IMG/VR virus record: IMGVR_UViG_3300037484_000435
Span: 256,001-320,000 of that record
Origin: a virus
Taxonomy: Duplodnaviria > Caudoviricetes
DNA: 64,000 nt
Reading direction: 5' to 3' (one strand)
Shown here: piece by piece, positions 1 through 64,000 of the stretch
Layout of the letters: the number at the start of each line of letters is the position of its first letter
How positions within the stretch are numbered: the stretch's first letter is position 1
The notes under the pieces: model-generated
Databases searched by the model: none
What the model was told of the DNA's origin: nothing
Seen by the model: the letters and a program-made list of their open reading frames with translations, nothing else
Program-made: the position numbers and the translations under genes

Positions 1-3000
1 GAAAGGGGAGCCTCAATCTCTGGACACTGGGTGTGGTCTTCGTAAGCGAAGGCCTTGACAAAGTTAATCTAAATTGCGAATAACGTCCTCGTGGCAATAG
101 GTCCGTATTACTAATAGTATACCAACCTCCAGCGTTCAGCCCCCAAATAGAATCTGCAGACCTTGTTCGGTAATAATTTGTAAATGTTGTACCTGTAAAA
201 TTAACACATCTTTTATAGGTAGAAGACAAAAATCCGGGAACAGCACAAACAAATTTTGAATGGGCCCCGACACTCTGGCCCGCACTTACCATATGAATAG
301 TATCTTGGTCGGGATTCTCAATAGATTCAGAGCAAAGCACATAAGCTAGCTCTGAAGTGGGGTGGGGAAAAACATTTATTATCCCGCTTATATAATTGTC
401 AAAATCCACGGGGTTCGGGTCATTCAGGTCTAAAGAACGTTTAAGATTTACCCGCATAAGCCTCTCAGCGTCTAAATCAACTAACCATAGATTACCCAAA
501 GAATCACAAGCCCCTTGGTGCAAATCCACGAAGGAGCCACTTATAATGGTGCCCGCTTCTATCTGTCTTACATTATCCAAGGATGGCGTTTCGTTTGTGT
601 ATTCCTCTTTAAATAAATGTACGCCCGAAGCGGTAAACGCCCAAAACCCACTGAAATCTCTATTTGGTATCGACACAATATGCTTGTAATCCGATTCAAT
701 ATCTAGGTAATATAAATAACTATAGTATTCACAATTATCTAATGGGTCTTGGCTAGTCGTTAGTTCCCCCGCACCAAAAACTCTAATGGTATTAAAGCTA
801 CCAACATCTGTCTTATAAACCCTCCCGATAGACCCACCAAGATATATCCACCACCCATTATTAGCATAATCTTCAACAACATCATAGTAGTCAGTAGCCC
901 CCAACTTAACCCCGCGGTAAGTTATAATAGGGAACGCCATCATAACCTGCCCATTATTATAAAACCCCATATTTACCTGAGTACGCACATCTGCTGTGAG
1001 TTCCTGTGAAGTGCTGGTGCTAATAGCCGAAAAGAATACACCGTCAGAACTCTCCAGAGGAAAAGTCTTTGTATAGATAACTGACTTGGTGGGGCCCCAC
1101 TCAAAACCGGATACAGAGGTTCCCGTGTTCCATAGACTAGTATCATCTAATTTACAAACACATAGATTATACCACTGTAAAGGGTCTAGAGCTTCTTGAA
1201 CGGGGTCAATATCGCCACACGTAGTATATCCAGGTGCCATGAAAGATGCGGTTCCTCGGCTATTCACTGCCCCATAATAATTCAAGGGCTGACCCGCAAA
1301 AGTGTAATCCGCCATCCTCCAAATTTTATTTCCTACTTGTGGTGAATTGCACTCCACCCTACTAATTACGTAACCATTGGAATCCAATACAATCCTTTTA
1401 TGTTTATACATCAGTTTCTCATGAGTATTCTCTGTAGTTATGATTGAGAAAATAGCTTCCGCAGGTTGAGTATCCGCGGACTTCACCTCAATCTGAGGGT
1501 AAACGCCGCCAGTGGGATAAACATATAAACGCACTGGATTACGTTCCGTATCAAACACGGGAGAAAGCCAACTACCACTGTAGGAAGTATCTGGGAGTTG
1601 CAAATTTCTACGGTAAACCACAGAGCCACTCAAAGTACCCAACTCCCAAGGGTACTGTTCAGGAATTAAAAATCCTCCGGAATCCAGCCCCTCCCAATGG
1701 GCCTCTTCTTTATCGTATTGAGTGGAGTAATCAGTTGAAATAAATATATTTCTATCTACCTCATAATTCCCAGTATAAGATAAACTTAAACGTGGGAACG
1801 CTGAACCACTTCCAGTATTTTTAATGTCAAGAAACTGTGGATCCGTGTCGCTAAAAGTATAACGAAGTGTGGGCAAGGTTCCAGACATCGTAATTTCATC
1901 TGTTCCCCTAACCATAATAGATACCCCACTAACCGTAAGAGGAGAAGACCCAGAATTACCAAAAAACAATCTAATCCTATCTAAGCCTTTCTCTGGACTA
2001 AAAGTAACTTGATGGTGAGCTCCTGAAGATGTTACCCAGTTCCCTGGATACCAAGAATAGGTGGGATAAGAATAAATCTGGTCAGCCTCTATCAACTTTA
2101 ACTCACCAATACAAACATAGTAGTAACTGACAGCTTGATTATTTCTCGCAGTTATCCGTAATCGATAACGGGAATAGGCTTGGGCATTATTAAAATTGAA
2201 GATAGAACTCCACGCATTTTGTCCTGGATCACTAATACTGGTCCGTGTATCAAGGCTCGCCCAATAAGCATCATTATAGGCCACTGCTCTAGTATCATTA
2301 GTTCCCTGCAATACCCAATCACGAGGAGCACCTCTGAGAGAAGCATTACTGTCATTCCGAGTTAAAATCTGATACCTATTAATAACCTTACCCGTGCCAC
2401 TAAATGTAAACATTAGGCAGTGAGGGGCAGTACCCGACATCTGAGTATTTGCAGATTGCCAACTATCACCTGTTGTAGCATTAGTTTGTGTGAAAGCTTC
2501 ATAAGGCCAATATCCTGCGACTTCAGATGAAGCACTAGCTCTATAACCAGCAGGCTCATCATGATAAGTCATCTTTGGTGTAGCATATCCAGTATTGTTA
2601 TTGTATACCCCATCAGAGGATAACTGGTCACCAGCAAATTGGGCATAATCTATTTTCATTATACCTGAAGGAGTTGGACTAGTAGTAATCATAATTTCTG
2701 AGCATTGTATCTCAGATTGACTTTGGAATTCTAAACCCACGTAAGTTCCACTAGTTAAAGTTATTGGGAAAGATAATTTGGAACCTTGGGAGGGCAACTC
2801 TACTATAGTTGCGATGTGGGCCTTTATAAAATAATACCTGTCATCAAAAGAAAAACCAGATGCGTAGCCAGTTATATTGGTGGACTTCATATAACTTGTT
2901 CCAATGCTAGGCAGGTTAACTCTGCTAATGTTATTGGATCCAGAAAGCCCAGAAGCGAAGTAAAGAGATAAATAGTAGAGGGGATAGTCTGAGGGTACCC

Positions 3001-3328
3001 GCTTAGGAGTAAAGTAGAAGTACTGATAACCTGTGCTTCCCGAAACTGTAACAGTGGCCACATCTATTATACGCCAATTTATACGATCTGCAGTACCCGC
3101 TATCTTAACAACAAATGTGGCTGGTATATTACATCGTATGCTCACCCCAGCCAATACCGAATTTGGAGGAAGGGACACGTTAGTATCAATAATAGTAGTA
3201 TTGGAATCAGCCCCGTAATCATTTCCACCAGTCGGCCAAGATGTTGGTAAAGTATAATACCAAGACCCAGTTTGTTGTATTCCCGAAGTACATGTTGTAT
3301 AGAATAAATCATTAACTATGTTATACAT
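1..3328 (-). CDS. Tail appendage/baseplate adhesin-like protein, paralog 3 (partial, >=1,109 aa, runs off left edge; absent from supplied ORF track). Contains an F5/8 type C (discoidin)-like domain and the shared C-terminal scaffold
   Basis: ATG at 3328 lies 1 nt after the TAA of the upstream gene (GGGAGCAT-TAA-T-ATG). My manual translation found no in-frame stop down to the window edge. It starts MYNIVNDLFY, has a discoidin-like segment (PKMTY...APRDWVLQGTND...YSRYRLRIT, ~2090-2580), and carries SGSWLSPV, GNLWLVD and LPRGRYSQFRLTLSR...TPSVQRLRLP, matching the two upstream proteins. Confidence 0.9.
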   Translation of the reverse strand, partial: MYNIVNDLFYTTCTSGIQQTGSWYYTLPTSWPTGGNDYGADSNTTIIDTNVSLPPNSVLAGVSIRCNIPATFVVKIAGTADRINWRIIDVATVTVSGSTGYQYFYFTPKRVPSDYPLYYLSLYFASGLSGSNNISRVNLPSIGTSYMKSTNITGYASGFSFDDRYYFIKAHIATIVELPSQGSKLSFPITLTSGTYVGLEFQSQSEIQCSEIMITTSPTPSGIMKIDYAQFAGDQLSSDGVYNNNTGYATPKMTYHDEPAGYRASASSEVAGYWPYEAFTQTNATTGDSWQSANTQMSGTAPHCLMFTFSGTGKVINRYQILTRNDSNASLRGAPRDWVLQGTNDTRAVAYNDAYWASLDTRTSISDPGQNAWSSIFNFNNAQAYSRYRLRITARNNQAVSYYYVCIGELKLIEADQIYSYPTYSWYPGNWVTSSGAHHQVTFSPEKGLDRIRLFFGNSGSSPLTVSGVSIMVRGTDEITMSGTLPTLRYTFSDTDPQFLDIKNTGSGSAFPRLSLSYTGNYEVDRNIFISTDYSTQYDKEEAHWEGLDSGGFLIPEQYPWELGTLSGSVVYRRNLQLPDTSYSGSWLSPVFDTERNPVRLYVYPTGGVYPQIEVKSADTQPAEAIFSIITTENTHEKLMYKHKRIVLDSNGYVISRVECNSPQVGNKIWRMADYTFAGQPLNYYGAVNSRGTASFMAPGYTTCGDIDPVQEALDPLQWYNLCVCKLDDTSLWNTGTSVSGFEWGPTKSVIYTKTFPLESSDGVFFSAISTSTSQELTADVRTQVNMGFYNNGQVMMAFPIITYRGVKLGATDYYDVVEDYANNGWWIYLGGSIGRVYKTDVGSFNTIRVFGAGELTTSQDPLDNCEYYSYLYYLDIESDYKHIVSIPNRDFSGFWAFTASGVHLFKEEYTNETPSLDNVRQIEAGTIISGSFVDLHQGACDSLGNLWLVDLDAERLMRVNLKRSLDLNDPNPVDFDNYISGIINVFPHPTSELAYVLCSESIENPDQDTIHMVSAGQSVGAHSKFVCAVPGFLSSTYKRCVNFTGTTFTNYYRTRSADSIWGLNAGGWYTISNTDLLPRGRYSQFRLTLSRPSLTKTTPSVQRLRLPF

Positions 3329-3329
3329 A

Positions 3330-5885
3330 TTAATGCTCCCACCACGTTAACAAGTCCATGTTAAAATTACCAGTTTCTATATCATATCGTAGATGCGGAT
3401 TCACATAAAACTTATCACTACTCCCATAGGGAACGTTGTTAAGAACTAGCGGCAATGGTATCCTAACTTGATTTACCCGAGGAGAATCAATACTAGTTAA
3501 ATCTCGCCTAAATGTCAACCTAAACTGCTTATATTTTCCAGGGGGAATAGTAAGACTAGTGTTCACGTAAGGTTTCCACTCCAGCGTAACTCTATCGTCT
3601 GAACCAAAAATAGGGTCATTAACTCCAGGACTTATGTAAGAACCAGATAATTTGCCAGTGAACTGCGCCCCGCTCCAATCTGATAAAGGCAAGGAGGGGA
3701 CTTCTGTAACTACTTCTTCTGTCTGATAGGGGTCATCTACCCATACCCTTTTTATGACGGGCGTAAAGGAGTCCGAGTGAAACCCTATATAGACAAACGC
3801 CGACCCATCGGTCGGGTGGGGCCATACTCCCATGGCGTATGGTATGTGGTTCGTGTAATCTACAGACCGTGTGGCTAGGTTTATCCTATAGACTGTTGCT
3901 GTATCTCTGTCTACCACCCAGAGATTACCAACTTCATCAACATCCCCAGCCTGTAGGTATTGAAATAAAGTAGACTCAACCTTAAATTGAACATCTAATG
4001 TGGGAGTAGTAGGTGCTGTATTTTCTTTATAATAAAAAACACCATCATTTCTTATTGCCCACAAACACCCCGCTTCGGGGGATTCTCGTAAAGCATTATA
4101 CCCGCGTTTAACAGCGTAATCTGTCACTAAAAATCCATCGCCTGTATACTTTCCTATAGTATTTGTGCTGTAACCAACATGCATCCAAAAACCACCTTCA
4201 TCGTCATCTGCAGAACTGCAAGAACAGACAGCATAGCCCTCATCTGCAGGGGCTTGACCGACACCATATATACCCAAAAGCTTACTTTCAGAAGTCCAGC
4301 CATTACGCACATTTAGTAAATAAAGACACATATATTTTTCGGCCCCTGCATCACAGGGATACATAATCGCAGTAACCACAATCCACTCATTGGGATGTTT
4401 AGGTTTAGGGATAGTGGTTGACCCTATATATTCAAAATACACTGGGTCATTTGCCAACCCTATTCCGCCCATAAAAGCGTGTGACTTAAAAGGATAAATC
4501 TGCTTAAGGTAGTCCGTTCCCACATCTTTACCTTGGTCCCACAACGCGGTGTTATAGGGAGTTGTATAGGTTAATCTATTGTAAAGAGGGTTCACAGGTA
4601 CCTCAATAGTACAATATCCGAAGTCTTCCCCTAACAACCCAAAAAAAGTTGCGGCATTCCAATATTTATTTATAGCCCCAAAATTTTTGTAAGGAATGCC
4701 GGTCCAATAATCTCGGGCCCCCATTTGATTAATATCTGGAGATGCTTGAGCTATAATTGTGCCGTCTCCTTTCATATAAATCCTATCTGAACGCCCAAAA
4801 ATATAAGGGCAAGGAGCAACAACTGTTGCATAAGCACACCCTATTTCCGAGAGTTGTCGCATCCAATATTCGCTTGTAGGAGCATACCCCTCTTGTGTGG
4901 TCGATGTGACTTGGCGTTTGTCAGGAGCTGAGAAACTATCTACCCCAACACGACCCTCGTCATCTGCTAAGGTATGAAGTTTATAAGTCCATTGGTTTAT
5001 AAGAAAATTTGGCAGGGGAGTCTCGTCAGAGGCTCTGATTTCCAATACTTTATCTATGGATAACCAGTCCCTTTCCACACCTGACCTATCCCCTTCATTT
5101 TCAGAGTATACATACAAGGACATATAATTGGGGTCAGACACATAAATGACTGGAGATATCCAACTTCCAGAAGTAACAGTTCCTGAAAGAGTAAGAGACC
5201 TACCACTTACCATGGTATTAGCAAAAACACCTCCATCCCAAGGAACATGCTCGGGAAGATTGATTCCCCTATCTACATGATATTTATCGACGTCAGCCTT
5301 ACCACTGGCCGTTAATACAAAAACTCTATCACGATTATAGTCTCCGCTATAGATGGGCATCACTCTTATATCTTGCTCGGTTCCTTGAATTGAATTGTTA
5401 GTAACATCTATCTCAGCATTGCCGTAACTGGACGCGGCAATAGAAAATTCTTGGTAGTTGTAGTCTATAGGGTAATCTACAGTATTTAGAGACAGGGAAC
5501 TTATCCCCAATAAAGAATTCCCGTAGTTCCACAAACTGACTTGTAGTTTGGAAATTAGCTGTGCTTGGTCAGGGAGAACACTAGTAAAATTGGTACGAAA
5601 AACATCCCCATCTTGTGTAGCCTCCACAGAAAAGCACTCCCCATTACCGGGATCGATTAATAACGATACATCCAAGGATGCCCCAGATATAACAGTTCTC
5701 AATTCAAAATCAGTACAGTAGAACCCAGTACCTAGAGAAAATTGTAAGGTGGCGTTTCCCAAAATGGGTAAATAAACGCCGCTGGACAAAGTAATACCCG
5801 CCAAGGATTTCATTTCGGACCTAGTAAAAAGCCGACCCCCAGCCCCGTTTGTTATATTAGCATATCTAAGAATATTTACAGACAT
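3330..5885 (-). CDS. Tail appendage/baseplate protein, paralog 2 (~851 aa): mostly the shared C-terminal scaffold with a beta-propeller-like segment
   Basis: The track ORF is 3330..5906. The internal ATG at 5885 (MSVNILRY) is the more likely start because it follows GGGAG and lies 2 nt after the upstream TAA. Motifs: SGSWISPVI, GDVDEVGNLWVVD, IPPGKYKQFRLTFRR...SPRV, C-terminal DLLTWWEH. Confidence 0.85.
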   Translation of the reverse strand: MSVNILRYANITNGAGGRLFTRSEMKSLAGITLSSGVYLPILGNATLQFSLGTGFYCTDFELRTVISGASLDVSLLIDPGNGECFSVEATQDGDVFRTNFTSVLPDQAQLISKLQVSLWNYGNSLLGISSLSLNTVDYPIDYNYQEFSIAASSYGNAEIDVTNNSIQGTEQDIRVMPIYSGDYNRDRVFVLTASGKADVDKYHVDRGINLPEHVPWDGGVFANTMVSGRSLTLSGTVTSGSWISPVIYVSDPNYMSLYVYSENEGDRSGVERDWLSIDKVLEIRASDETPLPNFLINQWTYKLHTLADDEGRVGVDSFSAPDKRQVTSTTQEGYAPTSEYWMRQLSEIGCAYATVVAPCPYIFGRSDRIYMKGDGTIIAQASPDINQMGARDYWTGIPYKNFGAINKYWNAATFFGLLGEDFGYCTIEVPVNPLYNRLTYTTPYNTALWDQGKDVGTDYLKQIYPFKSHAFMGGIGLANDPVYFEYIGSTTIPKPKHPNEWIVVTAIMYPCDAGAEKYMCLYLLNVRNGWTSESKLLGIYGVGQAPADEGYAVCSCSSADDDEGGFWMHVGYSTNTIGKYTGDGFLVTDYAVKRGYNALRESPEAGCLWAIRNDGVFYYKENTAPTTPTLDVQFKVESTLFQYLQAGDVDEVGNLWVVDRDTATVYRINLATRSVDYTNHIPYAMGVWPHPTDGSAFVYIGFHSDSFTPVIKRVWVDDPYQTEEVVTEVPSLPLSDWSGAQFTGKLSGSYISPGVNDPIFGSDDRVTLEWKPYVNTSLTIPPGKYKQFRLTFRRDLTSIDSPRVNQVRIPLPLVLNNVPYGSSDKFYVNPHLRYDIETGNFNMDLLTWWEH

Positions 5886-5887
5886 CG

Positions 5888-8800
5888 TTACTCCCGCGGC
5901 CACCAAATCAATAAGTCTAAAGTGTAATCACCTGAAGCCAAATCTATATCTTCATCCTGTGAGAGGGTATCAATAAACAAATCTCGGTAACCATGCCAAG
6001 GAATTTTATTCAGCAACGCTGGTTTTGGGATTCTAATATACCTTACCCGCGGAGACGCAGAGGCCAAATCCCTCCTCCGTAAAGTTACCTTCAATTGTTT
6101 ATAATGACCCTTTGGTAAGGTGGGGCTCCCCGCACTATATCGCTCCCATTGAGTATCATCATTCCAGAAAACATCTTGTGGTAAAACAGTATAATAACCC
6201 TGTGGTGTAGTAGACCTACCATACAGATTAACATTGTAGGACTCAATTAAAGAAACTCCCGGTACTACACAAACCGTCTCAGGAACTATATAGTCATAAT
6301 CTCCCACATGAACTATTTTAACACAATCGTTTGTAGGAAATTCTGGGTCTCTAATAACATAAACATAAGCAGAACCATCATACGGATCGGGATAGACACT
6401 GCTGGCCCCATCAATAGCCCTACTATAGTCTACAGGTTGGTTACCTGCCTGCAGGTCTTCAAAGTTAATACGAATTACTCGTTCGGTCATTAAATCTACA
6501 AACCACAAGTTGTTATTATAATCTATATTACCAAAGGTAATTAGTTTAAATTCCTTGCCCAAAGAATCAGAAGATACTGAGTACCTTACAGACAGAGCCC
6601 CGCCCTCGTATTCTAACCAATAAACAGCTCGCTCAGCTAACCCCCAAAAACCACGTGGGGCGTCATGTGCCCCCTCCAACACGTAATTAAATTTTAACTC
6701 TATGTTGGTGAACTCCTTCTCCACCCGTTCATCAGTCACTAATAAAGTTCTATAGTAATTGTTATTATCATATTCGTGAGCATAATGTACCCAATAACTA
6801 AATGAGTCGCTGTGATTATCTAGACAAGACCCAAAGCGTACACCGTCAGTATATAAAGCATCAATTAGACCGGGAAAACTGTAGAGATAATCAATCTCAG
6901 TGTTGGACTCAGGCGTAGAAGCACTACCTTGAAACGAATAAAGGTTCCGTAAATGAAATAAAGTATCAGCATAATAGTACTCTTGGAATCTTTCATAGAA
7001 AGGTTGGGTTCGTAATATGGCGTCCACAAAATGAAACGCTCCCTTATTTACTCCGCCCTCAGCCCTTGTTGTGTAACGGAGGGCCTTATTAAAAATAGGA
7101 TACAGAAAAGCATTAGTACGTGGATATATATGTAGATTTTGGGAAGAAGCTGGGTCTGTTGAAGGAATAGCAACTCCTTGTGGCCAGACATAATATGCTC
7201 GATACCAATCTTCATTTCTATTAGACCCGTCTTCAGTAATATCAAAATTGCCACCGTATTCTTGCCCCAAGGATATCGCCCCACGTCGATTAGCGTCTAG
7301 GAAGCCATAAAATTGCCATAAAGGTAAACGAGACGAATAAGGCCACATGCGTCGGGGAGAGCTATTCGCGGCTGTTAAACTTCCACGTTCCAATCTAGCT
7401 GGGTCATACATACCCCTAGCGGGCCAAGATGAATCCGAACCATTAGAATCAAAAGCTACCATTTTCCATGGATATTGCAGACCATCAGTAGGGGAAGTAT
7501 CTACACCAGTCACTAGAAATGAGTGTATAGGTTTGGTATTGGACGATCGTACCTCTACTATATTCATACCAGATTGAAAGTCCTTGGTAATATAACTTTC
7601 ATCGTGAGCAATATTTTCGCAATAGACATAACATGCTGTACTAGAGGGGTCTAGTATTTCAATCACAGGGGAAATCCAGTGACCAGAGGTAGTATTAGAA
7701 TTAAGTTCAATGGCCCCATCGTAAGCCAAATTCGTCCCCTCAAACTCTCCTATACCAAAGGAATAATCCTCCGGAAGATTGGTCCCCACATCGACATGTG
7801 ACCAATTTACTTGGTCCTCAGATATCAAGACTACACGGTCCAGATGATAGTTATTAGAAAACCTAGGTAAAACTCTAGCATTGGCGTATGTCCCCGTGCG
7901 GTTATTATTATAAACCTTGATTTGTTCATACCTCGCGTAAATTGTAGGTAAATCTGCGACACCGATCCCGCTACCTGTAGCCCCAAAGGCAACATCCTCT
8001 CCAGTATTTATAAGCTGTATCGCTCTCAACCATCGAATCGAATTATAACCACCACTGGCTGATGCCGTATTCGAACAAAAGACTTTAGTTGCTGTAATAG
8101 TTTCGGTATCAAAAGGACTATAAAAATAACCAGCCCCGCTCCATGTTAAATTCCGCTGTGTCCAATCAACTGAACCAGATACTTGTGTATATAAACTCGC
8201 GTTAAGGTTCTGGTTACTATCCACGTACAATCTAAATTCTTTAGATTTAGCACTAAAACGATTAAGATTAGACTCAACACCTACATATCTATTTGGGAAC
8301 AACGGAATAGCCCCAGAGATGGACGTATTAAATAAGCGTTCGAGATGCGGAGTGGACAACTCTTGTTGAGCACCCTGTACATTAGTCCAAGCGTCACTCT
8401 GGTAGTCAAGTTCCAAAGACCTGAATTTGTAACCAGCACTATCCGTAAAGACAATTCTGTAATATCTGTAAAAATTAGGCTTTACTATATAGTAATAAGA
8501 AGTCCACGTAGCCTCAGCAGGCCTGACCGCGTTATCCACAGAATCCAGTAAATCCCAACCAACCAAGTCATTAGAACCTTCAACAACCCACGACTTACAC
8601 CAAGCAGAAGCGTCCGTCAAAACAAATGTGGGCTTAAGTCTGTATTTAAAGATACGGTGAGAAGTCGATTCTGGTCCAGTCTCAATCATGCACCATCTCG
8701 GAAAACTAAAGTTCTCCGGCATCCACCATGTCGAATCAGAGTAATCAAACATTCTCCACGGTTCATACGAGGCACCGTAATCAGCATTACTGTACACTTT

Positions 8801-11800
8801 GTAAGGTGAAGGAGTCGTATATGACGTCATAGGAACAGGCGGCATTCTAATAACACCACTCACGGTGGCATTAACAACATTTTTATTATCTGCAGATTCT
8901 AAATGATTAAAGACATCAGGAACGTTCCACCCCCCATCAAAATCTAGCGGAAAAATAGCCAACTCATTAACCCTTACTATTCCGCTACCCACAGGATTAT
9001 TGTTACCAACTCTAACCGCTATAGTAGCCAGCGGGTGTCCAGACCAGAAATATATTGAGTAATGGTCATCATTTAATTCTCGGTAAGGGAGTATGACTAA
9101 CCCAGACGTAGAAGTTGGAATAAAAGATGTTCCAGAGGCGGTTCCTGAAAGGTGTGTAACTTCTGGGGCCACACTAAGGACGTTAGGTGCGTCTAATCCT
9201 TTAGTAAAGTAAACTCTTAGTTCTCCATAGAATAGGCCTAGGTCATCCGGTATCTCTCGTATCTCATAATCAACAGCAGTATTCTCAGGAATAATTATCC
9301 CACCAGTCCTTACATGCTCATCATGTAATTCTGGAATTTGTACACCAGAAGACATGATGGGGGCTAAATGAGTTGGATATGTAAATGGTTCCGTATAATA
9401 AGGATGGTCAGGTAACTGAACATCCAACACTGCCAACTCAGATACGGGCACGCCGGAAGCCGAAGGATTTGCGAGATAAAGTCTAAACTTACTAGTTTCC
9501 ACCCTTCCATAAATAGTTTCGTAACCACTATCAATTCGGTATGGAATATCAATTTTCTTTGTAACACCACTCTGAGTAGCAACAGTATACCCGTAGCCAG
9601 AAGGAACTAAGGACCCTAACCACGACACATCGTTTCCCCCAGAACGTGTTATATGATGTAGATGATAACCGTAGAGAACAGGAGAATAAGGGTTCTGGCC
9701 TTTAAAGTATTGAATAAAACCTAACGTACCAGCATTTGCTGCTGCCCCCGCCCCGTGCCACTCTGATTCCTCTACCTGCTCTAACTCAACCGATGGGAAT
9801 CTATAACTACCTGCATCGATTATGGAACGGAGAGCAGAGAATTTTGTATTTTGTGGGGGAGTCATCCAAGATGTATCATAATATTCCCATTGCCCTGCAT
9901 TATCTCGTATGACGGGTCTCCAATAATCAGTATCAAAAACTTTATAAGTTATTCCTTGGTCAAAAGTAACCGCATGATATAATGCTGTCCCAGAAGGCTC
10001 AGAACTATCTACATCAATTCTTGCTATACGTCCTAAGTAATTATAGACCCAATCAGTACCAGATGATGTGGCCGAACAAGCCACACCAGAAGACAATGAT
10101 AATCTGTTAGTAAATTGTAATTCCCTTAATTGTACTTGGTTATCAAACTTAAACGCATAATATCTATAGTCGGAGTCTAGGTCAAATACTGACGTCCAAG
10201 TATAATCAGATGGGATAACACTAAAATTACCACTAATACTAGTCCAGTAAGGAATAGTGGTTGCCCCGTATACGGACCACCCCCAACCCGAAACAGTTTC
10301 TCCTGGAAAAAACCGGTAACCATCAAATTTACCCGATTCCCCCAAATCAACCACAACATCTGATAAAACAACCGAGTCTTCTGACAAGCCGTCCAAAACC
10401 TTATAAATATTTTTCTTTTTTGTGATGGTAACTTTTAGGTTAATTGCCTTCAGGGTATCGCCTTGAAAATACATGTATATGTCTCTCGGAATAGAATAAG
10501 GACCTGCGGGACCTTGCTGAGCCACTTGTGTTCCACTAGCTGCTGTAAACTTCGGAACAAAAAAATCCTGATGACTACTATCATAGCCCACCGAGAAGGT
10601 AGCCCTGTAACCAGCCTGTATAGCTAATTTACTATTACTCCAAACAGCCAAACTGCTGTATGTTGGATTCGAGCTTATAGGATAACCATAAAAATTAACA
10701 CTATCCCCGTAGTAAAGTGAAGAGCCTACGGAAGTATGGATGCTCTTCTGTAAAGGTGCATCCTGATAGGTACGCGAAACAGCAATCCTGAATCTCCAAT
10801 GTTTTTCTGGAACTACAAAAGTTTCTGGTAAGTCAAAATAATTTAAACCGTTACCTAAGTGAGTACCCGTTACCAACGTCTTGTAATAAGCTATAGGTAA
10901 ACCTGGTGTATTAAAACAATCCTCGTAAATTAAAAAAACGAGAGGCACCGCGGAAGTCGTATAAAAACCTATACGAGTGAGCTCCTTATTTTCACCCAAC
11001 ACGAGGGAACCATCCACATAAGTCTGCCCATTTACACCATCTACATCACCAGCGGATACATCGCCATCAAACTGATAAGCGTCTCTTGCTGGGTCTATAA
11101 TCTCGACGCCCACACTATCTATAATTGTACCAGGGGTTATTGTCATTAACTTATAAGGAAAATCGGTTTTCTCAGTAATGATAAATGTTAATTCCTCCAC
11201 ATCATTGTAATCAGTATGGACTGAATATGGTGCTGGGTCAGTATTAGAAGTCATCCCCAAAGAATCCAGTTTAAATGCCTGACCTCCAACCATATCATCA
11301 AATCCTTTATTAAAGGCTAGGGCCACCCCGCTAGATTGAGAGACCAGATTGTGGATCGATTGTATAGCTTGGCTACCGCGAACATCACTTACGATAGTTT
11401 GATATTCTGAGCTACTTTCCACTGTTGCTCCGCTTTGTGTGGTAAAAGATAACTCGTTCCCTAACAAGCTGCTGGGACAAGGTACAATTCTCCTCAGAAA
11501 AGACCCACCAGATAATGAGGTGGAATAGAGGGGTGCGGATAGACTAATACGATTACCACTTGCTGCAGTTAAAACAAAAACCCCTGAATAAGTTGCATCT
11601 GTGATATCTACTAAACCCCCGCTAGACAAAGTATCTGTTACTACAGGAATAGAAATTGAGTCATTAAATCTACCTGTGGTATAGGTCAATATATTTATAC
11701 CACTAGGGGTGTATTCTCCGCCAGTCAGCAAGTTGTAGGTTTCACCAGAATCTTGCAAATAACCGCTCGGGGATTCGGGTGACCAACTAACTTTCCCCGT

Positions 11801-14800
11801 AATAATATCCAGAATGACCATATCCCATTGATTCCCAGATGTAGTATAGTTAATATAATCCGAATCGCTTGAAGTCTGTAATGGAACTACTACACTCGGG
11901 TTACCGCCGAAAGTTACTACGGACGGTGTACAGAGTAGAGACCAATCCGTAATCCCCACATGATAAGGGTAAACTTTTATTCCACTAACAGAGGGTGAAC
12001 TCCTAAATGTGTGGGCTATAGAAAGGTCACCGGAACCCACAGATTGAAAATCTCCATGAGTGAGTGATTCCACACCACTTGCACTAACAGAGGTCCACGA
12101 AAACTGGTCATCCCGTGAAAGAGATGTGTCTACAAATTCTTCTTGTTCAATGAATGTCCTTATATAAGGTATATATTTTCCAACAGTGTATATCCCAGAG
12201 ATTGTGGTGCTGTAGTTCCCTGATACTGAAGGAATTACGGGCACGTCTGAGAAATGTAAACTAGATATATTTATGCCTGTAGCACAAGTAGTTGACCCAT
12301 AAATATTAATACCATAATATTGGTACGCTTTGGTATTCAACAAATTATTCCACATTACTTCAGGGACCTCGTCCTTCTCGTAATAAACTATCCGGACTCG
12401 AACCACCCCTTGTGTATCTGGTACAATTGCATTGGTGCCAAGATATAAATCAAGATTAGCAAAATTATTTGTTCCTGACCAACTCATCACTATACCGCTA
12501 CCAGCAAATTGTGAAGATACTAGGGAGTTTCCGTCTCCCAACAAGGAATACGTAGGAGAACTTCTAAAAGCTATTTTCGGCTCATTAACTATACCAGGTG
12601 AATTTGGAATTGATATCCTGTCACCAACCTGATTTCCTAATCGATAGTACACCCCATATTGTCTTTGTGTATTTCCTGCGAAACCGACAAGAGTTTGACC
12701 AGTACCCAAATATAAACCGGGTTCCCAAAAAGCCCCAGAAGCAGGGATTAAATAAGGTTCAGGTAAATGGTACCAGTAGTTTCCTGTGCCTGGATGTGTA
12801 ATACCAGAGCAAATATTAAATATACTGTTTACTGAGGCATCCCAATGAAATACTGCTTTATAGGTAATACCTGTAATTGGGACTGAACTATACATCCCTA
12901 TATCAGAAATATAAGTTCCCCCCGGAATGCCCGTAGGATTGCCCTGAAATACATATGTGTAATCCCCGCTAATCCAATAGTTAGCAAACCCCCAAGTAGT
13001 AGGGATATCTAATTGCTTACTATACCATCCACCTTTACAAGGGCTATCTACACCCAAGTAAACTTCTAAACGTTCAATACTATCTCTAAGGGTAAAGAGT
13101 TTCCTAGGAAAGGTTCCACTAATAGTAATTAAGAACTCTTCCTCTTTTCTAATAAGTGGAGCAGAGGGTGGCGGAACATAATCATATACCTCTGATAATA
13201 TTTTCCATCCCTCCTCTGGGTCCAAAGCATCTAAACCATACTTAACTTCTGGTCCCAGCAACGGGGTATCTACGGATGACCTTATACCGAAACGAGTAAG
13301 ACAAACTCGTCTTCCAAAATCAACAACTATTTTTCCCGGTGCTTCCAAAGTGGTTGCTTTAGCAAAGTATAGACCGTCCTGATTAAGGGTAGGATACTTT
13401 AACCGATACATATTAAACACTTCTTCATCAGTCAAATACTTATTAAAATGCATTACATTATCTAAAGAGAATTCCCCCTTAACTCCATCAGAACCCTTAA
13501 GAGGTAAACCAAAATACATACAGTTTGCTTGGTCACGCTCAGTATAGTGTATGTCTGTGGGGTCTACCATAATAACCGAGTCGGAAGGATAAACATCTGA
13601 ATAGAGATTACTAGAGTATATATCAGGAGCACCATCCACCCATACTTTCATACTACCATCAGATTTAAAAGCATAGGCTATATGATGCCACACCTGATTG
13701 GGCCAACGATAACGACCAGTGACAATTGCTTTACCATAATTCCCAAAAACTAAACGACTCTGATAATAGCACTCTTTAGGCTGTAAATACGGATAGGGAG
13801 AATCATTAAATAATAAGTCTTGATAATAAGAAATATGCCAAACTCCTGGTATGGCCCCATAGGAAACCCAGCCACCCATAATATCATAATAAGCAGTATA
13901 TCCTACATCTACAGTATGACCTGGCTTAAACCAAAACGCTACTGTATATTCGGTCAACCGAGAGGGCAATGTAAATCGTATGTTTCGTTCTTCATCTGAA
14001 TTATCATCACTAATATACGCACACCTTCCAACCTTTCCCACATTACTAAGAACTGGCCCCACCCTAGTAGCTATTACATTATTCCCAGATAAATCATCAT
14101 AATCCCCCTCTTCCTCATCTAACGTATGCCAAGCCATTATATTAGAGTTACCCAACTCCACGACAGTAAAGGGTATATCTTCTGGATTCTCTGGGTCATA
14201 TTTAAAAATAACTTCTGGCGTTGGGCACACAGTATTTAGATTATTCTCCCCATGGTAAAAGTAGGAACCAGGAGAAGGCTCGCTCGCACCATAAGAAGTA
14301 AAAGTATTATATATTTCCTTTACTGCCCTGTGCACACCAGGATGATAAAGCATCTCTATTGAGGCTGGGTCTATCCCACTCCCGACAATCCTCTGTATAA
14401 CATTATAAGGTTCTTCCACAATATGATAAGATTGATAAGATTTATTTATCAATAATTCCATCTCAGCTAAACTTGAATATCCTGTAGCAAAATTAGAGTG
14501 GCACGGGTCAAAACGAAAGTATCTATAGCTATCAACGTAATCGTCAAAATAAACCCAAGGCAACTTCGTAGCATTCGTTCTTGGTGCAAGAAAACCATCA
14601 TCAAAATACAATTCGTCCCACCCATCAGAAGATAATAGGTTCCGAGGAGAATTAGAACCACCTATCGTAATCATCGTGGGAAAATGTTCTAGATAGTAGT
14701 TGTAGCTACTTCCGGTCTGAAAACGAAAAGCATTAATATAGGAGGGCTCGTCAAAGCGAAGCATAAAGTAAAGGTGTTGTGTTTCATCCAGTTTACGATA

Positions 14801-17800
14801 GCTATAGAAAAAGGTACTTGGGTCCCCATCCATCAAATGCTGAGCAAAGTGGGTAGCTTCAAAACTGGCGGACCCTGAAATAGTATAGGGCCAAGCATTA
14901 TAAGTGTCACCACGAGAATCCTCAAAATAAAAAGTATAGGTAGTAATACCTTGTGTATCTGGGACTATTGGTGTCGCGGGGCGGTACAGGTAAACTGCAC
15001 TCGCTGTTGTGAACGGTCCTAAAGTTGTTCCCCCGACATACTGGTGGCCATCAGTCCCAGGACTAAACGCAGGATACATGATATCATGGTCTGTATCTGT
15101 ACCGACTGTGAAGTAAGTAGAATAACGAACAGCCAAATGGGGGCGTTGTGTACTATGCAGGGGTAAATTTATATTGGTTCCAGTGTAATCACCGTATTGA
15201 TATGAAACTAACTGAGCACCAGTATAATCACCCATCATTCTAGGAAAGTTAGGTTGATACCAACCCAGATGATAAGTAGCCCCATCACTAGGAATTTCGT
15301 AGGGGTTAGTAAGTTTAAACCAGCGGAAGCCACCACCAGAATGTGTAAAAGTCGCGATGTCCCATATGTCATACCACTCCCCACCCACATTCCTGTCTTT
15401 AAAGATACGAAAGGAAATATTACTGGCTAGGTCGGAATCAACTCCCACATAAGCAATAGCCTTACCATTATCAAGATTCCAGTGGCGGTCAACAATCGTC
15501 CAAAAACTATTAGAGTAGGTCCCAGAAGCGGTATCAGGATTACCATCAACCTCAACATACCCACCCTGAGTTCCTGACACAGATGTAATCACCATCCCTG
15601 TAACTTGGTAATATGCAGGTAAGTCTAACAACTTAACAGGATAAGATGCCTCGGAATAGGTTACGGTTTCGGTATAGGAATTCCCCTCAGCAGTCTCGAT
15701 AGACATACCAGAGAGTTCCATATTGTAGGTAGACCCTCCCCAAACGGAAGAAACTTGTAGGCGATAATTCAAGGCTGAACTAGGAAGGTCATCAAAAGCC
15801 ATATATTGAACTACAAGCGGTAAAATTAAATCAGTTCTATAACTTCCCAAAGTCACCGTACCCGTTGGTCCGGGGGAAGGTATAACACCTAAATTTGCGT
15901 ATCGAAAATTTTTACCAGAAGACGTCCGTTGCAGAGAGGATAAGCTAGAGACACCTCTCCAAATCCCAACATAGTAATTACCAACCGCAGGCACCTTAAG
16001 TGGGGCTGAAAGAGTAGTCCAATGCAAACCATCACTCGGATGATTAATTGGGCCAATATCACTAACTTCCCACGTTAAGTCATTAATATTTTTACATAGT
16101 TTAAACCTAGCTTCCCCAGGGGTCCCAAGACAGTTTAGCCCTATCTTGTCAATCACATAACCATTATCTAGTGGTATTGTAAGGTCCACAAATAATACAT
16201 TATTGTCACTTATTGCGTTAGTATTCCCAGCAACAAGATTACCCTCTATCCGTCTTACACTATCCTCGGGAGAATAAGGTATAGTAATTGTTGGACCAGT
16301 TACGGCCTCACCACCACTAGGTAGGTCCCCTCCAGGTTTGTCGTAATCTACTTGTGTTAACTTTATCCAATCCGCATCAACATCCAAACGCGGAGTTCCC
16401 GATGTAGAAGCCCACAACGATACTGTTTTTGGGGATACTAGCCTGTGTGCTAAATTTTGACTCCCCACAGTTACAGAGTCTTTCACAGCGGTCAAATTGA
16501 ACGCAGTTATCTGAACAGGTTTAGACCTATAATCAATCCCTATGTTGACCACCCCAGAAGACATGGGGTATTTACTTACATATTGTGAGTAAGTAGTCCC
16601 GTCAAATAAGTAACGGGCATCAAAACCTTGTTTAGCTTCCAGTATGGTAAATCCTATGTTGGAGCCAGAATCATCGGAAAACTCCAATTTACCCAGACGG
16701 ACACAGCAAGTGTTGTCTCCGTAGATTGAATTTACTTTTAGTCGGTAGTGGTAGTAAGCTCCAGACGCCGTAATCCCCATAAAGTCAGAATATCTATTGG
16801 GTGCAATTGGCAATACACAAACACCAGAAGTCAAAAATGTCCAGTGGGATTCATTTTCTAAAGAAGGGCTCGTAAGGTTTGAAGCAGAAACTTCTACATT
16901 GTGTGGAAATTCTATGTCCCAATAATAATAGTTAGACGAAGACTTGATGCGGAGTTTATTAAAGGTACGTTGCTCCGTCATACCCAAACCTATTATAACT
17001 GGGCCTTTATCTATAGGCCTACCACTGTGAAATTCTACAGAAGAGTCAATATCAAAAGCATAGGTTGCTTCCTTCCCTGGTTGGCACGTATTCTCTGTCA
17101 CCCAATATAAGCCACTTGGGGCTGTTTCCATGTAATTAGTAGTGAGGTAATAGCTGGGCTCAGAAAACTCTACCACAGAGCCTACCTGCACATCTGGGGC
17201 ATAACTCGTGGGAGTGTTAACTGTAATCAATTGTGTAGCATAAGCATCAGGGGAAACTATTTCGACCGTATGTTTTTCTGTCACGCCAAAGAAATCTGGT
17301 AAAGCATATTTAACATTGTAAAGTTTATTATAGAAACTTGTTCCTGTGAGAGTAACCCAGTCACTAATTTGTAAACCATTATTGGTGGCTGGAAAAATAA
17401 CTAAGTCAGACTTACGCACCTCTATGTTCTTTAATAAAACCACACCAGATTGAGAAGTAAAATCGCTCACCACTACAGTCTGTTCGTCATATGATGCAAA
17501 TTTAGGTAGTTCAAAATATCTATAATCTGTGTAGCCACTTAACCTAGAAAGTGCTCCCGAACTCTCGTCTATATCAGAAGCAATTAGGATATCTAGGTCT
17601 GCTGGAACTGTAACATTCAACCAGTCTGAAGTTAAAATGTTGTATCCACCTGAGATGGTGCACCCTCGTTGACCATCAAATAAGAACTCTTGCGGTGTTG
17701 CTGTACCAACAGGATTATAAGCAATACCCTTAATTGTTATTCCTTCTAACAGCGATTCTATCACACCATTGGAGACCAGCCCCACCCCAAATTGTGGGTA

Positions 17801-20800
17801 ACAACCACTAACCATTAAAGTCAAGTAGTCGGCTTGCGGAATACTTTGTAACTGGGTGGATGTCATTCTATTAGACCCTGCTGAAAAAGCATGCCACAAT
17901 GCCTTTCTGGCATTATTCTCGTCCGCAGTTCGCCAAAACTCTCTGTAGTATTTCCATACCCCACCGTCGTTCTTCGCTATCGTTTTCCAATGGTCCTGCT
18001 CATAGATCGACCAAGTCAAGCCACCGTCAAATGAGAGGGAATAATAAGCAGTAGAATTTTCACGCATGTGCTCGTTAGGAAGCACTTGGTGCACCTTATC
18101 AAAGAATATTGTAGAGTTCACTATGGCTGGGAATAAGCCGGGGGAAGTTCTGTGCTCACAAAAATCCAACTCGCAAATATGAGTGGATTCTGTACCGACA
18201 GGGGAACACATTTTGTTGTAGACATAAGGTTTTACCCAGACGTCATAAACTAGCAATCTGTAATAACGATAAAGCTCTAAAGTAGGATAATCAAACCAAT
18301 CTCCCACCGCACACGTTCCTGGGATTTGTCTATCTGGAGGATACTGGGAGGGGGCAAACAAATCAGGGTCATAATCAATAACTTGTTCTAGAGTTACCCA
18401 ACTAGATTCAACGTCTGGAGTATTCGATGCTTGGAATTTCCAACTCTTTGGTTTAGAACACGCGGGGTCCGGACACCCATAAGTGCCGCACAATACTGTT
18501 TGAACCCACATCCTATACTTACTGAATACTTTGGGACTCCCCAAATCAAACCCAAATTTCACAGGCATAGGACCACGATAGCATAAATCAATCCACGGAC
18601 ATTCATCTTTGATTAAACACTCCCATGGCTGAGACATACGGCGATCGAAGAATTTAGCTGTGCCTTCCCAACCAGTCCAGTCACCTTCGAATTCTGGGTC
18701 TTGTGCTTCACATACCACGAAGAAACTCCCAGCCCATTTCTCTGACGATCTAGTAACATACGCCCGCCCAGGGTCATCTAACTCATACCCAAGATTCATA
18801 AATCCCAAAATTGAGGTTCTGGATTTAAATACTAAATTGCCAGAAGAAAAGTCGGGCATACTAGACTCATACTCTGGGGTAATAGAGGGACCGGGAGTAC
18901 TGCTTAAATAACCTGACTCGTCATAAAGAACATCATATATGGATGTTATTTCTGTGTTCTCTTCTATAATGGAAAGTTCAACACTTCCGTAACCTTTACC
19001 ATAGCTATTGTAATCAATTATGTAACCTGTGTGCCCGTTGAGAAAATTAATCTGAGTATACGCAACAACATCACGAGCATCTTGTTTGGCACCATAATCA
19101 TCTATCTGAGGTCCAATAGATATAATCTTTCGAATCTTCGCTGATGGTGTAAAAGTCTCTTCATCATAAATACCCCACACCACTACTATATGTGCCGTAC
19201 TAAAAGTTAACACAATATACTGGCCATCGTAAAATTCGGTACCCTCAACTGTAATATAATCCCCCGGAACTAAGCCGTGATTGGTACAACGAAACCCAAT
19301 AACATTCGCGTCATACATGATGGCCTCTTGCCCGTCATCAAAGTCCACCTCTGGCCCCTCAAAATGCCCGTAATGTTGTGACTTCTCAATTACTAAATTA
19401 TCTATCAAGTCTATATCGGTGGGGGTTATATTCTGGAGATTAACGCCGGTAACAATACCATCATTTTTCCACCTAACAATAGGTCCTTTTATATTCCTTT
19501 GTTCAAAAGAAGAATTAGTCTGAAAGTCTAAAGTTACTACAGTGGACGTCGCGGGCATATAAGACATATTACGAATGACAATATCTTCATCCGTACTCTG
19601 CAGGGTAACTCGAATACCATCGTTGGTAGAGGTTACCTCGGTTCCAGGTATAAGTTGTCTAATTGCGTAACCTTGCTTATTCGTAATAGGGTCTGGTGTA
19701 CCGACACCTGCCCACACCTCGTCTTGAATCCATGTGCCCGAGATTGTTTGACCAACATCTAACAGGATTGGGTCTCCCTCAAAGTGTCCGCATTTACCTA
19801 TATCTGAAACCCAATGGCGTATATCTCCCCTTACAGCATGGTCTTGTACATGGTCTGAATCAAAAAGTGTGGAAGAAACAGTAATGTTTATCGGAGCAAT
19901 AGACACGTGTGAAAGAGAGACGGGTCCGTCCTGTGCCCCAGAAAGAGTTAGACTAACATGGCTTGTTTCTGGTAAACCAGAAGGTTGTCTAATAATCTGT
20001 CTAATAGATTGATTTGTTAAATCTCTGCTTTCTGGCAAACTTATTTCAGGAGTAGTGTGATAATCGGCTGATACTAAATTAACCGTCTCAGCAGTCAACA
20101 GAGGAATAGGTTCGGACTCAAAGTAGCCGATATTTCCTTCTAGTTGCTCCCAATAAGCAATTACACCTTTTACATCTTCCCGTTCTATTCGTGCTACATC
20201 ATCAAAGTAAACTGTATGAGGAATCTGCTCTTTTGTGAAACTAGGAAAAGTTATTGCTTCTACATATTCTATTTTTTCTAGATTTATGTAATTAGCCCAC
20301 CCTGCTAAAATATCAAACAAATAATAACGGTAACGCTGGTCATTGTAAAAAGTAAACCAAATAGACCAGACACCATCAAAATTGGGAGCACCCAACCAGT
20401 ATTGATCATTTCTTATATCCAAATCAACCCAATTAATATTATCATTACTGGCCCGCAATACCCAACTTCGAATAGGACGGTTGGGATTCCACCAAGTTTT
20501 ATATCTATACTTATTAATACACTTAGGGTTATTTACTCCACAATCTACTTTAATCCACCCAGTGTAGTCTTGGGGATCCCACCCAGCTGGCATTGCTGGT
20601 TGACTAAAAATCTGATAGTCTAAGGAATGATTCCTACTAGTGCTTACTACATAAGGTGCAGGAGCAGTGTTACTAGTCATAGTAGGAACCGCTCTAGTAG
20701 TGCTGGTATTCTTTGACCCGTCTCCCATAAAAACACCAGTGACAGTAGTTAATAAATAGGTAGGCTGTTCAATTGCAAGGCCCGTAAGAAGATAGTTAGT

Positions 20801-21052
20801 ATTAGTATTACCAAAGTAACATCTTAGGGCCCCTAAAAAAACAGAACCGCTCACTGTGACCTCTAGGCAAGTATATTGCCCAGAAGCCAGAGTAAAAGCG
20901 GTTACATCGTAGTTATTATTTTTGAGAGCATTAAGCTCATCTGTAGTTAGTGATTTATAGGTATAGAAACTCCAGTAAGGCCATGGAGCATAAGCATCGT
21001 TACCTGGTATACATGTTAAAGTTCCACTTTCGGTTAAATAATTTCGTAACAT
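5888..21052 (-). CDS. Giant 5,054-aa multidomain virion adhesin/tail-appendage protein, paralog 1: about eight F5/8 type C-like domains, one LamG/concanavalin-like domain, DUF4082-like repeats, shared C-terminal scaffold
   Basis: Long intact ORF, rich in Tyr, Trp, Ser, Thr and Gly. Repeated discoidin signatures (MTSNT.P.PY.V; W.l.gSNd...W..l; YRYYRl; l.elef) and LamG signatures (YTVAFWFKP, WHHIAY, VWVDG, LDNVMHFNKYLTDEEV). It lies downstream of the TMP and baseplate genes. Confidence 0.85.
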   Translation of the reverse strand: MLRNYLTESGTLTCIPGNDAYAPWPYWSFYTYKSLTTDELNALKNNNYDVTAFTLASGQYTCLEVTVSGSVFLGALRCYFGNTNTNYLLTGLAIEQPTYLLTTVTGVFMGDGSKNTSTTRAVPTMTSNTAPAPYVVSTSRNHSLDYQIFSQPAMPAGWDPQDYTGWIKVDCGVNNPKCINKYRYKTWWNPNRPIRSWVLRASNDNINWVDLDIRNDQYWLGAPNFDGVWSIWFTFYNDQRYRYYLFDILAGWANYINLEKIEYVEAITFPSFTKEQIPHTVYFDDVARIEREDVKGVIAYWEQLEGNIGYFESEPIPLLTAETVNLVSADYHTTPEISLPESRDLTNQSIRQIIRQPSGLPETSHVSLTLSGAQDGPVSLSHVSIAPINITVSSTLFDSDHVQDHAVRGDIRHWVSDIGKCGHFEGDPILLDVGQTISGTWIQDEVWAGVGTPDPITNKQGYAIRQLIPGTEVTSTNDGIRVTLQSTDEDIVIRNMSYMPATSTVVTLDFQTNSSFEQRNIKGPIVRWKNDGIVTGVNLQNITPTDIDLIDNLVIEKSQHYGHFEGPEVDFDDGQEAIMYDANVIGFRCTNHGLVPGDYITVEGTEFYDGQYIVLTFSTAHIVVVWGIYDEETFTPSAKIRKIISIGPQIDDYGAKQDARDVVAYTQINFLNGHTGYIIDYNSYGKGYGSVELSIIEENTEITSIYDVLYDESGYLSSTPGPSITPEYESSMPDFSSGNLVFKSRTSILGFMNLGYELDDPGRAYVTRSSEKWAGSFFVVCEAQDPEFEGDWTGWEGTAKFFDRRMSQPWECLIKDECPWIDLCYRGPMPVKFGFDLGSPKVFSKYRMWVQTVLCGTYGCPDPACSKPKSWKFQASNTPDVESSWVTLEQVIDYDPDLFAPSQYPPDRQIPGTCAVGDWFDYPTLELYRYYRLLVYDVWVKPYVYNKMCSPVGTESTHICELDFCEHRTSPGLFPAIVNSTIFFDKVHQVLPNEHMRENSTAYYSLSFDGGLTWSIYEQDHWKTIAKNDGGVWKYYREFWRTADENNARKALWHAFSAGSNRMTSTQLQSIPQADYLTLMVSGCYPQFGVGLVSNGVIESLLEGITIKGIAYNPVGTATPQEFLFDGQRGCTISGGYNILTSDWLNVTVPADLDILIASDIDESSGALSRLSGYTDYRYFELPKFASYDEQTVVVSDFTSQSGVVLLKNIEVRKSDLVIFPATNNGLQISDWVTLTGTSFYNKLYNVKYALPDFFGVTEKHTVEIVSPDAYATQLITVNTPTSYAPDVQVGSVVEFSEPSYYLTTNYMETAPSGLYWVTENTCQPGKEATYAFDIDSSVEFHSGRPIDKGPVIIGLGMTEQRTFNKLRIKSSSNYYYWDIEFPHNVEVSASNLTSPSLENESHWTFLTSGVCVLPIAPNRYSDFMGITASGAYYHYRLKVNSIYGDNTCCVRLGKLEFSDDSGSNIGFTILEAKQGFDARYLFDGTTYSQYVSKYPMSSGVVNIGIDYRSKPVQITAFNLTAVKDSVTVGSQNLAHRLVSPKTVSLWASTSGTPRLDVDADWIKLTQVDYDKPGGDLPSGGEAVTGPTITIPYSPEDSVRRIEGNLVAGNTNAISDNNVLFVDLTIPLDNGYVIDKIGLNCLGTPGEARFKLCKNINDLTWEVSDIGPINHPSDGLHWTTLSAPLKVPAVGNYYVGIWRGVSSLSSLQRTSSGKNFRYANLGVIPSPGPTGTVTLGSYRTDLILPLVVQYMAFDDLPSSALNYRLQVSSVWGGSTYNMELSGMSIETAEGNSYTETVTYSEASYPVKLLDLPAYYQVTGMVITSVSGTQGGYVEVDGNPDTASGTYSNSFWTIVDRHWNLDNGKAIAYVGVDSDLASNISFRIFKDRNVGGEWYDIWDIATFTHSGGGFRWFKLTNPYEIPSDGATYHLGWYQPNFPRMMGDYTGAQLVSYQYGDYTGTNINLPLHSTQRPHLAVRYSTYFTVGTDTDHDIMYPAFSPGTDGHQYVGGTTLGPFTTASAVYLYRPATPIVPDTQGITTYTFYFEDSRGDTYNAWPYTISGSASFEATHFAQHLMDGDPSTFFYSYRKLDETQHLYFMLRFDEPSYINAFRFQTGSSYNYYLEHFPTMITIGGSNSPRNLLSSDGWDELYFDDGFLAPRTNATKLPWVYFDDYVDSYRYFRFDPCHSNFATGYSSLAEMELLINKSYQSYHIVEEPYNVIQRIVGSGIDPASIEMLYHPGVHRAVKEIYNTFTSYGASEPSPGSYFYHGENNLNTVCPTPEVIFKYDPENPEDIPFTVVELGNSNIMAWHTLDEEEGDYDDLSGNNVIATRVGPVLSNVGKVGRCAYISDDNSDEERNIRFTLPSRLTEYTVAFWFKPGHTVDVGYTAYYDIMGGWVSYGAIPGVWHISYYQDLLFNDSPYPYLQPKECYYQSRLVFGNYGKAIVTGRYRWPNQVWHHIAYAFKSDGSMKVWVDGAPDIYSSNLYSDVYPSDSVIMVDPTDIHYTERDQANCMYFGLPLKGSDGVKGEFSLDNVMHFNKYLTDEEVFNMYRLKYPTLNQDGLYFAKATTLEAPGKIVVDFGRRVCLTRFGIRSSVDTPLLGPEVKYGLDALDPEEGWKILSEVYDYVPPPSAPLIRKEEEFLITISGTFPRKLFTLRDSIERLEVYLGVDSPCKGGWYSKQLDIPTTWGFANYWISGDYTYVFQGNPTGIPGGTYISDIGMYSSVPITGITYKAVFHWDASVNSIFNICSGITHPGTGNYWYHLPEPYLIPASGAFWEPGLYLGTGQTLVGFAGNTQRQYGVYYRLGNQVGDRISIPNSPGIVNEPKIAFRSSPTYSLLGDGNSLVSSQFAGSGIVMSWSGTNNFANLDLYLGTNAIVPDTQGVVRVRIVYYEKDEVPEVMWNNLLNTKAYQYYGINIYGSTTCATGINISSLHFSDVPVIPSVSGNYSTTISGIYTVGKYIPYIRTFIEQEEFVDTSLSRDDQFSWTSVSASGVESLTHGDFQSVGSGDLSIAHTFRSSPSVSGIKVYPYHVGITDWSLLCTPSVVTFGGNPSVVVPLQTSSDSDYINYTTSGNQWDMVILDIITGKVSWSPESPSGYLQDSGETYNLLTGGEYTPSGINILTYTTGRFNDSISIPVVTDTLSSGGLVDITDATYSGVFVLTAASGNRISLSAPLYSTSLSGGSFLRRIVPCPSSLLGNELSFTTQSGATVESSSEYQTIVSDVRGSQAIQSIHNLVSQSSGVALAFNKGFDDMVGGQAFKLDSLGMTSNTDPAPYSVHTDYNDVEELTFIITEKTDFPYKLMTITPGTIIDSVGVEIIDPARDAYQFDGDVSAGDVDGVNGQTYVDGSLVLGENKELTRIGFYTTSAVPLVFLIYEDCFNTPGLPIAYYKTLVTGTHLGNGLNYFDLPETFVVPEKHWRFRIAVSRTYQDAPLQKSIHTSVGSSLYYGDSVNFYGYPISSNPTYSSLAVWSNSKLAIQAGYRATFSVGYDSSHQDFFVPKFTAASGTQVAQQGPAGPYSIPRDIYMYFQGDTLKAINLKVTITKKKNIYKVLDGLSEDSVVLSDVVVDLGESGKFDGYRFFPGETVSGWGWSVYGATTIPYWTSISGNFSVIPSDYTWTSVFDLDSDYRYYAFKFDNQVQLRELQFTNRLSLSSGVACSATSSGTDWVYNYLGRIARIDVDSSEPSGTALYHAVTFDQGITYKVFDTDYWRPVIRDNAGQWEYYDTSWMTPPQNTKFSALRSIIDAGSYRFPSVELEQVEESEWHGAGAAANAGTLGFIQYFKGQNPYSPVLYGYHLHHITRSGGNDVSWLGSLVPSGYGYTVATQSGVTKKIDIPYRIDSGYETIYGRVETSKFRLYLANPSASGVPVSELAVLDVQLPDHPYYTEPFTYPTHLAPIMSSGVQIPELHDEHVRTGGIIIPENTAVDYEIREIPDDLGLFYGELRVYFTKGLDAPNVLSVAPEVTHLSGTASGTSFIPTSTSGLVILPYRELNDDHYSIYFWSGHPLATIAVRVGNNNPVGSGIVRVNELAIFPLDFDGGWNVPDVFNHLESADNKNVVNATVSGVIRMPPVPMTSYTTPSPYKVYSNADYGASYEPWRMFDYSDSTWWMPENFSFPRWCMIETGPESTSHRIFKYRLKPTFVLTDASAWCKSWVVEGSNDLVGWDLLDSVDNAVRPAEATWTSYYYIVKPNFYRYYRIVFTDSAGYKFRSLELDYQSDAWTNVQGAQQELSTPHLERLFNTSISGAIPLFPNRYVGVESNLNRFSAKSKEFRLYVDSNQNLNASLYTQVSGSVDWTQRNLTWSGAGYFYSPFDTETITATKVFCSNTASASGGYNSIRWLRAIQLINTGEDVAFGATGSGIGVADLPTIYARYEQIKVYNNNRTGTYANARVLPRFSNNYHLDRVVLISEDQVNWSHVDVGTNLPEDYSFGIGEFEGTNLAYDGAIELNSNTTSGHWISPVIEILDPSSTACYVYCENIAHDESYITKDFQSGMNIVEVRSSNTKPIHSFLVTGVDTSPTDGLQYPWKMVAFDSNGSDSSWPARGMYDPARLERGSLTAANSSPRRMWPYSSRLPLWQFYGFLDANRRGAISLGQEYGGNFDITEDGSNRNEDWYRAYYVWPQGVAIPSTDPASSQNLHIYPRTNAFLYPIFNKALRYTTRAEGGVNKGAFHFVDAILRTQPFYERFQEYYYADTLFHLRNLYSFQGSASTPESNTEIDYLYSFPGLIDALYTDGVRFGSCLDNHSDSFSYWVHYAHEYDNNNYYRTLLVTDERVEKEFTNIELKFNYVLEGAHDAPRGFWGLAERAVYWLEYEGGALSVRYSVSSDSLGKEFKLITFGNIDYNNNLWFVDLMTERVIRINFEDLQAGNQPVDYSRAIDGASSVYPDPYDGSAYVYVIRDPEFPTNDCVKIVHVGDYDYIVPETVCVVPGVSLIESYNVNLYGRSTTPQGYYTVLPQDVFWNDDTQWERYSAGSPTLPKGHYKQLKVTLRRRDLASASPRVRYIRIPKPALLNKIPWHGYRDLFIDTLSQDEDIDLASGDYTLDLLIWWPRE
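13405..14130 (-). other. LamG/concanavalin A-like lectin domain inside the 5,054-aa protein
   Basis: GKVGRCAYI...YTVAFWFKP...QVWHHIAYAFKSDGSMKVWVDG...FSLDNVMHFNKYLTDEEVFNMY matches the LamG-like pattern. Confidence 0.8.
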
Positions 21053-21080
21053 CCATTCCTGCCATTACCTTTCCATAAAG

Positions 21081-21776
21081 TTATCCACTAAAATCAATGT
21101 TGTTAGTAATACACATCAGGGCCCACTTAATGGCGTCATCCACTGAGACATGGGCCGACGCTGGGCCATGGAGTTCTCCTGAAGCGGTGGTTGCTAAGTC
21201 ATAAGAATTAGGATAACCAGTTGTAAAACCGAGTGTCTCAGCACCAGTACCACCTGTAACTTTCGCACTAGATGTGTCACCCCAACTACTTGAGTTAAAA
21301 GACTTCTTAGTAGAACCTGACAGAATAAGAAATTTTCCATCCTCATACTTTACTTGAGCGTTTCGATAACTCAATATATTAGAAGCAGTAGATTTTACAC
21401 CAGATGCAGTTAGCTGTAATTGTGTTTGTAGGTTATCAGCCAAAATACTACCAGCAAAAGTACCGGTGGCCGTAGTCAATGTGACGGCCCCAGAATCTGC
21501 CTCATCTAGAGCAACCGTTAAGGTGTACCCCGAAACAGTAACGGGGGAGTTCACAGAAAAGGACTGTGCCCATCCACGCCTCATATCCGAAATAAATATC
21601 GGAGGTACTGCTGTTCTTGCTGTCACATTAGAATATACTGTTGAGGCAGCATACACATAGAGGATGTATCTTTCATCCCCATCTTCCCCCGCAGGTACAC
21701 GTGAAACTATATCTACATATACAGTTTTGGTATTGCTGGGGTAATTATCATCATATACAGTTACATTGTAAGCCAT
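21081..21776 (-). CDS. Hypothetical virion structural protein (231 aa, Thr/Ser/Ala-rich, beta-strand-like)
   Basis: Track ORF with a GGAGA RBS, tightly packed in the operon. No recognisable family. Confidence 0.7.
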   Translation of the reverse strand: MAYNVTVYDDNYPSNTKTVYVDIVSRVPAGEDGDERYILYVYAASTVYSNVTARTAVPPIFISDMRRGWAQSFSVNSPVTVSGYTLTVALDEADSGAVTLTTATGTFAGSILADNLQTQLQLTASGVKSTASNILSYRNAQVKYEDGKFLILSGSTKKSFNSSSWGDTSSAKVTGGTGAETLGFTTGYPNSYDLATTASGELHGPASAHVSVDDAIKWALMCITNNIDFSG

Positions 21777-21777
21777 A

Positions 21778-22140
21778 TTAAGTCTCCCTATATTTCATTC
21801 CACTAACTACTGTGGTAAAATAATAGCAGTTTGGATCTTCGCATTGCCAACCGGGTGGATTCGCAGCTTGTATAAGCCGACCACTAGTTGTGGTATGTAA
21901 CGAACATGGATAACTGCTGTAATCTAGTCCAAAAAAGGACCGATCAGTAGAATTCCCAGCCACGAAAATGCCCTCTATATAGGTAGCTTGTCCTGCGGAC
22001 ATGCCAGTATAGAGGCGACCTTCGTACTTGTACTTATCCCTATACTCAGAACTATACGGGCAAAGTTTATAAGAATAACCCCGTTTCCGCTTGTCTTCCC
22101 CCAAGTCATCATAAAAGGGGTAATGCCTAGCCCAACTCAT
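21778..22140 (-). CDS. Hypothetical protein (120 aa, Tyr-rich, possible Cys/His metal site)
   Basis: Track ORF with an AAGGA RBS. Contains LCPY, PCSLH and QCEDPNC. Confidence 0.65.
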   Translation of the reverse strand: MSWARHYPFYDDLGEDKRKRGYSYKLCPYSSEYRDKYKYEGRLYTGMSAGQATYIEGIFVAGNSTDRSFFGLDYSSYPCSLHTTTSGRLIQAANPPGWQCEDPNCYYFTTVVSGMKYRET

Positions 22141-22150
22141 AAACTATCCT

Positions 22151-22381
22151 TTAGGGTTCGGGTATCGCAGATTTGCTAATTCTCAGCCCAATTTTGGTCT
22201 GAGAGTTCCAAGGATTCAGATTAGGGTCAATAACCTCACCAGTTATAAGACTGATATACTCAAGTGTAATACCTGACCCATTAATAACTGGAATTTGACC
22301 ATTAACAAAGAAGAAGCCTGTATCTTCATTCTTCGAGGTCCTAGACCCTCCCAGTCCTGTTTGCCCTATTGCGTCTAACAT
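22151..22381 (-). CDS. Small hypothetical protein (76 aa), tandem paralog B
   Basis: GGGGAG RBS. Shares GQTGLGGSRTSKNE and NPWNSQTKIGL with the adjacent 72-aa ORF. Confidence 0.85.
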   Translation of the reverse strand: MLDAIGQTGLGGSRTSKNEDTGFFFVNGQIPVINGSGITLEYISLITGEVIDPNLNPWNSQTKIGLRISKSAIPEP

Positions 22382-22417
22382 TTATGTCTCCCCCTACGAT
22401 CATTGTAGTTACGTGAT

Positions 22418-22636
22418 TTATTCAACGCTAATCTTCAAGCCAATCTTGGTCTGTGAGTTCCAAGGATTCAGCATAGGATCGATTACCATCCCCGTAACCA
22501 AATCATAATACTCAATTGCTATGCCACTACCGGCAAGAATTGGAATATTGCCATTCAAATAGAAATGGCCCTTAACTTCGTTCTTTGAGGTCCTAGACCC
22601 GCCAAGACCCGTTTGTCCAGTTGCATCTAATGCCAT
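22418..22636 (-). CDS. Small hypothetical protein (72 aa), tandem paralog A
   Basis: AGGAG RBS. Shares GQTGLGGSRTSKNE and NPWNSQTKIGL with the adjacent 76-aa ORF. Confidence 0.85.
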   Translation of the reverse strand: MALDATGQTGLGGSRTSKNEVKGHFYLNGNIPILAGSGIAIEYYDLVTGMVIDPMLNPWNSQTKIGLKISVE

Positions 22637-22648
22637 TGTAGACTCCTC

Positions 22649-23062
22649 CTAATTAATTATGTCCTCTGGGTTTAGAACCCATGCCGGATAAACCAGCATT
22701 TTGTGGTGTATTCGTTCGTCGTGCCCCGAACAATCTATTAAAAACCGTAGCCCATTTTTAAGCTCTTTCAATGAACCAGATTTATTGTGTAACAAAACAC
22801 ACCCTTTTAAAATAACATCATCGTCTTTATACTCAACCTCTTTCCACTGTAACCTAGCAATATAAAAATTACTAGGTAAAAATAATTTAGTGCCTAGATT
22901 TTGTCGAGTAAAATCCAAATCCATATAAGTATCTGGATTAATCTTCGCAGCAATCTTCAAAACTGGCCCACTAAACCAAGCCTTCTTAAAAGTTGCTACG
23001 TCCCCGTTATACTTTAAACCCTTCCACTGTAAGAACAGTTGATATATTTCCTTAACTTGCAT
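22649..23062 (-). CDS. Hypothetical basic protein (137 aa)
   Basis: Strong RBS (CAGGAGGGGT-ATG) and co-oriented in the operon. No recognisable motif. Confidence 0.75.
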   Translation of the reverse strand: MQVKEIYQLFLQWKGLKYNGDVATFKKAWFSGPVLKIAAKINPDTYMDLDFTRQNLGTKLFLPSNFYIARLQWKEVEYKDDDVILKGCVLLHNKSGSLKELKNGLRFLIDCSGHDERIHHKMLVYPAWVLNPEDIIN

Positions 23063-23087
23063 ACCCCTCCTGTTGTGTTAAACCACC

Positions 23088-23819
23088 TTACGAAGGTAGA
23101 TAAATAGGTTGCAACGTGATTGTCACACTAGCACTTGCTTTAACACCGGGGGCCCAAAACCTACTGTGCCCCACATAAGAGAAGTTACCAAAATAAGTGG
23201 TATCGTATTCTCCAATAGAAAGTGCTTGTGCTTGTACATTTCCTTTTTCACCCTCAGTTGTTATACTATCGAGTGCTATAATCGCCCCCGTAGTAGTTTC
23301 TAAATTTGCTTGAGTATCATCCCCCACCAAGGTGCCTTCAGCAGTTCCCATGGCTAAAACACTGGGGAGAGGTTCAGCATACACTTTTCCACTATAACCC
23401 GCCACGTCCGCCAATAAATAGGAATTGCCCTGCCAAGTTTCCACCCCTTGGTTAGTACGATCCTTTGTATAACTATAACTGGTCACATAAAACTCACTGC
23501 TAAAAGGCTCAATAGTAGCTGAGGTTCCACATATAGCAGGAGTGATATTTATAATACCTTTAGCAGGAGACTCGGGGCACGGTTCGGCCTGGGATATCGT
23601 AATTTCTAATGAAATAGATGGTGTGATATCCCCATATACAGAAAAACTAACCGTGTTCTGGGCTGGAATTATTGCCGCGTAAGGGCTCCTTGACCCCAAG
23701 GTCCACAACTTATTCGGTTGTCCTCCTTTCGACCAATCTACAGATGTAATACCCTCATTCACTGGGGAGCCCGCCAAAGTAACAGAAACAACGCTCGCAT
23801 TTCCTATTATTACCGCCAT
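23088..23819 (-). CDS. Tail tube-fold-like structural protein (243 aa; possible tube initiator/baseplate component)
   Basis: Its ATG overlaps the endonuclease stop (TAATG). ITSVDWS...LWTLGSRSP...VSFSVY and FYVTSYSYT...VETWQG resemble the strand pattern of tail-tube family proteins (by eye). Confidence 0.55.
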   Translation of the reverse strand: MAVIIGNASVVSVTLAGSPVNEGITSVDWSKGGQPNKLWTLGSRSPYAAIIPAQNTVSFSVYGDITPSISLEITISQAEPCPESPAKGIINITPAICGTSATIEPFSSEFYVTSYSYTKDRTNQGVETWQGNSYLLADVAGYSGKVYAEPLPSVLAMGTAEGTLVGDDTQANLETTTGAIIALDSITTEGEKGNVQAQALSIGEYDTTYFGNFSYVGHSRFWAPGVKASASVTITLQPIYLPS

Positions 23820-24646
23820 TATAGTAGTCCCCCCTTAAGAAACTTTTCATTTTTACGTTCTAAAAATATTGTCGCATCCTTATATAACCATTGGCCAAAT
23901 TTTTGTAATTGCTTTACCCCTGTAAGCCCCCAATTACTGTAAGTTTCTTTTGGTGTAGTTATATAACCACCGACCCCAAGAATAGAAGAAATATTATACT
24001 TAAGCCATTGACAAAAAGATAATTTCCCAGTTATTTGTGCTTGAACTTTTTTTCCCTTAACACAAATACACCCATCTCCATCAAAAACACCCCGTATATA
24101 ATGATGAAAAAATTCACTAGAAACATCTCTTGGAAATATATCACTATAGGTTTTTCTAGGAACAATTCCATGACTGACTAAATCGTTAAACATTTTACTA
24201 GAATGAAAACTAATAACTACTCGGTCTAGGGTTGTATCGCGTATTGGTTTAGTCATCTGGGTTTCTTTACACAACAGTTCTAATATTTTTTTGTCTTTCT
24301 TATTAATCATAATCTGCATAACATATTTATTAGGAATATAATTATGGATACAACCATCAGCATAAATAAAACCTAAGAAATAAGCCTTTGCTTCGGTATC
24401 AATACGGTTGAAAAAATCCTCATCAAAAGTATACAATTTTTTTGGACGTAAATTTTTAGAACCATTTCTTATACGCATACTATCTATAAACTCTTGGGTT
24501 TTTAACAGGCCCATCTTAAATCCCATAGTATTAACGGATATTACTGTCCTTCCCAAAGCTTTGGCAATGTCTTCATTATAGTGTGTGGAAAACATATCAA
24601 CCAGAGTATATTTCTCTTCTTGTGTCCACAATTTACCGCCTGCCAT
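23819..24646 (-). CDS. Free-standing LAGLIDADG homing endonuclease 4 (275 aa, one N-terminal HTH-like repeat)
   Basis: Two LAGLIDADG helices, AYFLGFIYADGCI and YIRGVFDGDGCI. N-terminal WTQEE...LGRT...MGL repeat. GGAGG RBS. Confidence 0.9.
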   Translation of the reverse strand: MAGGKLWTQEEKYTLVDMFSTHYNEDIAKALGRTVISVNTMGFKMGLLKTQEFIDSMRIRNGSKNLRPKKLYTFDEDFFNRIDTEAKAYFLGFIYADGCIHNYIPNKYVMQIMINKKDKKILELLCKETQMTKPIRDTTLDRVVISFHSSKMFNDLVSHGIVPRKTYSDIFPRDVSSEFFHHYIRGVFDGDGCICVKGKKVQAQITGKLSFCQWLKYNISSILGVGGYITTPKETYSNWGLTGVKQLQKFGQWLYKDATIFLERKNEKFLKGGLL

Positions 24647-24716
24647 TACATAATTCCTCCAACTAGTATACTGCTTTAATCAACAGGTTACTTAATTTGT
24701 GTGTCCCAACAACTGA

Positions 24717-24974
24717 CTAGACCCTCTTACCTATAGCTACTGCTGTAACTTTGTACTCGTTGTAGTCTGTTTCACTCGCAGGTGCTAGACTTTGTTCTAG
24801 TATGTACCCTTTGAAATGAATGCCCCCAGCCGTAAGTTCTAAACCAGGACCACCGGGAGAATAGGGTGCCCCAGTACCAACCTTAGAGTAAACTGTCATT
24901 GAAATGTTTGCTAATCCATTACTCTGGTAAGAAATACTAAGAGTAGAACAATCAAGAAACGATTCGTCGGCCAT
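24717..24974 (-). CDS. Small hypothetical structural protein (85 aa)
   Basis: Its ATG overlaps the stop of endonuclease 3 (TAATG). Beta-strand-like pattern (LSISY, ISMTVY, FKGYIL, YKVTAVA). Confidence 0.7.
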   Translation of the reverse strand: MADESFLDCSTLSISYQSNGLANISMTVYSKVGTGAPYSPGGPGLELTAGGIHFKGYILEQSLAPASETDYNEYKVTAVAIGKRV

Positions 24975-25900
24975 TAGATTAACTCCGCTAGGTAAAATTT
25001 TTCATATTTCCTCAACAGAAAAAATCCACTACTTGAGTAAAGCCATCTAGCAAAATCTTTTAATTGGTTTCTGCCTCGAAGTTCCCACCTATAGTGGTTC
25101 CGAACTTTATAGATATTTCCCGAGATGTCTATACTCTCTTTCAAAGTTTTCTTTACCCATTCACAAGTATTTTGATGGCCGACAATTGCCACTGTAGACT
25201 GCCCTATATTTTGGTGTATATAAACACATCCATCCGAATCAAATAACCCCCTTAACAGGTCACGTTTATACTGTGTATCTGGGATTGTCATATTATGGGT
25301 TTTATTTGTAACAACACCACACTTAATTAAATCAGCCATAAGGAGTTCTGAGTGCAATACCAATTCGACATAATTTTTTCGAGAGCAATATATTCTTCCA
25401 GAAAAGGACATAATATTTTTTGTAAAATCTAATAATTCAATATCCCGCTTGTGCAATAAAATTCTTAATGATTGGTTCTTATAATTACAACCGTCACCTA
25501 GAATAAAACCTAGTAAATACGCCCTGTTCTCCGTATTTATTTCTCTGAAAAAATTTTGGTCAAACGTGTTCTTTCGCCGTATTGCACTTACAATCTGAAA
25601 AGTAGTTTTTGGGTCTCTCTTAATTCCGAGACGTTGGGCCTTATCTTTGATCGACGGCCAATGTCGGGGACTAAAAATTTCTATTAGATCCGCTCTACTT
25701 TTAAATGGGTACATCTTATACAACAATGAAACTTCATCTTGAGTCCACGCAACCTGTTCGGATTGGGGACGTAAACCAAGCACACCTAATTTATTACTAA
25801 CAGCCCTCTTAGATTTTCCAAGATACTCTGATAAGTAATTACGAGTATGAAAAAGGTAATTATCTGATAACCACGTTATTTCTTTATCTGCCCACTTCAT
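24974..25900 (-). CDS. Free-standing LAGLIDADG homing endonuclease 3 (308 aa, two N-terminal HTH-like repeats)
   Basis: AYLLGFILGDGCN and LLRGLFDSDGCV. N-terminal WADKE and WTQDE repeats. GGAGA RBS. Confidence 0.9.
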   Translation of the reverse strand: MKWADKEITWLSDNYLFHTRNYLSEYLGKSKRAVSNKLGVLGLRPQSEQVAWTQDEVSLLYKMYPFKSRADLIEIFSPRHWPSIKDKAQRLGIKRDPKTTFQIVSAIRRKNTFDQNFFREINTENRAYLLGFILGDGCNYKNQSLRILLHKRDIELLDFTKNIMSFSGRIYCSRKNYVELVLHSELLMADLIKCGVVTNKTHNMTIPDTQYKRDLLRGLFDSDGCVYIHQNIGQSTVAIVGHQNTCEWVKKTLKESIDISGNIYKVRNHYRWELRGRNQLKDFARWLYSSSGFFLLRKYEKFYLAELI

Positions 25901-25912
25901 AAAATTTCTCCA

Positions 25913-26266
25913 TTAAAAACTAAAATCCTTTACTCCAGGAATTTCGTCCTCATCGACGAAAGTTGGTATCTTTCTCTCTTGGCCTGTAAAAACTATGTTA
26001 CCTTCCGCATCTACGTATTGCGAGGCGTTATACTGTGCAGTCTCAAAACTGGCTTCAGGGTTCAACCCTATAAAATCTTCCGACTCCAATAGTTGAGACG
26101 TAGCCCTATAATTCCTTGTAACTCTTACTTCCCCACCAAAAGACTGCAGGATATAATTAATAGACCCCTTAGCCATAGTACAGGGACAACTATTACAGAC
26201 AGGAGCAGGAGCCCCAGCACGTAATTTATAACTCACACCAGCTATACAAGATTCTAAATTAGCCAT
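25913..26266 (-). CDS. Small hypothetical protein (117 aa, CxxCxC motif)
   Basis: Its ATG overlaps the stop of endonuclease 2 (TAATG). Contains VCNSCPC. Confidence 0.7.
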   Translation of the reverse strand: MANLESCIAGVSYKLRAGAPAPVCNSCPCTMAKGSINYILQSFGGEVRVTRNYRATSQLLESEDFIGLNPEASFETAQYNASQYVDAEGNIVFTGQERKIPTFVDEDEIPGVKDFSF

Positions 26267-27246
26267 TATATTAACCCCAATTCCGTAAATTTATTATGTT
26301 TTCTAAATAAATAGAAAGTTGCATCTTTATATAACCATTGAGCAAGTTTGGAGAGCTGATGCTTACCACTTAAAACCCAATAATTTGTATTTGAGTTTTT
26401 CTTAACATAAACACCACCACCAACCTCAAGATGTTTTTTCGTAATATACAGAGCCCACTCGCACGTCTTTAAAGACCCAGCAGCAATGCACGCGTGACCA
26501 GTGAACAGCCCTTGGTTAGACACCTTGCCAGTTATACATCCATCTCCATCAAATAGTCCTCTAAAAAAGTGCCGAATAAGAACATCAGGTAACTCAGGTA
26601 AATCGAGATCTAGGTAAGTCTTATTTGGTACAATGTTATACTTAGATAAGTCGTTGACTATCTTTCTTGAAGATACACATAATGTATATGTATTTTGACA
26701 CGAATTCTCAATTAGGTGTGTCAACTTATACACAGACTGCAACTCTTCTTGCAAAGAATCAAGAATATGTTTATCCCTCTCAATTAATTTAAGCATAACA
26801 TTTTTTCTGTGTCTAGGAATCCCACCATCCGCCCACAATAAGCCAAGAAAGTAAGCCTTTCCCTCAGTATCAATTGTTCTAAAATAATTTTCATTGTCAA
26901 TCTTCCTTGTAAGAGATTTACTAATTGACTCATTAATAACACTCTGACACTGTGAAAGCCCTAGACATCTTGCCTTCGTCTTTATTGCTGCCTTCGAGTG
27001 GCCACACATTCTTTCTAAATCACTTAGCGAAGTTGTAGTATATAGTCTAAATAAAAGGTCCACCTCTTTATCAGTCCAAAATTTTCCCTTTGGTCGGTTA
27101 AATTTACATAACCCTAATCTATTTGCTTTTTCCCTGATTGTCTTTGCTTCTCTTCCTAATACCTTAGAGATCTCTTCATTACTTACATCGGAGTAAAGAA
27201 CCTTTAATGTTATAATTTCATCGTCAGACCATCTTAAACCACCCAT
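26266..27246 (-). CDS. Free-standing LAGLIDADG homing endonuclease 2 (326 aa, two N-terminal HTH-like repeats)
   Basis: AYFLGLLWADGGI and FFRGLFDGDGCI. N-terminal WSDDE and WTDKE repeats. AGGAG RBS. Confidence 0.9.
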   Translation of the reverse strand: MGGLRWSDDEIITLKVLYSDVSNEEISKVLGREAKTIREKANRLGLCKFNRPKGKFWTDKEVDLLFRLYTTTSLSDLERMCGHSKAAIKTKARCLGLSQCQSVINESISKSLTRKIDNENYFRTIDTEGKAYFLGLLWADGGIPRHRKNVMLKLIERDKHILDSLQEELQSVYKLTHLIENSCQNTYTLCVSSRKIVNDLSKYNIVPNKTYLDLDLPELPDVLIRHFFRGLFDGDGCITGKVSNQGLFTGHACIAAGSLKTCEWALYITKKHLEVGGGVYVKKNSNTNYWVLSGKHQLSKLAQWLYKDATFYLFRKHNKFTELGLI

Positions 27247-27257
27247 CTACTTTTCTC

Positions 27258-27980
27258 CTAACACGTTCCAGGACATATAGAAAAAGGTGTCTCCATACTA
27301 TAAGTAATAGTGGGAGCTTGGGGACTATTATAAGAAAGAGTAAACCCAGTCAAATAGGCATCTACATTGCTAAAACCGCCACAACCAGCCTGTGCTGTGA
27401 CACTCAGTTTAAATGTTGTATCTATTTCGTCTGTATCAAAATTAATTGGCCCGCCAGTATACTTCAAATGATTGTATTGAGTTGTAACTTGTGCCTTATA
27501 GGCAGCAAACTGATTAGCTTGAATATTAAATTTTGGTGCTGAAACCCCGCAGCCATCAACTATGAATTTTGAGTTTCCTTCGAGATCACCAGTAACAGTC
27601 ACCTGCTTCTTTTTCAGCGGGATCATAACCCAACGCCCCTTCTTTTTACCGAGACCACCATCAGCTAGGAGGCAGTCAGAATCAAGCCTACAGTCATAAA
27701 TTAGTTTCCAAGGCACATTTAGAGACAAGTTAACATCACATATCAACCCACACGTATAATCTTCTGGCGGTACAAACGGATAAGCCGTAATCTGTATTGT
27801 AGTTTTTCCAGGACCATACAAGTACAACCATTCATTAGGCAAAGGTATACAGTCGTTTGATTTGGGCTCCCTCTGTATATCAGGGGCGGTATCAACGGAA
27901 ATACTATTTACTCTGCCGCTAATATCCTCATTATTAACAAGAATTCTAACCGCGGTGGTATTACAACAAGGACACGCCAT
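27258..27980 (-). CDS. Cys-rich tail tube-fold-like structural protein (240 aa)
   Basis: 12 Cys counted. VNSISVD...GKTTIQITAY and AYLTGFTLSY...TITYSM parallel the strand pattern of the 243-aa protein. The GGAGG RBS lies inside the last codons of endonuclease 1. Confidence 0.55.
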   Translation of the reverse strand: MACPCCNTTAVRILVNNEDISGRVNSISVDTAPDIQREPKSNDCIPLPNEWLYLYGPGKTTIQITAYPFVPPEDYTCGLICDVNLSLNVPWKLIYDCRLDSDCLLADGGLGKKKGRWVMIPLKKKQVTVTGDLEGNSKFIVDGCGVSAPKFNIQANQFAAYKAQVTTQYNHLKYTGGPINFDTDEIDTTFKLSVTAQAGCGGFSNVDAYLTGFTLSYNSPQAPTITYSMETPFSICPGTC

Positions 27981-27984
27981 TTAG

Positions 27985-28797
27985 TTATTCCTCCAATAAA
28001 CCTGCTTCAACAAACTTATCATACTTCCTTGATAGAAAAAAGGGAGCATCTTGATAGAGCCATTGAGCGAATTTCGAAACCTTGGTTCTGCCTTGTAACT
28101 CGTAGATGGAAGAGCCATCATATTTGTGAACCATTTGACAGACACCAGCTTGTCTGGTAACTACTTCACTAACTGCCCAGAGAGCGTCACCGTTTCCCCT
28201 TATATTACACCTAGCTTTGTTAAATCCTAGGCTAACAGACCCATCAGCATCAAACAACCCTCTAATTAAGTGAGAGTATAAATCCTCTCTAATTTCAGGT
28301 ATCTTTAATATGTGTGCTTTCTTGGGAACCATTCCCCATTTAGCCAAATCATTAATCAATTTATAAGAAGAGATACGAAGCACAATCATTTCTTTGCGAC
28401 TTTGAGAGTTTCGTGCTATAGGAGAACTTGATTTCAATTGTTCTTTTATATAGTCGAGAACTTCTTGGTCTCTCTCGTGAATATGTATCGTAAGTCTAAA
28501 AAAGTCTTTGTCCACGTTTCCGTCCCCCAACAAAAATCCTAATATATATGCTTTGTCTGGAGCATCAATACTCTCGAAGTAACTTTCGTCAACTGTGTAT
28601 TTCCGTAAAGCATCACTGTTTATTCTCCGAAGGGACTCTTTCTCTTTGACAAGACCCAGTCGATTTGCTTTACGCCTTACAGACTGTCTAGTTCTACCTA
28701 ATAAGTCGGATAAATAAACATTACTATGAAAAGGGTATATCTTTTTTAATTGTTGCTCATCTTCTTCTGTCCATAAATTACTTGAAGTTTTTATCAT
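27985..28797 (-). CDS. Free-standing LAGLIDADG homing endonuclease 1 (270 aa, one N-terminal HTH-like repeat)
   Basis: AYILGFLLGDGNV and LIRGLFDADGSV. N-terminal WTEED...LGRT...KANRLGL repeat. GAGG RBS. Confidence 0.9.
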   Translation of the reverse strand: MIKTSSNLWTEEDEQQLKKIYPFHSNVYLSDLLGRTRQSVRRKANRLGLVKEKESLRRINSDALRKYTVDESYFESIDAPDKAYILGFLLGDGNVDKDFFRLTIHIHERDQEVLDYIKEQLKSSSPIARNSQSRKEMIVLRISSYKLINDLAKWGMVPKKAHILKIPEIREDLYSHLIRGLFDADGSVSLGFNKARCNIRGNGDALWAVSEVVTRQAGVCQMVHKYDGSSIYELQGRTKVSKFAQWLYQDAPFFLSRKYDKFVEAGLLEE

Positions 28798-28814
28798 AGA
28801 TACCTCTTTTTATT

Positions 28815-29879
28815 TTAAATTTGGAACACGTCGTATGAACCCACAGCAGGGCCCCCGCGGGCGATGTCGCGGTGATCGTGGGGCGGTATGATGTCAAATT
28901 TTATTGAACAAGTTTGCCCTGTTCTCGGATGTACAAATGTCACCTGTGCCGGATAGTCACCTGTAATGGTAAACTCATACCCTTTAGCACTGGGGTCCGC
29001 AGGAGTTCCTATATTAACTGAAACCGGAAATGCCTTTTCTCCTACAGTCATACCAGATTTCTTATTTCCACGCGAGCCGGAAAAAGACTTAGGTGCTGGA
29101 TTACAATGGCAACAACAAGCAGCCATAGCCTCACACTGTGCTACATCTATAAGTCTCCCACTCTCTACTTCCATAATCTGCACAAATATACGCATCCCCG
29201 CACTGACCCAAGCAGAGGGAGGTTCCATCCGCAAAGGAACCTTAGAGGCATCACTTTCACGGCCAGAAGAACTTGGTGCAGGACTGCCTTTAGGAGACTT
29301 TCCCTGCGGGTCTGGTGTTTTTATAAGGGGGCTGTGTTCACTTCCTAAGGAAGACCCAGAACTCACATCAGAAATCCCTTTTTTACCAGCAGCAACTTTA
29401 TGGGCCCGCGTCATTTCACCCGCTTGTCTGCGGTGACCAGTCGTAATGACAGCAAAAGCATCCTCAGTCATTTTAAAACGTCTAGTAAACTTAGGGCCAA
29501 CACGCATCTTTACAAAAACATCTTCCGCCACGTAATCGATCAGAATCCTACGAGAGTCACTCCAATGTGGGCGGGTTTTCATACCAGTAACATACCCAGT
29601 AAACAGGGTGGGCAAATTACCTAAATCTGTACCCACACCAGCCTTTACTTCAATCTTATCTCCTAGGTTGTTGTTAATCGCTACATTTCCACTCATGAAC
29701 TTAGGGTCAATCCAAGCGGAAAGGGAGCAACTAAGTTGGGCAGTGGGACTTGTTCTATTTCTAGTGATAGAGAAAGTCATTATATCCCCAGAGGACGACT
29801 CCATCCTACTAGGAGTGCTGAATACATATGCCCCTATCTGAATAACCGCCGATACTTTTTCTAGGTCTAACGTAGCCAT
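28815..29879 (-). CDS. Baseplate/tail hub-like protein (354 aa)
   Basis: IEVKAGVG...LFTGYVTG...IDYVAED resembles the N-terminal motif of gpD/gp27/Mu gp44-type hub proteins. It is the second gene after the TMP. Also contains CCCHC and a C-terminal HDH. Confidence 0.55.
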   Translation of the reverse strand: MATLDLEKVSAVIQIGAYVFSTPSRMESSSGDIMTFSITRNRTSPTAQLSCSLSAWIDPKFMSGNVAINNNLGDKIEVKAGVGTDLGNLPTLFTGYVTGMKTRPHWSDSRRILIDYVAEDVFVKMRVGPKFTRRFKMTEDAFAVITTGHRRQAGEMTRAHKVAAGKKGISDVSSGSSLGSEHSPLIKTPDPQGKSPKGSPAPSSSGRESDASKVPLRMEPPSAWVSAGMRIFVQIMEVESGRLIDVAQCEAMAACCCHCNPAPKSFSGSRGNKKSGMTVGEKAFPVSVNIGTPADPSAKGYEFTITGDYPAQVTFVHPRTGQTCSIKFDIIPPHDHRDIARGGPAVGSYDVFQI

Positions 29880-29884
29880 ATACC

Positions 29885-29892
29885 CCTCCTTA
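29885..29892 (-). promoter_or_regulatory. Full-consensus Shine-Dalgarno (TAAGGAGG) that overlaps the stop codon of the 832-aa gene
   Basis: The minus strand reads ATT-TAAGGAGG-GGT-ATGGCT, indicating bacterial-type translational coupling. Confidence 0.75.
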
Positions 29893-32388
29893 AATCTCCA
29901 TTGGATTATTATACAATTGGACTTTTACTTTATCGCCTACTTCCCACGGCCAAGGTTGTACATTCCATGCATTAACAATACCTATCCCTTGCACCTTTAC
30001 TTTAAACAAACTCCCGTAATCATGGCTAACGATACGCCCATCAACCTCTTCTGTTTTAGCCCGTTTACTTTTCAACCCGCCAGCGGATGCTTGATTAATC
30101 GTTATCGGCCCCACCTCAACCGTCATATTAAAAACTGAACTGTCTGTGTACTGAAAAGTAATAATGTTGATGGTGCGGGGGCCATAAGGAGTAGTAACTG
30201 TTTTGCCTAAAGAAGGTACCTCTTCTTGTGTCCTAGGAGGACCACATACATAGGTCATATGTCTATTAGGCTCGTCACGAAAACTATCAAAGTAGCCAAA
30301 TAAGTTTCTAGCAATCTCGTGACAAGTATTCCCTATACTGTCAAAAGAAGCACGCAGGTTAGCTGGATCCACTCCGTCTCCACCACCTCCACCGGTCGAA
30401 AAACTCGGGAAAAGAAACGGTAAGCTCAATTCAAGGTTAACTCCTGTAGATGCTTCTTGCAATTTTTCTGTATCCCCGACTCTATTTTCTACAGTACAAT
30501 ACATATTATCCCACACGTCAGTGTCTGGGTCGACAACCTTGTCAAACCCAGTGTTACCGCACGCAGCTACAGGGGGAGGCATATCAACTAAATAGATAGG
30601 CATAACTCTAACTTTTATTCCAGACAGGAAGGATTCTACATCTCTTCCTTTTCCCTGCACTATTAATCCTGGACGGGAAAGATTCAATTTAGCCCACCAA
30701 GTATCCACCGTAAACATACTATCACCACTAAGACCAAATAAATACCCAGGACGCTTTAAAGACAACTCGTTAACGATCCACGCATAATTACCATATCCTG
30801 CCATAGACCCCAACCCATTGGCCCAACTGTGTGAAACCCGCTTCATCATAAGGAACGCCCAGTGGTTTAACCATTCTACAGAATCTCCACCACATGCAGT
30901 AGAGTCTGGGCCCCAACCCCAAATTCTTCCACCAAACCCAAAACCATCTTCCATTGTACAGTAAGTACCGCAGTTCGGGGCCTGGGCACGTATAGCATAG
31001 CTTATTCTGCCCTCTGCCGATACACTCCCAGCTGGTATTTCCACGTAGCTGGAGTGGGGGATATCGAAAGTCTGTGATTCCTTTTGTATGCCAATAAAGA
31101 TAGGAGTAGTCGGACCTATACTAATGTTACGTGCCCGAAATTTCTCAAAACCCATTAGAGCAGCACCATTTCCAACCATTGCTGATGTGGATTCATACAT
31201 ATTATCCTCTTGGCTGTCGTAACAAATATTTGAACCAACATCCCATTTACTTATGTCAGAAAAATCAATCTGCGAGATAAGGCTCCCATAACCAAAAAAA
31301 GAAGGTATTGTATGTTCTGACCATTGAATACTAGGCTTCTTTTTGGCATCATCAGAGGCTTTACTGACACTCTCACAACTATCACTAGTAGAGGAGGAAT
31401 CTAAGCTACCCATATCCAGTAGAAGAGAGGGAGTGCTTCCAGGACCAGTGTGACAACTAGGACCAAAATAACTTTCTAGACCGTTACCCCCTCCCACCGA
31501 TAGTAAGGCAGGGAACTCCGAACTTTTAACAAACTGTATATTGTAATGACGTAATAAATTGTCATCCTCCGTACCAAAGTCTACGTCCGTCATCCAGAAT
31601 AATATACTCATATGGGGACCGACCTCAAATAAATCATTAATACCGTCCCTATAACCACCCTTTTTTTCGTACTCTGGATAAATAATTCCACCATGTTGAC
31701 TAAAAATACCATGGGAACATGTAGGGTCATCCCCGGGGTTATTTCCCTCGGAACTTACTTGGCCCCAAGTGAACTTAGTTCCCTGAACAGGCGGGGCAAA
31801 CCTACTGCTCTCGATACTCATATTCTTAGCACCCATATTTGGAACCAAATGGTTCATCAGAGGGCCAGACAAATCTGCAATCTTGATTATCGACCCCGCA
31901 CCTCCATCAATTATCTGCATCCAGTCACCGCATTGACGAAAGGGAGGGGGATCAGCAGCTCGAACCACCACCATATCAACAAGAGAATTAAACTGAACAC
32001 TGGGTAAACAATACTGTACATGAGCCAAAGTAAATATATCAGAGGAGGAACTACTACCCTGCAAGACTTTTTGAAAACGAGCGAACCCAAATTCATCCGC
32101 AAAACATTCCCAATATTCCCCGTCCAACAATTTAGCGGAAAGGGACATACGTATACAGGCATAGGGGTCTTGATTGAGTATGTCGAGGGGACAGCAAGAA
32201 GAATACTCATTCTCAGGAACGGTACCTCGGATAGGTATATCATATTTCTCTAACACCTTACGTGCTAAATTGTTACCTTGTTTACGGCACTCTGCTGTAG
32301 TTTTGTCCCACGCAGGTTGAGCACAGGGGTCCCCATAACGTAATTTACCTTCGTCCTTTAATAATCGTCCTTGTGCAGATAATGTCAT
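29890..32388 (-). CDS. Tail tip/baseplate hub-like protein (832 aa, Cys-rich) with a possible C-terminal OB-fold
   Basis: First gene after the TMP. About 19 Cys. The C-terminal VDGRIVSHDYGSLFKVKV...WEVGDKVKVQLY is OB-fold-like. ECFADEFGFARF and PSLGKTV...INIITFQY...MTVEVG are hub-like segments (by eye). Confidence 0.55.
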   Translation of the reverse strand: MTLSAQGRLLKDEGKLRYGDPCAQPAWDKTTAECRKQGNNLARKVLEKYDIPIRGTVPENEYSSCCPLDILNQDPYACIRMSLSAKLLDGEYWECFADEFGFARFQKVLQGSSSSSDIFTLAHVQYCLPSVQFNSLVDMVVVRAADPPPFRQCGDWMQIIDGGAGSIIKIADLSGPLMNHLVPNMGAKNMSIESSRFAPPVQGTKFTWGQVSSEGNNPGDDPTCSHGIFSQHGGIIYPEYEKKGGYRDGINDLFEVGPHMSILFWMTDVDFGTEDDNLLRHYNIQFVKSSEFPALLSVGGGNGLESYFGPSCHTGPGSTPSLLLDMGSLDSSSTSDSCESVSKASDDAKKKPSIQWSEHTIPSFFGYGSLISQIDFSDISKWDVGSNICYDSQEDNMYESTSAMVGNGAALMGFEKFRARNISIGPTTPIFIGIQKESQTFDIPHSSYVEIPAGSVSAEGRISYAIRAQAPNCGTYCTMEDGFGFGGRIWGWGPDSTACGGDSVEWLNHWAFLMMKRVSHSWANGLGSMAGYGNYAWIVNELSLKRPGYLFGLSGDSMFTVDTWWAKLNLSRPGLIVQGKGRDVESFLSGIKVRVMPIYLVDMPPPVAACGNTGFDKVVDPDTDVWDNMYCTVENRVGDTEKLQEASTGVNLELSLPFLFPSFSTGGGGGDGVDPANLRASFDSIGNTCHEIARNLFGYFDSFRDEPNRHMTYVCGPPRTQEEVPSLGKTVTTPYGPRTINIITFQYTDSSVFNMTVEVGPITINQASAGGLKSKRAKTEEVDGRIVSHDYGSLFKVKVQGIGIVNAWNVQPWPWEVGDKVKVQLYNNPMEI

Positions 32389-32394
32389 TCGTTA

Positions 32395-35300
32395 TTAATC
32401 TCCAAATTCACTATTAGGTGTGCGAGGTACTGCTGACGGAACTTGCTGCTGACCAGCAGACGATTTAGCCTGATTCGCTGCTTCTAATGCATCTTTGGCT
32501 ATCCTCTCCGCGTCGGTAGCTTTCTGTACTGCAGTGTCTACACTAGTCTTCAAACCTGATGTGTCTTTTTCCTGTAGTTTTGCCTGATCTTCCAGTTTTG
32601 CCAGGGTCTCTTGAGCCCTATCCACTATACTTTGTAGTTGCTTGGTTAATTCTGGGCTAGCAGCATTTTCAGCAGAAGCAGCAACTCCGGCTGCACCCTT
32701 AACTGCATCTAGGGCCTCCTTAACTTTTTCTGTAACTGTGTTTTTAAATTCCTCTTGTGTTAGGAACCCACTTTCTTTAACTTGATTCGCTATAGCTCCA
32801 ACTGACCCCTCTGCCAAGACTGCTGTAACTTGAGCACCTGGGGCCAACTCAACTTTGATACCTTGGAGTTTCTCAGCGACCGCACTACCAATGTTACCAC
32901 CAGCAGCATTTAAGGCTTCCACTAAGGAATTTATAGCGGTTTCTAAAGTCGAACCCTTCTCCGTACTTTGATTCTCCAACTGCCTAAAATTACCTTCAGA
33001 CGGCGTGGCATACGGTGAAGTAGCAGGGGGTACCGCTGGAACTTCCGTACCTGCTGGTTTAGTTTCAGGTACTGTTGGATTTACTGGTGGAGTAACTTCT
33101 TTTGCTTTCTCCTCTTGTTTTGAATTTTCTAGAGCGGTCTTCACATCTTGTACCGCTTTTAAGATACCTTCCTCAACTGTTTTTGTCTCTAAAGCTTTCT
33201 GGATGGCCCCAAGTTTCTCTTCCAATGGACCTAGGGAGGCTCCCATTTTATCTGTATTAAAAACCCCTTCTTTTGTGGGTGTTGTGGGATTTACCCATGC
33301 TTGACTAGGTTCCATTCGTAGTGGAGTCATTGCAGATGTCACCCCATCGCCTGCTCTGTAGGGGGAGGAATACTTACTGGGGTCAGTCGACACAACAACT
33401 TGAGACTGTGTAGATGCTGTACTAGGTTGAAAACCCCTATAGTCGTAACCTTTATTACTCTGTGCTGTATCTGGGTTTATCCCCGTGCTAAGCATTCTGT
33501 CTCTCTCTTCGTTTAACGAAGCTCTAGTACGCATAGCGGCGGCGTCACCTGCATTGGCTCCTACTTCATCAATACTACCAGCACGATTAACTCTACCCAT
33601 CATTTGAGCGTCAACAATATGTGTTCCCCTACCCCCTAACATTTCAGGCCAGTTAGTAACAAATACTTGAGTAATCCCCTCGGCAGCCTTTGCAGCTGAA
33701 ATACCGCCTGCCTGTCCAGTTTTAGGTCCTCCGTAAACTGGTCCCACACCAACCTTATCCGGAATAGAGTCTGAAGCAGCTTTATAGTAGCGAGGATCCA
33801 CAATACCCTTTTCTTGATCAGCATAATAGTTAGGAACTTCCCCGCCCGCGTCTCTAATCTTTTGTTTTTGTTTCTCATAATAGGACCATGCTTCTGGTTC
33901 TAATTGTACACCTGCGGCTATATGTCTTTGAGTTCTATACGCAAGCATCTGGTCTCTTGTCCACGCACCACCAGTAGCAGGTTTTCCTTGATCGGCTAAA
34001 CCACCAGTACCAGTAGCAGGACCCTCAGCAGGAAATAATCCTCCCTGTGGCATTACCATACCACCAGATAGACCAGCATTCATAAAATCACCTTGGTTAG
34101 GAAACGCTCTAGTAAGATCACCAAAATTCTTGGGCATAGGTAAAATATTTGGCTGTGTGGCGGCATCTACACGAGCCTGTTCTTCCCCAGGAGTTCTTAA
34201 AATAGAAGGTTTTTCGTTTGGTACTTGAATACCAGCAAGTCGCATATTGGCAGCTTGAACACTAGTACCCATAGTTCCTGGCATAATAGCAGGGCCTTTA
34301 AGCCGAACCTTTAGAGCTAATTGTTCTTCGGGAGTATTAGCCCCCTGCTTCATATAAGCTTGTTCTTCCCAAAGTTCCATATGCTCTGGTTTAATCTGGG
34401 ATTCTCTTTTATTAAACAAATTGCCCATATCCGCACCAGTCCAACCCTCAGGAACATTTCCTGTGCGTAACGTATCCTCTTGCTCTGGCGTTAACCCAGT
34501 AAGTCTAGACTCCCAATCTCGACCCGTCCCTGTGCGTGCTCCAGTAAAAGTACTTTTCATATAAGCAGGCATACCGCCCGTAATAATTTCTTTTTCGGAA
34601 ACTTGCTGATACTCTGTTAATTGTTTTCTTGCGGCTTCCTGCTTTTCATCAAACTCTTTTCCGCCCTTTCCAAAAAGACCCTTTATGCCTGTCCATCCTA
34701 TTTGCCCACCAGAAGATTTTGTAGCCATATCATACGCTTCTTGTCCGTGTTTCTCAACAAATCCAGCTTTTATTATTTCATCCATTTGGCTACGAGCCCC
34801 ACTATAAGTATGGCCCCTTTTGCCACCAGTAATAAATTCTTCAGCCTTTCCTATACCCCCCCAAATAGTTGGAGAGATCAATCCTTTGGCTCCCCCTAAG
34901 GCATACTCTGGAAGGAATTTGCTGACCACATTTTCTCCCATTTCTAGAGTTCCTCCTAGGGCCCCCATAATCGTTTCGGCTCCTTTCAACATGGTGTTAG
35001 GCACAACCCCCAAGGGCTCTACATACGGAGCAATTGCTTCTACAGCACCACCAAGTTTTCCTTCTTTTCCTAACCCCAAACCCTCTTTAACTTGCCCCCC
35101 TACTTCTCCCCAATACTTGGAGGCCATCTGTAAAGTAGGATCCAAGGCTAAGCCTTTTACACCTTCGTTTGCAAAATTCATGGCTATCTCACTAGCTAAG
35201 ACACCACCACCAAACCTCAATGGAACTTTAAGAGCACTCAATCCTTTTAGATTATTGAGCCCAGGAAGAGTTTCCGATACCATTGTTTGTCCCAGCCCAA

Positions 35301-38300
35301 AAGTCTTTGGCATAATTGTAGCATTAGCCGCTCCACCAGCAATACCAGAAAAATAATTAGGCCCCTCCATACCTTCAACTTTGGAACCCTGTTCGTAACC
35401 GTGCAGCCCCAAAGAGGCTAGCATCAAGGGCCCCATGACAGACATATTCCCAAACCTGTTCTTAGACAATTTCTCTGCTGTTCCCTTGGCACCTACAAAC
35501 TCGGCAACTTGTGCCAGAGAACCCCCGCCCGCTAACTTTTCCAACCCCTCTAGTTTACCACCAAAAGCCATGCCCGCTTTCGTAAAAATTCTAGCCCCAG
35601 CCATTCGACTGCCCAACCGCTCGTTGCCCAACGTCGCTGTTTGACCAGTTATAAACTCTTCTCTCAGGGGCTTAGCGGCCTTAGTACCTAACACAATGTC
35701 TCTCCCCACATCTGTCTCGGTTAGATGACTGACAGTTTCCAACTTCATCTGCTCAGATTGTTTTTGGGCCAAAGCTTCTCTAGCCACGTCATATTCCTTA
35801 TTACCTTCAAGACCCTGATCCCGATATTTATCGGCTAGTTCCACCTGCTCTTTTTCCCAGTCTTTCTGGTAACCAGTCTTTTCAACACCTTCAGGGGCAA
35901 CAACCGCTTCTTCAGCTGCTCTCCATAATTCTGGTTTTTCAGCAAAAGCTTCTTTGGACTGCTCGTATAGATTCTTAATTAATTCTGGTCTCTCCTCAGC
36001 AGGACGATTATAAACAGCCTGTTCCACCGCCTCATGAAGACCGACGTCCTTCCGATACTCCCGAACACTCTCGCTACCTGATCTACCGCGACGCTTAGCC
36101 GCTGCGTTCTCTTCCATGAATAGAGCATCATAAATTTGCTCTCCCATTTCTCCAATGCGGTATTCCGAGCCCCCGCGATGCTCAATACCAATCTCCTTTC
36201 CGCTCTGAGTTATTCTAGCCCCACCTTCGGTACCACGCTGTTGCATCTCACTCAATCTGCTTGTTAAATAGTCGACAGACTTTCCACGATCAAATTCTTT
36301 TGTCTCTTTAATCTGGCCAGTTCTCTTCATCATGTCTTCCAGTTGTCCTTCAGATAATTGAGAGACACCTCTACGAATAGCCTCTTCCCCTCTAAGTTCT
36401 TTATGGCCTTGTTTGATATTCTGCCACCAACTCCCTTTCTGGGTATCCGGGCGTTGACCAGTGTTATAATTATAGTATTCACCGAAATCCAATCCGCCCC
36501 GTGCTTTTTCTCCCGCGGTACGTAAATCCCGCGTAGCATAATCTTTAGCCCCGCGTGCTAAATCCTTTACATATTCCCACCTAGTATCGCCTTCCTTTCC
36601 TGTGTCATAGGTATCATATGTCCCTCCAAGTGGCCTCTTCACAAAATCTTTAGCCTGTTCCCACTGCTCTCTCCATGTTTTTTGAGGACTTGCGGATTCC
36701 TTTTGTCTACTAAGATTGTCTATTTGTTCCTCACGTTGTTTTATTGATTCTTCCGCTTTTCGTCTTTTTTGTTCATAGTTGACTTGATTAATCTCTGCCT
36801 TTTCATACCTTCTTTGCCCCCTTCTAGCTGTTCTATCCCATATACCAGGTTTTACCTCCTTATAGTCCTTATTTTCGTCCATAGTACGTTTTGCGTCATC
36901 AACTTTGTCTTTGTATTCCTTCTCAAGTTCCCTGTCCTTTTCTAATCTTTTGTTCTCTCTGTCAATCTCTTTTTGCAATTTTTCTTGTGATGGTTCCTGT
37001 CTACGCAGTTGTTTTACATAATCCCAACCTTCACCTGCTGCAGTGCCTGCGAGTCCCCCCAACACGGCTGGAACTAAACCAAGACCAGAAGCAGCACCAA
37101 GACCAAGAACTCCACCGATAACAGCCCTACGATGCTTTGAAGCAAAATCAAGCACTTTATTTCCTTTTTCATTGAAACTCTCTCTCCAGCTCCGCGCTTT
37201 TACCTCAGCAACCTTTTCAGCTTGTGGTTTCGCTTCTGGCATACTTTTATCTGCTGGTTCGCCTGAGAACTCCGAGAAATCTGGTAACTTATTGGTCGCT
37301 TTCTCTGGTTGAGGGGCTGTCCCACTCGCAGCCTCTTGCTGAGATCTTATCCACCAGTCCCTCGAACTCATCTCGGGAGAAAGGCCTTTACCACCAGGCA
37401 GAGACTCAACACCTTCGCCAACTGAACCGCGCATCGCTTCGCTTTGTTTTCGGAGGCCTGCCTCCATCCGGCTCTCTTTTGGGGCCTGCTCGGTTTCTAT
37501 TAGGGCTTGTTCAGCCCCCCCGACATCTCGGGTCTTTACCTCATTAAGGAGAGGTTCCTTTGCTTGCTTTTCCCATAGATCTGCTAAATTATCCAACCCA
37601 TATGCATGAGGGCTTTGGTAAATATCAGTAACCGCATGTTGCATCACTGTAGACCTTTGGTGCTTAGCTTCTATAGGGATGCCTGCCTCTAGGGACTCTC
37701 TGACTGCCTTGTGCACCGAACCCATCTGAACTTTCTGTATAGGTTTAACCCCCAGCTTTCTCTCGCCTTGTTTCTCATAATGAGCCAACTCAGCTTCCGC
37801 TTCAGCTAAGACATTTTCTACATTCACGTGGTGGTAAGCTGTGCCACCTCTCCCCCTAAACTCTGCGTCTAGTGCGTCAATTTTTACCTGATACTTACCT
37901 GCAACTTTTCCAGGAAAAACATTTTCTCCAGCCGCTTGTGCAATCTTTGCTTTATCCCGAGCTTCATTTCTCTCATTAACTAACTGTGCCCGCTTATCTC
38001 GATATTCTTGTTTGGCTCTTTCTACATCACTGAGTGTACCTTCTTGTGGACCCTTACTTTCCACTTTACTAGTCATAGCCCTAGCTTTCTCTTCTGCGAG
38101 TCTCTGGTAATTTGCTAATTCCTCCGCTTGTCCAGCTTTGTCAATAGCTCCACCTTGCGAAACCCTCTCGTTTGCTCTAGCTTGACGCTCTTGTCTAGCT
38201 ATTTCTTCTTGTTGTTGACGTTTTACTGCCTCTTCTGCTTGTTTTCGATTCTGCTCCTCTTGCATCCTAGCAGACTCTTCCGCTTGTTTACGTGCTAGAT

Positions 38301-41300
38301 CTTCCTTTACAGTGTCAGGTGTAGTAGGTTCTTTAGGAGCAACGCCCGCAAACTCGTCATACATTGCTTTAATTGCTATGTCAACTCCCCCTGTTTTATA
38401 GGCCTCCCCAGCACCTTTAGCCTCAAAGTATCTTTGGTTCCACTCAACTCGCTCTGGAGATTTCGCCCGCTCAGAAGCAGCTTGTTCTTTCTGTGTCCGT
38501 CCTTTATCTAATCCTTTATCTCTTCTCCATTTTATAAATACATCTTCATGTTCTTTTCCCCACGCCTTTTTATGTTTACGTTTCCATTCTTTCTCCTCAT
38601 CGGTTTCCACCCCTTGGCTAATATCCTCGTAAGCCTGATTGACTGCTTGAAAACGCTTGACAGCCTCATCCGGAAGAACCCCTTGAGCAACAAGTTTATC
38701 TGGGTGTGTTTGCTTAACTTGTCTCCTATAAGCCTTCTTGATCTCCTCTGGAGATGCATTTCGTTCTATCCCAAGTATCTCGTGCGGTGTTTGGCCCCCT
38801 ACTGCCCCATCCCACGAAGCACTTTCACTAAAACCACGACCACCCACATCTCTTACTTCTCTTTCCATATCCCTTAAACGTAGCATTGTTGGTGTGACAA
38901 CTTGTTCAGGAAAACTTTGCTTCATTTCTCTCTGGGCCCTACGTTCTGCACGTAGCTTTGCTCGGTCCTCTTTTCTAGGAGCAACTAATTCTGGGTATCT
39001 AGCACGGGTCTGTTCGGTAGATTTTCTAATAGCCTCAGCGAAATTAGGCGCATAACTTTCCATTCTATCAGCCATACTTTCCATCATACCCACAGTTTGT
39101 GGTTTTATATCTGTTCCCACACGTGTTATCTTATTTAAACCTTCGTCCCCAACAGTTTCTCTAAATTGCTTGAACAAACGCATACCCGCCGTCATCTTTT
39201 GTTCTGGCGATAAAGTAGGAGAGACAGTAAAACCTCTGAAAACACCGCCCCGCTCGCCCAACTTGTAGGACAAACTTGCCGCTTTCTCATGTTGAGGTGT
39301 AAACAAATCAAGTACATCGTAGCCACCCTCACGGCCCTTTGACGATATTTCCTTGTGATACCAGTCTGGGGCGGGCCTTCTCTGCACAGGTGTTTCGACC
39401 CCACCAAACATACCCTTTAGAGAACCAAGTAAACTAGCACTCTCGCTAAAGTTATCCTTATTAATTACAGGTGCGGACTCCCTCTTACGATTAAGTAACA
39501 TATAAGGATAGGCGTAACGTGCTTGGTTTAATGCTGGTGGTGTAAATCCCTTTTGGTCTTCTTCATCCTTTAAAACCTTTGGCTGTCCTTCTAAAACAGA
39601 CTCGAAAGCCGCTTGAACTGCCCCAGTTCTTTGTTGTGGTTGAGCAGTAGTTAGGGTGGGGACTTGTAAAGTTTCCTCGCCCACCGATTGAATCATACGT
39701 TCCTTTGCAGTTTGAATAAGTCTTCTATCTTTCTCTATAAGCTGCGGACTTTTAAGAATTCGATCAAGAATGGCGGCTCCCCCGCGAACCATATTCTGCA
39801 TACCTGGGTCGGTTATCTTTTCTCCAAATGCGACTTTAGATTGAATATACCTTATTATCATCTCTTCAATCTTATCTTGATATTCTTGTTTCTTATCCTT
39901 ATTTGAATAACTCCCCCCAGGACCAAATTCGGGAAGACTGGTATAAGCCTGCACTTCTTTTAATATACGCGAGTTGGGCGCAAAGTGTAAACGTTTATAA
40001 ATATCTTCTGTTGTTTCTCCCAAAGGTTTCTTATCTACTTGTGCGTTACGTAAAACTTTTGCCACAGGGTGCAGGCCCGCTTCATGCGCAACACTCAACC
40101 ACGTAGGAACGTCATACCCAGATTCACGCATTTGCCCGTTTTCTAAATCAAAACGGCTTCCTTTTCTAGATCCAGTAGAAACCATGGCTGCAGAACCCAC
40201 ACCACCATAAGTGCCTTTCTGTGCTGATATGCCACGAGTTGTTAAATAACCAGTTGCTGTTGGGACTTTCCCAATATCAGGATCGTCTGTGAATGAGAGC
40301 AATCCTCCCTCAGTATTATATACTCGGTCAGCCTTAAACCCTTTAGGGGCAAGATATTCCCAAGCTTCTCTATTCAACGAGGGCTTAATTGTGTTAGCAA
40401 TATTCATGGCCTGCTGCCCAAGATCTGCCAATGGGGGTTCCGTTATTTTAGTAGGTTGTCCACTCGGAGCCGTGGTAGGTGCTGGTAAAACAAAAGGAAT
40501 AATATTAGGAGATCCAGTGGGAATTGTTGCTGTTACTGGGGTCTCTGATATAATATTACGAGCGGGCTTAACTGGAGGACCCACTACTGTAGAAGTAGCA
40601 GCGTAGACTTGTCCTGCTTGATAACTCCCTGTGGATTCGATAGCAGATTGAGCAGTGCCTCTTGATACTTCTGGTGGTGTAGACGGCACCGCAGAAGAAC
40701 CTCCACCACGTTCATCCTTACTGGTTCCCGTTCCCTTATCCCCACACAAACACTTTTGTATAGTAAGTAATGTTTCGGATATTTTATTCAAAAGTTTGGA
40801 TTTATCTAGGCTCTCCTTCATAGCTAAATCCATAACCCTGACCATTTCTCTACCTTGAGCCGACTTAATGCCTGCATCATCGGCCTTGCTCATAAGGTCC
40901 CTCATTTCTCCGCCTTCAGGCCCTAACCCTTTTAAATAAATCTGTTCTTGTTTTAGGTCCATCGCTGGTTGATAATTAACAACACGCCACATCTCTCTGC
41001 CCTGCGACGATCTAACCCCGTGCTCTGAGGCCATCTTCATATTTTCAGCTTCGTTTAAAGCAGACATTTCTGCTACAGGATTTCCTTCTGCGCGTTTTCT
41101 TATCCCAGATAACCACTCGGCTTCTTCTGCCCCAGCCATCGGTTTCAATTGCCCAAACATACTCCCGCCCAGTATGCCAGGCGTTGTTTCAGAACCATAA
41201 ACATTCTTCAAAATCCAAGGGTCTACACCAGCACCGCCACGGGCGGTAGACGCTAAACCTTGCTGCAAAGATTGCTCTTTCCACTTCTCTACGTATTTTT

Positions 41301-44300
41301 GATAAACTGTATCTGATGTTGTATCAGTTACACTAACATTCCTGCCCACATTTATATCTGTCCAATCTTTCCTTTCATTAATGGATTTTAACTGGGCTTC
41401 TTCTTGTTTTTTTCTTACTTCTTCTGTTGTGAAATTATTAGTTGTTGTTGTCGAGGTTGACGAAGTAGCCCCGTAAGTGGTCTGGCCCAATACACCTGCC
41501 TGTAATTGTGCCAACATATCTTTGGCGTAACCTGTAGGATCCATTACTTGTTTAAAAGCGGCCTTTTGGTCTTCAGTTAGGTCTTTTGTACTTCCAGTAA
41601 GAGCTTCTTGAAGATTTCTGATCGCATCTACAATAGGAACCCAAGTGAATCTTGCAGTTTGTGCTGAATCCTCCACTTTTATAGCCTGCTTGAGGATATT
41701 GGACATTTGTTTAAACTCTGAGAGGGACTCAAACCCACGACGTGTAGCAACCCCACCTCTGTTATCAACTATATCCGCAGCCTTCTCCATATCTTCCTTA
41801 AGTTTAGATTTCATAGGTGCAAACGTCTTTACGAGATCAGGAAACTGACCCCCATACATAACTTCAGTTTCTTCTATCGTCTTTTCTGCTTCTTGTGCAA
41901 CCCCTTTTTGTCGTTCAAATTTTTGATCTTCGCGTTTTTGTAAGTAATTAATCTGCTCTTCTTTTGCAGTCCACGTTATACGTTCTTTTTGTGCTCGATA
42001 CTCCCCAGGTTTAATTTCACCAGACCGATTCTTCGCGTCTAAGGCAGCCAACTCCTGTGCTTCCTTGCTTCCTTGACGAAAAGCCACCGGTACTTTTTCC
42101 GGGTATTCCCTGTCGAATTCTTCATAGTCTGAGCTTTGGGTACGGTAATCTGCCCCCATACCCGGCATAATTACATTCTTCCCACCTATAGTTTCCATCC
42201 TAGCCCGCTGAACTGAAGATGGGTGTTTACCCATCTCTGTGTCCATACGAACCGTGTCTAGACCCCAGCGAGTGCGTGCCATAACTTCTAGTTGCACTGC
42301 GAGTTGCTCAAATTTCTGGGCAACTTGTGCTACCTTTCCTAACATATTAATTTTCTCAATAAGGGGTTCGAGTGCTTTACGGGCCTCCTCAGCAGACCCC
42401 TTGAATACAGTAGACGCCTTTCCAAAAATTTCTGCTTGCGCCAGATACTTTTCTTGTTCCTTGCCTGTTGTGATACCGCCCATAAGTCTGGCTTCAACTT
42501 CTTTCTGCTGAAAAGCCCCAGCTTTCTCAGCTAACGTATTCACCGTAGCGGTGCCCATATGTGCCTCAGCTGCTAGATTAGGAGCATACTTTGTGACAAC
42601 CTCCCTCGGGGTTAATTCGTGTTCAGCCTTAGTCTCTTGCCATTGATACTCAGCAACGCCCTTAGCTGCTCCCGCCACAGGGGACTTTAGTTCTCGGGAA
42701 AGCATGTCTCCAGAGATTCTAGCTAGGTCTCCCATCGTCTGCTTTAACAGTTGCATCGATTCTTGTAATGCTTCCATCTTGGCCAAAGTAACAGCAAATT
42801 GCTGGGCTAAACCCTCAAGGGCTTTCATCTGCCCCTTGTATGCCTCGGTAAGTCCTTCATGTTTTTGCTGTAAAAAGGCTAGTTGGCGATCTAATTCTGC
42901 TACTGACTCCTGATCGCCCGAAGCCGCAGCCATAGTCCTCTTTGCTTGTGTTGCTTGAACTTCCCCCGCCGACCTGCCAAGTTGCTCTTTCCATTGTCTT
43001 TCCAATTCTTGGGCCTGCATCCCTGTTTCATACATCTTCGGAGCATGCTTCGCCATGAGTTGGCTAGGGCTCATCTCATAGGAGTACCATTGTGGGCGTT
43101 GGGTCTCCCCCATATACCCAGACTGAGTAAAAAGACTCGCGTTACGACTATCACTAATTTTTTGTCCGAGAGTTCCCACAGCAGTCGTAATATCCACGAT
43201 CATCTTTTTAGTTTCCATAACTATCTTGATTTCCCACAACTTCTGGGATGCTTTCTTGAGAGTTTCATCTAGGGTAGACACTTCTTGGGTCAATGCTTCA
43301 ATCTTAGCTTCAGCAGCTTTCATCCCTTTTTCATATTGATCCGCACGGTTCTTATCCCCACCAGGTTGTTTCTCCTGTGCATATAATGAAGCCATTTTCT
43401 GTAATTCAGATTTTGTAGCATCTATTTCACTAATAACCTGATTACGTCGCATTTGGGCTTCCTGAGCTTGTTTAGCTTCAGGACCACCAAACTTGGCAAA
43501 ATATTCTTGTGGATTGAGATCAAATTGAGTTCTTGGTCCTTCTTGAATCTGTGTGGGCATCGCTATCCCGGCCATAATACTACCAGGAGCCTGCTTTAGT
43601 GCAGATATATTAAATTCATGGGGAAGGGCTACTTCGAATTTAGCACGCATCCCTACCAACATATTATTCAGCTGCTTAACAAAACCTTCGGCTAAAAGTT
43701 TTACAACCTTACTCTCTTCCGCCTTGAGTTCCCTGATTAGCTTATCTAGCTCCTCTTTTGTTTTAGTTGGAAGGTCTTCCTTGGCTAATTTCTCCTCAAG
43801 ATCTTTCAACATTTCTGCAGTTCTCTCCAGATTATTCTTTATCCCCTGTAGATTAATGGAGCGACCCGCTTCTAGGTCACGTTTAGTTTGCTTTAGTTGG
43901 TCTAACTCAGTATTCCACTTACTTTCGTTAGATGATGCCGCCGAATAGTTACTTTCTGCACTATTCAACTCATCAAATCTCTGCTTAGCCTCGTCTACCT
44001 TCTTTTTAAAACTAACTGCCTCAGGAGTACCAAAGTTACCCTTGTATTTTTCACTGTACTCCCCAGATAGCTTAGACCACTCTTCACCTAGATTTCTATC
44101 TTTATATTTCGCCTTAACTTTTTCAAGTTCCTTAGCTGCTTTTTCTCTTTCAGGAACCGCAGATTTAAGAGCCTGCTCTGCCGCAGGGATACTCGTTTCA
44201 ATAGTTGTTTTTAACTTTTCTCGTTGGCTAGTAGTAAGCTCCGCTTCTTTAGGTAACTTGTTTACCCGACTCTGCTCGTTTGCGACAGCTTCTCTCGCTA

Positions 44301-47300
44301 TCGCTGCGGAATCCATTGCTGCTCGGGCCTGCACGTCAGCTTTTTGAGCCTCCTCAACCATGGCCCGCTTCTGATTAATCTTCTCTATATCACGTTTATT
44401 GTCTGGATTTAAAGCAACTAATTCTTCCGCCGTCATCTCCGCAATAGGTTTGGGAAGTAGATTTTGTGTTAAAGGAGCTACCTTTCCATAATTAGATGAC
44501 ATTGGTCCCCACGAATAAGTTGCTTTTTGTAGTTCGGCACCAGCAACCCCTGTAACCTCATTACGATTCCATCCGAGTTCTGCACGTTTTATTTCCAACC
44601 TCGCCCTCTCAACAGCCTGCATCTCTTTGAACAGTCTCATCATTGCTTCCCCAGCTGTGATGATACCGGCGTAATTATCACGTAATTCTTCCAGTTTCTT
44701 GTTAAGGGCATCATACTGCTTAACACCAGCATCAATTTCTGATATTCCTCGTGCAATCTCATAACCTGCCGTTCTTGCTGCCCTTAACGGAACCTCCGCT
44801 TGTGCTTTATCACGCAAGGCGTTTAACGCCTGTTCAATAGAGCTAAGCCTATCTATTTGTGGCCCTAATTCCTTTTCACTTATTTTTCCGGCCTTGCGAT
44901 CTTCTAGTAATTGTTGTCTGCGCTTCGCAACAGCTGTTAGCTGCTCCTCAATCTCTGTACCCGCGGCGGACACCTTTTTAGATTTAGTTTTTCCCTTTAG
45001 ATCTTCCAAGTTATCTAGAAAAGGAATAGTTTCCTCCATATTTTTTAACTTGTCATCCTGTGCACGAGTAATCTTACCACCTAAAGCTAGAAAAGTTTCT
45101 CTCATCCCCACTGCTTCCGCAGGAGTAGCACTAACTATTCGTTTTGCTTGGTTTTGAAAATTTATAAAATCACTATACTTTCCACCTTCATTTTTTGTAA
45201 CTTCTTTTTGGAGCTTAGGATTATTTTCTAAAGTAATAAAACCCAGTTGTTGTTGTAATTTAGTTCGCTCACCTACACTCTTTTGTGATATCTCTTGCAT
45301 TTGTGACTGGTAGGCCTTTTCTTCAGATTCAAAACGGGTCCATGCTTGATAAACAGCTGGTTGTTCTTGCTTAAACCGATCCATGGGAGTAGCTTCTGTT
45401 ACATCCCTCATCCGTTGTTGTATATCTGGTCCACCAAAACCTCTACCAAATCCCATATTTTCTTTTGAAGTTTTAAATGTTTGGGCAAGCTCTTCACTGG
45501 CGGCACGAGCTTTTGCAAAAGCGGCTGTTAAAGCAAGAACTTCGGCATTATCATTCTTCAACGATTGCCTCCTTAATTCCATTTCCTCCAATTCCTGCTT
45601 GATTTTTTCTGGATTATCAGAAATCTTCAATGCTTGAGCCTTCATCTTATCTCTGAGCGCTTCTATTGCTTTTTCCAACTCTTGGGTAGGTGTAGGACCG
45701 ACACCCATTGCTTTTAATGGACTAAATCCTAACAGGGGGTCAAACCCCAGAGTGTCTTTAGCACCTTTTCCCAAACCAGCAGCGATATTTATAACTTTAT
45801 CAATGCCACCTTCTTCTTGTGCCTGTCTTTTTAACATCGCTATTCTTTTATAATCTCGGTCTAATTCTCTGTAACCACTCTTATCCGTAGACTTTAGGTA
45901 CTTACCAAATTCAGTTTTACTAAGTTCGTCAAACGTACCTTTATCCCCGCCAATAAGCTCAGACATGTACCCTGTTTGTGACCTCATTCGGTCCTCCAAC
46001 ATTTCACTGTCCATCTTTTCATTAAAAGATTTCATACCAACCATCATGCCACCAGCACCAAGCAAAGGCACTAGAGCACTTGTTAGTTGGGAAGGAACAC
46101 TTACTGTAGATTGTTTTCGTAGATCTTCTAAGTCTTTATTCGCCCTAGCAAATTCTGACTGCTTTCTAGCCGCAGGGCTAAACGCGGACATATCGACTAC
46201 TGGATTAGCTTTACCAACCAATTCTATACCCATAATATTTTCATATATAAAATCTTTTATTTTGGTTCCCAAAGGCTTAACTAAATCATACGCTAAAGCG
46301 GATGCGGCTGCACCAGCAACAGTTCCCAAAGGACCCGCAAATACAGACCCCACAGCACTGAAAATCCCCATAAGTATACCTTGTAAGCCAAGGGCACCCA
46401 CCAATTCAGGGACAATAGATGTTAGACCACCAACACCATATTTTTCTTTTGCCTCAGTTACCCCAGAGATAGTTTCCGCTACAACCCCAACAGCTGGAAG
46501 GGCGTGTCCGACACCCCTTAATGCCGGTAAACTTTTTGCAACACTTGGAAATGCAGTAAGAATTTTTCCTGTGGCAGTTTTCCCCAAATGACCAAACTCT
46601 TCGGCCACAGGTAAACCCTTATTAAAATCAGCTATTGCTCGTTCTAGTGCGGCGGTCTCAGCTTTAGCCCCTCCCATGATTGTCTTTAACGTGCCACCCT
46701 CACCGAAGAGATTGCTTTTCCAAGTCATACCTTTCCCAGCGGCCCCTCCTATCTCTTGTGCTACCATTACATCTGGTCTTATTACTGACATCACACCTTG
46801 CCCAAAAGCTCTTGGCATTGCACCAACGTTTCCTAGAGCAGGTTTTCCACCACCTACATTCATCAGTATAGAGCCAAGTCCTGCGACACCAGCAATACCT
46901 CCGTAGGCTTGTGCATGTGACAACTTAAATGTCTCTTCCAACTTAGAAGCAGCATACTCAGTCCCCATCATAGTCAGCATCATACCAGTCATTCCAGCAC
47001 CTTTACTCGGAGAAAGTCCTGACGGCCTCGGCATACCAGTTCTCTCCAACTCTTGAAAGGCCAAACTCATACCACGTATATTTGTTCGTATATCTCGATT
47101 ACCTTCCGCCAAGGAAGCTGAAAATCTCTGGATTTCCTTTCCAGCTTGGCTCATAGGGTCTATCATCTCAGCTTTAAGGAAGTCATTTATTCTTGCTTGT
47201 AAAACATCACGTGTTAATGGCTGTTGCACTGTACCAGGAGCCCCTTCAGTTTGGGTCAATGTCGCGTGGAGTCTCTGGGTAATTTCTCCTGCATTAATTG

Positions 47301-50300
47301 GTCGTTCCGTTCTAATCATCTCAGTTAAATTCTGCAGTGGTTGCACAAATCTATCCGACCCATGAGACACATATTCACGAAGTCTTTCTGCATATATAGA
47401 GTAATTCCTTTGGAGTTCAGGAGGAAGTGTTTCGATCGCCCTGCTGAGTTCTGTGTAAGTAGTATTTACATCCTTACCAGCCCCCGTTTTCATCTGATTT
47501 AGCATTTCATTCAAACGTTCAATTGTACTATAAAGACGAGTTTGGCCAGACACAGTTTCAAAATAATTAGCTTTACCCGCCTCAACATCTGTTATTAGTT
47601 TTTCATGGGTACCTAGCGTTTGTGCTCGTGTCTGTAAATCCGTATAAACTTCAGCGACAGGCTTGTTTCTGTAGTAACGCCGCATTTCAGGGTCCATCTT
47701 TACCTGACTTAGACGACTAACATTCTCTGCTCCCTGCTGCGTAAATTCTTTAAGCACCTCGGAAACTCTCCGCATCTCCGCATTTACGCGTTTTAATTCA
47801 GCCTGTAATTCGGTTCGTCGTACCGCCACATCCTCTGAGGTCCTAAACATTTCTTGGGGCTTCAAAGCAGTTTCTACAATAGTGTTCACTCTGTTTCGTT
47901 CTTGAACATGCCTTGTATAAAGTGGATCACCTCTACCCACATTATTCCTATCCATTTCTCTTATATTTGCTTCGAGTTCGTGCAAGCGGTGCCACTCTTG
48001 CTCTATTCCTAATTGTTTTAAAGGACTGACGAGAGAACCTTCCGCTGGGGTTCTTAACCCTTGTGTTAATGCTCCTCCACGAACAGCAAGATGCTCTTTT
48101 GCCACACCAGCCATAATAGTGTACGCACCCATAGGATCTCTAGGTAAAGCTGGTGATTGGATTCCTGAAGCAATCCCCCTGCGGTAGAGATTTTCTATGA
48201 TTTGCCCGCGGGTACGGTGCGTAGCAACACCTGGCCTCACATCGTCACCTAAGTAACTCTGTAAATCTTGTGGGCTCAATACATCACGAGCAGGGAAAAT
48301 GTCTGCGGCCAGTCTTTGTAACGCTCCCGCGTTATTTCGAGCTGATCTTACTCGTCGAGCCGATTCAAGAACTTCTGGGGTTCGCATGTCCACACGAGTA
48401 GAATCCACAACCCGTGTCGCCCTAGATCTCTCATCTAAGCCCCTTATAATATTTTCATACTCTCTATTGGCCTCTTCGGGCAATGGCGTGGTGTTCCCTA
48501 ATCCATGTGCCTCTCTAAGCATATTTTCGATTCCCATACGTCTAACACCAGGGGCTGGTCCACGTCGAGTTTGTCTGTAGAGGCGGTTCATTTCCCCTGT
48601 CATGGCTTCAGAACTTATATCAACACCACGCTCATTCACTATCGCTTCTGCCACTAAACGTCCCGCCCTATCCTGTTGTGTTCCGGGCATCATTTCTGCA
48701 TCAATAGCCCTCTCTCGTAATCTTCTGCGTAACTCTGCTTCAACACGGTTAGATACTGGTCTTAGTTGTGTTCCATTTATTTCCGGCATAGTTCTTGCCA
48801 TAATTCTATTTCGGGGAGCAAAGAATCCCCGATCTATCTGTTCCGTTCTAATTAAGGCATCGTGCAGTTCTTGTAGAGGTACTGTTGCTGCTGGGGTACC
48901 TGCGGGACCCGTTCTCCGTTTCATCGAAGCTTCGGCTTGATCTTGAGAAATTCTCCTATAAAGTCCTTCTTGTACATTTGCGGGTAAGGGCACATCTCCC
49001 TGATTTAAGGTGTAACCCTGTTGTTGCATATTTTGCCGTGCTTCATTAAGAACAAATCCAAGTTCTCCCCTACGGGACAATTGATTTTGTAATACATCTA
49101 TTCCTTGTTTTTCAGTAGCTATACGAGCATTACGCTCACGGCCAGTTTCTGCACGACCTTGTTGATTAGCAGGATTAGAAAGATTAGTTTGTAATGTTTG
49201 TAGTCTTCGGATCTCTTCATGTTGCGGACTCATTCCACCTTGAACTCTGCGGTCTATTTCATACTGTAATTCCGTTGCTAAACTTTGTCCTGATCGATCA
49301 GTCTTAGCTGCACTAGTACGTTTTAGGTATGCCTCCCGCTGTTGAATCTCTCGTTCAATGTCTGCCTCAGGAACTGTTATATCACCAACAGTAACTCTCG
49401 AACCCCCTCTTTGACGAGGAACTCCACCAGAAAGCAATTCTCTTATCTGTGCCAAACGCTTTTCTAATACACCAAACTTTCCAATATGTTTATCCCTAAT
49501 TTCTTCAAGCCTTCTTATCTCTGCCTCAAATTGCCCCGCTTGGCTAGAGAATAAAGACTCAATTCCAGCGCGTGCTCTCTTCAAATCATCTAGACGAGCT
49601 TCGAACTTAGCCCTGCTCTCTCCTAACTTCCTCATTATGTCGTTGTCGGTGGCCGACTCCAATGCCTGATTAGTGCTGTCTAACAACTTTTTGGTGCTCG
49701 CAATATACTTATCATTTCTACGTAAACGGCGTTCCTTAAGTTCAACTGACTCCATTAGGTGCTGTCTCGGTTCAGCAAGTTTTGCATCAGTATCCATAAT
49801 ATTACGAAAAGTGTCTTGATATTGAGTTCGCGTATTTTGTAAAATACCAAAGGACTCAATAATTGGTAATCTGTGTTGAACATCCTGGGGCGTCATACCA
49901 AAACGACTAGTGTTGGGTCCCCTTAAATTATCTATAGCAGACCCTGCATTTTGAACATTTGGCATCCCAACCATACGTGTAAAGAACTCAGAGTGATTTA
50001 GTGCATTAGGTCCCGCTGATATTGTAGGTAAACCAGTCTGTCCACGAGACCTACCTGCATAATACTGAGACATTAAATTGTCCATCCAAAATTGCTGAGC
50101 TCGACTCTGCACAATATCTAAGCCCCCCATACCAGGAAGTGTCCCTCTTTGCCTCATGAACTGTTGTCGCATGAATTGTTCTTCTAGTTCCGCACCAACA
50201 GGGGTGCCTTTACCACCCAATAACCCAGACATAAAATTCCAAACCTGTTTGTATTTAGGAGTAGCCACCGCACCTATCCCTCCAAACACAGCCTGTTCTC

Positions 50301-53300
50301 CAGAAGCTGTGGAAGGTGTTAACGACTGATTACCCATACCCAACTGGGCTAGATGAACTTGTTCGGCGGTCTGCATCATACGTTCCTGAATACCGCGACC
50401 AGTCATCCTCCTCGTGACTGCCCCATATATCCCACCAGCAGCCGCTACTCCAGCAGCAAGAGGTAAAGAGGCACCAGCTAATGTGGCCATTCCTCCAGCC
50501 GCCAACGTAGATAGAACTGGATGACCGGCAGTTAATCCTAGTATGGAACCTTTGATGCCCCCCAATCCGGTTAGAGTACCAATAGCACCTCCCGCCATAA
50601 AACGATTCCGAGCCCTAAATATATTTGAAGTTTGCCTATCCGTGCCAACCCCACTAGCTATCTCTTCCATTAGTCTCTGAGAATAAAATGGGTCAACACC
50701 ATAACGACCTTGTGCGGGCTTTGCCCATTGACCAAAAGCACCTGCTCTTATACCACCATAGGCCCCCAGAGCCGCACCAGCCTCAGGTGCAATGTGCATC
50801 AGTTCCCCAAACCCTGTTGGTCCCAATGCCCCTAGAGTTCCAGCAGCACCAGCAGCCATTAGGCCTGGCCTAAATCCGGTTCCTAAAGCGGCTCGATACC
50901 CAACGGAACCAAGAGCCCCTCCTATTAGTGTTCCAGGTAATCCGGTTCCTAATTCTAACGCGGACAGCCCAGCTCCCAACATAAAACCTCTAGTGCCTCC
51001 TCTCTCGGACAAGGCCCAAGGCATACGTTCTCCCGCCCTTACATATTGTGGAGCACCCGCTCTAGCCCAACGTTCACTTGCACGATCATATAAACCTTCA
51101 AGACGTCTCCCAGCAAAAGCTCGCCCTATAATTCCGGGTTGCCAAGCCCTAGCCCCCGTAATCTGGTCAACTACAGGTGTAGGTTGTAAAATATTTCTAG
51201 CAGCACTTACAAAGGGCGAAGCAACTCGGCTTATTGATTGAGTAGCCGAAACACCTATAGCGGATTCTACCCGTGCTCTTACATTTGTCCGGAGAAAATT
51301 AATGACGTTGTCAAATACACCAATAAACGATTGTTTACCTAGACCTTGTGTCAAACTTAATTCAATAAGTCTTAATGAATCAGCTAATTTAAGTGGCCAT
51401 TGGCTTAAGCGTAATGCAGTAGACACACCCAGATTATTAATACGGTCTGTAACAGTGGTGTCCGCAGCCCATGCTTGTAACCTATTGATACCATCTATCC
51501 AACCACGCATAGTCCTCCCTACTGCCCCCAATGCACCACTCAGCCCAAGTAAACTACGTTCAATAACAACCCCTGCAGTTGAGGACATACCCGGAAGACC
51601 ACCAATAGATGCTCCTGCGCGTCCTGCTAAACTAGACAATCCTTCTGCAGCCCAAGCGGTGGGACGAAGTGCCGTTAATTTTGCAGTTGTCCCAGTTATC
51701 GGAATCATCCTTTCTCTAACAAAACTAGTTATTCCCCCTAAAGCCTCACCTTTTCCCAAAGCCCCTGTAATTGCACGAACAAAATCATACGTCATCTGCA
51801 TATCTTTTTTAAGGTTACTCACATGGGGAAGTAAAGTCATTACACCCGCCAAACCACCTATAGCTGCCATTCCAACTGGCCCCAAAGCAGCTATTGAAAG
51901 AAGTCCCGCACCACCCAACATAGAGCCACCCAGCACATGCCCAGCCACACCAGTGCGAGGTCCCACAAGACCACCTAATGCAGAGCCTCCCCTAGTCCCT
52001 GCTCCAAGAAAACCACTAAACATAAGTGAGCTTATTACAGTAGGCATTAACCCACCTAAGGCGGCTCCTACTGCAAACCTGCGTAGTCCACTTCTCCCTA
52101 ATGTAGGACCTGCTGTCCCTTCCGGTTCTCCATTTACTAATCTCTGGTACCATCTGGAAGACTGTGCTGGAGTAGTAGCAGGAAGCAACTGCTGACCAGC
52201 CGAGGTTTCAAACTGCCGAGGGTCTCTCATAGCCCGTTTCCAAATATCACCTTGAAAATTAGGCTGAGTTGACCAATCGGCAAATCTAGGTTGCCGTTCT
52301 CCGTAGCGTTTTGCATCTGTTATGAGGTTCTCTAGAATACGAGGGTCGCCCAAATTTGTTTGTGTTGGAACTGGATGTGTTGCTAGGAAAGATTCGGGTA
52401 ATCCTTTTACCAATCCTCCCACACCTTGGAAAGCTCCAGGATAAGCCCGTGTGATCAATTTAAAAGCCATATAAGCAGCAGCAGCAGTAACCGCCGCACC
52501 CATAAAACTCATGCTTTGCGACTGCTCAATGGAAGCTCTAAGCAAACGAGAACGTGGGGCCAACTGGTCATCACTGCCTGAACCTATTACACCACCAGCT
52601 GGAGCTGCGGCCCGCATGACTGCTGTGTTGTCCGCGATTTGTCTTAACCAATCTGAGTGGTTCAACATAATACGTCTATCCCAATCCGCAGATTGTGATA
52701 AAGATTTTAAGAGAGAATTACCAGCCTCAGTAGCCTTTAGGATATTCCCACCAAAGAATTTCTCCGCAACTTGACTGCCTAGATACGCCCCAACACCAGC
52801 TTGTAGCGGTCGAAGATAGCGACTAGGCTCTGGCATTCCTCCTTCCATAATTGCTCTAGCCCGTGTAGCTTCTCTTTGTAACTTGTCTCGTTCAGCCTTT
52901 TCCTTTTTCCACTGTACCAGATCCCTTTTAGCCAAAAACATTGGATCAAATCTATCCTTCATGGAAATCTCTTCTATACCAATTAACTTAGAAAGCCTAT
53001 CCTCCCCAAACACGTTACCCAAGGCGTTGTTTATCCTTCGTCCTATATGAAGGTCAGATATTCTTTTGCTTATTCGACTTGGAAGATTATTAGTTAATGA
53101 GTTAATACCCTCCATCCAAAGACCACCCAAATCAAAATCTTTCCAAACTCTCTCGGCCATGGGAAACTCGGGTTCTGGTCGGCTAACGGCAGGCGGCCGA
53201 GGTATATTCCCCCATCGTCGTTGTTGTTCCTCCATAGGGGTTCCTAGTCTCCTATTAGCAGCGATTGTCGCGGTTTCTCTCTCAAAGTTTGGTACGGGCA

Positions 53301-56300
53301 TACCAACCGTTTGCTTGGCCCAGTCACCCCAACTGATAGGTTGTTCACCCGCTAACCCCATAAACTGTCTTAAATGAGTTCCCCAAGATGCTGTTGACTT
53401 TAACTTATCTCTCTCTGAAGTGGGTCCGCCGACGAGGGTTCTTCCAATGTCTGGAAGGAATGAAGTTAAATCATAAAGCGATCCCACTGTACCTCTCGCT
53501 GCCCATGCTGGAAAACTGTCTGGTTCCTTCGGTTGGCCCATCATTTGTAAGAAATTTTCTCTATCCTGTTCTCCCAATAAATCTTCACGTAATCCCGACT
53601 CAGGCATAAACCCTGCCGGTGTGAATCGCTTAGTCTTTTTAGCTCTCTCCGCTACCGTCCTTAATCCACGCTCTCGCTTATCAAAATCATAATAATTTTC
53701 TACCATTGCTTCTCTTAGTGGATCTTGATAGGGCTTTACATAACCGGCGTCTTCTTCAGCCACTCTCCAAAGAGGGGATGGTTTCTGCCAATCAAATCCC
53801 CTATCCTCCCTTACTCCTATCGCCCTAAGAAATCTATCTCCCAAATGTGAACCTTTATCCTTGTAGGTACTTTCATAAGAAGAAAAATCGGGGGATTTAG
53901 TTACGTAATCCATGGCCCCAACGATATAGTCACTTATCCCCTTACCTGTTTTAGAAATTGCTCCAGAAACTTTTGTTTCAACGGAATCAGAAAGACCTTC
54001 GGCATCTTTCCCCAAATCTCTAAACCAACCACCCAGATCGAGTCCAATAGTCATTTTACCCAAACCGATAAGATCAGTCCACGTCGACCAAAGTTTGTCT
54101 ATAGCTTTGGACACCACATCCGCAGCGGGCCCGACAGCTTCTAAATCCATACTAACCGGTTTCCAATTCTGTGATAAGTTAGACCATGCTTCAGATTCAA
54201 TATCTACTGCAGGGGTTTTTACTCCGATGTCCCCAGCCTTAGTCTTGGGGCCTAGTTTACTAGTATAATACTGTTGCGCTTTTTCAAGGAACTGCTGATC
54301 CCTTTCTTGTGGCGAAGTAAATAAATCTTCAAAAGCACCCATCCAACCAGACAAACCCTTTTTCTGTGTAAATTGTTTTCCTACAATGGGTTCCCATTTT
54401 TTGTCAAAATTGGTAATCTTTGTTTGTGCATATTCGACAAAGCCTGGAAGTGCATTAGATATGGCCTCCGACGGCACTTTTTGCTTTAACAAGTTAGAGT
54501 TCGGTTGCCCCTCGACAAGCCTTTGCCCAGAAGTAGAAGCCAGTTGTCTATACTGTTCTGCAAGCTTTAACCTCTGAAATCTTTCTGGTTCCGATAAGTT
54601 CTTCTCGTTAGCAGAAGCTAAAGTCTTCTTATAATCCGCTGTATATTTATCGTAATCTGATAGTAGTTGTTTGTCCGATTTATTCGCTGTGGCCGCAGAC
54701 CTATTTAAATCTTGTAATTCAGAAATAACTTTCTCAATTAAATGTAGTTGTGAAGTTTGTAAACCAACAAGTGCCGCATCCTCCTTCTTCCCTTCTGGAG
54801 CTGTACCTATAGATCTTAATATTCTATCCACATTTTCTTTACCTAAACTCTCCCCGAGTCTCCCACCCAATTGCTCCTTTAAGTCTTCTGCCATAAGACG
54901 GGTGCGGGTATCGGTACCAGCCAGAAGTTTCTCTGTTTGTATATAACGTTGGCCACGCATTTCAGTTTCTGACTGACGCTGAGTTACACGTGCGTACTCC
55001 GGATTAATGATACCTAGCTTTTGTTCTTCGGAAAGTTCGGCCCACGCTTTTGGTTTGGTAGGCATCTTTACAGGTAACCTATCCTCACTTTCAAAACCAA
55101 CTTTAACACGGCGTGCTGCTACCTCGGCCCGATCTTGGGCTATTGTTACTTGCTCATCAATTTTTGCTTTTGCAATAGTGTTGAATGTATTCTCCCATTC
55201 CTCTCGGACCTGTATTAAAAACTCTAACTTACGTTTTTTTACTAAAAGGTCCTGCATCTCTTTTATCTTACTAGCACTCTTATCAGCACTAGCCGTGTCA
55301 GAAGTATACAGTTTCCATTGCACATCCATATCCCTGATTGCTTCAGCCACTTCCCACATCGCATCTTGTGCTTTCCGGCTACCCTCCACTTCAAACAAGA
55401 ATTTTTCCCCCAGTTTTAAAGCCTCATGTCCCTGAAACTTAGGCATAAACATAGCGGCCCCACCACCAGCGTACTGTTTAGTTTTTTCGTACTCTTTGCC
55501 TATGTCAAACATACCAGCCTGTTTACGGGACCAAGTTTCGATTTTACCTTGTAAGTTTTCCCAACCAATTCTCCGTTCCTCTAAACCTCCGGGGGCACGA
55601 CCTTGGGCATAGGGAAGCTCGCCGGGCTCGGGCATAATCAACGGCATAGCTTTTTCCGGAGAAAGCGCACCTGTCTTATAGGCCTCTTGGGTTAATTGTG
55701 TCCACCCCATTGTGTCCCCTGGCTTAATACCCTTTGCTCTGGCTGATTCTACCTCTTGATAAGCTATCTTAGTCATAGTGGTCCAATCTTGTGGTTCTTT
55801 CGTGTTAAGGATTTGTTCATTGGCACCCTCACCAACAGCACCAACAGCCACATAATACTTACCCTCACCAGCACTAGTTGCAACCAATGCCTTAGGTTCC
55901 TGCATTGCCCCACGTGTAACCCCTTCAGTAATAACTTCTTTTGCTAAACCTTGTTGTTGTAACATCAAGTTCCAACGTTCTTGTCTAGCCAAAAAACGTT
56001 TAGCAACTGCAGATTCTTCTTCTCCCCCTGTTTTTGGGGTAGCAGCCTCTATCCGCTTAGCTTCGTCTTTAACCCACCCCATTACACCCTTAACTGTATT
56101 AGATAGAGTTGTAAAGGAACCTGTTATTACAGTTTTTATATCTGAAGTTCCTATTGAAGATAAGAATGAAAATGCGCCTTGCACCTTATTGGCGATGTCT
56201 GGGCTAACTGCTCCGATAGAGGAAACTATAATATTTGAGATGCCACGAAAAGCACTACTCAGACCTTCAGCTATGATGTTCCCCATTCCCTTGGTTGCAG

Positions 56301-59300
56301 AAACAAGATTTCCTAGTAATCCTCCAGTCAGTTCGTTATAAAAACCCCCAATAACCCCTAAGTCTTCTTTACCTACTCTTCCAAACGCATCCTTTAGATT
56401 ACCAAATATAGCGTCCCTGATAAAACTACCTATATCAGTAATAAAAGTGGCGGGTAATCCTACTGTTGTTAAGCCTGATTGAATCAATCGGTAAGCTTGG
56501 TTAGCATAATCCTTTACCCCTTCACCAATACCAGTCATTACTTTTATTAAATTTTGAATGTTTTCATTACCCAAAGACATCCGTAATGAATCCAAGACAT
56601 TATTTTTCAAATCACCGAAGAAACTCATTAATCCTTCGGAAATAGTCAAAGCCAAATCCTTTAATACTTTTTGTATATTAGCAGTTCTAGTCTCAGAAAA
56701 CATTTTAGAAATTAATGCTCCGCCAGATTCTGCTGAAGATATTAATGCTGCTGCTCCAGTGATGGTTTTGGCGTACCACTCGGAAATAACTCTTCCACCT
56801 GAATTTATCGCCGCATTAATTGCTCCTGTAAATTGGTCTGCTTGAGGTTGATACTGGTCAAGCATCCCATAAAGCTCTTTTCCTTGTGGAACCCCGAGTC
56901 TCTCAGGTAAATTAGATAAGGAAACATACTGTTTAGAAACCTGATAATTGCGACCTGTAAGCGCATCGTATCTATTTTCACGACCAAACATGTCCCCGTA
57001 ACTCTGCGCTGGTTTGGTGGTTATAGTTTCTTGGAGTTTCTCTAAATTCCCTCCAGTAAGCTGTTCAGCTACCTGCCGCATAGTGTCTAAATTCCTTCCA
57101 GCCTTTACTTCAAAAAATTTATCCAAGCCTTTGTCGCTAGTTAATTTCATAAAGTCACCAGCAGTAGTACCTTTTCCAACTCCTAAAATATCTTGCTCTA
57201 CTTTCATCATGGCGGCATCTAATTCAGCGTTAGCGTCATCAAGCTTCTTAGAGATATCTTTCATACGTCCGGATAGAAATGGTGGGATCATTCCAGTTTG
57301 TGCCCCACCTTCGTACCCAAACTTCCCAGTCACCCCTAGATAAGGAACAAATCTCTGAGTGTTTATAGTTCTTAGTGGTGTAGCTCCCAACATTTGGGCC
57401 TTTTCTTGCGCAGCTTTTAATTCGCCCATTTGTGAAAGCAATGCTTGCTGTTTTTCGTAAGGAGTTTTAGGCAACAGTGCTTCAGACCATTGCTTTCCGA
57501 CTACCGGTATAGTTTCAAGTGCTGATTGTAAAGAGCCCCTTACTTGATTCGCCCCAGTCCCAGTTGGAAATATAGTGCCTGCCCTAAGTTTTGCAAGATC
57601 AATTTTTTCCATGTTTTGTAAAACATTCAGCTGTGATTGAAAGACATCTAATAAATTACGGGCCTTAACAGTAGTGTCAAGTATTGCATTACCAAACACA
57701 TCATACCCTTTTGCTAGGGTTGGCACCATCTGAACACTAGCACGAGTAGCCTCATCCTCTGCCTTTTTAAACTCCGCTATTTTTGTCACCACAGACTTAT
57801 AGTTCTTTGACATGCCTTCGCTATATACCAGCCTATCTCGTTCCTTTTCTGCACCGGAAGGAAGGTTTGGGCCAGCGGCTGGTGTAGTTAATTGTTTTTC
57901 AGTTTCCAGCAATACCTGTCTTTTGGTTTCCGCGTCTGTCCATTTCTTTTCTAAATCCGACATTTCGGTAAATTGTTGCCGGATCTGTCCTGGAGCATTC
58001 ATACGTGTTTGGTAACGACGCAACGTTGATTCTGGTCCACCAGCCACATCTTGTATCTTTTCTCTGCTAGAGTAGGCAAATCCAGCAGCTAAACCTAACG
58101 GAAGTAGACTTCTTATAACTCCAGTCCCAGCCCCCGCAGCTGTCCCCATAACTGCGCCCATCACCTTTGACGCGAGAGAGATAGAACCTATTGCTGCAGC
58201 TAAGGGTAATAGTTTATCACCAGAGTCTCCCATCAACCCCAATGCTGCAGTAACACCAGCCAGAACGAGGCCAAGATTGCCAGCTGAGGACGACATAGAA
58301 GAGAACATCGAGTTAAACGTCCTACCTGTGGCCAGAGTCAAATAAGCCATCTTACCTAAAGTGGTAGAAGCATCCCCCAAACCTCCAATGTCTTTTACAC
58401 TTTCGACCGCCCCTAGTGTACTTCTAATGGGAGATACTGCGAATTGAGTAATACCAGAGACGGCACCTGTGGCACCAGAACTTAGTCCAAAATTCTGTAG
58501 TCCACTCATTACCTTCTCGATTTGACTAGAAAATGTTGCGAATGTACCTAGTCCTAAAATAATCTGTTTAATACGATCGGGAACCAATGTAAAAGCCCCA
58601 ACCAACCCTCTGGTAGCATCCGTTAAAACTTTCATTGGCTCAATAGCAAGCTTTCCGAAATCAGTGTACATTTCCTGCATAGATGCTCTTAATTGCTGAT
58701 ACTTTGTATTAAGTGTGTCCAACTGCAACTCCAACCTAGCCTCAGTAGCTCCTTGTGAGTTCATTGAATCAGAAACCGAATCTTGTGCTTCCTTAAAATT
58801 GTCCATCAAAGTAATAAATGCGTTATAATGACGGGCACCAGCAATAACGCTAGCATAATTTTGTCTTTGAGCATCCGACATTGTTTGCCATTTGACATTT
58901 AACTCCTCTAGGAAACGCATGCCGGGTTTTAATTCACCACTCGGTAACAGGGTGTCCATCTTAAGTTCATCTTTTAATTTATTTCTTACAGCTGAGGTCT
59001 GCAAATTTTTAAACATGAACCTTAAGGCAGTACCAACCTCCTCCCCTGTCTGACGTGTCACAACAGCAATAGCCGTGATTATACCATTAAGTTCGTGAAA
59101 ATCTACACCAGCAGTTCTAGCGGCGGATCCAGCTCGAAGCATACCACTTGCTAACTCCTTAGCTGTTATTGCGTGCTTAACGTCAACATTTATCCATGCA
59201 TCTAAATATTTTTGAGCGGCGCCCATCTGCTCACCGTATTGTTTTGTAGCTGCAGTCAAGTACTCAGTAACCTCAGCAGATTTCATGTCAGTAACTGTTG

Positions 59301-62300
59301 CCGCCATAACAGCCACACGAGTTCGGTCAATGATTTCAGCTTGTTTTAAACCTTGCTGACCAAATACTACCATAGCATCTAGAACATCTTTGACATTAAC
59401 CCCCATACCAGTGGCCATACCAAAGGCAGCATCTCTAATTTTATTCAAATTAGTAACTTGTGGATCTGTGACCTTTGCTATATTCATTATGGCCGTCTCT
59501 ACATCTGCCATTGTGGAGACCATTTTTTTGAATTCAGTCGCTACAGTACCTACAATTGCAGCGGCCCCGCCCCACTTGGTAATAGTTTCTACAGCCCCAA
59601 AAAATGTCTGTGACTCGGCAACTTGTTTATTCATGTCGGTAAAGTTTACTTTAACTCCGTTTGCCGCCAATGAAGTTTTAGTTAAGTCCGCTCGAATCTT
59701 TTCTAATACAGCCCCAGCCTCATCTTTAACCTCTAAGTTTAAAGACATTGCTTGGCCCTCTTTCATATCAGGACTAGTAGCAACCTTTTGTTTGTAGTAT
59801 TCTAGTAATTGCTTATTTCCAGAAACCTGTTGTGGAACAGACAGCCCCATAGGTATGATAGGGGCAGCCGCCTGCATCATCGGGTCAAACCGACCTGAGA
59901 ATTTCGTTTGTTGTGCGGGTCCTCGGAATTGTTCTTCAAGGGACTTCCAATATCGGAGACTCTCAACAGTAGTATTGGGGTCTCGACCTGCCTCGTGCAC
60001 TGTGGAACGTAAATAGCCATGAACACCAGATATATCTTTTGGTACATTGGTTGAGGTCTTTAAAATCCCACTCATTACTTCTTGGTAAATAGAAGTGGGG
60101 CTAATTCCGGTAGGCTCTAAACTCTGAAGAGCTTCTACTGCCTTCTTAGATACACCCTCTAACCCTTTGGACAGGAAACCCCCCACTGAGATTACATCAC
60201 TGAAAGCTTCAGGACGTCCGAGGGAAACATTCTCACGATCTCCAGCACCTAGGAAACCACCAGACCGGTAAGTTCTAAAAGGATCCGATAGAGGATGTAC
60301 AGCTGTTGAGGACCTAAGAGCAGTAGCAACATATTTGATGATATATTCATCGATTTCTTTACTTAAATGGGCAACAGTATTTTTGTTGCCGGCTTGTGCC
60401 GCGGTATTTAATTCATTCCGCAAACCTTGTAAATGGTTCAAATAAGTTTCAGATATATGGGCCAAAGTTGCTTTCTGGGATTTTGCGACCTTACTTTTAT
60501 CAGAAGTATCCACAGTCACAGTATTTTGTAGAGATTGGAAAGAACCCAATACTTGGTCTAAAGTTTTACCTTGCATGCTACTGGGCACTACATCTTTTAT
60601 CTCTGATGGTAATCTCCAAGGAGAACGAGCAGAAACAGGAGTATACCCCCGCAACGTAGGCTCCTCAAGCTCTGCTTCTTGTGCTGGACTATAAGAAGAG
60701 CTTCCCTCGTAATAATCAAGCCGTGCTCTTTCTCTTTCCTTTCTAAGTAAAGATGTTCCAACCTCTTTCCCAAAATATTGTCCTGCCAGTAAACCTCCTA
60801 TACCAAGACCTATCTTGCTTATGGGACTAACACCAGCCTTGAAACCTGCAATACCACCAAGTAATGCTCCACCTCTCGACATCCAAGTTCTATTCGTTTT
60901 TAATTTATCCACATATTCTGGGTCCATATACTCAGGGTAGAGAGATTCCATACTACCCTCATCTGCTAAATCTGCCCTCTCTTTGTCTGAAAGCCACTTG
61001 TCCACCTCGGCACCGCGTGGTCCCTGTTTACCGCCTATACCAAAAACTTTTCTTTCAATTTTCTCACCAATATGGCCCCCAACAACACCACCACCAAGAC
61101 TACCAGCCAGTGCACCTAGAACACGGACTAAGGTTGCCGCCTTAGGCCCGCCGCCGCCCATAGATCTTAAGGCCGTTGAGGCTGGAGCAGTTAATCTAGA
61201 ACCTAGAGCAGCCCCCATAGCAATAGTTGCGGCCTGAACAATCTGCTCAGGTATTTCGCTAGCTATAGCCCTAACGGGAGAAACCCCTTGCGCAACTTTC
61301 TCCTTTACATCGTAAGCCCCAACTGCAAAATGACCTAAAGCTGGAATCATCTTAAATGCGCCACCGGCCACACCTTTTAATGCATCAGTAAAATCACTTT
61401 GTCTCAAAGCTTGTCCCACATCAGACATACCCGTCCCGAAAGCCTCAATTGGCTGTGTAACTAGGCCCCTGAGCCCCCTAATACCACTTAATAAAGCACC
61501 AGGTCTACGTGATAAACCAGATACACCACTAGAAGCCATTACTCCAGACGGAACCCCCCAGCTTTCATTATAAGGCATACCTCCTAGACCAAGATGTTCA
61601 ACCGCAAATTTACCTATACCCCTATTTTTTGAACCCAATAGATTACCAGGACCGTAGATTTCTCCTACTTGTCTATTAAATTCTTCCATAAGACCTGTGC
61701 CAGTCACATCTCTACCGGGGAGCATTTGTTTTGCTGATTCATACACACTAGGTAGTATTTTGAATGATTTTTCTAAGCCTTCCTCGGTAAAATAGCGTCT
61801 AGCCATCAAAGCTCTGGCCCCCATACCCAGACCTTGGGCAGTTGATTGTGCAGCACTAACCGCCTGTGGAACACCATAGGCGAGCAAGTCTACACCACCG
61901 TGGGTAACGTCTGCCGTACTTCGTAAGAATTTCTGGGATACAGGGGGTGGAGCAGGAACCTGCCCAGTAGACATGTGGTAAACCATTCTATTTGCAGCTG
62001 CCTTTTTTATTGCATCTGGACTTCCTTTTTGACTAATAGCTTCCTGAACTGTTTTCTCATAATCTAACGCTGATTCAGCTGGGCCAAGACGCTGCGCGGT
62101 ATCCATCCATTTAGTGGTGTCAAAAGGTGACTCTTTAAATGAATCTGGATATTCCATCATCCTGCTAATCTTTTTAAATTCTAAATCGATTAATTCTCTT
62201 ATGTTTTTTTCCGTTAACCCACGAGACCTAGTCCGTCCTGCTTCCAAACCCAATCCTGTAGTACCCCGATATGTAGGAAATTCCTTTAGACCAGCACCTA

Positions 62301-64000
62301 ATCCAGACAGTTGTTCAGTAATCATATTTGACACATTTTCATCTACACCAGCAATGGATTTGTAAGCACTATAGGGAGATTTCATAAGGGTCCAAGGCAA
62401 GCGTAATCCGAAAGATGTTGCCCCATACCCCAATTGTGCGCCGCCTTTCGCAACACTTCCTAAGGCGTGTGTAAAACTTGGGGGAACTTCATTTCCCCTA
62501 GAAAATAACTTTTCTAACCCAGTGTCCTTCAAAATACTTTCAACAATATTCTGTGGTATACCGTCCTTACCCATCGTTCCTCTCGCCAGTGCACCTAAAT
62601 TCTGCCGTAATGCGAAAGCAAGACCCCTAACAGTTGATGGGTGCATACCAACATAATCAACTGGCCGATCAATAGATTTGGTTGGTTCAATCCTCATCCC
62701 GTAAGGGTCCTTATTCTCAAGAAGTGATTCTTTAGTATCAAACCTTCCCAAGGTTATGGGTTCTGGCATATTTATTGTGTAAGGGCCAACTTTAGCTTCC
62801 CCCTCTAAACTTAGTAATGCATTGCCGTGGGTTTTCTTTCTCAACAATCCCACCAAATGTGGGTCAATACCCTCTAGCATTCTCTGTGGGGCACCTAAAA
62901 ACCTCTTCTCTCTTACCCCAGGATGAGATAAGACTTCTAGTGCTTTACTTACTTCAGATGGATCAAACCCTAAAGCAGCGGAGACTAGCCCTGGGGTTCC
63001 AAGAGATACCTCAAATTTACGCGACTTGTCTTCTGCTTCCCACTCAAATGTTTTCTTCTTGAGAGATTTGGTCCCCTCGAACAAAGGCGAGTAGGCCTTC
63101 ATAGCCAAATCCTGCTGTAATCTTCCTTGCAAAGCCTGAATTTCTTGAGTGTTACTTTTCGACATCTTCATTTCTGGGTGTCCAGCAAGGATTTCTTGCA
63201 TGGCTTCCCAACGTGCGGCGGGGGATTTACTAAAAGGCTTCCCAACCTCCCCTGCCCTCTTCTGGGCCTGTTCAAACTGTCTTTGATAAACATCCTTAGA
63301 TGTACTAGACATTGCCTCAGAGATAAATTTATCTACAAGAGGACTCGATACAGCCCTAGTCTTCCACATTCCCTTGACAGATTCTGGGGCTTCATTAATA
63401 TCTAAGTGCGTTTTTTCATGTGCGTATGTTTGTTGGATTGACCTTCCAATACCTTCTTTTTCAGTTCCTTTAGCGGACATATAAGCCTTAATAATTTCTG
63501 GTGGCATGTATATCTTACCGCCCCCACCAAGACCCACAGCAAAACCTTGTTTTAAGTAATTAAGGTTACGGTCTTGTGACATACCACGCTGTCTAAAAGG
63601 TTCCGCTGATACCGTCAAGTTCCCACCCTTTAGGAGGTTAGCAACCGTGTCAGTTCCCTTGGCAGGAGCAAAAGACGGTAAACCTTCGAGAGAATTCTCC
63701 TCGGGCGTTCTAACAGACATTTGTTGAATTTTTGCAGCTGCTGCAGAAATACCCAAAGAAGCTGGAATACGCAACACCATTCTACTTACTTCCCCACTTT
63801 GGTCTGAAAACCATAAACCTAATTGAGAAATTTTATCTATAATAGCAGAGTAGTGTTTACCTAGATCTACACTAGGTACATTTTCAGATACGGCGTCATA
63901 TGTTCTGTATAAGCCCGACACGACATCATCATACATCTTACCAACACCACCATAGAAGTTACTCGCAAAATCCTCAACTTGTGGTCGTTTAGAGAGTATA
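32395..64000 (-). CDS. Giant phage tail tape measure protein (partial, >10,534 aa; N-terminus lies beyond the window)
   Basis: The track ORF is 10,513 aa from ATG 63936, but the 21 codons upstream to the window edge are also open (...ILSKRPQVEDFASNFYGGVGK-MYDD). Contains a TP901-type core, long coiled-coil and Gly-zipper segments and the TMP-like C-terminal motif GITQVFVTNWP, and is followed by hub/baseplate genes. Confidence 0.9.
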   Translation of the reverse strand, partial: ILSKRPQVEDFASNFYGGVGKMYDDVVSGLYRTYDAVSENVPSVDLGKHYSAIIDKISQLGLWFSDQSGEVSRMVLRIPASLGISAAAAKIQQMSVRTPEENSLEGLPSFAPAKGTDTVANLLKGGNLTVSAEPFRQRGMSQDRNLNYLKQGFAVGLGGGGKIYMPPEIIKAYMSAKGTEKEGIGRSIQQTYAHEKTHLDINEAPESVKGMWKTRAVSSPLVDKFISEAMSSTSKDVYQRQFEQAQKRAGEVGKPFSKSPAARWEAMQEILAGHPEMKMSKSNTQEIQALQGRLQQDLAMKAYSPLFEGTKSLKKKTFEWEAEDKSRKFEVSLGTPGLVSAALGFDPSEVSKALEVLSHPGVREKRFLGAPQRMLEGIDPHLVGLLRKKTHGNALLSLEGEAKVGPYTINMPEPITLGRFDTKESLLENKDPYGMRIEPTKSIDRPVDYVGMHPSTVRGLAFALRQNLGALARGTMGKDGIPQNIVESILKDTGLEKLFSRGNEVPPSFTHALGSVAKGGAQLGYGATSFGLRLPWTLMKSPYSAYKSIAGVDENVSNMITEQLSGLGAGLKEFPTYRGTTGLGLEAGRTRSRGLTEKNIRELIDLEFKKISRMMEYPDSFKESPFDTTKWMDTAQRLGPAESALDYEKTVQEAISQKGSPDAIKKAAANRMVYHMSTGQVPAPPPVSQKFLRSTADVTHGGVDLLAYGVPQAVSAAQSTAQGLGMGARALMARRYFTEEGLEKSFKILPSVYESAKQMLPGRDVTGTGLMEEFNRQVGEIYGPGNLLGSKNRGIGKFAVEHLGLGGMPYNESWGVPSGVMASSGVSGLSRRPGALLSGIRGLRGLVTQPIEAFGTGMSDVGQALRQSDFTDALKGVAGGAFKMIPALGHFAVGAYDVKEKVAQGVSPVRAIASEIPEQIVQAATIAMGAALGSRLTAPASTALRSMGGGGPKAATLVRVLGALAGSLGGGVVGGHIGEKIERKVFGIGGKQGPRGAEVDKWLSDKERADLADEGSMESLYPEYMDPEYVDKLKTNRTWMSRGGALLGGIAGFKAGVSPISKIGLGIGGLLAGQYFGKEVGTSLLRKERERARLDYYEGSSSYSPAQEAELEEPTLRGYTPVSARSPWRLPSEIKDVVPSSMQGKTLDQVLGSFQSLQNTVTVDTSDKSKVAKSQKATLAHISETYLNHLQGLRNELNTAAQAGNKNTVAHLSKEIDEYIIKYVATALRSSTAVHPLSDPFRTYRSGGFLGAGDRENVSLGRPEAFSDVISVGGFLSKGLEGVSKKAVEALQSLEPTGISPTSIYQEVMSGILKTSTNVPKDISGVHGYLRSTVHEAGRDPNTTVESLRYWKSLEEQFRGPAQQTKFSGRFDPMMQAAAPIIPMGLSVPQQVSGNKQLLEYYKQKVATSPDMKEGQAMSLNLEVKDEAGAVLEKIRADLTKTSLAANGVKVNFTDMNKQVAESQTFFGAVETITKWGGAAAIVGTVATEFKKMVSTMADVETAIMNIAKVTDPQVTNLNKIRDAAFGMATGMGVNVKDVLDAMVVFGQQGLKQAEIIDRTRVAVMAATVTDMKSAEVTEYLTAATKQYGEQMGAAQKYLDAWINVDVKHAITAKELASGMLRAGSAARTAGVDFHELNGIITAIAVVTRQTGEEVGTALRFMFKNLQTSAVRNKLKDELKMDTLLPSGELKPGMRFLEELNVKWQTMSDAQRQNYASVIAGARHYNAFITLMDNFKEAQDSVSDSMNSQGATEARLELQLDTLNTKYQQLRASMQEMYTDFGKLAIEPMKVLTDATRGLVGAFTLVPDRIKQIILGLGTFATFSSQIEKVMSGLQNFGLSSGATGAVSGITQFAVSPIRSTLGAVESVKDIGGLGDASTTLGKMAYLTLATGRTFNSMFSSMSSSAGNLGLVLAGVTAALGLMGDSGDKLLPLAAAIGSISLASKVMGAVMGTAAGAGTGVIRSLLPLGLAAGFAYSSREKIQDVAGGPESTLRRYQTRMNAPGQIRQQFTEMSDLEKKWTDAETKRQVLLETEKQLTTPAAGPNLPSGAEKERDRLVYSEGMSKNYKSVVTKIAEFKKAEDEATRASVQMVPTLAKGYDVFGNAILDTTVKARNLLDVFQSQLNVLQNMEKIDLAKLRAGTIFPTGTGANQVRGSLQSALETIPVVGKQWSEALLPKTPYEKQQALLSQMGELKAAQEKAQMLGATPLRTINTQRFVPYLGVTGKFGYEGGAQTGMIPPFLSGRMKDISKKLDDANAELDAAMMKVEQDILGVGKGTTAGDFMKLTSDKGLDKFFEVKAGRNLDTMRQVAEQLTGGNLEKLQETITTKPAQSYGDMFGRENRYDALTGRNYQVSKQYVSLSNLPERLGVPQGKELYGMLDQYQPQADQFTGAINAAINSGGRVISEWYAKTITGAAALISSAESGGALISKMFSETRTANIQKVLKDLALTISEGLMSFFGDLKNNVLDSLRMSLGNENIQNLIKVMTGIGEGVKDYANQAYRLIQSGLTTVGLPATFITDIGSFIRDAIFGNLKDAFGRVGKEDLGVIGGFYNELTGGLLGNLVSATKGMGNIIAEGLSSAFRGISNIIVSSIGAVSPDIANKVQGAFSFLSSIGTSDIKTVITGSFTTLSNTVKGVMGWVKDEAKRIEAATPKTGGEEESAVAKRFLARQERWNLMLQQQGLAKEVITEGVTRGAMQEPKALVATSAGEGKYYVAVGAVGEGANEQILNTKEPQDWTTMTKIAYQEVESARAKGIKPGDTMGWTQLTQEAYKTGALSPEKAMPLIMPEPGELPYAQGRAPGGLEERRIGWENLQGKIETWSRKQAGMFDIGKEYEKTKQYAGGGAAMFMPKFQGHEALKLGEKFLFEVEGSRKAQDAMWEVAEAIRDMDVQWKLYTSDTASADKSASKIKEMQDLLVKKRKLEFLIQVREEWENTFNTIAKAKIDEQVTIAQDRAEVAARRVKVGFESEDRLPVKMPTKPKAWAELSEEQKLGIINPEYARVTQRQSETEMRGQRYIQTEKLLAGTDTRTRLMAEDLKEQLGGRLGESLGKENVDRILRSIGTAPEGKKEDAALVGLQTSQLHLIEKVISELQDLNRSAATANKSDKQLLSDYDKYTADYKKTLASANEKNLSEPERFQRLKLAEQYRQLASTSGQRLVEGQPNSNLLKQKVPSEAISNALPGFVEYAQTKITNFDKKWEPIVGKQFTQKKGLSGWMGAFEDLFTSPQERDQQFLEKAQQYYTSKLGPKTKAGDIGVKTPAVDIESEAWSNLSQNWKPVSMDLEAVGPAADVVSKAIDKLWSTWTDLIGLGKMTIGLDLGGWFRDLGKDAEGLSDSVETKVSGAISKTGKGISDYIVGAMDYVTKSPDFSSYESTYKDKGSHLGDRFLRAIGVREDRGFDWQKPSPLWRVAEEDAGYVKPYQDPLREAMVENYYDFDKRERGLRTVAERAKKTKRFTPAGFMPESGLREDLLGEQDRENFLQMMGQPKEPDSFPAWAARGTVGSLYDLTSFLPDIGRTLVGGPTSERDKLKSTASWGTHLRQFMGLAGEQPISWGDWAKQTVGMPVPNFERETATIAANRRLGTPMEEQQRRWGNIPRPPAVSRPEPEFPMAERVWKDFDLGGLWMEGINSLTNNLPSRISKRISDLHIGRRINNALGNVFGEDRLSKLIGIEEISMKDRFDPMFLAKRDLVQWKKEKAERDKLQREATRARAIMEGGMPEPSRYLRPLQAGVGAYLGSQVAEKFFGGNILKATEAGNSLLKSLSQSADWDRRIMLNHSDWLRQIADNTAVMRAAAPAGGVIGSGSDDQLAPRSRLLRASIEQSQSMSFMGAAVTAAAAYMAFKLITRAYPGAFQGVGGLVKGLPESFLATHPVPTQTNLGDPRILENLITDAKRYGERQPRFADWSTQPNFQGDIWKRAMRDPRQFETSAGQQLLPATTPAQSSRWYQRLVNGEPEGTAGPTLGRSGLRRFAVGAALGGLMPTVISSLMFSGFLGAGTRGGSALGGLVGPRTGVAGHVLGGSMLGGAGLLSIAALGPVGMAAIGGLAGVMTLLPHVSNLKKDMQMTYDFVRAITGALGKGEALGGITSFVRERMIPITGTTAKLTALRPTAWAAEGLSSLAGRAGASIGGLPGMSSTAGVVIERSLLGLSGALGAVGRTMRGWIDGINRLQAWAADTTVTDRINNLGVSTALRLSQWPLKLADSLRLIELSLTQGLGKQSFIGVFDNVINFLRTNVRARVESAIGVSATQSISRVASPFVSAARNILQPTPVVDQITGARAWQPGIIGRAFAGRRLEGLYDRASERWARAGAPQYVRAGERMPWALSERGGTRGFMLGAGLSALELGTGLPGTLIGGALGSVGYRAALGTGFRPGLMAAGAAGTLGALGPTGFGELMHIAPEAGAALGAYGGIRAGAFGQWAKPAQGRYGVDPFYSQRLMEEIASGVGTDRQTSNIFRARNRFMAGGAIGTLTGLGGIKGSILGLTAGHPVLSTLAAGGMATLAGASLPLAAGVAAAGGIYGAVTRRMTGRGIQERMMQTAEQVHLAQLGMGNQSLTPSTASGEQAVFGGIGAVATPKYKQVWNFMSGLLGGKGTPVGAELEEQFMRQQFMRQRGTLPGMGGLDIVQSRAQQFWMDNLMSQYYAGRSRGQTGLPTISAGPNALNHSEFFTRMVGMPNVQNAGSAIDNLRGPNTSRFGMTPQDVQHRLPIIESFGILQNTRTQYQDTFRNIMDTDAKLAEPRQHLMESVELKERRLRRNDKYIASTKKLLDSTNQALESATDNDIMRKLGESRAKFEARLDDLKRARAGIESLFSSQAGQFEAEIRRLEEIRDKHIGKFGVLEKRLAQIRELLSGGVPRQRGGSRVTVGDITVPEADIEREIQQREAYLKRTSAAKTDRSGQSLATELQYEIDRRVQGGMSPQHEEIRRLQTLQTNLSNPANQQGRAETGRERNARIATEKQGIDVLQNQLSRRGELGFVLNEARQNMQQQGYTLNQGDVPLPANVQEGLYRRISQDQAEASMKRRTGPAGTPAATVPLQELHDALIRTEQIDRGFFAPRNRIMARTMPEINGTQLRPVSNRVEAELRRRLRERAIDAEMMPGTQQDRAGRLVAEAIVNERGVDISSEAMTGEMNRLYRQTRRGPAPGVRRMGIENMLREAHGLGNTTPLPEEANREYENIIRGLDERSRATRVVDSTRVDMRTPEVLESARRVRSARNNAGALQRLAADIFPARDVLSPQDLQSYLGDDVRPGVATHRTRGQIIENLYRRGIASGIQSPALPRDPMGAYTIMAGVAKEHLAVRGGALTQGLRTPAEGSLVSPLKQLGIEQEWHRLHELEANIREMDRNNVGRGDPLYTRHVQERNRVNTIVETALKPQEMFRTSEDVAVRRTELQAELKRVNAEMRRVSEVLKEFTQQGAENVSRLSQVKMDPEMRRYYRNKPVAEVYTDLQTRAQTLGTHEKLITDVEAGKANYFETVSGQTRLYSTIERLNEMLNQMKTGAGKDVNTTYTELSRAIETLPPELQRNYSIYAERLREYVSHGSDRFVQPLQNLTEMIRTERPINAGEITQRLHATLTQTEGAPGTVQQPLTRDVLQARINDFLKAEMIDPMSQAGKEIQRFSASLAEGNRDIRTNIRGMSLAFQELERTGMPRPSGLSPSKGAGMTGMMLTMMGTEYAASKLEETFKLSHAQAYGGIAGVAGLGSILMNVGGGKPALGNVGAMPRAFGQGVMSVIRPDVMVAQEIGGAAGKGMTWKSNLFGEGGTLKTIMGGAKAETAALERAIADFNKGLPVAEEFGHLGKTATGKILTAFPSVAKSLPALRGVGHALPAVGVVAETISGVTEAKEKYGVGGLTSIVPELVGALGLQGILMGIFSAVGSVFAGPLGTVAGAAASALAYDLVKPLGTKIKDFIYENIMGIELVGKANPVVDMSAFSPAARKQSEFARANKDLEDLRKQSTVSVPSQLTSALVPLLGAGGMMVGMKSFNEKMDSEMLEDRMRSQTGYMSELIGGDKGTFDELSKTEFGKYLKSTDKSGYRELDRDYKRIAMLKRQAQEEGGIDKVINIAAGLGKGAKDTLGFDPLLGFSPLKAMGVGPTPTQELEKAIEALRDKMKAQALKISDNPEKIKQELEEMELRRQSLKNDNAEVLALTAAFAKARAASEELAQTFKTSKENMGFGRGFGGPDIQQRMRDVTEATPMDRFKQEQPAVYQAWTRFESEEKAYQSQMQEISQKSVGERTKLQQQLGFITLENNPKLQKEVTKNEGGKYSDFINFQNQAKRIVSATPAEAVGMRETFLALGGKITRAQDDKLKNMEETIPFLDNLEDLKGKTKSKKVSAAGTEIEEQLTAVAKRRQQLLEDRKAGKISEKELGPQIDRLSSIEQALNALRDKAQAEVPLRAARTAGYEIARGISEIDAGVKQYDALNKKLEELRDNYAGIITAGEAMMRLFKEMQAVERARLEIKRAELGWNRNEVTGVAGAELQKATYSWGPMSSNYGKVAPLTQNLLPKPIAEMTAEELVALNPDNKRDIEKINQKRAMVEEAQKADVQARAAMDSAAIAREAVANEQSRVNKLPKEAELTTSQREKLKTTIETSIPAAEQALKSAVPEREKAAKELEKVKAKYKDRNLGEEWSKLSGEYSEKYKGNFGTPEAVSFKKKVDEAKQRFDELNSAESNYSAASSNESKWNTELDQLKQTKRDLEAGRSINLQGIKNNLERTAEMLKDLEEKLAKEDLPTKTKEELDKLIRELKAEESKVVKLLAEGFVKQLNNMLVGMRAKFEVALPHEFNISALKQAPGSIMAGIAMPTQIQEGPRTQFDLNPQEYFAKFGGPEAKQAQEAQMRRNQVISEIDATKSELQKMASLYAQEKQPGGDKNRADQYEKGMKAAEAKIEALTQEVSTLDETLKKASQKLWEIKIVMETKKMIVDITTAVGTLGQKISDSRNASLFTQSGYMGETQRPQWYSYEMSPSQLMAKHAPKMYETGMQAQELERQWKEQLGRSAGEVQATQAKRTMAAASGDQESVAELDRQLAFLQQKHEGLTEAYKGQMKALEGLAQQFAVTLAKMEALQESMQLLKQTMGDLARISGDMLSRELKSPVAGAAKGVAEYQWQETKAEHELTPREVVTKYAPNLAAEAHMGTATVNTLAEKAGAFQQKEVEARLMGGITTGKEQEKYLAQAEIFGKASTVFKGSAEEARKALEPLIEKINMLGKVAQVAQKFEQLAVQLEVMARTRWGLDTVRMDTEMGKHPSSVQRARMETIGGKNVIMPGMGADYRTQSSDYEEFDREYPEKVPVAFRQGSKEAQELAALDAKNRSGEIKPGEYRAQKERITWTAKEEQINYLQKREDQKFERQKGVAQEAEKTIEETEVMYGGQFPDLVKTFAPMKSKLKEDMEKAADIVDNRGGVATRRGFESLSEFKQMSNILKQAIKVEDSAQTARFTWVPIVDAIRNLQEALTGSTKDLTEDQKAAFKQVMDPTGYAKDMLAQLQAGVLGQTTYGATSSTSTTTTNNFTTEEVRKKQEEAQLKSINERKDWTDINVGRNVSVTDTTSDTVYQKYVEKWKEQSLQQGLASTARGGAGVDPWILKNVYGSETTPGILGGSMFGQLKPMAGAEEAEWLSGIRKRAEGNPVAEMSALNEAENMKMASEHGVRSSQGREMWRVVNYQPAMDLKQEQIYLKGLGPEGGEMRDLMSKADDAGIKSAQGREMVRVMDLAMKESLDKSKLLNKISETLLTIQKCLCGDKGTGTSKDERGGGSSAVPSTPPEVSRGTAQSAIESTGSYQAGQVYAATSTVVGPPVKPARNIISETPVTATIPTGSPNIIPFVLPAPTTAPSGQPTKITEPPLADLGQQAMNIANTIKPSLNREAWEYLAPKGFKADRVYNTEGGLLSFTDDPDIGKVPTATGYLTTRGISAQKGTYGGVGSAAMVSTGSRKGSRFDLENGQMRESGYDVPTWLSVAHEAGLHPVAKVLRNAQVDKKPLGETTEDIYKRLHFAPNSRILKEVQAYTSLPEFGPGGSYSNKDKKQEYQDKIEEMIIRYIQSKVAFGEKITDPGMQNMVRGGAAILDRILKSPQLIEKDRRLIQTAKERMIQSVGEETLQVPTLTTAQPQQRTGAVQAAFESVLEGQPKVLKDEEDQKGFTPPALNQARYAYPYMLLNRKRESAPVINKDNFSESASLLGSLKGMFGGVETPVQRRPAPDWYHKEISSKGREGGYDVLDLFTPQHEKAASLSYKLGERGGVFRGFTVSPTLSPEQKMTAGMRLFKQFRETVGDEGLNKITRVGTDIKPQTVGMMESMADRMESYAPNFAEAIRKSTEQTRARYPELVAPRKEDRAKLRAERRAQREMKQSFPEQVVTPTMLRLRDMEREVRDVGGRGFSESASWDGAVGGQTPHEILGIERNASPEEIKKAYRRQVKQTHPDKLVAQGVLPDEAVKRFQAVNQAYEDISQGVETDEEKEWKRKHKKAWGKEHEDVFIKWRRDKGLDKGRTQKEQAASERAKSPERVEWNQRYFEAKGAGEAYKTGGVDIAIKAMYDEFAGVAPKEPTTPDTVKEDLARKQAEESARMQEEQNRKQAEEAVKRQQQEEIARQERQARANERVSQGGAIDKAGQAEELANYQRLAEEKARAMTSKVESKGPQEGTLSDVERAKQEYRDKRAQLVNERNEARDKAKIAQAAGENVFPGKVAGKYQVKIDALDAEFRGRGGTAYHHVNVENVLAEAEAELAHYEKQGERKLGVKPIQKVQMGSVHKAVRESLEAGIPIEAKHQRSTVMQHAVTDIYQSPHAYGLDNLADLWEKQAKEPLLNEVKTRDVGGAEQALIETEQAPKESRMEAGLRKQSEAMRGSVGEGVESLPGGKGLSPEMSSRDWWIRSQQEAASGTAPQPEKATNKLPDFSEFSGEPADKSMPEAKPQAEKVAEVKARSWRESFNEKGNKVLDFASKHRRAVIGGVLGLGAASGLGLVPAVLGGLAGTAAGEGWDYVKQLRRQEPSQEKLQKEIDRENKRLEKDRELEKEYKDKVDDAKRTMDENKDYKEVKPGIWDRTARRGQRRYEKAEINQVNYEQKRRKAEESIKQREEQIDNLSRQKESASPQKTWREQWEQAKDFVKRPLGGTYDTYDTGKEGDTRWEYVKDLARGAKDYATRDLRTAGEKARGGLDFGEYYNYNTGQRPDTQKGSWWQNIKQGHKELRGEEAIRRGVSQLSEGQLEDMMKRTGQIKETKEFDRGKSVDYLTSRLSEMQQRGTEGGARITQSGKEIGIEHRGGSEYRIGEMGEQIYDALFMEENAAAKRRGRSGSESVREYRKDVGLHEAVEQAVYNRPAEERPELIKNLYEQSKEAFAEKPELWRAAEEAVVAPEGVEKTGYQKDWEKEQVELADKYRDQGLEGNKEYDVAREALAQKQSEQMKLETVSHLTETDVGRDIVLGTKAAKPLREEFITGQTATLGNERLGSRMAGARIFTKAGMAFGGKLEGLEKLAGGGSLAQVAEFVGAKGTAEKLSKNRFGNMSVMGPLMLASLGLHGYEQGSKVEGMEGPNYFSGIAGGAANATIMPKTFGLGQTMVSETLPGLNNLKGLSALKVPLRFGGGVLASEIAMNFANEGVKGLALDPTLQMASKYWGEVGGQVKEGLGLGKEGKLGGAVEAIAPYVEPLGVVPNTMLKGAETIMGALGGTLEMGENVVSKFLPEYALGGAKGLISPTIWGGIGKAEEFITGGKRGHTYSGARSQMDEIIKAGFVEKHGQEAYDMATKSSGGQIGWTGIKGLFGKGGKEFDEKQEAARKQLTEYQQVSEKEIITGGMPAYMKSTFTGARTGTGRDWESRLTGLTPEQEDTLRTGNVPEGWTGADMGNLFNKRESQIKPEHMELWEEQAYMKQGANTPEEQLALKVRLKGPAIMPGTMGTSVQAANMRLAGIQVPNEKPSILRTPGEEQARVDAATQPNILPMPKNFGDLTRAFPNQGDFMNAGLSGGMVMPQGGLFPAEGPATGTGGLADQGKPATGGAWTRDQMLAYRTQRHIAAGVQLEPEAWSYYEKQKQKIRDAGGEVPNYYADQEKGIVDPRYYKAASDSIPDKVGVGPVYGGPKTGQAGGISAAKAAEGITQVFVTNWPEMLGGRGTHIVDAQMMGRVNRAGSIDEVGANAGDAAAMRTRASLNEERDRMLSTGINPDTAQSNKGYDYRGFQPSTASTQSQVVVSTDPSKYSSPYRAGDGVTSAMTPLRMEPSQAWVNPTTPTKEGVFNTDKMGASLGPLEEKLGAIQKALETKTVEEGILKAVQDVKTALENSKQEEKAKEVTPPVNPTVPETKPAGTEVPAVPPATSPYATPSEGNFRQLENQSTEKGSTLETAINSLVEALNAAGGNIGSAVAEKLQGIKVELAPGAQVTAVLAEGSVGAIANQVKESGFLTQEEFKNTVTEKVKEALDAVKGAAGVAASAENAASPELTKQLQSIVDRAQETLAKLEDQAKLQEKDTSGLKTSVDTAVQKATDAERIAKDALEAANQAKSSAGQQQVPSAVPRTPNSEFGD
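38611..38790 (-). other. DnaJ J-domain embedded in the tape measure protein (aa ~8383-8442)
   Basis: TPHEILGIERNASPEEIKKAYRRQVKQTHPDKLVAQGVLPDEAVKRFQAVNQAYEDI reproduces the J-domain consensus, with HPD at 38698-38706. Confidence 0.92.
39840..40260 (-). other. Putative zincin-like (MPTase-type) metallopeptidase motif 2 in the TMP (HExxxH)
   Basis: WLSVAHEAGLHPV at 40069-40086, followed ~70 aa later by IEEMIIRY. Confidence 0.55.
58590..59523 (-). other. TP901-family tape measure core domain (aa ~1472-1780 of the track ORF)
   Basis: MADVETAIMNIAKVTD...AMVVFGQQGL...TRVAVMAATVTDM...YLDAWINVDVKHAITAKELASGMLRAGSAARTAGVDFHELNGIITAIAVVTRQTGEEVGTALRFMF. Confidence 0.85.
63180..63480 (-). other. Putative zincin-like metallopeptidase motif 1 in the TMP (HExxH)
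   Basis: TYAHEKTH at 63406-63420, with a downstream WEAMQEILA (63181-63210) as candidate third zinc ligand. Confidence 0.55.

What the first reader, a model, noticed from the sequence alone, without database searches (positions are those of the whole stretch)
1..7930. Three consecutive genes share a ~680-aa C-terminal scaffold with swapped variable cores and very different N-terminal payloads
Seen: the same ordered blocks occur in all three proteins. These are an N...R...y..dR...P entry segment; SG.W(I/L)SPV...(V/L)YVY...E(V/I)(R/K)(S/A)...P at ~7680, ~5160 and ~1570; a divergent ~300-aa core; a propeller-like W...D..(G/N)NLW.VD..r..R.N...VD(Y/F)...P.P...a(Y/F)V block; and (L/I)P.G.Y.Q.r.T..R...(S/T)P.V..(I/V/L)R(I/L)P. 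The two complete proteins both end G...DLL.WW. N-terminal extensions are about 4,370, 155 and 495 aa, and all three carry a TL(A/S/T)SG.Y motif near the start. Inference: these are paralogous subunits of one hetero-oligomeric baseplate or appendage. A split beta-sandwich (WISPV half plus Q.r.TL half) would hold a variable receptor-binding core, and the largest subunit would project a long lectin arm. I do not recognise this family.
Basis: partly seen in the sequence, partly recalled or inferred. Interest (0 to 1): 0.75.

Follow-up and report, generated by a model that had tools for sequence, protein, structure and literature searches.

The report
Triplicated propeller tail proteins of megaphage
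Three neighbouring genes in the tail region of a 545-kb uncultured phage are old copies of one ancestral gene; all keep the same seven-bladed propeller module, and two have gained long arms of sugar-binding-type domains, so they are probably short, medium and very long host-attachment proteins of a family nobody has described.

Summary
The three minus-strand genes (5054, about 851 and 1155 aa) share a significant C-terminal module (BLASTP E 2e-45 to 3e-19). All three end in LL.WW and share an N-terminal head of about 80 aa.

The "swapped variable core" reading is not supported. AlphaFold2 models of two paralogs (pLDDT 86.5 and 82.7) show that the "divergent core" and the "propeller-like block" are one seven-bladed YVTN/YncE-type beta-propeller (Z 22.4 and 21.5 to 1l0q). 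It sits between beta-rich flanking domains. Its first blades simply evolve faster. Among orthologs the core is 35-85% identical and tracks the flanks, so there is no cassette exchange.

The three genes form three well-supported ancient clades. Their order is conserved in the four relatives examined. A 256-kb relative has a single 784-aa gene at the same locus, so this is a tandem triplication. The extra length comes from added domains (at least eight discoidin-like domains plus a weak LamG-like match in the giant).

Most likely they are distal-tail adhesins with different reach. Hetero-oligomer assembly could not be tested. The module matches no Pfam, PHROG or PDB sequence family. Only 43 representative clusters among 1.8 billion proteins match it.

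The parts
5888..21052 (-). Gene 1, giant paralog, 5054 aa: N-terminal head, ~4100-aa arm, C-terminal module
   Evidence: ORF, translation. Orthologs of 3623-4910 aa among the representatives; two neighbouring giants of 5227 and 4849 aa.
20753..21052 (-). Giant: N-terminal head (aa 1-~100), with the conserved MLxNxLS..SG...LT..E...L...TLSPGQYTCLE
   Evidence: Alignment of 9 giants. hhalign to the head of the 858-aa class, E 9e-6.
8429..20752 (-). Giant: arm (aa ~101-4208). At least 8 discoidin-like domains (aa 112-265, 802-948, 1296-1460, 1461-1596, 2038-2202, 2539-2634, 3549-3648, 4070-4216) and one weak LamG-like match (aa 2367-2481).
   Evidence: Iterated HMM. Pfam DUF5000 above its cut-off; Laminin_G_3 below its cut-off (17.5 vs 27.6 bits). 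PHROG 'tail protein' phrog_17517, E 2e-13. Several segments are present or absent among orthologs.
5891..8428 (-). Giant: shared module (aa 4209-5054) = second head-like domain, WISPV domain, propeller (aa ~4510-4955, nt ~6188-7525), C-terminal domain ending LLIWWPRE
   Evidence: The domain limits within the giant are transferred from the 858-aa model through the alignment; the giant itself was not modelled.
3330..5885 (-). Gene 2, minimal paralog (851 aa from the ATG at 5885; 858 aa from the TTG at 5906)
   Evidence: Orthologs start MSxNIL.
5457..5885 (-). Gene 2: head / first beta-rich domain (aa 8-150, TTG numbering)
   Evidence: AF2 secondary structure. This is the least conserved part among orthologs (mean 38% identity).
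5022..5429 (-). Gene 2: second beta-rich domain (aa 160-295) with SGSWISPV...LYVY...EIRAS..P
   Evidence: Nearly invariant positions across all classes.
3627..5021 (-). Gene 2: seven-bladed beta-propeller (aa ~296-760).
   Evidence: VIA-align Z 22.4 to 1l0q_A (279 aligned, rmsd 3.2). Z 21.2 to the 7-bladed designer protein 7bid_A, 279 of its 286 residues aligned. Atlas YncE/YVTN/lactonase clusters.
3333..3626 (-). Gene 2: C-terminal beta-rich domain (aa 761-858) with PPGKYKQFRLT..R...SPRV..VRIP...LLTWWEH
1..3328 (-). Gene 3, medium paralog. 1155 aa in full; the last 46 codons and the stop lie 141 nt beyond the window start (L007:861-4328).
2087..2611 (-). Gene 3: discoidin-like domain (aa 240-414)
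   Evidence: phrog_16348 E 2e-19 and phrog_17517 'tail protein' E 9e-12. HMM E 8e-55.
167..1465 (-). Gene 3: seven-bladed beta-propeller (aa ~622-1054)
   Evidence: Model m550624fbb710, pLDDT 82.7. Z 21.5 to 1l0q_A, 288 aligned.
21081..21776 (-). 231-aa gene upstream of the triplet. Its ortholog (51% identity) directly precedes the single-copy module gene in a 256-kb relative.

Best explanation
The three genes are an ancient tandem triplication of one distal-tail gene of a clade of very large phages that show no detectable sheath.

The ancestral unit survives here as the ~851-aa middle gene, and as a single 784-aa gene in a 256-kb relative. In order it has: an N-terminal head domain of about 100-150 aa, a second beta-rich domain, a seven-bladed YVTN/YncE-type beta-propeller, and a small C-terminal beta-rich domain ending LL.WW.

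The first and third copies grew by adding domains between the head and the rest. The third copy gained about 350 aa, including one discoidin-like domain. The giant gained about 4100 aa, including at least eight discoidin-like domains and a weak LamG-like match.

Shown here: the homology, the fold, the phylogeny and the synteny.

Inferred: all three are virion proteins anchored at the tail tip by the common N-terminal head, as in every tail fibre whose polarity is known (my background knowledge). On that reading they present related propeller heads, and in the giant many lectin-type domains, to host surface glycans at three different distances from the tail. They would be short, medium and very long adhesins.

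The differences in the first propeller blades are ordinary divergence between paralogs. They may give each copy its own ligand preference. They are not exchanged cassettes.
For: Homology.

Fold: model of the 858-aa protein, pLDDT 86.5, pTM 0.76, all-beta. Residues 296-760 are a 7-bladed propeller, Z 22.4. The third paralog was modelled independently: pLDDT 82.7, pTM 0.80, with the same fold and the same top hit, Z 21.5.

Three clades with SH-aLRT 100, 100 and 93-99, plus deep single lineages.

Gene order giant / ~855 / 811-1167 aa, followed by ~175, ~455, ~510, ~650, ~400 aa genes, is kept in four other contigs.

A relative has a single copy between orthologous flanking genes.

The shared N-terminal head is supported.

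Lectin-type domains match PHROG 'tail protein' families and, above its cut-off, Pfam DUF5000; relatives of the giant carry precomputed F5_F8_type_C hits.

Context: same strand and same cluster as the tail-tip genes, downstream of the giant ORF that earlier agents read as the tape measure. No sheath or Baseplate_J family is found in the genome. The genes are tightly coupled, with gaps of 2 nt and 1 nt and a Shine-Dalgarno sequence inside the preceding gene's last codons.
Against: There is no direct evidence that the proteins are in the virion or bind anything.

The conservation gradient runs opposite to that of classical fibres. The C-terminal blades and the C-terminal domain are the most conserved parts, both among orthologs (0.6-0.72) and between paralogs. 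The head domain is the least conserved (mean 0.38). This fits a structural, virion-proximal role for the C-terminus at least as well.

I saw no coiled coil or other long helical segment in either model, so the oligomeric state is unknown.

My PHROG scan of 8000 aa of the upstream giant ORF found no tape-measure family. The tail context therefore rests partly on earlier agents' work and on the 'tail protein' PHROG matches.
Confidence: 0.6

Rival explanations
1. The conserved C-terminal modules of the three paralogs assemble with each other into one hetero-oligomeric baseplate or tail-tip ring. The N-terminal parts, including the giant lectin arm, project outward. This polarity is the reverse of classical fibres.
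For: The C-terminal blades, the second beta-rich domain and the C-terminal domain are the parts most conserved between paralogs and among orthologs, as expected for an assembly interface. The three genes always occur together, in fixed order and translationally coupled, in the larger phages. The most variable pieces among orthologs are the head domain and the present-or-absent lectin cassettes of the arm.
Against: A relative manages with a single copy, so a hetero-oligomer is not intrinsic to the module. All three classes keep a common N-terminal head at the true N-terminus, which is the usual mark of the attachment end. No interaction has been shown.
Confidence: 0.22
2. The propeller is an enzyme, a depolymerase, lactonase or sialidase-like activity that degrades a host surface polymer, rather than a binding head.
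For: The best structural matches include 6-phosphogluconolactonases, muconate lactonizing enzyme, virginiamycin B lyase and a BNR-repeat putative glycosyl hydrolase. Propeller-type depolymerases are a recognised class in phages (DepoScope, PMC11326577; seen only in the search result, paper not read).
Against: Non-enzymatic propellers (archaeal S-layer YVTN domain, WD40 proteins, YncE, BtuG) score equally well. No Pfam enzyme family matches. The residues conserved across classes (G..D...NLW.VD, R.N, D(Y/F), P.P) look like a blade-structural motif. I did not map any catalytic constellation.
Confidence: 0.1
3. The proteins are not virion parts. They would be phage-encoded surface or secreted proteins that act on the infected cell or on neighbouring cells.
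For: There are no proteomic data. The architecture of a lectin domain plus a propeller plus a beta-rich domain also occurs in cellular surface proteins.
Against: The genes lie inside a co-oriented, tightly packed tail gene cluster. The discoidin domains match phage 'tail protein' families. I did not look for signal peptides.
Confidence: 0.05

Closest known systems
Receptor-binding protein Gp45 of Staphylococcus phage phi11 (PMC4901313), and the similar P68 RBP (PMC6795507)
   Same: A distal-tail host-recognition protein of a phage with a non-contractile tail, with a beta-propeller as its central element. Known to me from the titles and abstracts and from background knowledge.
   Different: The phi11 'platform' is a five-bladed propeller on a trimeric helical stem with a tower domain (background knowledge, not checked here). 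The propeller here has seven blades, lies between beta-rich domains, shows no helical stem, and has no sequence similarity to any PDB chain.
YVTN / YncE / lactonase-type seven-bladed beta-propellers (e.g. the archaeal surface-layer protein 1l0q, E. coli YncE 3vgz, 6-phosphogluconolactonase 6nau)
   Same: The fold of the central ~430-465 residues in two paralogs: Z 21.5-22.4, 279-298 residues aligned at 3.2-3.5 A.
   Different: Only 6-10% identity, and no Pfam YNCE, Lactonase, NHL or SGL match. Large loop insertions in the first blades. A phage tail context.
Carbohydrate-binding modules that decorate lactococcal siphophage tail proteins (evolved Dit, Tal extensions, BppA)
   Same: The idea that auxiliary lectin-type domains are added to tail-tip proteins to increase adhesion. 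From my own knowledge, not tested here.
   Different: The scale is far larger here (at least 8 discoidin-like domains in one 5054-aa chain), the domain families differ, and no homology was found.
Galactose oxidase architecture (N-terminal discoidin-type domain, seven-bladed propeller, C-terminal beta-sandwich)
   Same: The same order of domain types. It appears among the Foldseek hits (6xlt, 6xlr, 8tx5).
   Different: Whole-chain TM is only 0.14. It is a kelch-type copper enzyme. I did not check whether its active-site residues have counterparts here. This is an analogy only.

Membership tests
Seven-bladed beta-propeller fold (YVTN/YncE/lactonase-like) | Seven four-stranded blades closing a ring | tested here: met
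   Z 22.4 to 1l0q_A. Z 21.2 to the 7-bladed designer protein 7bid_A, with 279 of its 286 residues aligned. Same result for the third paralog.
Pfam YNCE / Lactonase / NHL / SGL sequence families | A match to the family profile above its gathering score | tested here: not met
   No such Pfam hit at E <= 0.01 for the three proteins, nor at E <= 0.1 for the 46 family members.
Discoidin / F5_F8_type_C-like carbohydrate-binding domains (arms only) | A profile match to a discoidin-type family | tested here: met
   Pfam DUF5000 at 28.3 bits against a cut-off of 25. Precomputed PF00754 hits on neighbouring giants in relatives. An iterated HMM finds 8 copies in the giant and 1 in the third protein. That DUF5000 is itself discoidin-type is my reading, not tested here.
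Phage tail fibre / receptor-binding protein | Encoded in the tail module downstream of the tape measure and tail-tip genes | tested here: met
   Gene order. 'Tail protein' PHROG matches. The tape-measure identity comes from earlier notes and was not re-proved.
Phage tail fibre / receptor-binding protein | A trimeric fibrous or stem region, and oligomerisation | tested here: inconclusive
   Both models are all-beta and largely globular, with no long helical segment. Only monomers were modelled.
Phage tail fibre / receptor-binding protein | Presence in the virion and binding to a host receptor | not testable with these tools
   The phage is uncultured and its host is unknown.
phi11 Gp45-type RBP | A five-bladed propeller platform on a helical stem | tested here: not met
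   Seven blades, and no long helix in either model. No PDB sequence match.
C-terminal intramolecular chaperone domain (Peptidase_S74) shared between fibres | A match to the S74 profile | tested here: not met
   No Pfam match. The shared C-terminal region is about 700-830 aa and all-beta, unlike the short, largely helical S74 domain as I recall it (background knowledge).
Cassette-type hypervariable receptor-binding locus (exchange of a core between conserved flanks) | The core is uncoupled from the flanks among relatives | tested here: not met
   Core identity of 0.35-0.85 correlates with flank identity (r = 0.73), with no outlier pair. The three clades are clean.

The most novel reading that the evidence does not exclude
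The three paralogs co-assemble through their conserved C-terminal modules into a hetero-oligomeric tail-tip complex, and the N-termini point outward. This would be a baseplate built from propeller modules, with polarity opposite to all characterised tail fibres. The 5054-aa subunit would project an arm of the order of 100 nm made of interchangeable lectin domains.
Probability: 0.2. Interest if true: 0.65.

Novelty: new variant of a known kind. Interest (0 to 1): 0.45.

Why it matters
How phages with genomes over 500 kb recognise their hosts is unknown. None of this clade is cultured.

This locus gives a concrete, conserved set of candidate adhesins. It is one protein family in three sizes, with a well-predicted propeller head and a modular lectin arm. 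These proteins could be expressed and used as probes to label and identify the host in sediment samples.

The locus is also a clear example of how giant phage structural proteins grow. A gene is duplicated in tandem, and whole domains are then inserted. Some insertions sit inside other domains, while the terminal domains stay fixed.

The module is absent from Pfam and PHROGs and could be added as a new family.

Tried and rejected
1. Similarity to deposited phage genomes. blastn 'distant' with window 1-8000 and tblastn with the 858-aa protein against 50,697 phage records found nothing.

2. Sequence families for the shared module.
- Pfam and PHROGs gave nothing.
- A profile of 15 orthologs against PDB sequences gave nothing at E <= 1.
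- The ESM Atlas by features gave one unnamed viral cluster at 0.75, which is only a lead, and nothing for the two flanking domains.

3. Whole-architecture structural matches. Foldseek against PDB, BFVD and AFDB clusters, and the Atlas shape search, matched only the propeller. Whole-chain TM was <= 0.35. The folds of the three flanking domains therefore remain unassigned.

4. hhalign of the three flanking domains against each other and against the discoidin profile showed no relation (probabilities 0.4-5.8%).

5. Complex prediction with three copies of the N-terminal head (13-row alignment) scored 0.01 against a mark of 0.42. That is no verdict, and no evidence either way. A test of the three C-terminal modules together exceeds the 1000-residue limit and was not run.

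6. The split-sandwich idea could not be examined, because the tools return no coordinates or PAE.

7. PHROG scans of 10 small neighbouring genes, of the six non-endonuclease genes between the hub and the giant, and of 8000 aa of the upstream giant ORF gave no structural family.

8. Two literature searches found no paper that describes this family.
Full report
WHERE THIS IS. The window is bases 256001-320000 of a 545,322-bp IMG/VR phage record. All large genes lie on the minus strand. In order of transcription they are:
- an ORF of more than 10,534 aa that runs off the window; earlier agents of this scan read it as a 14,711-aa tape measure;
- genes of 832 and 354 aa;
- five small genes alternating with four LAGLIDADG endonuclease genes;
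- several small genes and a 231-aa gene;
- the three genes of the finding: 5888-21052 (5054 aa), 3330-5906 (858 aa) and 2-3328 (open at the window edge).

From the genome I obtained the complete third protein, 1155 aa. Behind it come genes of about 176, 455, 514, 660, 400 and 2539 aa. The genome has no match to the Pfam sheath or Baseplate_J families. This fits a non-contractile tail but does not prove one.

- BLASTP of the giant's last 755 residues against the 858-aa protein gives E 2e-45, 26% identity over 735 columns, running through the supposed variable core.
- The third protein matches both others in two blocks: 6e-23 and 1e-10, and 3e-19 and 7e-10.
All three proteins end G....LL.WW.
- No further copy exists in the genome.

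A profile of the 858-aa orthologs matches the giants from about 830 residues before their end. Profile-profile comparison aligns residues 8-144 of the 858-aa protein with about 4209-4348 of the giant (95% probability, E 2e-8).

The 'TL(A/S/T)SG.Y near the start' motif is part of a real N-terminal head common to all three classes (E 9e-6 and 2e-9; alignments). The giants therefore hold this head twice. One copy is at the true N-terminus and one lies directly before the module. The 858-aa protein is essentially the bare unit.

WHAT THE MODULE IS. No Pfam, PHROG or PDB sequence family matches it. I collected relatives and aligned 46 of them. AlphaFold2 then gave a confident all-beta model of the 858-aa protein (pLDDT 86.5, pTM 0.76).

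An exhaustive structural comparison places residues about 296-760 on seven-bladed propellers:
- Z 22.4 to the YVTN propeller of an archaeal surface-layer protein (1l0q; 279 residues, 3.2 A);
- Z 22.0 to a 6-phosphogluconolactonase;
- Z 21.2 to a designed seven-bladed protein, with 279 of its 286 residues aligned.

The Atlas shape search returned YncE/YVTN/lactonase clusters.

To test whether the most divergent paralog really keeps this fold, I modelled residues 400-1155 of the third protein with its own alignment (pLDDT 82.7, pTM 0.80). Its residues 622-1054 give the same fold and the same best hit (Z 21.5).

The propeller is flanked by a head domain (aa ~17-150), a second beta-rich domain carrying SG.WISPV...YVY (aa ~160-295), and a small C-terminal beta-rich domain carrying YKQFRLT...RIP...LL.WW (aa ~761-858). 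I could not assign the folds of these three. Every structural search was filled by propeller matches, and hhalign shows no relation among them or to discoidin domains.

NO CASSETTE SWAPPING.
- Fifteen orthologs of the 858-aa protein from other large contigs (up to 647 kb) are 46-67% identical to it over their full length.
- Mean pairwise identity by region is: head 0.38, second domain 0.57, early blades 0.49, late blades 0.67, C-terminal domain 0.60.
- Identity in the early blades never drops below 0.35. It correlates with late-blade identity (r = 0.73) and has no outlier pair.
- A maximum-likelihood tree of the module gives three clades that match the three size classes (SH-aLRT 100, 100 and 93-99), plus a few deep single lineages.

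The divergence between cores is therefore old paralog divergence in the faster-evolving, loop-rich blades. It is not exchange.

ORIGIN. The order giant / ~855 aa / 811-1167 aa, followed by genes of ~175, ~455, ~510, ~650 and ~400 aa, recurs in four other contigs. A 256-kb relative has only one member, of 784 aa. It lies between an ortholog of the 231-aa upstream gene (51% identity) and an ortholog of the ~176-aa downstream gene (32% identity). The triplet is thus a tandem triplication of a single gene.

Length was gained by inserting domains.
- The third class ranges from 802-811 aa, with no insert, to about 1200 aa, with a discoidin-like domain placed inside or just behind the head.
- This phage's copy also has a private ~165-aa insertion in the head.
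- The giant holds at least eight discoidin-like domains and a weak LamG-like match, below the Pfam cut-off. These domains match PHROG families annotated as tail protein.
- Among ten giants, blocks such as aa 101-300, 1600-1800, 2600-2900, 3200-3650 and 4070-4216 are present or absent. Both terminal discoidin domains of this phage's giant are lineage-specific.

HOW IT PROBABLY WORKS. Shown: one family, one fold, three ancient paralogs, a tail-cluster location, and tight coupling of the genes. The gaps between genes are 2 nt and 1 nt, with a GGAG-type ribosome-binding site inside the WW..E codons of the preceding gene.

Inferred: these are distal-tail adhesins. I favour (about 0.6) attachment by the shared N-terminal head. 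Every class keeps that head at its true N-terminus, and all tail fibres of known polarity attach by the N-terminus (background knowledge). The three proteins would then hold related propeller heads at short, medium and very long reach, and the giant's lectin-type domains would add multivalent glycan binding.

In its favour, the C-terminal blades and the C-terminal domain are the most conserved parts, both between paralogs and among orthologs. Against it stand the single-copy relative and the shared N-terminal head. An enzymatic role for the propeller (about 0.1) cannot be excluded from the fold alone.

The one complex job I ran, three copies of the head, gave no verdict and counts for nothing either way.

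NOVELTY. Propellers and lectin domains in phage host-recognition proteins are known, for example phi11 Gp45 (PMC4901313). Paralogous fibre genes are also commonplace. New here are four things:
- the family itself (only 43 representative clusters among 1.8 billion proteins; no profile in Pfam or PHROGs);
- its head / beta-rich domain / seven-blade propeller / beta-rich domain architecture;
- the conserved three-size arrangement;
- the scale of domain addition.

I rate it a new variant of a known kind, of moderate interest. Other windows of this scan have covered the same genome (tape measure, endonucleases, nested domains in the giant). The listed notes did not include a follow-up of this triplet.

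Noticed in passing
window 5883-5906 and 3326-3345 (minus strand): The conserved C-terminal codons TGG TGG ... GAG (WW..E) of genes 1 and 2 contain the GGAG-type ribosome-binding site of the next gene. The gaps between stop and ATG are 2 nt and 1 nt. The 858-aa ORF's TTG start at 5906 overlaps gene 1. The ATG at 5885 (MSVNIL) matches the ortholog starts and is the likely start.
   Followed up: partly
window 2780-3268 (aa ~21-183 of the third protein): A ~165-aa insertion inside the N-terminal head of this phage's third paralog. It is absent from the 10 other members of its class that I aligned. Its content was not identified.
   Followed up: no
window 20258-20719 and 8405-8845 (giant aa 112-265 and 4070-4216): Two discoidin-like domains that almost none of nine orthologous giants possess (alignment occupancy 0.01-0.15). 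The arm also has other blocks that are present or absent among orthologs, so whole domains are gained and lost.
   Followed up: partly
L009:9863-12217 (IMGVR_UViG_3300005077_000001, 256 kb): A related, smaller phage has a single 784-aa module gene at the locus where the megaphage clade has three. It would be a simpler system for experiments.
   Followed up: partly
window 23819-28797: Four LAGLIDADG endonuclease genes (PHROG 4645, E 1e-42 to 1e-51) are interleaved with small tail-cluster genes. Another agent has already followed this up.
   Followed up: no
L006:15338-15922 (just beyond the window start): The 194-aa ORF behind the third gene overlaps its end. The alignment with the L009 ortholog starts at M19 (MAEVF...), which gives about 176 aa. 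Its C-terminal part may be the incomplete Ig-like domain mentioned in another first-reader note.
   Followed up: no
window 32395-56394: A PHROG scan of 8000 aa of the upstream giant ORF returned no tape-measure family. It returned only two unknown-function families on a ~60-aa stretch (aa 1869-1932 of the piece from 32395-44394).
   Followed up: no

What the first reader, a model, noticed from the sequence alone, without database searches (positions are those of the whole stretch)
23088..28797. Four paralogous LAGLIDADG endonuclease genes strictly alternate with four structural genes in the tail operon
Seen: the order is 354 aa, HE1, 240 aa, HE2, 117 aa, HE3, 85 aa, HE4, 243 aa. All four share one architecture (W[ST]xxE helical repeat(s), two LAGLIDADG helices with acidic residues intact, and a C-terminal LY..(A/S)...L.RK..KF), yet they are clearly divergent. 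None occurs elsewhere in the 64 kb. Established: free-standing homing endonucleases are common in phages but are usually scattered near replication and nucleotide-metabolism genes. Inference: either one family serially invaded every junction of a conserved baseplate cassette, giving gene drive or exclusion against co-infecting relatives, or the genes were domesticated as DNA-binding regulators, as happened with the LAGLIDADG-derived WhiA.
Basis: partly seen in the sequence, partly recalled or inferred. Interest (0 to 1): 0.8.

Follow-up and report, generated by a model that had tools for sequence, protein, structure and literature searches.

The report
Homing endonuclease genes between tail genes
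Four intact selfish DNA-cutting genes (LAGLIDADG homing endonucleases) sit in the gaps between five tail-tip genes of a 545-kb phage, and related phages have the same gaps empty, filled or holding a decayed copy, so this is a dense example of a known kind of mobile gene rather than a new system.

Summary
On the minus strand the order is 354 aa, HE1 (270), 240, HE2 (326), 117, HE3 (308), 85, HE4 (275), 243 aa, tightly packed just after the giant tape-measure gene. All four inserts are double-motif LAGLIDADG enzymes. They keep both catalytic aspartates and carry 1-2 N-terminal helix-turn-helix repeats.

They are not special to this spot. The 545-kb genome holds about 31 paralogs.

Twelve related phage contigs carry the same cassette with 0 to 3 occupied gaps:
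- one has no insert at all;
- one has a frameshifted HE1 pseudogene;
- one has a copy in a gap that is empty here.

Each of the four has a closer relative in another phage's cassette than among its three neighbours (AU test p = 5e-32). The HE1 tree conflicts with the neighbouring-gene tree (p = 0.006).

I found no intron, no intein and no split host gene.

Best reading (0.85): free-standing homing endonuclease genes that repeatedly invade, persist in, decay in and are lost from the short spacers of a conserved operon. Nothing supports domestication as regulators. Homing endonuclease clusters in phage tail operons are already published.

Other agents of this scan noted the same family in other windows of this genome.

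Interest is moderate to low.

The parts
29890..32388 (-). 832-aa conserved gene directly after the tape-measure gene; used as the anchor to find related phages
   Evidence: 21 homologs at 34-100% identity; anchor tree; no Pfam hit
28815..29879 (-). 354-aa cassette gene 1 (probable tail-tip/baseplate protein); its invariant 3' end borders junction J1
   Evidence: Orthologs of 353-366 aa in the related contigs where this position was read. The last 25 residues are invariant in 5 sequences. Weak Atlas lead to baseplate hub gp41/gpD (score 0.83). AlphaFold2 model failed.
27985..28797 (-). HE1, LAGLIDADG homing endonuclease at junction J1, one N-terminal HTH repeat
   Evidence: Pfam LAGLIDADG_3 36.3 bits; phrog_4645 E 1.4e-44. 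Intact J1 orthologs at 61-83% identity in 8 relatives plus a pseudogene in L034. J1 clade support 100/97.
27258..27980 (-). 240-aa cassette gene 2
   Evidence: Orthologs of 237-258 aa in relatives; no family hit
26266..27246 (-). HE2, LAGLIDADG homing endonuclease at junction J2, two N-terminal HTH repeats; its stop overlaps the start of the 117-aa gene (TAATG)
   Evidence: Pfam LAGLIDADG_3 29.4 bits and sub-threshold GcrA/Myb-like hits; phrog_4645 E 5.5e-46. Sister to P0143, which sits at J2 of L034 (53% identity, support 100/100).
25913..26266 (-). 117-aa cassette gene 3
   Evidence: Orthologs of 113-120 aa in relatives
24974..25900 (-). HE3, LAGLIDADG homing endonuclease at junction J3, two N-terminal HTH repeats; its stop overlaps the start of the 85-aa gene
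   Evidence: Pfam LAGLIDADG_3 32.9 bits; phrog_4645 E 1.3e-42. Sister to P0144, which sits at J3 of another contig (support 97/94). Only 33-36% identical to the J3 occupants of L032 and L033.
24717..24974 (-). 85-aa cassette gene 4
   Evidence: Orthologs of 83-100 aa in relatives
24647..24716 (-). Native 70-nt spacer of junction J4 with a conserved motif, a small hairpin and the Shine-Dalgarno site now used by HE4
   Evidence: Conserved in 6 loci whether or not a homing endonuclease is present; 5-bp hairpin with one compensatory pair; the motif is unique in the genome
23819..24646 (-). HE4, LAGLIDADG homing endonuclease at junction J4, one N-terminal HTH repeat. It sits between the native Shine-Dalgarno site and the start codon of the 243-aa gene, and its stop overlaps that start.
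   Evidence: phrog_4645 E 1e-52. Pfam hits lie just below the cut-offs. Both catalytic Asp are present. It groups with the J3 copy of L033 and the J2 copy of L035 (support 97/85).
23088..23819 (-). 243-aa cassette gene 5 (possibly tail-tube-like)
   Evidence: Orthologs at 40-87% identity. Atlas feature hits to tail tube / baseplate tube clusters score 0.91-0.94 and are a lead only. AlphaFold2 model failed.
22649..23062 (-). 137-aa gene. The junction before it (J5) is empty here but holds a 268-aa LAGLIDADG gene in one relative.
   Evidence: P0005 contig gene list

Best explanation
The four genes are free-standing, selfish LAGLIDADG homing endonuclease genes. They occupy the 9-70-nt spacers between five conserved genes that follow the tape-measure gene of a 545-kb uncultured phage.

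Inferred mechanism: during co-infection with a related phage whose junction is empty, each enzyme cuts a long target. That target probably spans, or lies next to, the conserved 3' end of the upstream gene, the Shine-Dalgarno spacer and the 5' end of the downstream gene. Repair from the endonuclease-bearing genome copies the gene, and some flanking sequence, into the break.

In its own genome each insert is harmless. It is read with the operon. It has its own or a borrowed ribosome-binding site, and its 3' end abuts or overlaps the next start codon (TAATG in three of four cases), so the downstream gene is still translated.

The four are distinct old lineages of one cassette-associated subfamily. 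They are gained, kept, degraded and lost independently at each junction. This genome happens to have four junctions filled at once.

Shown here: identity, intactness, polymorphic occupancy, a pseudogene in a relative, and tree conflict with the flanking gene. Inferred: cleavage, the target position and homing itself.
For: Identity:
- Pfam, PHROG and PDB profile matches to LAGLIDADG enzymes.
- Both catalytic Asp are kept in all four and in nearly all cassette relatives.

Polymorphic occupancy in 12 related cassettes found through the 832-aa anchor or the endonucleases themselves:
- L030: no insert.
- P0002 contig: J1 only.
- P0005 contig: J1 and J5.
- P0004 contig: J1, then the contig ends.
- P0006 contig: J1, J3 and J4.
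- L032: J1 and J3.
- L033: J1 and J3.
- P0011 contig: J1.
- P0016 contig (same cassette as L035): J2.
- L034: J1 pseudogene, J2 and J3.
- P0144 contig: J3 only.
- L030, L032 and L034 are sister phages by the anchor tree yet differ in content.

Decay: the J1 copy in L034 has several frameshifts and in-frame stops but is still 54-80% identical to HE1 in its pieces.

Lineages:
- In the careful tree each window copy pairs with a copy from another phage's cassette.
- The four as one clade are rejected (p-AU 5e-32).
- The J3 occupants of the window, L032 and L033 are only 33-37% identical.

Horizontal movement:
- The HE1 tree conflicts with the anchor tree (p-AU 0.006).
- HE1 is 61-64% identical where the anchor is 45-52% identical.
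- HE1 is 80% identical in DNA to the L034 pseudogene, against 69-70% for the two flanking genes.
- Synonymous divergence (dS) is measurable only for HE1 while most flanking genes are saturated, and HE1 dN/dS is about 0.11.

Not an intron or intein:
- No Rfam hit at E <= 1.
- The five host genes are separate ORFs, each with its own Shine-Dalgarno site, in the endonuclease-free L030.

Not an assembly artefact: contigs 95-99% alike from two other studies bridge HE4/J4/85-aa gene and HE1/354-aa gene.

Genome-wide expansion: about 31 paralogs, mostly on the same strand as their neighbours and abutting the downstream gene.
Against: - No cleavage, target site or homing event has been observed. The phage is uncultured.
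- All related sequences are metagenome contigs, some at low coverage (L034 about 4x), so some of the frameshifts in its pseudogene could be assembly errors.
- The divergence between relatives (about 70-80% DNA identity) is too large to see co-conversion tracts.
- The group used for the AU test on HE1 was named after the tree had been seen.
- HE1 is present, intact or decayed, in 9 of the 12 relatives and is under purifying selection. That would also fit a copy that benefits the phage.
Confidence: 0.85

Rival explanations
1. The endonucleases are still nucleases but are kept because they help the phage. They would cut the tail-tip cassette of co-infecting relatives (interference competition, marker exclusion). 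Because there is one at each junction, they would drive piecewise exchange of the cassette genes, as in the published 'HEG island' idea. This overlaps the best explanation and differs only in who benefits.
For: HE1 occupies J1, intact or decayed, in 9 of 12 relatives. It is more conserved than its flanks at large distances and has dN/dS of about 0.11. Relative similarity changes gene by gene among L030, L032 and L034, for example in the 240-aa, 72-aa and 231-aa genes, which suggests recombination inside the cassette. Published work describes homing endonuclease genes bracketing tail operons at boundaries of exchange (PMC10448857).
Against: Mosaic genes are not confined to endonuclease-flanked positions. 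One relative lacks all the endonucleases and another carries a decayed copy, so none of them is required. No competition data are possible for an uncultured phage.
Confidence: 0.3
2. The four proteins are domesticated LAGLIDADG-derived DNA-binding regulators, like WhiA, that control expression of the tail-tip operon.
For: N-terminal HTH repeats with weak GcrA/Myb-like and 'transcriptional regulator' hits. One copy stands before each gene. HE1 is under purifying selection.
Against: The catalytic Asp of both motifs is retained in all four. Established knowledge of WhiA, not tested here, is that its LAGLIDADG domains lack the acidic catalytic residues. Presence at each junction is sporadic among close relatives, and one relative has none. 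There is a pseudogene in L034. Different lineages occupy the same junction. The same family occurs about 31 times next to unrelated genes in this genome.
Confidence: 0.04
3. The endonuclease genes lie inside group I introns or inteins that split one or a few larger tail genes.
For: The nearest relatives in cultured phages include intron-encoded enzymes of Staphylococcus myoviruses such as I-MsaII.
Against: There is no Rfam intron match at E <= 1 in 21000-33000. The spaces around the endonuclease ORFs are -1 to 17 nt, apart from the native 70-nt J4 spacer, which is too short for a ribozyme. The flanking ORFs are complete, separately initiated genes in the endonuclease-free relative L030. The endonuclease ORFs are not in frame with their neighbours as an intein would be.
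Confidence: 0.01

Closest known systems
HEG islands in ICP1-like and other phages (Barth, Dunham and Seed 2023, PMC10448857)
   Same: Free-standing homing endonuclease genes cluster next to essential operons, including tail genes. Cognate positions in related phages hold homologs, dissimilar members of the same class, or nothing. This matches what is seen at J1-J5 here.
   Different: Those are mainly T5orf172/GIY-YIG and HNH enzymes that bracket a gene block. Here a single LAGLIDADG subfamily fills four consecutive junctions inside the block, in a 545-kb phage.
Free-standing seg (GIY-YIG) and mob (HNH) endonuclease genes of phage T4 (textbook knowledge, not tested here)
   Same: Intergenic position, optional presence among relatives, and 'intronless homing' by cutting the endonuclease-free allele near the insertion point.
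   Different: A different nuclease fold. T4 genes are scattered and mostly near nucleotide-metabolism and replication genes. About 31 copies of one family in a single genome goes beyond T4.
LAGLIDADG ('DOD') endonucleases of Staphylococcus Twort/K-like myoviruses, e.g. I-MsaII; PHROG 4645
   Same: Nearest homologs in cultured phages (30-35% identity over 70-91% of HE2). All four window proteins match the same PHROG family.
   Different: Several of those are annotated as intron-encoded within rec or polymerase genes. The copies here are free-standing between tail genes.
Pectobacterium phage CB7, 23 homing endonucleases covering about 7% of a 142-kb genome (PMC7344957)
   Same: A very high homing endonuclease load in one phage genome, mostly free-standing.
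   Different: CB7's free-standing genes are HNH and its two LAGLIDADG domains sit in inteins. Here about 31 free-standing LAGLIDADG genes make up roughly 5% of the genome.
WhiA (LAGLIDADG-derived transcription factor of Gram-positive bacteria)
   Same: LAGLIDADG scaffold fused to an HTH domain.
   Different: WhiA has a C-terminal HTH, has lost its catalytic residues and is a conserved single-copy gene (established knowledge). Here the HTH repeats are N-terminal, the catalytic Asp are kept and presence is sporadic.

Membership tests
LAGLIDADG homing endonuclease, monomeric double-motif type | Two LAGLIDADG helices, each ending in a conserved acidic residue | tested here: met
   Motif 1 reads LG(F/L)..(G/A)DG and motif 2 reads RG(L/V)FD.DG in all four. 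D92 and D185 are invariant.
LAGLIDADG homing endonuclease, monomeric double-motif type | Significant match to curated family models | tested here: met
   Pfam LAGLIDADG_3 is above its cut-off for HE1-3. HE4 is 0.6 bit below it. phrog_4645 E 1e-42 to 1e-52 for all four. The joint profile hits 2dch, I-DmoI and I-AniI.
LAGLIDADG homing endonuclease, monomeric double-motif type | Site-specific cleavage of a long (about 20 bp) target | not testable with these tools
   Needs expressed protein and endonuclease-free junction DNA.
LAGLIDADG homing endonuclease, monomeric double-motif type | The alpha-beta-beta-alpha-beta-beta-alpha fold, twice | not tested
Free-standing (intronless) homing endonuclease gene | Own ORF between complete genes, with no intron or intein | tested here: met
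   No Rfam hit. The flanking genes are intact and separately initiated in the endonuclease-free L030.
Free-standing (intronless) homing endonuclease gene | Sporadic presence or absence at the same site among related genomes | tested here: met
   0-3 occupied junctions in 12 relatives, one pseudogene.
Free-standing (intronless) homing endonuclease gene | Phylogeny not congruent with the host genome (horizontal spread) | tested here: met
   The AU test rejects the anchor-congruent HE1 grouping (p 0.006; the group was named after seeing the tree). HE1 is more similar than its flanks at large distances.
Free-standing (intronless) homing endonuclease gene | Cuts the endonuclease-free allele near the insertion site and is copied in by repair | not testable with these tools
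   Inference only.
WhiA-like domesticated LAGLIDADG regulator | Loss of catalytic acidic residues | tested here: not met
   Both Asp are retained in all four.
WhiA-like domesticated LAGLIDADG regulator | Stable, universal presence in related genomes | tested here: not met
   Junction occupancy varies. L030 has none.
Intron- or intein-encoded homing endonuclease | Embedded in a ribozyme or in frame within a host protein that is split at the DNA level | tested here: not met

The most novel reading that the evidence does not exclude
The cassette-associated LAGLIDADG subfamily, above all the nearly fixed and slowly evolving HE1 lineage at J1, is more than a parasite. It would be a multi-point drive that lets these megaphages push their own tail-tip genes, gene by gene, into co-infecting relatives. 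The endonucleases would then shape the exchange of this module, and possibly host range.
Probability: 0.2. Interest if true: 0.55.

Novelty: new member of a known kind. Interest (0 to 1): 0.38.

Why it matters
This locus shows the stages of the homing endonuclease life cycle side by side. Empty, occupied, replaced and decaying alleles of five adjacent junctions are all found in related megaphages. It also shows that LAGLIDADG enzymes, usually tied to introns and inteins, can thrive as free-standing genes in phages: about 31 copies in one genome, and more than 40,000 sequence clusters in metagenomes.

For annotation, it explains why the tail-tip operon of this phage clade varies in length by up to about 4 kb without any change in its structural gene set.

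The enzymes and their natural endonuclease-free target junctions are a ready set for finding new meganuclease specificities.

It does not reveal a new mechanism.

Tried and rejected
- AlphaFold2 on the 243-aa and 354-aa genes, with 5-6-row alignments, gave unusable models (pLDDT 32 and 30). I ran no fold search, so the 'baseplate/tube' role rests on position and weak Atlas leads.
- PDB profile searches for those two genes found nothing meaningful.
- Pfam and PHROGs are silent on all non-endonuclease cassette genes.
- The search for related loci with single proteins and with the 354-aa alignment found nothing in viral contigs or metagenome contigs. A degenerate DNA pattern for the invariant C-terminus of the 354-aa gene also found nothing.
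- The records behind L030, L032 and L033 are not held for the genome search, so I could not count the endonuclease load of those relatives outside the cassette.
- blastn against deposited phage genomes gave only two trivial short hits.
- The sigma-70 promoter and terminator scan showed no excess over shuffles.
- No RNA holder was listed for the stretch.
- dN/dS: synonymous sites are saturated for nearly all flanking genes, so only rough values for HE1 could be obtained.
- Recent tandem duplication of the four was considered, because they form a clade among this genome's own paralogs (95/87). I rejected it once external homologs were added.
- Assembly chimera was rejected, because many independent contigs show the same kind of arrangement.
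Full report
**Setting**

The window is bases 256001-320000 of a single 545,322-bp virus record that CheckV rates as complete. Earlier notes of this scan, which I did not re-test, identify the huge ORF at 32395-64000 as part of a 14,711-aa tape-measure protein. Downstream of it, all on the minus strand, lie in this order:
- an 832-aa gene;
- the cassette in question;
- five further small genes (137, 72, 76, 120 and 231 aa);
- a 5054-aa gene whose orthologs in relatives carry discoidin (F5/8 type C) domains.

**Observation**

The genes are tightly packed:
- The gaps before the endonuclease genes are 17, 11, 12 and 70 nt.
- After them the gap is 4 nt once, and three times the stop overlaps the next start codon (TAATG).

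The LAGLIDADG assignment holds:
- Pfam LAGLIDADG_3 is above its cut-off for HE1-3 and 0.6 bit below it for HE4.
- All four match phrog_4645 at E 1e-42 to 1e-52.
- The joint profile hits solved monomeric LAGLIDADG enzymes.
- Both motifs keep the catalytic Asp.

The N-terminal W(T/S)xxE modules occur once in HE1 and HE4 and twice in HE2 and HE3. They give only sub-threshold GcrA/Myb-like matches. The four are 32-40% identical to one another.

**The family is not confined to this spot**

A profile of the four finds 32 ORFs in the genome, that is about 31 genes, one of which is split in two. Most lie on the same strand as their neighbours and abut or overlap the next gene. Other first-stage readers noted the same family in other windows of this genome.

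Placing the 32 ORFs at random among 769 crude genes gave strict four-fold alternation in 0.13% of shuffles. So the local density is unusual, though not by a very large margin.

**Related phages**

The 832-aa gene has 21 homologs in public metagenomes. I read ten of their contigs, plus two contigs found through the endonucleases themselves. All carry the same cassette in the same order, with different numbers of inserts.

The junctions are named as follows:

| Junction | Between genes |
|---|---|
| J1 | 354 aa and 240 aa |
| J2 | 240 aa and 117 aa |
| J3 | 117 aa and 85 aa |
| J4 | 85 aa and 243 aa |
| J5 | 243 aa and 137 aa |

Occupancy by contig:

| Contig | Occupied junctions |
|---|---|
| this window | J1, J2, J3, J4 |
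| L030 | none |
| P0002 contig | J1 |
| P0005 contig | J1, J5 |
| P0004 contig | J1, then the contig ends |
| P0006 contig | J1, J3, J4 |
| L032 | J1, J3 |
| L033 | J1, J3 |
| P0011 contig | J1 |
| P0016 contig (same cassette as L035) | J2 |
| L034 | J1 pseudogene, J2, J3 |
| P0144 contig | J3 only |

In L030 the five host genes are complete. They are separated by 9-12-nt spacers that are little more than a Shine-Dalgarno site, or by 65 nt at J4. This rules out split genes, introns and inteins. Rfam also finds nothing in 21000-33000 at E <= 1.

In L034 the 899 nt at J1 are a decayed HE1 ortholog. It has several frameshifts and in-frame stops, yet its pieces are 54-80% identical to HE1. That contig has only about 4x coverage, so part of the damage could be assembly error.

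L030, L032 and L034 are sisters on the anchor tree, yet they have 0, 2 and 3 inserts.

**Lineages**

Among this genome's own paralogs the four form a supported clade (95/87). With external homologs added, that picture changes (careful tree):
- HE1 sits inside a tight clade of J1 occupants (100/97).
- HE2 pairs with the J2 occupant of L034 (100/100, 53% identity).
- HE3 pairs with a J3 occupant from another contig (97/94).
- HE4 groups with the J3 occupant of L033 and the J2 occupant of L035 (97/85).

Holding the four together costs 246 log-likelihood units (p-AU 5e-32). The J3 occupants of the window, L032 and L033 are only 33-37% identical.

So the four are separate old lineages of one cassette-associated subfamily. 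Most are faithful to one junction, and at least one has changed junction.

No other paralog from this genome falls inside that subfamily. In the quick tree it is a 61-row clade with SH-aLRT 95.

**Horizontal movement**

- The HE1 tree disagrees with the anchor tree. L033's copy nests among copies from phages much closer to the window, while L032's copy lies outside them. The anchor-like grouping is rejected (p-AU 0.006), with the caveat that I named the group after seeing the tree.
- HE1 identity is 61-64% where the anchor is 45-52% identical.
- HE1 and the L034 pseudogene are 80% identical in DNA, against 69-70% for the two flanking genes.
- Synonymous divergence can still be estimated for HE1 (about 2.0-2.6) while most flanking genes are saturated. 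HE1 dN/dS is about 0.11. These estimates are rough.

**How the inserts fit the operon**

This part comes from direct reading.
- HE1-3 bring modest ribosome-binding sites of their own.
- HE4 sits between the native Shine-Dalgarno site of the 243-aa gene and its start codon, so it uses that site.
- The last codons of each endonuclease gene are G-rich and end in, or just before, the next start codon. That should keep the downstream gene translated by coupling. This is inference.
- The flanks of J1 are very conserved: the last 25 residues of the 354-aa protein are invariant in five sequences. A conserved target there would explain why J1 is the junction most often filled. This too is inference.

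**Independence from one assembly**

Contigs from two other studies, 95-99% alike, bridge HE4/J4 spacer/85-aa gene and HE1/354-aa gene.

**Comparison with what is known**

- The family is very large: 40,097 50%-identity clusters at E <= 1e-3.
- Its nearest members in cultured phages are LAGLIDADG endonucleases of Staphylococcus myoviruses, some annotated as intron-encoded.
- Clusters of free-standing homing endonuclease genes at tail and other essential operons have been described, with cognate positions holding related, unrelated or no endonuclease genes in related phages (PMC10448857).
- High endonuclease loads are also known: 23 in phage CB7 (PMC7344957).
- Jumbo gut phages carry hundreds of HNH genes but few LAGLIDADG genes (PMC12880540).
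- I found no paper that describes a LAGLIDADG array of this kind.

**Verdict**

The selfish serial-invasion reading is supported. The domestication reading is not.

What is new is a matter of degree and enzyme family: one LAGLIDADG subfamily fills four consecutive junctions, and about 31 paralogs sit in one megaphage. The kind of system is already known.

The structural role of the five host genes remains an inference from position and synteny, because family searches and structure predictions failed.

Noticed in passing
window 24647-24716 (minus strand); L030:14921-14985, L032:16242-16357, L033:16663-16712, L034:10560-10624, L035:2471-2518: The spacer before the 243-aa gene holds a motif, TTA(A/G)GTAACCT, followed by a 5-bp hairpin. 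It is conserved across phages whose proteins are only 40-50% identical. It is the only long spacer in the cassette and occurs once in the 545-kb genome. It could be a locus-specific RNA or protein-binding element.
   Followed up: partly
L032:16300-16350: The J4 spacer of L032 carries an extra insert of about 50 nt with palindromic ends (AGATC...GATCT). It might be a footprint or a small mobile element at the junction that HE4 occupies in the window.
   Followed up: no
window 22151-22636 (minus strand): The 72-aa and 76-aa genes are tandem paralogs with the same length class and a shared GQTGLGGSRTSKNE...NPWNSQTKIGL core. L030 also has two copies, but L032, L033 and L034 have one.
   Followed up: no
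L034:6359-7257: This is a decayed HE1 ortholog with frameshifts and stops. The J3 copy of L034 also has a 13-residue insertion inside its second LAGLIDADG motif, and its J2 copy has FD changed to FA in that motif. L034 may therefore carry several degenerating copies, or it may be a low-coverage (4x) assembly.
   Followed up: partly
P0022, P0025, P0029, P0032 compared with window 27985-28797: J1 orthologs that are 61-83% identical in the nuclease core range from 270 to 359 aa in this set, and to 367 aa in the P0005 contig. The difference comes from a varying number of N-terminal W(T/S)xxE HTH repeats, so the DNA-binding module is gained and lost quickly.
   Followed up: partly
genome C1:126850-207745, 333637-391480 and others: The other roughly 27 paralogs form clades that follow genome neighbourhood. 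The copies at 333-391 kb form one starred clade, and most copies at 126-208 kb form another group. This suggests spread mainly to nearby sites.
   Followed up: partly
window 5888-21052 (minus strand): This is a 5054-aa gene directly after the cassette. Its orthologs in relatives (3792-5242 aa) carry discoidin (F5/8 type C) or P-proprotein domains, so it is probably a giant fibre or adhesin.
   Followed up: no

Follow-up and report, generated by a model that had tools for sequence, protein, structure and literature searches.

In siphophages tape-measure gene length sets the length of the tail, an established rule (PMC1796659, PMC3271669), and no sequence feature other than tape-measure length gives a virion dimension. 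The record stands at 5,002 aa for a tail of ~0.9 µm: gp96 of the Thermus phage P23-45 (gp95 in P74-26), both of them Oshimaviruses, is a 5,002-aa tape measure with an N-terminal RNAP (PMC10770324), phages with this type of protein have tails of ~0.9 µm (PMC12407722), elsewhere described as nearly 1 µm and as unmatched in length by any other known virus (PMC10034513), and the benchmark of ~5,000 aa used in a first-pass annotation of the DNA analysed here agrees with these values. Classical tape measures of the TP901-1/SPbeta type (e.g. SPbeta YomI) are ~900-2,300 aa long; their core sits close to the N-terminus, and a muralytic domain is the most that accompanies it. The polyvalent proteins known from phages and conjugative elements, and the virion RNAP giants of N4 and crAss-like phages, are huge, virion-delivered chains of unrelated enzymes which serve early take-over or counter-defence and often include HExxH/HExxxH zincin modules, but these are capsid-borne and are not tail rulers. 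No domain is more common in polyvalent proteins than HExxH/HExxxH peptidases of zincin type, which have been proposed to process them (PMC5512222); the same paper makes no mention of tape measures.

Here we describe a 14,711-aa product, 2.9 times the length of gp96, which on the evidence of its core domain is a tail tape-measure protein. As in gp96, a putative polymerase-type region with a DFDGD motif lies N-terminal to the ruler and is followed by hydrophobic segments, and the gene lies between putative tube/chaperone and tail-tip genes and takes up a large share of the genome (8.1% here, 17.8% in P23-45). Relative to gp96 this region starts further in (~950 aa into the protein, against ~330), and an RNA ligase, a LigD phosphoesterase, an RNase H and a J-domain are additions. 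With the TP901-1/SPbeta type it shares the PF10145 core and, likewise, post-core hydrophobic segments, yet the stretches before and after its core measure 5,700 and ~9,000 aa; with the polyvalent proteins and the N4 and crAss-like giants it shares the chain of unrelated enzymes. A literature search on the largest phage protein or a giant tape measure returned nothing relevant. The "moraphage" (PMC12619734), considered as a comparison, belongs to a different lineage and is contractile-tailed.

A single gene of 14,711 codons

The window (the whole 64,000-nt stretch analysed, G000:C1:256001-320000) is part of a single 545,322-bp contig whose ends overlap by 146 bp, and the source is an uncultured sediment phage with a circularly closing genome, which CheckV rates as 100% complete. 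A stop-free minus-strand frame of 10,534 codons (window 32395-63999) continues off the window edge, reproducing the frame of more than 10,534 aa that had been read there as a tape measure of unprecedented length. The gene proves more extreme than is visible in the window: another 12.5 kb of the same frame lies beyond the edge, giving a stop-to-stop frame of 14,712 codons (genome 288395-332533) and a predicted product of 14,711 aa and 1.61 MDa, with an off-window N-terminal portion of 4,177 aa. Extension past the window, proposed earlier as the way to the true start, placed it at a GTG at genome position 332530 (window-equivalent 76530) with a GAGG ~12 nt upstream, and this start is confirmed because residue 2 of the homologue in G001, a 256,335-bp diverged relative from a different metagenome, aligns to residue 1 here. 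An alternative genetic code was rejected because stop reassignment could only lengthen frames, code 11 already yielding 89% coding density. Features of the gene and of its downstream neighbour are collected in Table 1.

Table 1. Features of the tape-measure gene and the gene downstream of it (window positions where these exist; residues numbered on the 14,711-aa product unless stated)
Feature	Window position	Residues	Strand	Remarks
Tape-measure polyprotein gene, in-window part	32395..64000		-	10,534 codons + stop at 32395-32397
DFDGD motif, putative polymerase-type region		1997	-	off-window
RNA ligase		3060-3216	-	off-window; Pfam RNA_ligase above cut-off
LigD 3'-phosphoesterase		3409-3504	-	off-window; Pfam LigD_N above cut-off
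HExxH motif 1		3592	-	off-window
RNase H		3704-3829	-	off-window; Pfam RVT_3/RNase_H above cut-off
HExxH module 2	63043..63645	4296-4496	-	HEKTH at 4371
Tape-measure core	57712..59805	~5576-6273	-	PF10145 + PHROG
PF10145 PhageMin_Tail domain proper	58837-59430	1524-1721 (window frame)	-	
Gly/Ala-rich hydrophobic TM-like segments	58147..58290	6081-6128	-	directly past core
Cluster of four TM-like hydrophobic segments	50416..52509	8008-8705	-	
"Ruler-like" stretch, sampled	42190..45762	10,257-11,447	-	structure prediction
HEAGLH (HExxxH) motif	40069..40086	12,149	-	
J-domain (DnaJ, PF00226)	38617..38787	12,582-12,638	-	
TM-like hydrophobic segment	37036..37128	13,135-13,165	-	
832-aa gene, putative tail-tip protein	29890..32388		-	begins 7 nt past tape-measure stop

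The 14,711-codon frame is a single genuine gene, and a stop-free frame of 44 kb cannot have arisen by chance. Fusion of separate genes through an assembly or sequencing artefact, the danger named in the first-pass annotation, finds some footing in the data, which are a metagenome assembly at ~5x k-mer depth with one supporting run, but is extremely improbable and already effectively refuted. The gene contains no repeats at the protein or DNA level that could mis-join, its composition and codon usage are uniform (each 1,000-codon segment, 15 of 15, matches the codon usage of the genome in this frame only, and GC3 stays within 0.30-0.38 across all 15), and errors disrupt frames rather than join them. 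Across window positions 32001-52000, tiled Logan contigs from a separate assembly are 100% identical and show neither indels nor alternative joints, and only at the 3' edge does a 667-nt bin lack cover; this read support consists of contigs only, from one DNA run at ~5x k-mer depth which is probably the source sample and is therefore not countable as independent. G001, from another sample, carries a colinear 12,315-aa homologue with both gene boundaries conserved, flanked by homologues of the 561/91/235/368-aa upstream genes and of the 832/354/240-aa and further downstream genes. No near-identical DNA was found among deposited phages, and no RNA run was listed as holding the tape-measure stretch.

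A single gene might still yield several products through internal starts, which are known in some phage structural genes, or through programmed termination or frameshifting, in which case no 1.6-MDa chain would be made. The modular layout would permit separate products, direct support for them being nil, but they would not need one stop-free frame, and selection has kept 12-15 kaa stop-free in two lineages that share no more than 46% identity, as well as 7-8.6 kaa in dozens of other relatives, which makes this reading very unlikely. Aligned from residue 1 onwards, the G001 protein is 46% identical along a single alignment of 3,828 aa, and 38% identical across the core.

Tape-measure core and tail module

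The TP901-type core reported from the window is real: PF10145 matches at E 3.3e-26 and 92.8 bits against a curated cut-off of 33.2 (101 bits in a six-frame search of the whole genome), and twelve PHROG tape-measure families match window-frame residues ~1400-2100 (best E 4.9e-64). Its distance from the N-terminus, given earlier as at least 1,490 aa, is 5,700 aa in the full gene. The core is ~25% identical to the tape measures found in siphophages of Bacillus, Clostridium and Lactococcus, and no Thermus phages occur among its 170 matches. Aligned to gp96 with hhalign, the core profile reached a probability of 0.5%, and phmmer against the gp96 structures 8H2M/8H2N gave no match.

The surrounding genes are more diverged. 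On the same strand there is a capsid gene (weak match) 18 kb upstream, and the 561-aa gene upstream has tail-tube families as its leads, on atlas evidence. Pfam and PHROG scans of 20 neighbouring ORFs were mostly blank, save for homing endonucleases and the weak capsid match, with no significant match for any tail tube, chaperone or tip protein. Neither the sheath families (Pfam PF04984, PF17482) nor the siphophage tube families PF04630 and PF06199 matched, which proves no absence because these phages are very diverged. The 832-aa protein encoded directly downstream had no family match and shares 32% identity over 814 aa with its G001 counterpart; we take it for a putative tail-tip protein because the G001 homologue likewise directly follows the tape-measure stop.

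The blank neighbourhood bears on whether the protein measures length at all. It could be an injected polyvalent effector with a tape-measure-like domain, tail length being set otherwise, and its enzyme content resembles that of polyvalent proteins (PMC5512222), the 5,700 aa between its N-terminus and its core set it apart from classical tape measures, and the neighbouring structural genes are unrecognisable. We nevertheless regard this as improbable, as the sole PF10145 match of the genome lies in this protein, the gene sits in the tape-measure position (downstream of capsid and tube-like genes and upstream of large tip/fibre-like genes), the same gene order is conserved in G001, and the core of the whole family matches annotated tape measures of cultured siphophages.

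A metagenomic family of giant tape measures

The protein is not a one-off, but the longest member of a metagenome-only family (P0004-P0009, P0013 onward; IMG/VR loci L007-L062) whose members are typically 7,000-8,650 aa long and mostly carry a DFDGD motif. It is ~1.8 times as long as the longest protein with this core among the 150 best matches from a library of 1.84 billion proteins. Exact peptide words recovered no close relatives from IMG/VR, whilst a profile search did succeed, and open frames of at least 7,000 codons occurred in 28 of 49 related records. A D[FYW]DGD motif lies upstream of the core in 50 of the 54 collected family proteins over 6 kaa, and the 7,000-8,650-aa proteins have an N-terminal DFDGD region and a PF10145 core homologous to those of the 14,711-aa protein. 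The spacing between motif and core is ~3,700 aa here and ~1,200-1,600 aa in the 7-kaa class, shorter there because the enzyme cassette is lacking; the post-core length is ~8,991 aa here, 6,667 aa in G001 and 3,300-4,200 aa in the 7-kaa class. G001 has the enzyme cassette, both HExxH modules and the flanking genes in common with the genome studied here, and its tape-measure gene occupies 14.4% of its genome. The J-domain is unique to the 14,711-aa protein within this family.

N-terminal enzymes and the DFDGD region

One frame thus holds RNA_ligase, LigD_N, RNase H and DnaJ domains, all above their Pfam cut-offs, and these cargo domains also match solved structures. Tape measure plus cargo, an option raised earlier, is the right way to see the gene, since the DFDGD region and three nucleic-acid enzymes all lie within its N-terminal 5,700 aa.

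The DFDGD region is a candidate polymerase-type region on the strength of its motif, which is invariant across a 32-sequence family alignment. A search for polymerase homology by PDB profile gave a best E of 0.62 (the Rpb1 catalytic loop), the profile of the region aligned to gp96 with an hhalign probability of 3.7% and in the motif alone, and tblastn with residues 900-2450 as query found no match in 50,697 phage records. Because no homology is detectable beyond the motif, the protein may work like gp96 but lies outside its sequence family. Fusion of a polymerase to a tape measure appears to be widespread and independently evolved, which would generalise the single experimental case and extend its passengers to an RNA ligase, a 3'-phosphoesterase, an RNase H and a J-domain.

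HExxH motifs and possible processing

The stretch from the enzyme cassette to the core, the expected site of a processing protease, contains two HExxH modules, and both are conserved in G001, module 2 with its motif intact at 37% identity. The AF2 model of module 2 is a small alpha/beta domain (pLDDT 80.8), and we regard it as a candidate zincin-type processing peptidase. The first-pass annotation had written of peptidases at these motifs; Pfam and fold searches gave no confirmation, so that HExxH/HExxxH motifs are what stands. Pfam returned no peptidase for the full chain, nor for the excised HExx(x)H modules at E up to 10, PDB profile searches of the HExxH modules gave no significant peptidase, and modules 1 and 2 are not detectably related to each other (hhalign probability 7.9%). 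For HExxH module 2, the best Foldseek matches were non-significant against both the PDB (E 0.5) and the AFDB clusters (E 0.21), and VIA-align gave a best Z of 5.1 to ion-channel helices and 3.6 to the zincin PprI. The weak AFDB rows name Peptidase MA-like, M48, DUF4157 and a MuF polyvalent protein. HExxH is absent from most 7-kaa members of the family.

The earlier proposal of a ruler spanning ~6,400 aa from the core to a second peptidase is upheld in its distance, the HEAGLH motif lying 6,448 aa past the core, but not in its peptidase, as HMM, profile and fold searches did not confirm this HExxxH motif. Atlas leads for the HEAGLH region (LPD23, LPD1, ATLF) scored under 0.9, and the motif has no homologue in the tape-measure family.

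Should the HExxH modules prove to be proteases, the gene could encode a far shorter ruler than its length suggests. The polyprotein would then be processed by its own modules or by a head/tail protease, a modest piece around or after the core would stay in the tube for a long but unexceptional tail of at most ~0.5-1 µm, and the enzyme pieces would be packaged elsewhere or released. Lambda gpH is known to be trimmed, which provides a precedent, and the position of two G001-conserved modules exactly between cassette and core, the confident model of module 2, the names in the weak AFDB rows and the division of the chain into modules by hydrophobic segments all fit, as does the prominence of zincins in polyvalent proteins and their proposed role in processing them (PMC5512222). 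Against this stand the null results of Pfam, PDB profiles, Foldseek and VIA-align, the unrelatedness of the two modules, the many 7-kaa relatives lacking any HExxH, and the cost, should the parts act separately, of two lineages maintaining a single frame of 12-15 kaa; gp96, moreover, needs its full 5,002 aa for a 0.9-µm tail, and its cleavage is unreported (PMC10770324, PMC12407722). We consider processing to a short ruler unlikely, although it is the strongest of the alternatives to an intact chain.

The post-core part and the J-domain

The part from the core to the C-terminus (~8,992 aa) is fast-evolving and by prediction largely helical, and its C-terminal portion is rich in helix-forming residues. 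Nine TM-like segments occur in the whole protein, and hydrophobic segments directly past the core are typical of tape measures and have the same placement in the relatives. A 1,191-aa sample was predicted to be 75% helix and strand-free, with helices of up to ~100 residues and no compact fold (pLDDT 48.8), a low-confidence prediction from a single sequence that covers 8% of the protein. BLAST found weak G001 matches as far as about residue 8,050; the C-terminal ~6,600 aa gave no alignment to this closest relative, and five C-terminal segments searched with phmmer drew no match from the family. Within this stretch, the J-domain scored 49.8 bits with PF00226 against a cut-off of 27.8, matched 34 solved J-domains and shows its HPD tripeptide in the translation (QTHPDK). 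G001 has no J-domain.

Proposed mechanism and tail length

The reading that we favour, and hold to be probable, is that this one gene encodes a tape measure built as an ejected polyprotein with enzymes, and that the tail is extraordinarily long. Gene integrity, domain content, family membership and synteny are observed directly, and on these we model assembly, ejection and tail length, every step of which we infer from lambda gpH, T5 pb2 and P23-45 gp96. From the N- to the C-terminus, the chain would present the DFDGD region, the RNA ligase, the LigD-type 3'-phosphoesterase, the RNase H, the core and a helical part, punctuated by Gly/Ala-rich hydrophobic segments and with the J-domain near its end. 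The tail tube would polymerise around a few copies of the 14,711-aa protein, whose length would therefore set the length of the tail. On infection the chain would be expelled C-terminus first, the hydrophobic segments would help to build a channel across the envelope, and the N-terminal enzymes, adjoining the DNA end, would be the last to enter. Once delivered, these enzymes could initiate transcription and repair or process the ends of nucleic acids, whilst the J-domain could recruit host DnaK to draw in or refold the extended chain.

Tail length, stoichiometry and the location of the protein are all extrapolated from the genes alone, as were the tails of 1.6 µm or 1 µm proposed earlier. At least the part from the core to the C-terminus probably lies inside the tube, where it would account for ~1.35 µm at 1.5 Å per residue, and the Oshimavirus ratio (5,002 aa for ~0.9 µm) is 1.8 Å per residue. 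The tail may well exceed one micrometre, because the tape measure is nearly three times as long as that of the longest-tailed known virus. That the whole 14,711-residue chain is measured, for a non-contractile tail of ~2.2-2.6 µm and more than twice the longest known viral tail, is conceivable but somewhat doubtful. Such a tail would be longer than most bacterial cells, the 7-8.6-kaa relatives would be phages with tails of 1.1-1.5 µm, the tail would also serve to deliver megadaltons of unfolded enzymes through its tube, and the built-in J-domain would recruit host Hsp70 for their import and refolding.

Together, tape measures of 14,711 aa, 12,315 aa and, in dozens, 7-8.6 kaa imply one of two outcomes: either there is a clade of huge phages with unseen micron-to-multi-micron tails, or the ruler rule fails once a tape measure turns cargo carrier. 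The extra passengers raise the question of how a tube of 4 nm can store megadalton chains unfolded, and how these regain their fold inside the host. Folded domains such as the putative polymerase-type region are too big to fit a lumen of ~4 nm, and must be unfolded, cleaved or located elsewhere. Three copies of the chain would fill 0.37-0.47 µm of a 40-45 Å lumen at 100% packing, and 0.74-0.93 µm at 50%.

Extent and integrity of the tape-measure gene

The first-pass annotation recorded a tape-measure (TMP) frame of more than 10,534 aa, and the 10,534 codons are indeed open on the minus strand from 32395 to the window edge. Extension past this edge to the true start added 12.5 kb, as far as a GTG at genome position 332530 with GAGG ~12 nt upstream, which confirms the extreme length and enlarges it to 14,711 aa (1.61 MDa; 14,712 codons stop to stop). 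The window spans positions 256001-320000 of the genome, which is a single contig of 545,322 bp without N, is 100% complete by CheckV and has a coding density of 89% under code 11. Its first 100+ bases are repeated at its end (146-bp overlap, C1:1-146 and 545177-545322), thus the assembly can be closed circularly; in IMG/VR the record carries the label 'linear', whilst the terminal repeat indicates a circular or terminally redundant assembly.

A frame of this size might be an assembly artefact fusing separate open-reading frames, as the annotation itself allowed. The gene contains no internal repeats at protein or DNA level save one trivial 42-nt tandem, excluding repeat-driven misassembly or tandem inflation. 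All 15 segments of 1,000 codons each match the codon usage of the genome in the TMP frame (log-likelihood per codon -3.9 to -4.0, versus -4.7 to -5.2 in other frames), with uniform GC3 (0.30-0.38). Logan contigs, a separate assembly of the only run holding the sequence, cover window positions 32001-52000 in tiles of 100% identity, free of indels, joints and loose ends; this supports the assembly weakly, as the run, probably that of the source sample, reaches a depth of just ~5x. We regard the sequence comparison with IMG/VR relatives and G001 (IMGVR_UViG_3300005077_000001; 256,335 bp, 97% complete, different metagenome) as decisive. G001 is the nearest relative, its TMP frame has 12,316 codons (12,315 aa), and the two proteins align from residue 1, with 46% identity across 3,828 aa in a single alignment, 35-42% over residues 4289-6488 and weak matches to ~8,050. 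Both gene boundaries are conserved: homologues of our 561-, 91-, 235- and 368-aa genes stop directly before the G001 TMP start, and after its stop come those of our 832-, 354-, 240-, 117-, 243-, 137-, 120- and 231-aa genes. Two distant lineages each carrying 12-15 thousand codons in one frame are not an artefact, and together with the lack of repeats and the uniform codon fit this leads us to reject a fusion; very probably a tape-measure polyprotein is encoded here by one genuine gene. It occupies 8.1% of the genome, compared with 14.4% in G001 (102047-138994, 256 kb) and 17.8% in Thermus phage P23-45 (NC_009803, 84 kb; 53287-68295). Genome size is no guide to TMP length: in related records of ~296-298 kb the protein has 4,560-4,650 aa.

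Domain architecture

By sequence, the core is unambiguously a tape measure: PF10145 scores 92.8 bits (cut-off 33.2) and matches nowhere else in the genome, 12 tape-measure families of PHROG are hit (lowest E 4.9e-64), and annotated siphophage tape measures from Bacillus, Clostridium and Lactococcus, SPbeta YomI among them, are ~25% identical. The annotation's placement of the core far from the N-terminus stands, and its minimum of 1,490 aa gives way to 5,700 aa from the true start. Solved structures also matched the three upstream enzyme domains (Table). Residues 1-950 and 2430-3060, which flank the DFDGD region outside the window, are conserved parts, 46% identical to G001, and gave no family, PHROG or PDB match. 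Residues 10,257-11,447, a 1,191-aa C-terminal sample, are predicted at low confidence to be 75% helix with no strand, the helices reaching ~100 residues and forming no compact fold, as might be expected of a ruler.

Features of the tape-measure polyprotein (residues of the 14,711-aa protein) and interspersed genes
Feature	Position	Remarks
DFDGD motif	1997	outside window, upstream of core
RNA_ligase	3060-3216	outside window; above Pfam cut-off
LigD 3'-phosphoesterase	3409-3504	outside window; above Pfam cut-off
RNase H	3704-3829	outside window; above Pfam cut-off
Tape-measure core	~5,580-6,270	PF10145, PHROG
J-domain	12,582-12,638	HPD present; sole known domain downstream of core
Gly/Ala-rich hydrophobic segments (nine)	3859, 5131, 6081-6128, 8008-8237, 8680, 10036, 13135	
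Homing-endonuclease genes	window 23819-28797; L001 13637-15748; L002 4316-5134, 7561-9525	L001 adjoins the window at higher genome coordinates; L002 is a further stretch around the TMP

Peptidases had also been proposed. HExxH motifs occur at residues 3592 and 4371, in regions conserved in G001 and each with an acidic helix downstream, and the second of these modules has a confident predicted fold (pLDDT 80.8); the annotation's second peptidase is an HEAGLH at residue 12,149, for which no homologue was found. These are motifs only: searches of Pfam, PDB profiles, hhalign, Foldseek, AFDB clusters, VIA-align and the atlas returned no significant peptidase match, hence processing of the chain is possible but unsupported.

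A family of giant tape measures

A core-region profile retrieved 56 related loci from IMG/VR, and 28 of the 49 records scanned held frames of at least 7,000 codons (up to 8,654). The catalogue comparison the annotation had called for bears out its claim, the longest of the best 150 core-profile matches in a 1.84-billion-protein library being 7,998 aa. The DFDGD motif is invariant across a 32-sequence family alignment, and within the proteins collected here D[FYW]DGD lies upstream of the core in 50 of the 54 exceeding 6,000 aa, 21 of the 42 with 4-6 kaa and 1 of the 28 with 3-4 kaa. The ligase, phosphoesterase and RNase H cassette is common to our protein and G001 only, the 7-kaa class lacking it. 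The stretch after the core measures 3,300-4,200 aa in the 7-kaa class, 6,667 in G001 and 8,991 here. None of 50,697 deposited phage records shares the N-terminal region (tblastn, residues 900-2450).

The Thermus benchmark of about 5,000 aa cited in the annotation is sound: the P23-45 tape measure gp96 has 5,002 aa, of which residues 327-1124, including DFDGD at 779, form an active virion RNA polymerase (PMC10770324), and Oshimavirus tails, ~0.9 µm long (PMC12407722), are said to exceed those of every other known virus (PMC10034513). The architecture of gp96 is the same as ours, yet sequence kinship is undetectable; in hhalign the DFDGD-region profile aligned the motif alone (probability 3.7%) and the core profile nothing (0.5%). 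The polyvalent-protein concept suits our enzyme content, although tape measures lie outside that paper's scope (PMC5512222).

Predicted tail length and a proposed mechanism

At 1.5 Å per residue, or 1.8 Å as derived from Oshimaviruses (0.9 µm / 5,002 aa), the whole chain of 14,711 aa would span 2.21 or 2.65 µm, the 8,992 aa from core to C-terminus 1.35 or 1.62 µm, and the core-to-HEAGLH span, computed as 6,448 aa in agreement with the annotated ~6,400, 0.97 or 1.16 µm. Independently of conformation, in a lumen of 40-45 Å three copies take up 0.37-0.47 µm if packed at 100% and 0.74-0.93 µm if packed at 50%. The Oshimavirus tail is explained only if the polymerase part counts in the length, an argument for the long estimates in our phage. 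We consider a tail above 1 µm rather probable and one of at least 2 µm doubtful; the protein is an extreme form of tape measure with a striking predicted structural implication. The tube would polymerise round a few copies of the chain, whose C-terminus would exit first at infection; the hydrophobic segments could assist in forming an envelope channel, the J-domain may draw in host DnaK for ratcheting and refolding of the chain, and the N-terminal enzymes would enter last, next to the DNA end, for transcription start and nucleic-acid end processing.

Genomic setting of the tail module

On the TMP strand, 18 kb upstream, there is a weakly matching capsid gene of HK97 type. Among the neighbouring genes, conservation is highest in one of 561 aa (58% identity to G001; L001 17924-19609, minus strand; genome 337924-339609). 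The named atlas clusters closest to it belong to tail-tube families (Phage_tube_2, Phi812 tube, YomU tube), a lead towards a candidate tail-tube protein; its size would suffice for a fused two-domain tube protein as in P74-26 and T5. Pfam sheath models and siphophage tube models gave no matches, and very large genes (5,054, 858 and 1,155 aa) lie downstream; from its sequence we read the locus as a tail module, putatively of the non-contractile type. A 333-aa sulfotransferase-like gene separates the tube-like gene from the TMP (L001 16888-17889, minus strand; PF03567, 23.8 bits; PHROG galactose-3-O-sulfotransferase); G001 lacks a counterpart in this place. At least eight homing-endonuclease genes (LAGLIDADG or HNH; PHROG 4645/2255, Pfam LAGLIDADG_3) are scattered among the structural genes around the TMP, and several of the corresponding structural genes of G001 directly adjoin one another, with none in between. 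The three consecutive downstream frames (window 2-21052) have a ~830-aa module at the C-terminus in common and all match one G001 stretch (150372-152672) at 26-30% identity, DUF5000 being the sole family match of the 5,054-aa protein; they are probably tail-fibre or receptor-binding paralogues with swapped N-terminal parts.

Follow-up and report, generated by a model that had tools for sequence, protein, structure and literature searches.

A class C J-domain embedded in the hypervariable C-terminal third of a giant phage tape measure protein

How long-tailed phages bring their proteins and DNA across the inner membrane, and which energy source drives this step, is an open question in the field. 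In the Thermus phage P23-45, the tape measure protein gp96 carries a fused RNA polymerase that transcribes the pre-early genes after injection (PMC10770324), and the preprint of that study proposed chaperones that would keep the fused polymerase from acting while the tail is assembled. The tape measure of mycobacteriophage TM4 has an embedded muralytic motif (Piuri and Hatfull, 2006, cited in PMC12619734). As far as it is described in the citing paper, it resembles the protein reported here in bearing an extra functional domain within the ruler protein that is carried to the cell at infection, but differs in that the domain acts on the wall and involves no chaperone cofactor. Stand-alone phage J proteins, such as RB43 Rki and the products of large-phage DnaJ-like genes, share with the present case an HPD-bearing J-domain, a phage lacking Hsp70, and a presumed or demonstrated host DnaK partner. 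Unlike the present case, they are separate proteins of ~90–380 residues with an N-terminal J-domain, made after infection and found outside the virion proteins. In cells, the J-domains of Sec63 and Pam18/Tim14 are anchored at the outlet of a protein-conducting channel, where, in the ratchet model, Hsp70 grips the emerging chain. HopI1 of Pseudomonas syringae, an effector of the type III secretion system whose J-domain is C-terminal, recruits the Hsp70 of its target in plant chloroplasts. It offers a parallel for a J-domain injected through a narrow conduit into a target cell, but is a separate small bacterial effector that takes no structural part in the machine injecting it.

The locus described here belongs to an uncultured phage with a 545-kb genome. 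The window analyzed is the 64,000-nt stretch at positions 256,001–320,000 of IMG/VR record IMGVR_UViG_3300037484_000435, and its features are collected in Table 1. The tape measure gene runs beyond the window: its full frame (genome 288,395–332,533) comprises 14,712 codons and is stop-free over 44 kb. The first-pass annotation had assumed a chain of about 10,000 aa starting within the window, but the ATG at 63936 is not the start. Its placement of the J-domain at residues 8383–8442 is right when counted from that ATG and has to be replaced by the full-protein numbering in Table 1, which puts the domain at 86% of the protein length. An alternative genetic code was considered as the cause of the long frame and rejected, as the standard code already gives an open frame and the genome-wide ORF statistics fit code 11.

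Table 1. Coordinates of the tape measure gene, its domains, and the neighboring gene within the window.
Feature	Position in window	Strand	Details
Giant tape measure gene, window part	32395..64000	(-)	Stop codon 32395-32397; frame runs 12,533 nt past the window
TP901-type tape measure core (PhageMin_Tail)	58837..59430	(-)	Residues ~5,702-5,899; PF10145 E 2.2e-26
Gly/Ala-rich hydrophobic segment	46348..46425	(-)	Residues 10,037-10,062, nearest N-terminal to the J-domain; Kyte-Doolittle means 1.52-1.82
Hypervariable C-terminal third, holding the J-domain	32398..41439	(-)	Residues ~11,700-14,712
J-domain (Pfam DnaJ match)	38617..38787	(-)	Full-protein residues 12,581-12,640
HPD tripeptide	38698..38706	(-)	Residues 12,610-12,612, loop joining helices II and III
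Gly/Ala-rich hydrophobic segment, candidate membrane segment	37066..37122	(-)	Residues 13,138-13,156, nearest C-terminal to the J-domain; Kyte-Doolittle 19-residue mean 1.73
Next gene, 832 aa	29890..32388	(-)	blastp 32% identity over full length, E 1.6e-139, to the 837-aa gene that follows the tape measure in the closest relative

An assembly chimera, in which a J-domain gene fragment was wrongly joined into the tape measure contig, had been raised as an objection at first reading. Coverage is indeed low (~5–6 fold in the single run that holds the stretch), and a contig gap at window 38123–38446 lies only 165 nt from the J-domain. However, a Logan contig from a sediment run, assembled independently, covers window 38447–40042 with zero differences, extending past the J-domain by 164 nt below and 1,252 nt above. 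Near-identical pieces also occur in a freshwater run. In addition, the domain is in frame, preceded by 12,580 and followed by 2,070 stop-free codons, and GC and GC3 are flat across it. A chimera is thus highly improbable, and the J-domain belongs to one genuine gene of 14,712 codons. Among the RNA runs screened, none holds the J-domain stretch.

That this gene encodes a tape measure, as first annotated, is well supported by its core, which scored 93.4 bits against PF10145 (cut-off 33.2), matched 13 PHROG tape measure families (best E 2.7e-64), and matched 126 GenBank phage records, mostly annotated as tape measures. N-terminal of the core, the same chain carries an RNA-polymerase beta'-like region, an RNA ligase, a LigD phosphoesterase, and an RNase H. 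A DxDGD metal-binding motif, TLDFDGDMISIH, lies at residue 1,998 (LDFDGD..H). The closest relative shares the motif, which occurs in 36 of the 80 related loci; the D, D, G, and D of the motif are invariant across a 35-sequence alignment. By sequence, the polymerase-like region matched no solved chain in the PDB. When residues 1,220–2,419 were modeled (mean pLDDT 63), the best 50 Foldseek matches were all largest subunits of RNA polymerases (beta'/Rpb1-type), and VIA aligned ~340 residues of the model with a Z of ~13 and an rmsd of ~4.4 Å. The architecture is that of a giant tape measure of the virion-RNA-polymerase-carrying kind, as in P23-45 gp96, its polymerase-like part being predicted from the model.

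The comparison with P23-45 gp96 and its counterparts in P74-26, G20c, and TSP4 (PMC10770324) extends to several features. Both are giant tape measures with an N-terminal, DFDGD-bearing RNA-polymerase region (polymerase-like in the present protein), hydrophobic segments, HExxH motifs (two in the present protein, at residues 3,593 and 4,372), and an enzyme meant for the cytoplasm after ejection. In contrast, gp96 has 5,002 residues and lacks a J-domain, RNA ligase, phosphoesterase, and RNase H, and the protein described here has three times its length and a TP901-type core. Among the known systems compared, gp96 is the best precedent for tape measure passenger domains that enter the cell interior. 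The proposal in the first-pass annotation that tape measure segments can reach the cytoplasm is supported by P23-45 (PMC10770324) and by the conserved RNA-polymerase-like N-terminus found here. Delivery into the cytoplasm is also made plausible by the RNA ligase, LigD phosphoesterase, and RNase H of the same chain, all of which need a cytoplasmic substrate.

The J-domain itself was confirmed by profile, alignment, and predicted fold. Translation of window 38311–39090 on the minus strand places IKKAYRR, HPD, and KRFQAVNQAYE in one stretch, and the Pfam search suggested at first reading matched PF00226 to residues 102–158 of this piece (E 1.2e-14; 54.6 bits against a cut-off of 27.8). The same DnaJ match was recovered when 3,513 residues were scanned. 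The embedded domain scored 57 bits against PF00226 in a six-frame search of the genome and 95 bits against a custom J profile, which found a single copy in the giant ORF. The window ORF has a single HPD, at residue 8411 of that ORF, and the H, P, and D columns are invariant in an alignment of 71 sequences (70 J-domains and the embedded one). Every nearly invariant J residue (L, G, A, Y, A, A, Y) is kept, and helix II, EEIKKAYRRQVKQT, has five K/R. AlphaFold2 gave a pLDDT of 94–98 across the domain, and the top Foldseek matches in the PDB were all J-domains (rmsd 1.1–2.8 Å over 55–64 residues), including 5nro_B, the J-domain of E. coli DnaJ bound to DnaK (1.8 Å, 57 residues). Sec63 is among the PDB sequence matches.

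The description of the domain as a full consensus holds for the motifs but not for helix IV: the Pfam match spans profile positions 2–54 of 63, and a long charged helix replaces the canonical one. The charged flanks noted earlier were also recovered, with K/R/D/E making up 39% of residues 12,601–12,900 and the flanks predicted to be helical. No G/F region, CxxCxGxG zinc finger, or C-terminal client-binding domain follows the J-domain, the only Pfam domain in the 3,513 residues scanned being DnaJ. A J-domain with no adjoining G/F region or zinc finger falls into class C rather than class A or B. The embedded stretch is an authentic, near-consensus class C J-domain with motifs and fold intact.

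Such a domain could have retained its fold and lost the contact with Hsp70, serving as a small helical spacer or as a docking module for another phage protein. The non-canonical helix IV and a Pfam score roughly half the 103 bits of the DnaJ that the phage also encodes are consistent with such a loss, as are the single occurrence of the J region and its absence from relatives. On the other hand, the HPD, the basic face of helix II, and the hydrophobic core are intact and near the consensus of the 70 J-domains. Decayed J-like domains, e.g., Pam16, usually have no HPD, which also counts against a mere spacer or docking role, and loss of the Hsp70 contact appears very unlikely. A predicted complex of the J-domain with E. 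coli DnaK 1–605 and ATP scored 0.27 (mark 0.34), a value counted neither for nor against binding.

Tape measures are huge in the IMG/VR relatives of this phage as well, ranging from 7,000 to 12,316 residues, the latter in the closest relative. These relatives were recovered through an alignment of tape measure cores; a single-sequence pattern scan for close relatives of the core found none. Similarity to the tape measure of the closest relative ends at residue 11,698, and the earlier parts and the next gene are conserved. A co-occurrence survey of the kind proposed in the first-pass annotation, covering 79 related IMG/VR records, turned up no tape measure J-domain in these records, 16 of which have DnaJ in stand-alone form only (250–289 residues). 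Wider searches gave the same picture. All that scans for the J region returned was generic J-domains; the ORFs bearing them did not exceed 380 residues in IMG/VR (peptide-pattern scan) and 745 residues in JGI metagenomes. Word-indexed searches for large or giant proteins sharing the J region gave no match, nor did a DNA search of GenBank phages with the surrounding 5 kb. Exhaustive phmmer, queried with a 1,200-residue section that includes the J-domain, gave 1,332 matches, all confined to the domain. The top phmmer match is a protein with six J-domain repeats. Nothing usable was found for the flanks and the last 1,500 residues in Pfam, PHROGs, or the ESM Atlas, where the leads were weak tape measure and Gly-zipper matches under 0.9. 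The C-terminal 3,273 residues of the closest relative likewise have no Pfam domain.

No tape measure with a J-domain was found in the literature or the databases searched, in agreement with the first-pass statement that none had been described, and this arrangement is known from one metagenomic genome only. From these comparisons, the J-domain is read here as a lineage-specific, accessory passenger domain in a fast-changing C-terminal third. As the closest relative, with its 12,316-residue chain, and all other relatives have no J-domain in their tape measures, the domain meets no general need for importing or folding giant chains, and the earlier suggestion of a ratchet or folding aid cannot be upheld as a general requirement.

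Hsp70 and GrpE are absent from the phage genome, so any partner of the J-domain must be the host DnaK. The genome encodes three J proteins, i.e., the embedded one and two further ones. The phage's own DnaJ, of 272 aa, has a G/F region, a zinc finger, and client-binding domains, and this stand-alone DnaJ is conserved in the phage family. It shares an amino acid identity of only 36% with the embedded J-domain, and a recent duplication of this gene was rejected as the source of the latter.

It is possible, though somewhat unlikely, that the domain acts in the producing cell, recruiting DnaK in cis so that the ~1.6-MDa chain stays soluble and extended until it is enclosed by the tail assembly chaperones and the tube. 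J-domains need Hsp70 and ATP, both of which are certainly available in the cytoplasm of the infected cell, and no membrane crossing would be required. The phage's investment in J proteins, with three encoded and no Hsp70, and the chaperones proposed for the fused polymerase of P23-45 are also consistent with such a role. However, the J-domain leaves the ribosome after 12,580 residues and would be a poor guard for the nascent chain, relatives assemble tape measures of 7,000 to 12,316 residues with none, and a stand-alone DnaJ conserved in the family is already encoded.

Judged from sequence, the most likely job of the domain would be recruiting host DnaK to the injected tape measure. Action of this passenger J-domain after ejection is tentatively favored as the best explanation over help at assembly. 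At 86% of the length, the domain is late for co-translational help and early for an exit with the C-terminus first. The tape measure would be stored in the tail and expelled, C-terminal end first, into the cell envelope at infection. Lying 2,100 residues from the C-terminal end and 500 before a hydrophobic Gly/Ala segment, the J-domain may reach the cytoplasmic side early, where its HPD loop and basic helix II would trigger ATP hydrolysis by host DnaK. DnaK could then clamp adjoining unfolded parts of the same chain, preventing back-sliding and aiding the refolding of the polymerase, ligase, phosphoesterase, and RNase H as they arrive through the narrow tube. A point against action after ejection is that known tape measures often use their C-terminal parts in the envelope, which has neither Hsp70 nor ATP. 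Further points against it are the lack of a canonical helix IV and the relatives' giant tape measures, whose import and refolding do not need a J-domain. The chain may also be cut before assembly, given its two HExxH motifs.

A bolder form of this proposal, which we regard as unlikely, is that the tape measure may be its own Hsp70-driven import machine. The C-terminal hydrophobic segments would form an inner-membrane conduit with the J-domain at its cytoplasmic mouth, as in Pam18 or Sec63, and host DnaK would ratchet more than 12,000 unfolded residues, including the virion RNA polymerase, into the cell and draw the leading end of the DNA along. The likeness to Sec63 and Pam18 lies in a class C J-domain tethered beside membrane segments and in a mechanism that is proposed to work alike. 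In contrast, those proteins reside stably in the membrane as parts of the cell's own translocons, the likeness is limited to the J-domain, and the phage J-domain would belong to the very chain that is translocated or forms the channel.

Alternatively, the J-domain could be a delivered effector that works in trans, hijacking or titrating host DnaK at entry, for instance through sigma-32 control, as with RB43 Rki, or through competition with host DnaJ. Its hypervariable, relative-specific location is the pattern expected if passenger or effector modules can be swapped. Rki is an example of a phage J protein able to act on host DnaK regulation, and the defense protein bNACHT25 senses perturbation of host DnaJ, as reported in the papers that cite these cases (PMC12619734 and PMC13581612, respectively). 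Nevertheless, a virion would bring few copies against thousands of DnaK molecules, and a J-domain with no client-binding part usually acts on its own tether, which makes an effector role quite unlikely.

A passenger domain that recruits DnaK after ejection offers a concrete hypothesis that is easily tested, as it follows from the one job of J-domains known to us, switching on Hsp70 beside a client, and from the place of the domain in a protein fired from the tail. If true, the phage would harness host DnaK at the site of entry, to act as a ratchet or to refold enzymes that have to travel unfolded, and the small size of the J-domain makes it amenable to testing in E. coli without the phage. The uncultured phage family documented here, with tape measures reaching 12,000–14,700 residues and a polymerase-like N-terminus, also extends the one case studied so far, P23-45, to proteins that are much larger and more elaborate.

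No sheath gene was detected in the phage, and the genes downstream of the tape measure matched no named family. Beyond the 832-aa gene (Table 1), the following genes of 354, 240, 243, and 231 aa are kept in both order and sequence in the closest relative.

The stop-free translation across window 38311–39090 (minus strand) includes the IKKAYRR, HPD and KRFQAVNQAYE motifs and was matched by the Pfam DnaJ profile at residues 102–158 of the translated piece (window 38617–38787, minus strand; E 1.2e-14), with a score of 54.6 bits, double the curated threshold (27.8 bits). The same match was recovered when 3,513 residues were scanned together. In an alignment with 70 J-domains taken from an exhaustive database search, only the H, P and D columns are invariant, and every nearly invariant J residue is present in the embedded domain. 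AlphaFold2, supplied with this alignment, predicted the domain with a pLDDT of 94–98, flanked by helical segments of lower confidence. All leading Foldseek matches in the PDB are J-domains, among them that of E. coli DnaJ in complex with DnaK (5nro_B; rmsd 1.8 Å over 57 residues), and a PDB sequence search matched 43 chains, all of them J-domain. The intact J-domain proposed in the first-pass annotation is thus borne out by profile, HPD, conserved residues and predicted fold. The profile match spans positions 2–54 of 63; canonical helix IV is unmatched and a long charged helix stands in its place.

The window belongs to a 545,322-bp IMG/VR virus record, and the J-domain frame continues past it, remaining open for 14,712 codons (genome 288,395–332,533, minus strand); a GTG codon follows the upstream stop at a distance of two codons. 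Because of this extension, the J-domain, the only one in the protein, is numbered 12,581–12,640 in the full protein. The genome fits the standard genetic code. The same frame holds a PF10145 core (E 2e-26) and matches to PHROG tape-measure families (to E 3e-64), which confirms that the J-domain lies within a tape measure, as first annotated; the gene itself is larger and more unusual than that account had it. The annotation had also raised the concern of a chimeric assembly. GC and third-position GC are unchanged across the J-domain, and window 38447–40042 is covered with zero differences by a single Logan contig from a separate assembly of a sediment metagenome run, which may be the sample of origin and has a depth of only ~6; a chimeric join at the J-domain is therefore very unlikely.

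Features of the tape-measure protein, its alignment with the closest relative, and other genes of the phage (L001, L003, L004 and L005 are loci of its own genome)
Feature	Position	Strand	Evidence
Region with TLDFDGDMISIH	full-protein residue 1,998		motif
RNA ligase	full-protein residues ~3,061–3,217		
LigD 3'-phosphoesterase	full-protein residues ~3,410–3,505		
Two HExxH motifs	full-protein residues 3,593 and 4,372		
RNase H	full-protein residues ~3,705–3,830		
TP901-type tape-measure core	full-protein residues ~5,702–5,899		PF10145; PHROG
Gly/Ala-rich hydrophobic segments (13)	scattered along protein		
J-domain	full-protein residues 12,581–12,640		Pfam DnaJ
Closest relative 1–3,852	full-protein residues 1–3,829		46% identity
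Closest relative, core	core		38% identity
Closest relative 7,280–8,920	full-protein residues 10,015–11,684		24% identity
Stand-alone DnaJ, 272 aa	genome 212,133–212,951 (L001 874–1692)	-	J-domain, G/F region, CxxCxGxG zinc finger
Third J-like ORF, 117-aa open frame	genome 116,671–116,799 (L003)	+	HPD intact; 20 bits to Pfam DnaJ, below cut-off
phrog_4645 endonuclease paralogues	window 23819–28797; L004 13737–14642; L005 9316–10134, 13359–14525		

Upstream of the tape-measure core and beyond the window lies a polymerase-like region (residues 1,220–2,419; L004 5377–8976, minus strand), in which DFDGD is invariant, with the RNA ligase, LigD phosphoesterase and RNase H downstream in the same chain. 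The structure of the region was predicted from 35 aligned relatives, with a mean pLDDT of 63 and values of 70–90 in the cores. The best 50 Foldseek matches of the model are all RNA polymerase beta'-type (E ~3e-3, probability 0.85–0.95), and VIA-align against beta', Rpa190 and Rpb1 gave Z ~13 over ~340 residues; motif, conservation and modelled fold hold at the level of an RNA-polymerase beta'-like region. Such an architecture, with a DFDGD polymerase region N-terminal in a tape measure, has a published precedent in gp96 of the Thermus phage P23-45, a tape measure of 5,002 residues whose N-terminal part (DFDGD at 779–783) is a virion RNA polymerase transcribing pre-early genes after injection, and which also carries a metallopeptidase and membrane segments (PMC10770324).

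Alignment of tape-measure cores recovered 80 related loci in IMG/VR, from a family of uncultured phages with records of 44–300 kb and tape-measure frames of more than 7,000 residues. For at least 28 of the 80, the 22-kb locus is too short to contain the frame, which extends past one end or past both and so has more than 7,000 residues; an LDFDGD..H motif lies upstream of the core in 36. The closest relative (256-kb record, 97% complete) has a colinear tape-measure ORF of 12,316 residues. About 2,800 residues of the present protein (7,230–10,015; window ~41440–54250) are without counterpart in it and contain no recognisable domain, forming a second large lineage-specific block. Nothing in the relative's tape measure aligns past residue 11,698 of this phage, permissive thresholds included, yet the following gene is kept over its full length (832 versus 837 residues, 32% identity), as is the order of four more tail genes beyond the 832-residue gene, which makes the last ~3,000 residues, J-domain included, a hypervariable or replaced module as judged by alignment. 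Were the entire chain ruler, a rise of 0.15 nm per residue would give tails 1.8–2.2 µm in length, so only part of it probably is. Short contigs 95–100% identical to window 36517–36866 and 40033–41000, parts that leave the J region uncovered, occur in a freshwater metagenome run of a different study; a close relative is therefore present in another habitat.

J-domains were detected in 16 of the 79 related virus records, always as stand-alone ORFs of 250–289 residues that are counterparts of this phage's own 272-residue DnaJ; none of the 79 has one in a tape measure. Nor was a J-domain found in 63 large tape-measure homologues from a 5.8-billion-protein collection, by precomputed Pfam and our own J profile. 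The ORFs containing the best 80 viral J-domain loci do not exceed 380 residues, and those containing the best 80 metagenomic loci do not exceed 745. In GenBank, 39 phage records contain a J-domain, in every case within ordinary DnaJ or CbpA genes; five huge phages among them were checked by hand. When the domain and its surroundings (1,200 residues) were used as the query of an exhaustive search, all 1,332 proteins recovered matched the J-domain alone, and full-text searches yielded no description of a J-domain/tape-measure fusion. The earlier remark that no such tape measure had been described therefore still stands, and within the reach of these searches the fusion is unique. It falls under two kinds already known, namely J-domain proteins and tape measures that carry passenger domains, and is not a new category.

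The stand-alone DnaJ, short and canonical, sits in the replication module and adjoins RuvC-like, Gln-rich SSB-like and primase-like genes; mycobacteriophage McGee has a comparable primase / DnaJ-like / SSB order (PMC9583779). Neither Hsp70 nor GrpE was found in the phage genome and, since the phage lacks both, the Hsp70 partner predicted for the embedded J-domain must be host DnaK. The sole established activity of J-domains is the HPD-dependent triggering of Hsp70 ATP hydrolysis, which locks Hsp70 onto a nearby client. Tape measures exit the tail before the DNA, led by the C-terminal end, which lies at the tail tip, as established for lambda-like tails. Lying at 86% of the length and 500 residues before a hydrophobic segment, the J-domain would arrive early in such an exit and could load host DnaK onto the following chain, serving as a ratchet, in the refolding of passenger enzymes, or both; the N-terminal third in this tape-measure family comprises predicted nucleic-acid enzymes, which make sense only in the cytoplasm. 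Owing to this position and the P23-45 precedent, action after ejection is tentatively preferred on circumstantial evidence, with somewhat less than even confidence, to action before assembly, in which the domain would recruit DnaK in cis and keep the 1.6-MDa chain soluble until enclosed; the latter is only a little less probable. Relatives manage tape measures of 7,000 to 12,316 residues without a J-domain, which counts against any essential role. It is improbable that the domain is a trans-acting effector, and slightly more so that it is a silent fold. The J-domain is an accessory module, perhaps an adaptive one.

Interspersed with the tail genes on either side of the tape measure are at least seven endonuclease paralogues (phrog_4645; secondary matches of LAGLIDADG/HNH type). 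More giant genes of 5,054, 3,405, 2,543, 2,163 and 1,162 codons form a run on the same strand (window 5888–21052, minus strand, and genome 222–250 kb). In their C-terminal parts, the proteins of 5,054, 858 and 1,109 residues (the last running off the window edge) resemble a single region of the tail module in the relative; they may be fibre or tip proteins of one family.
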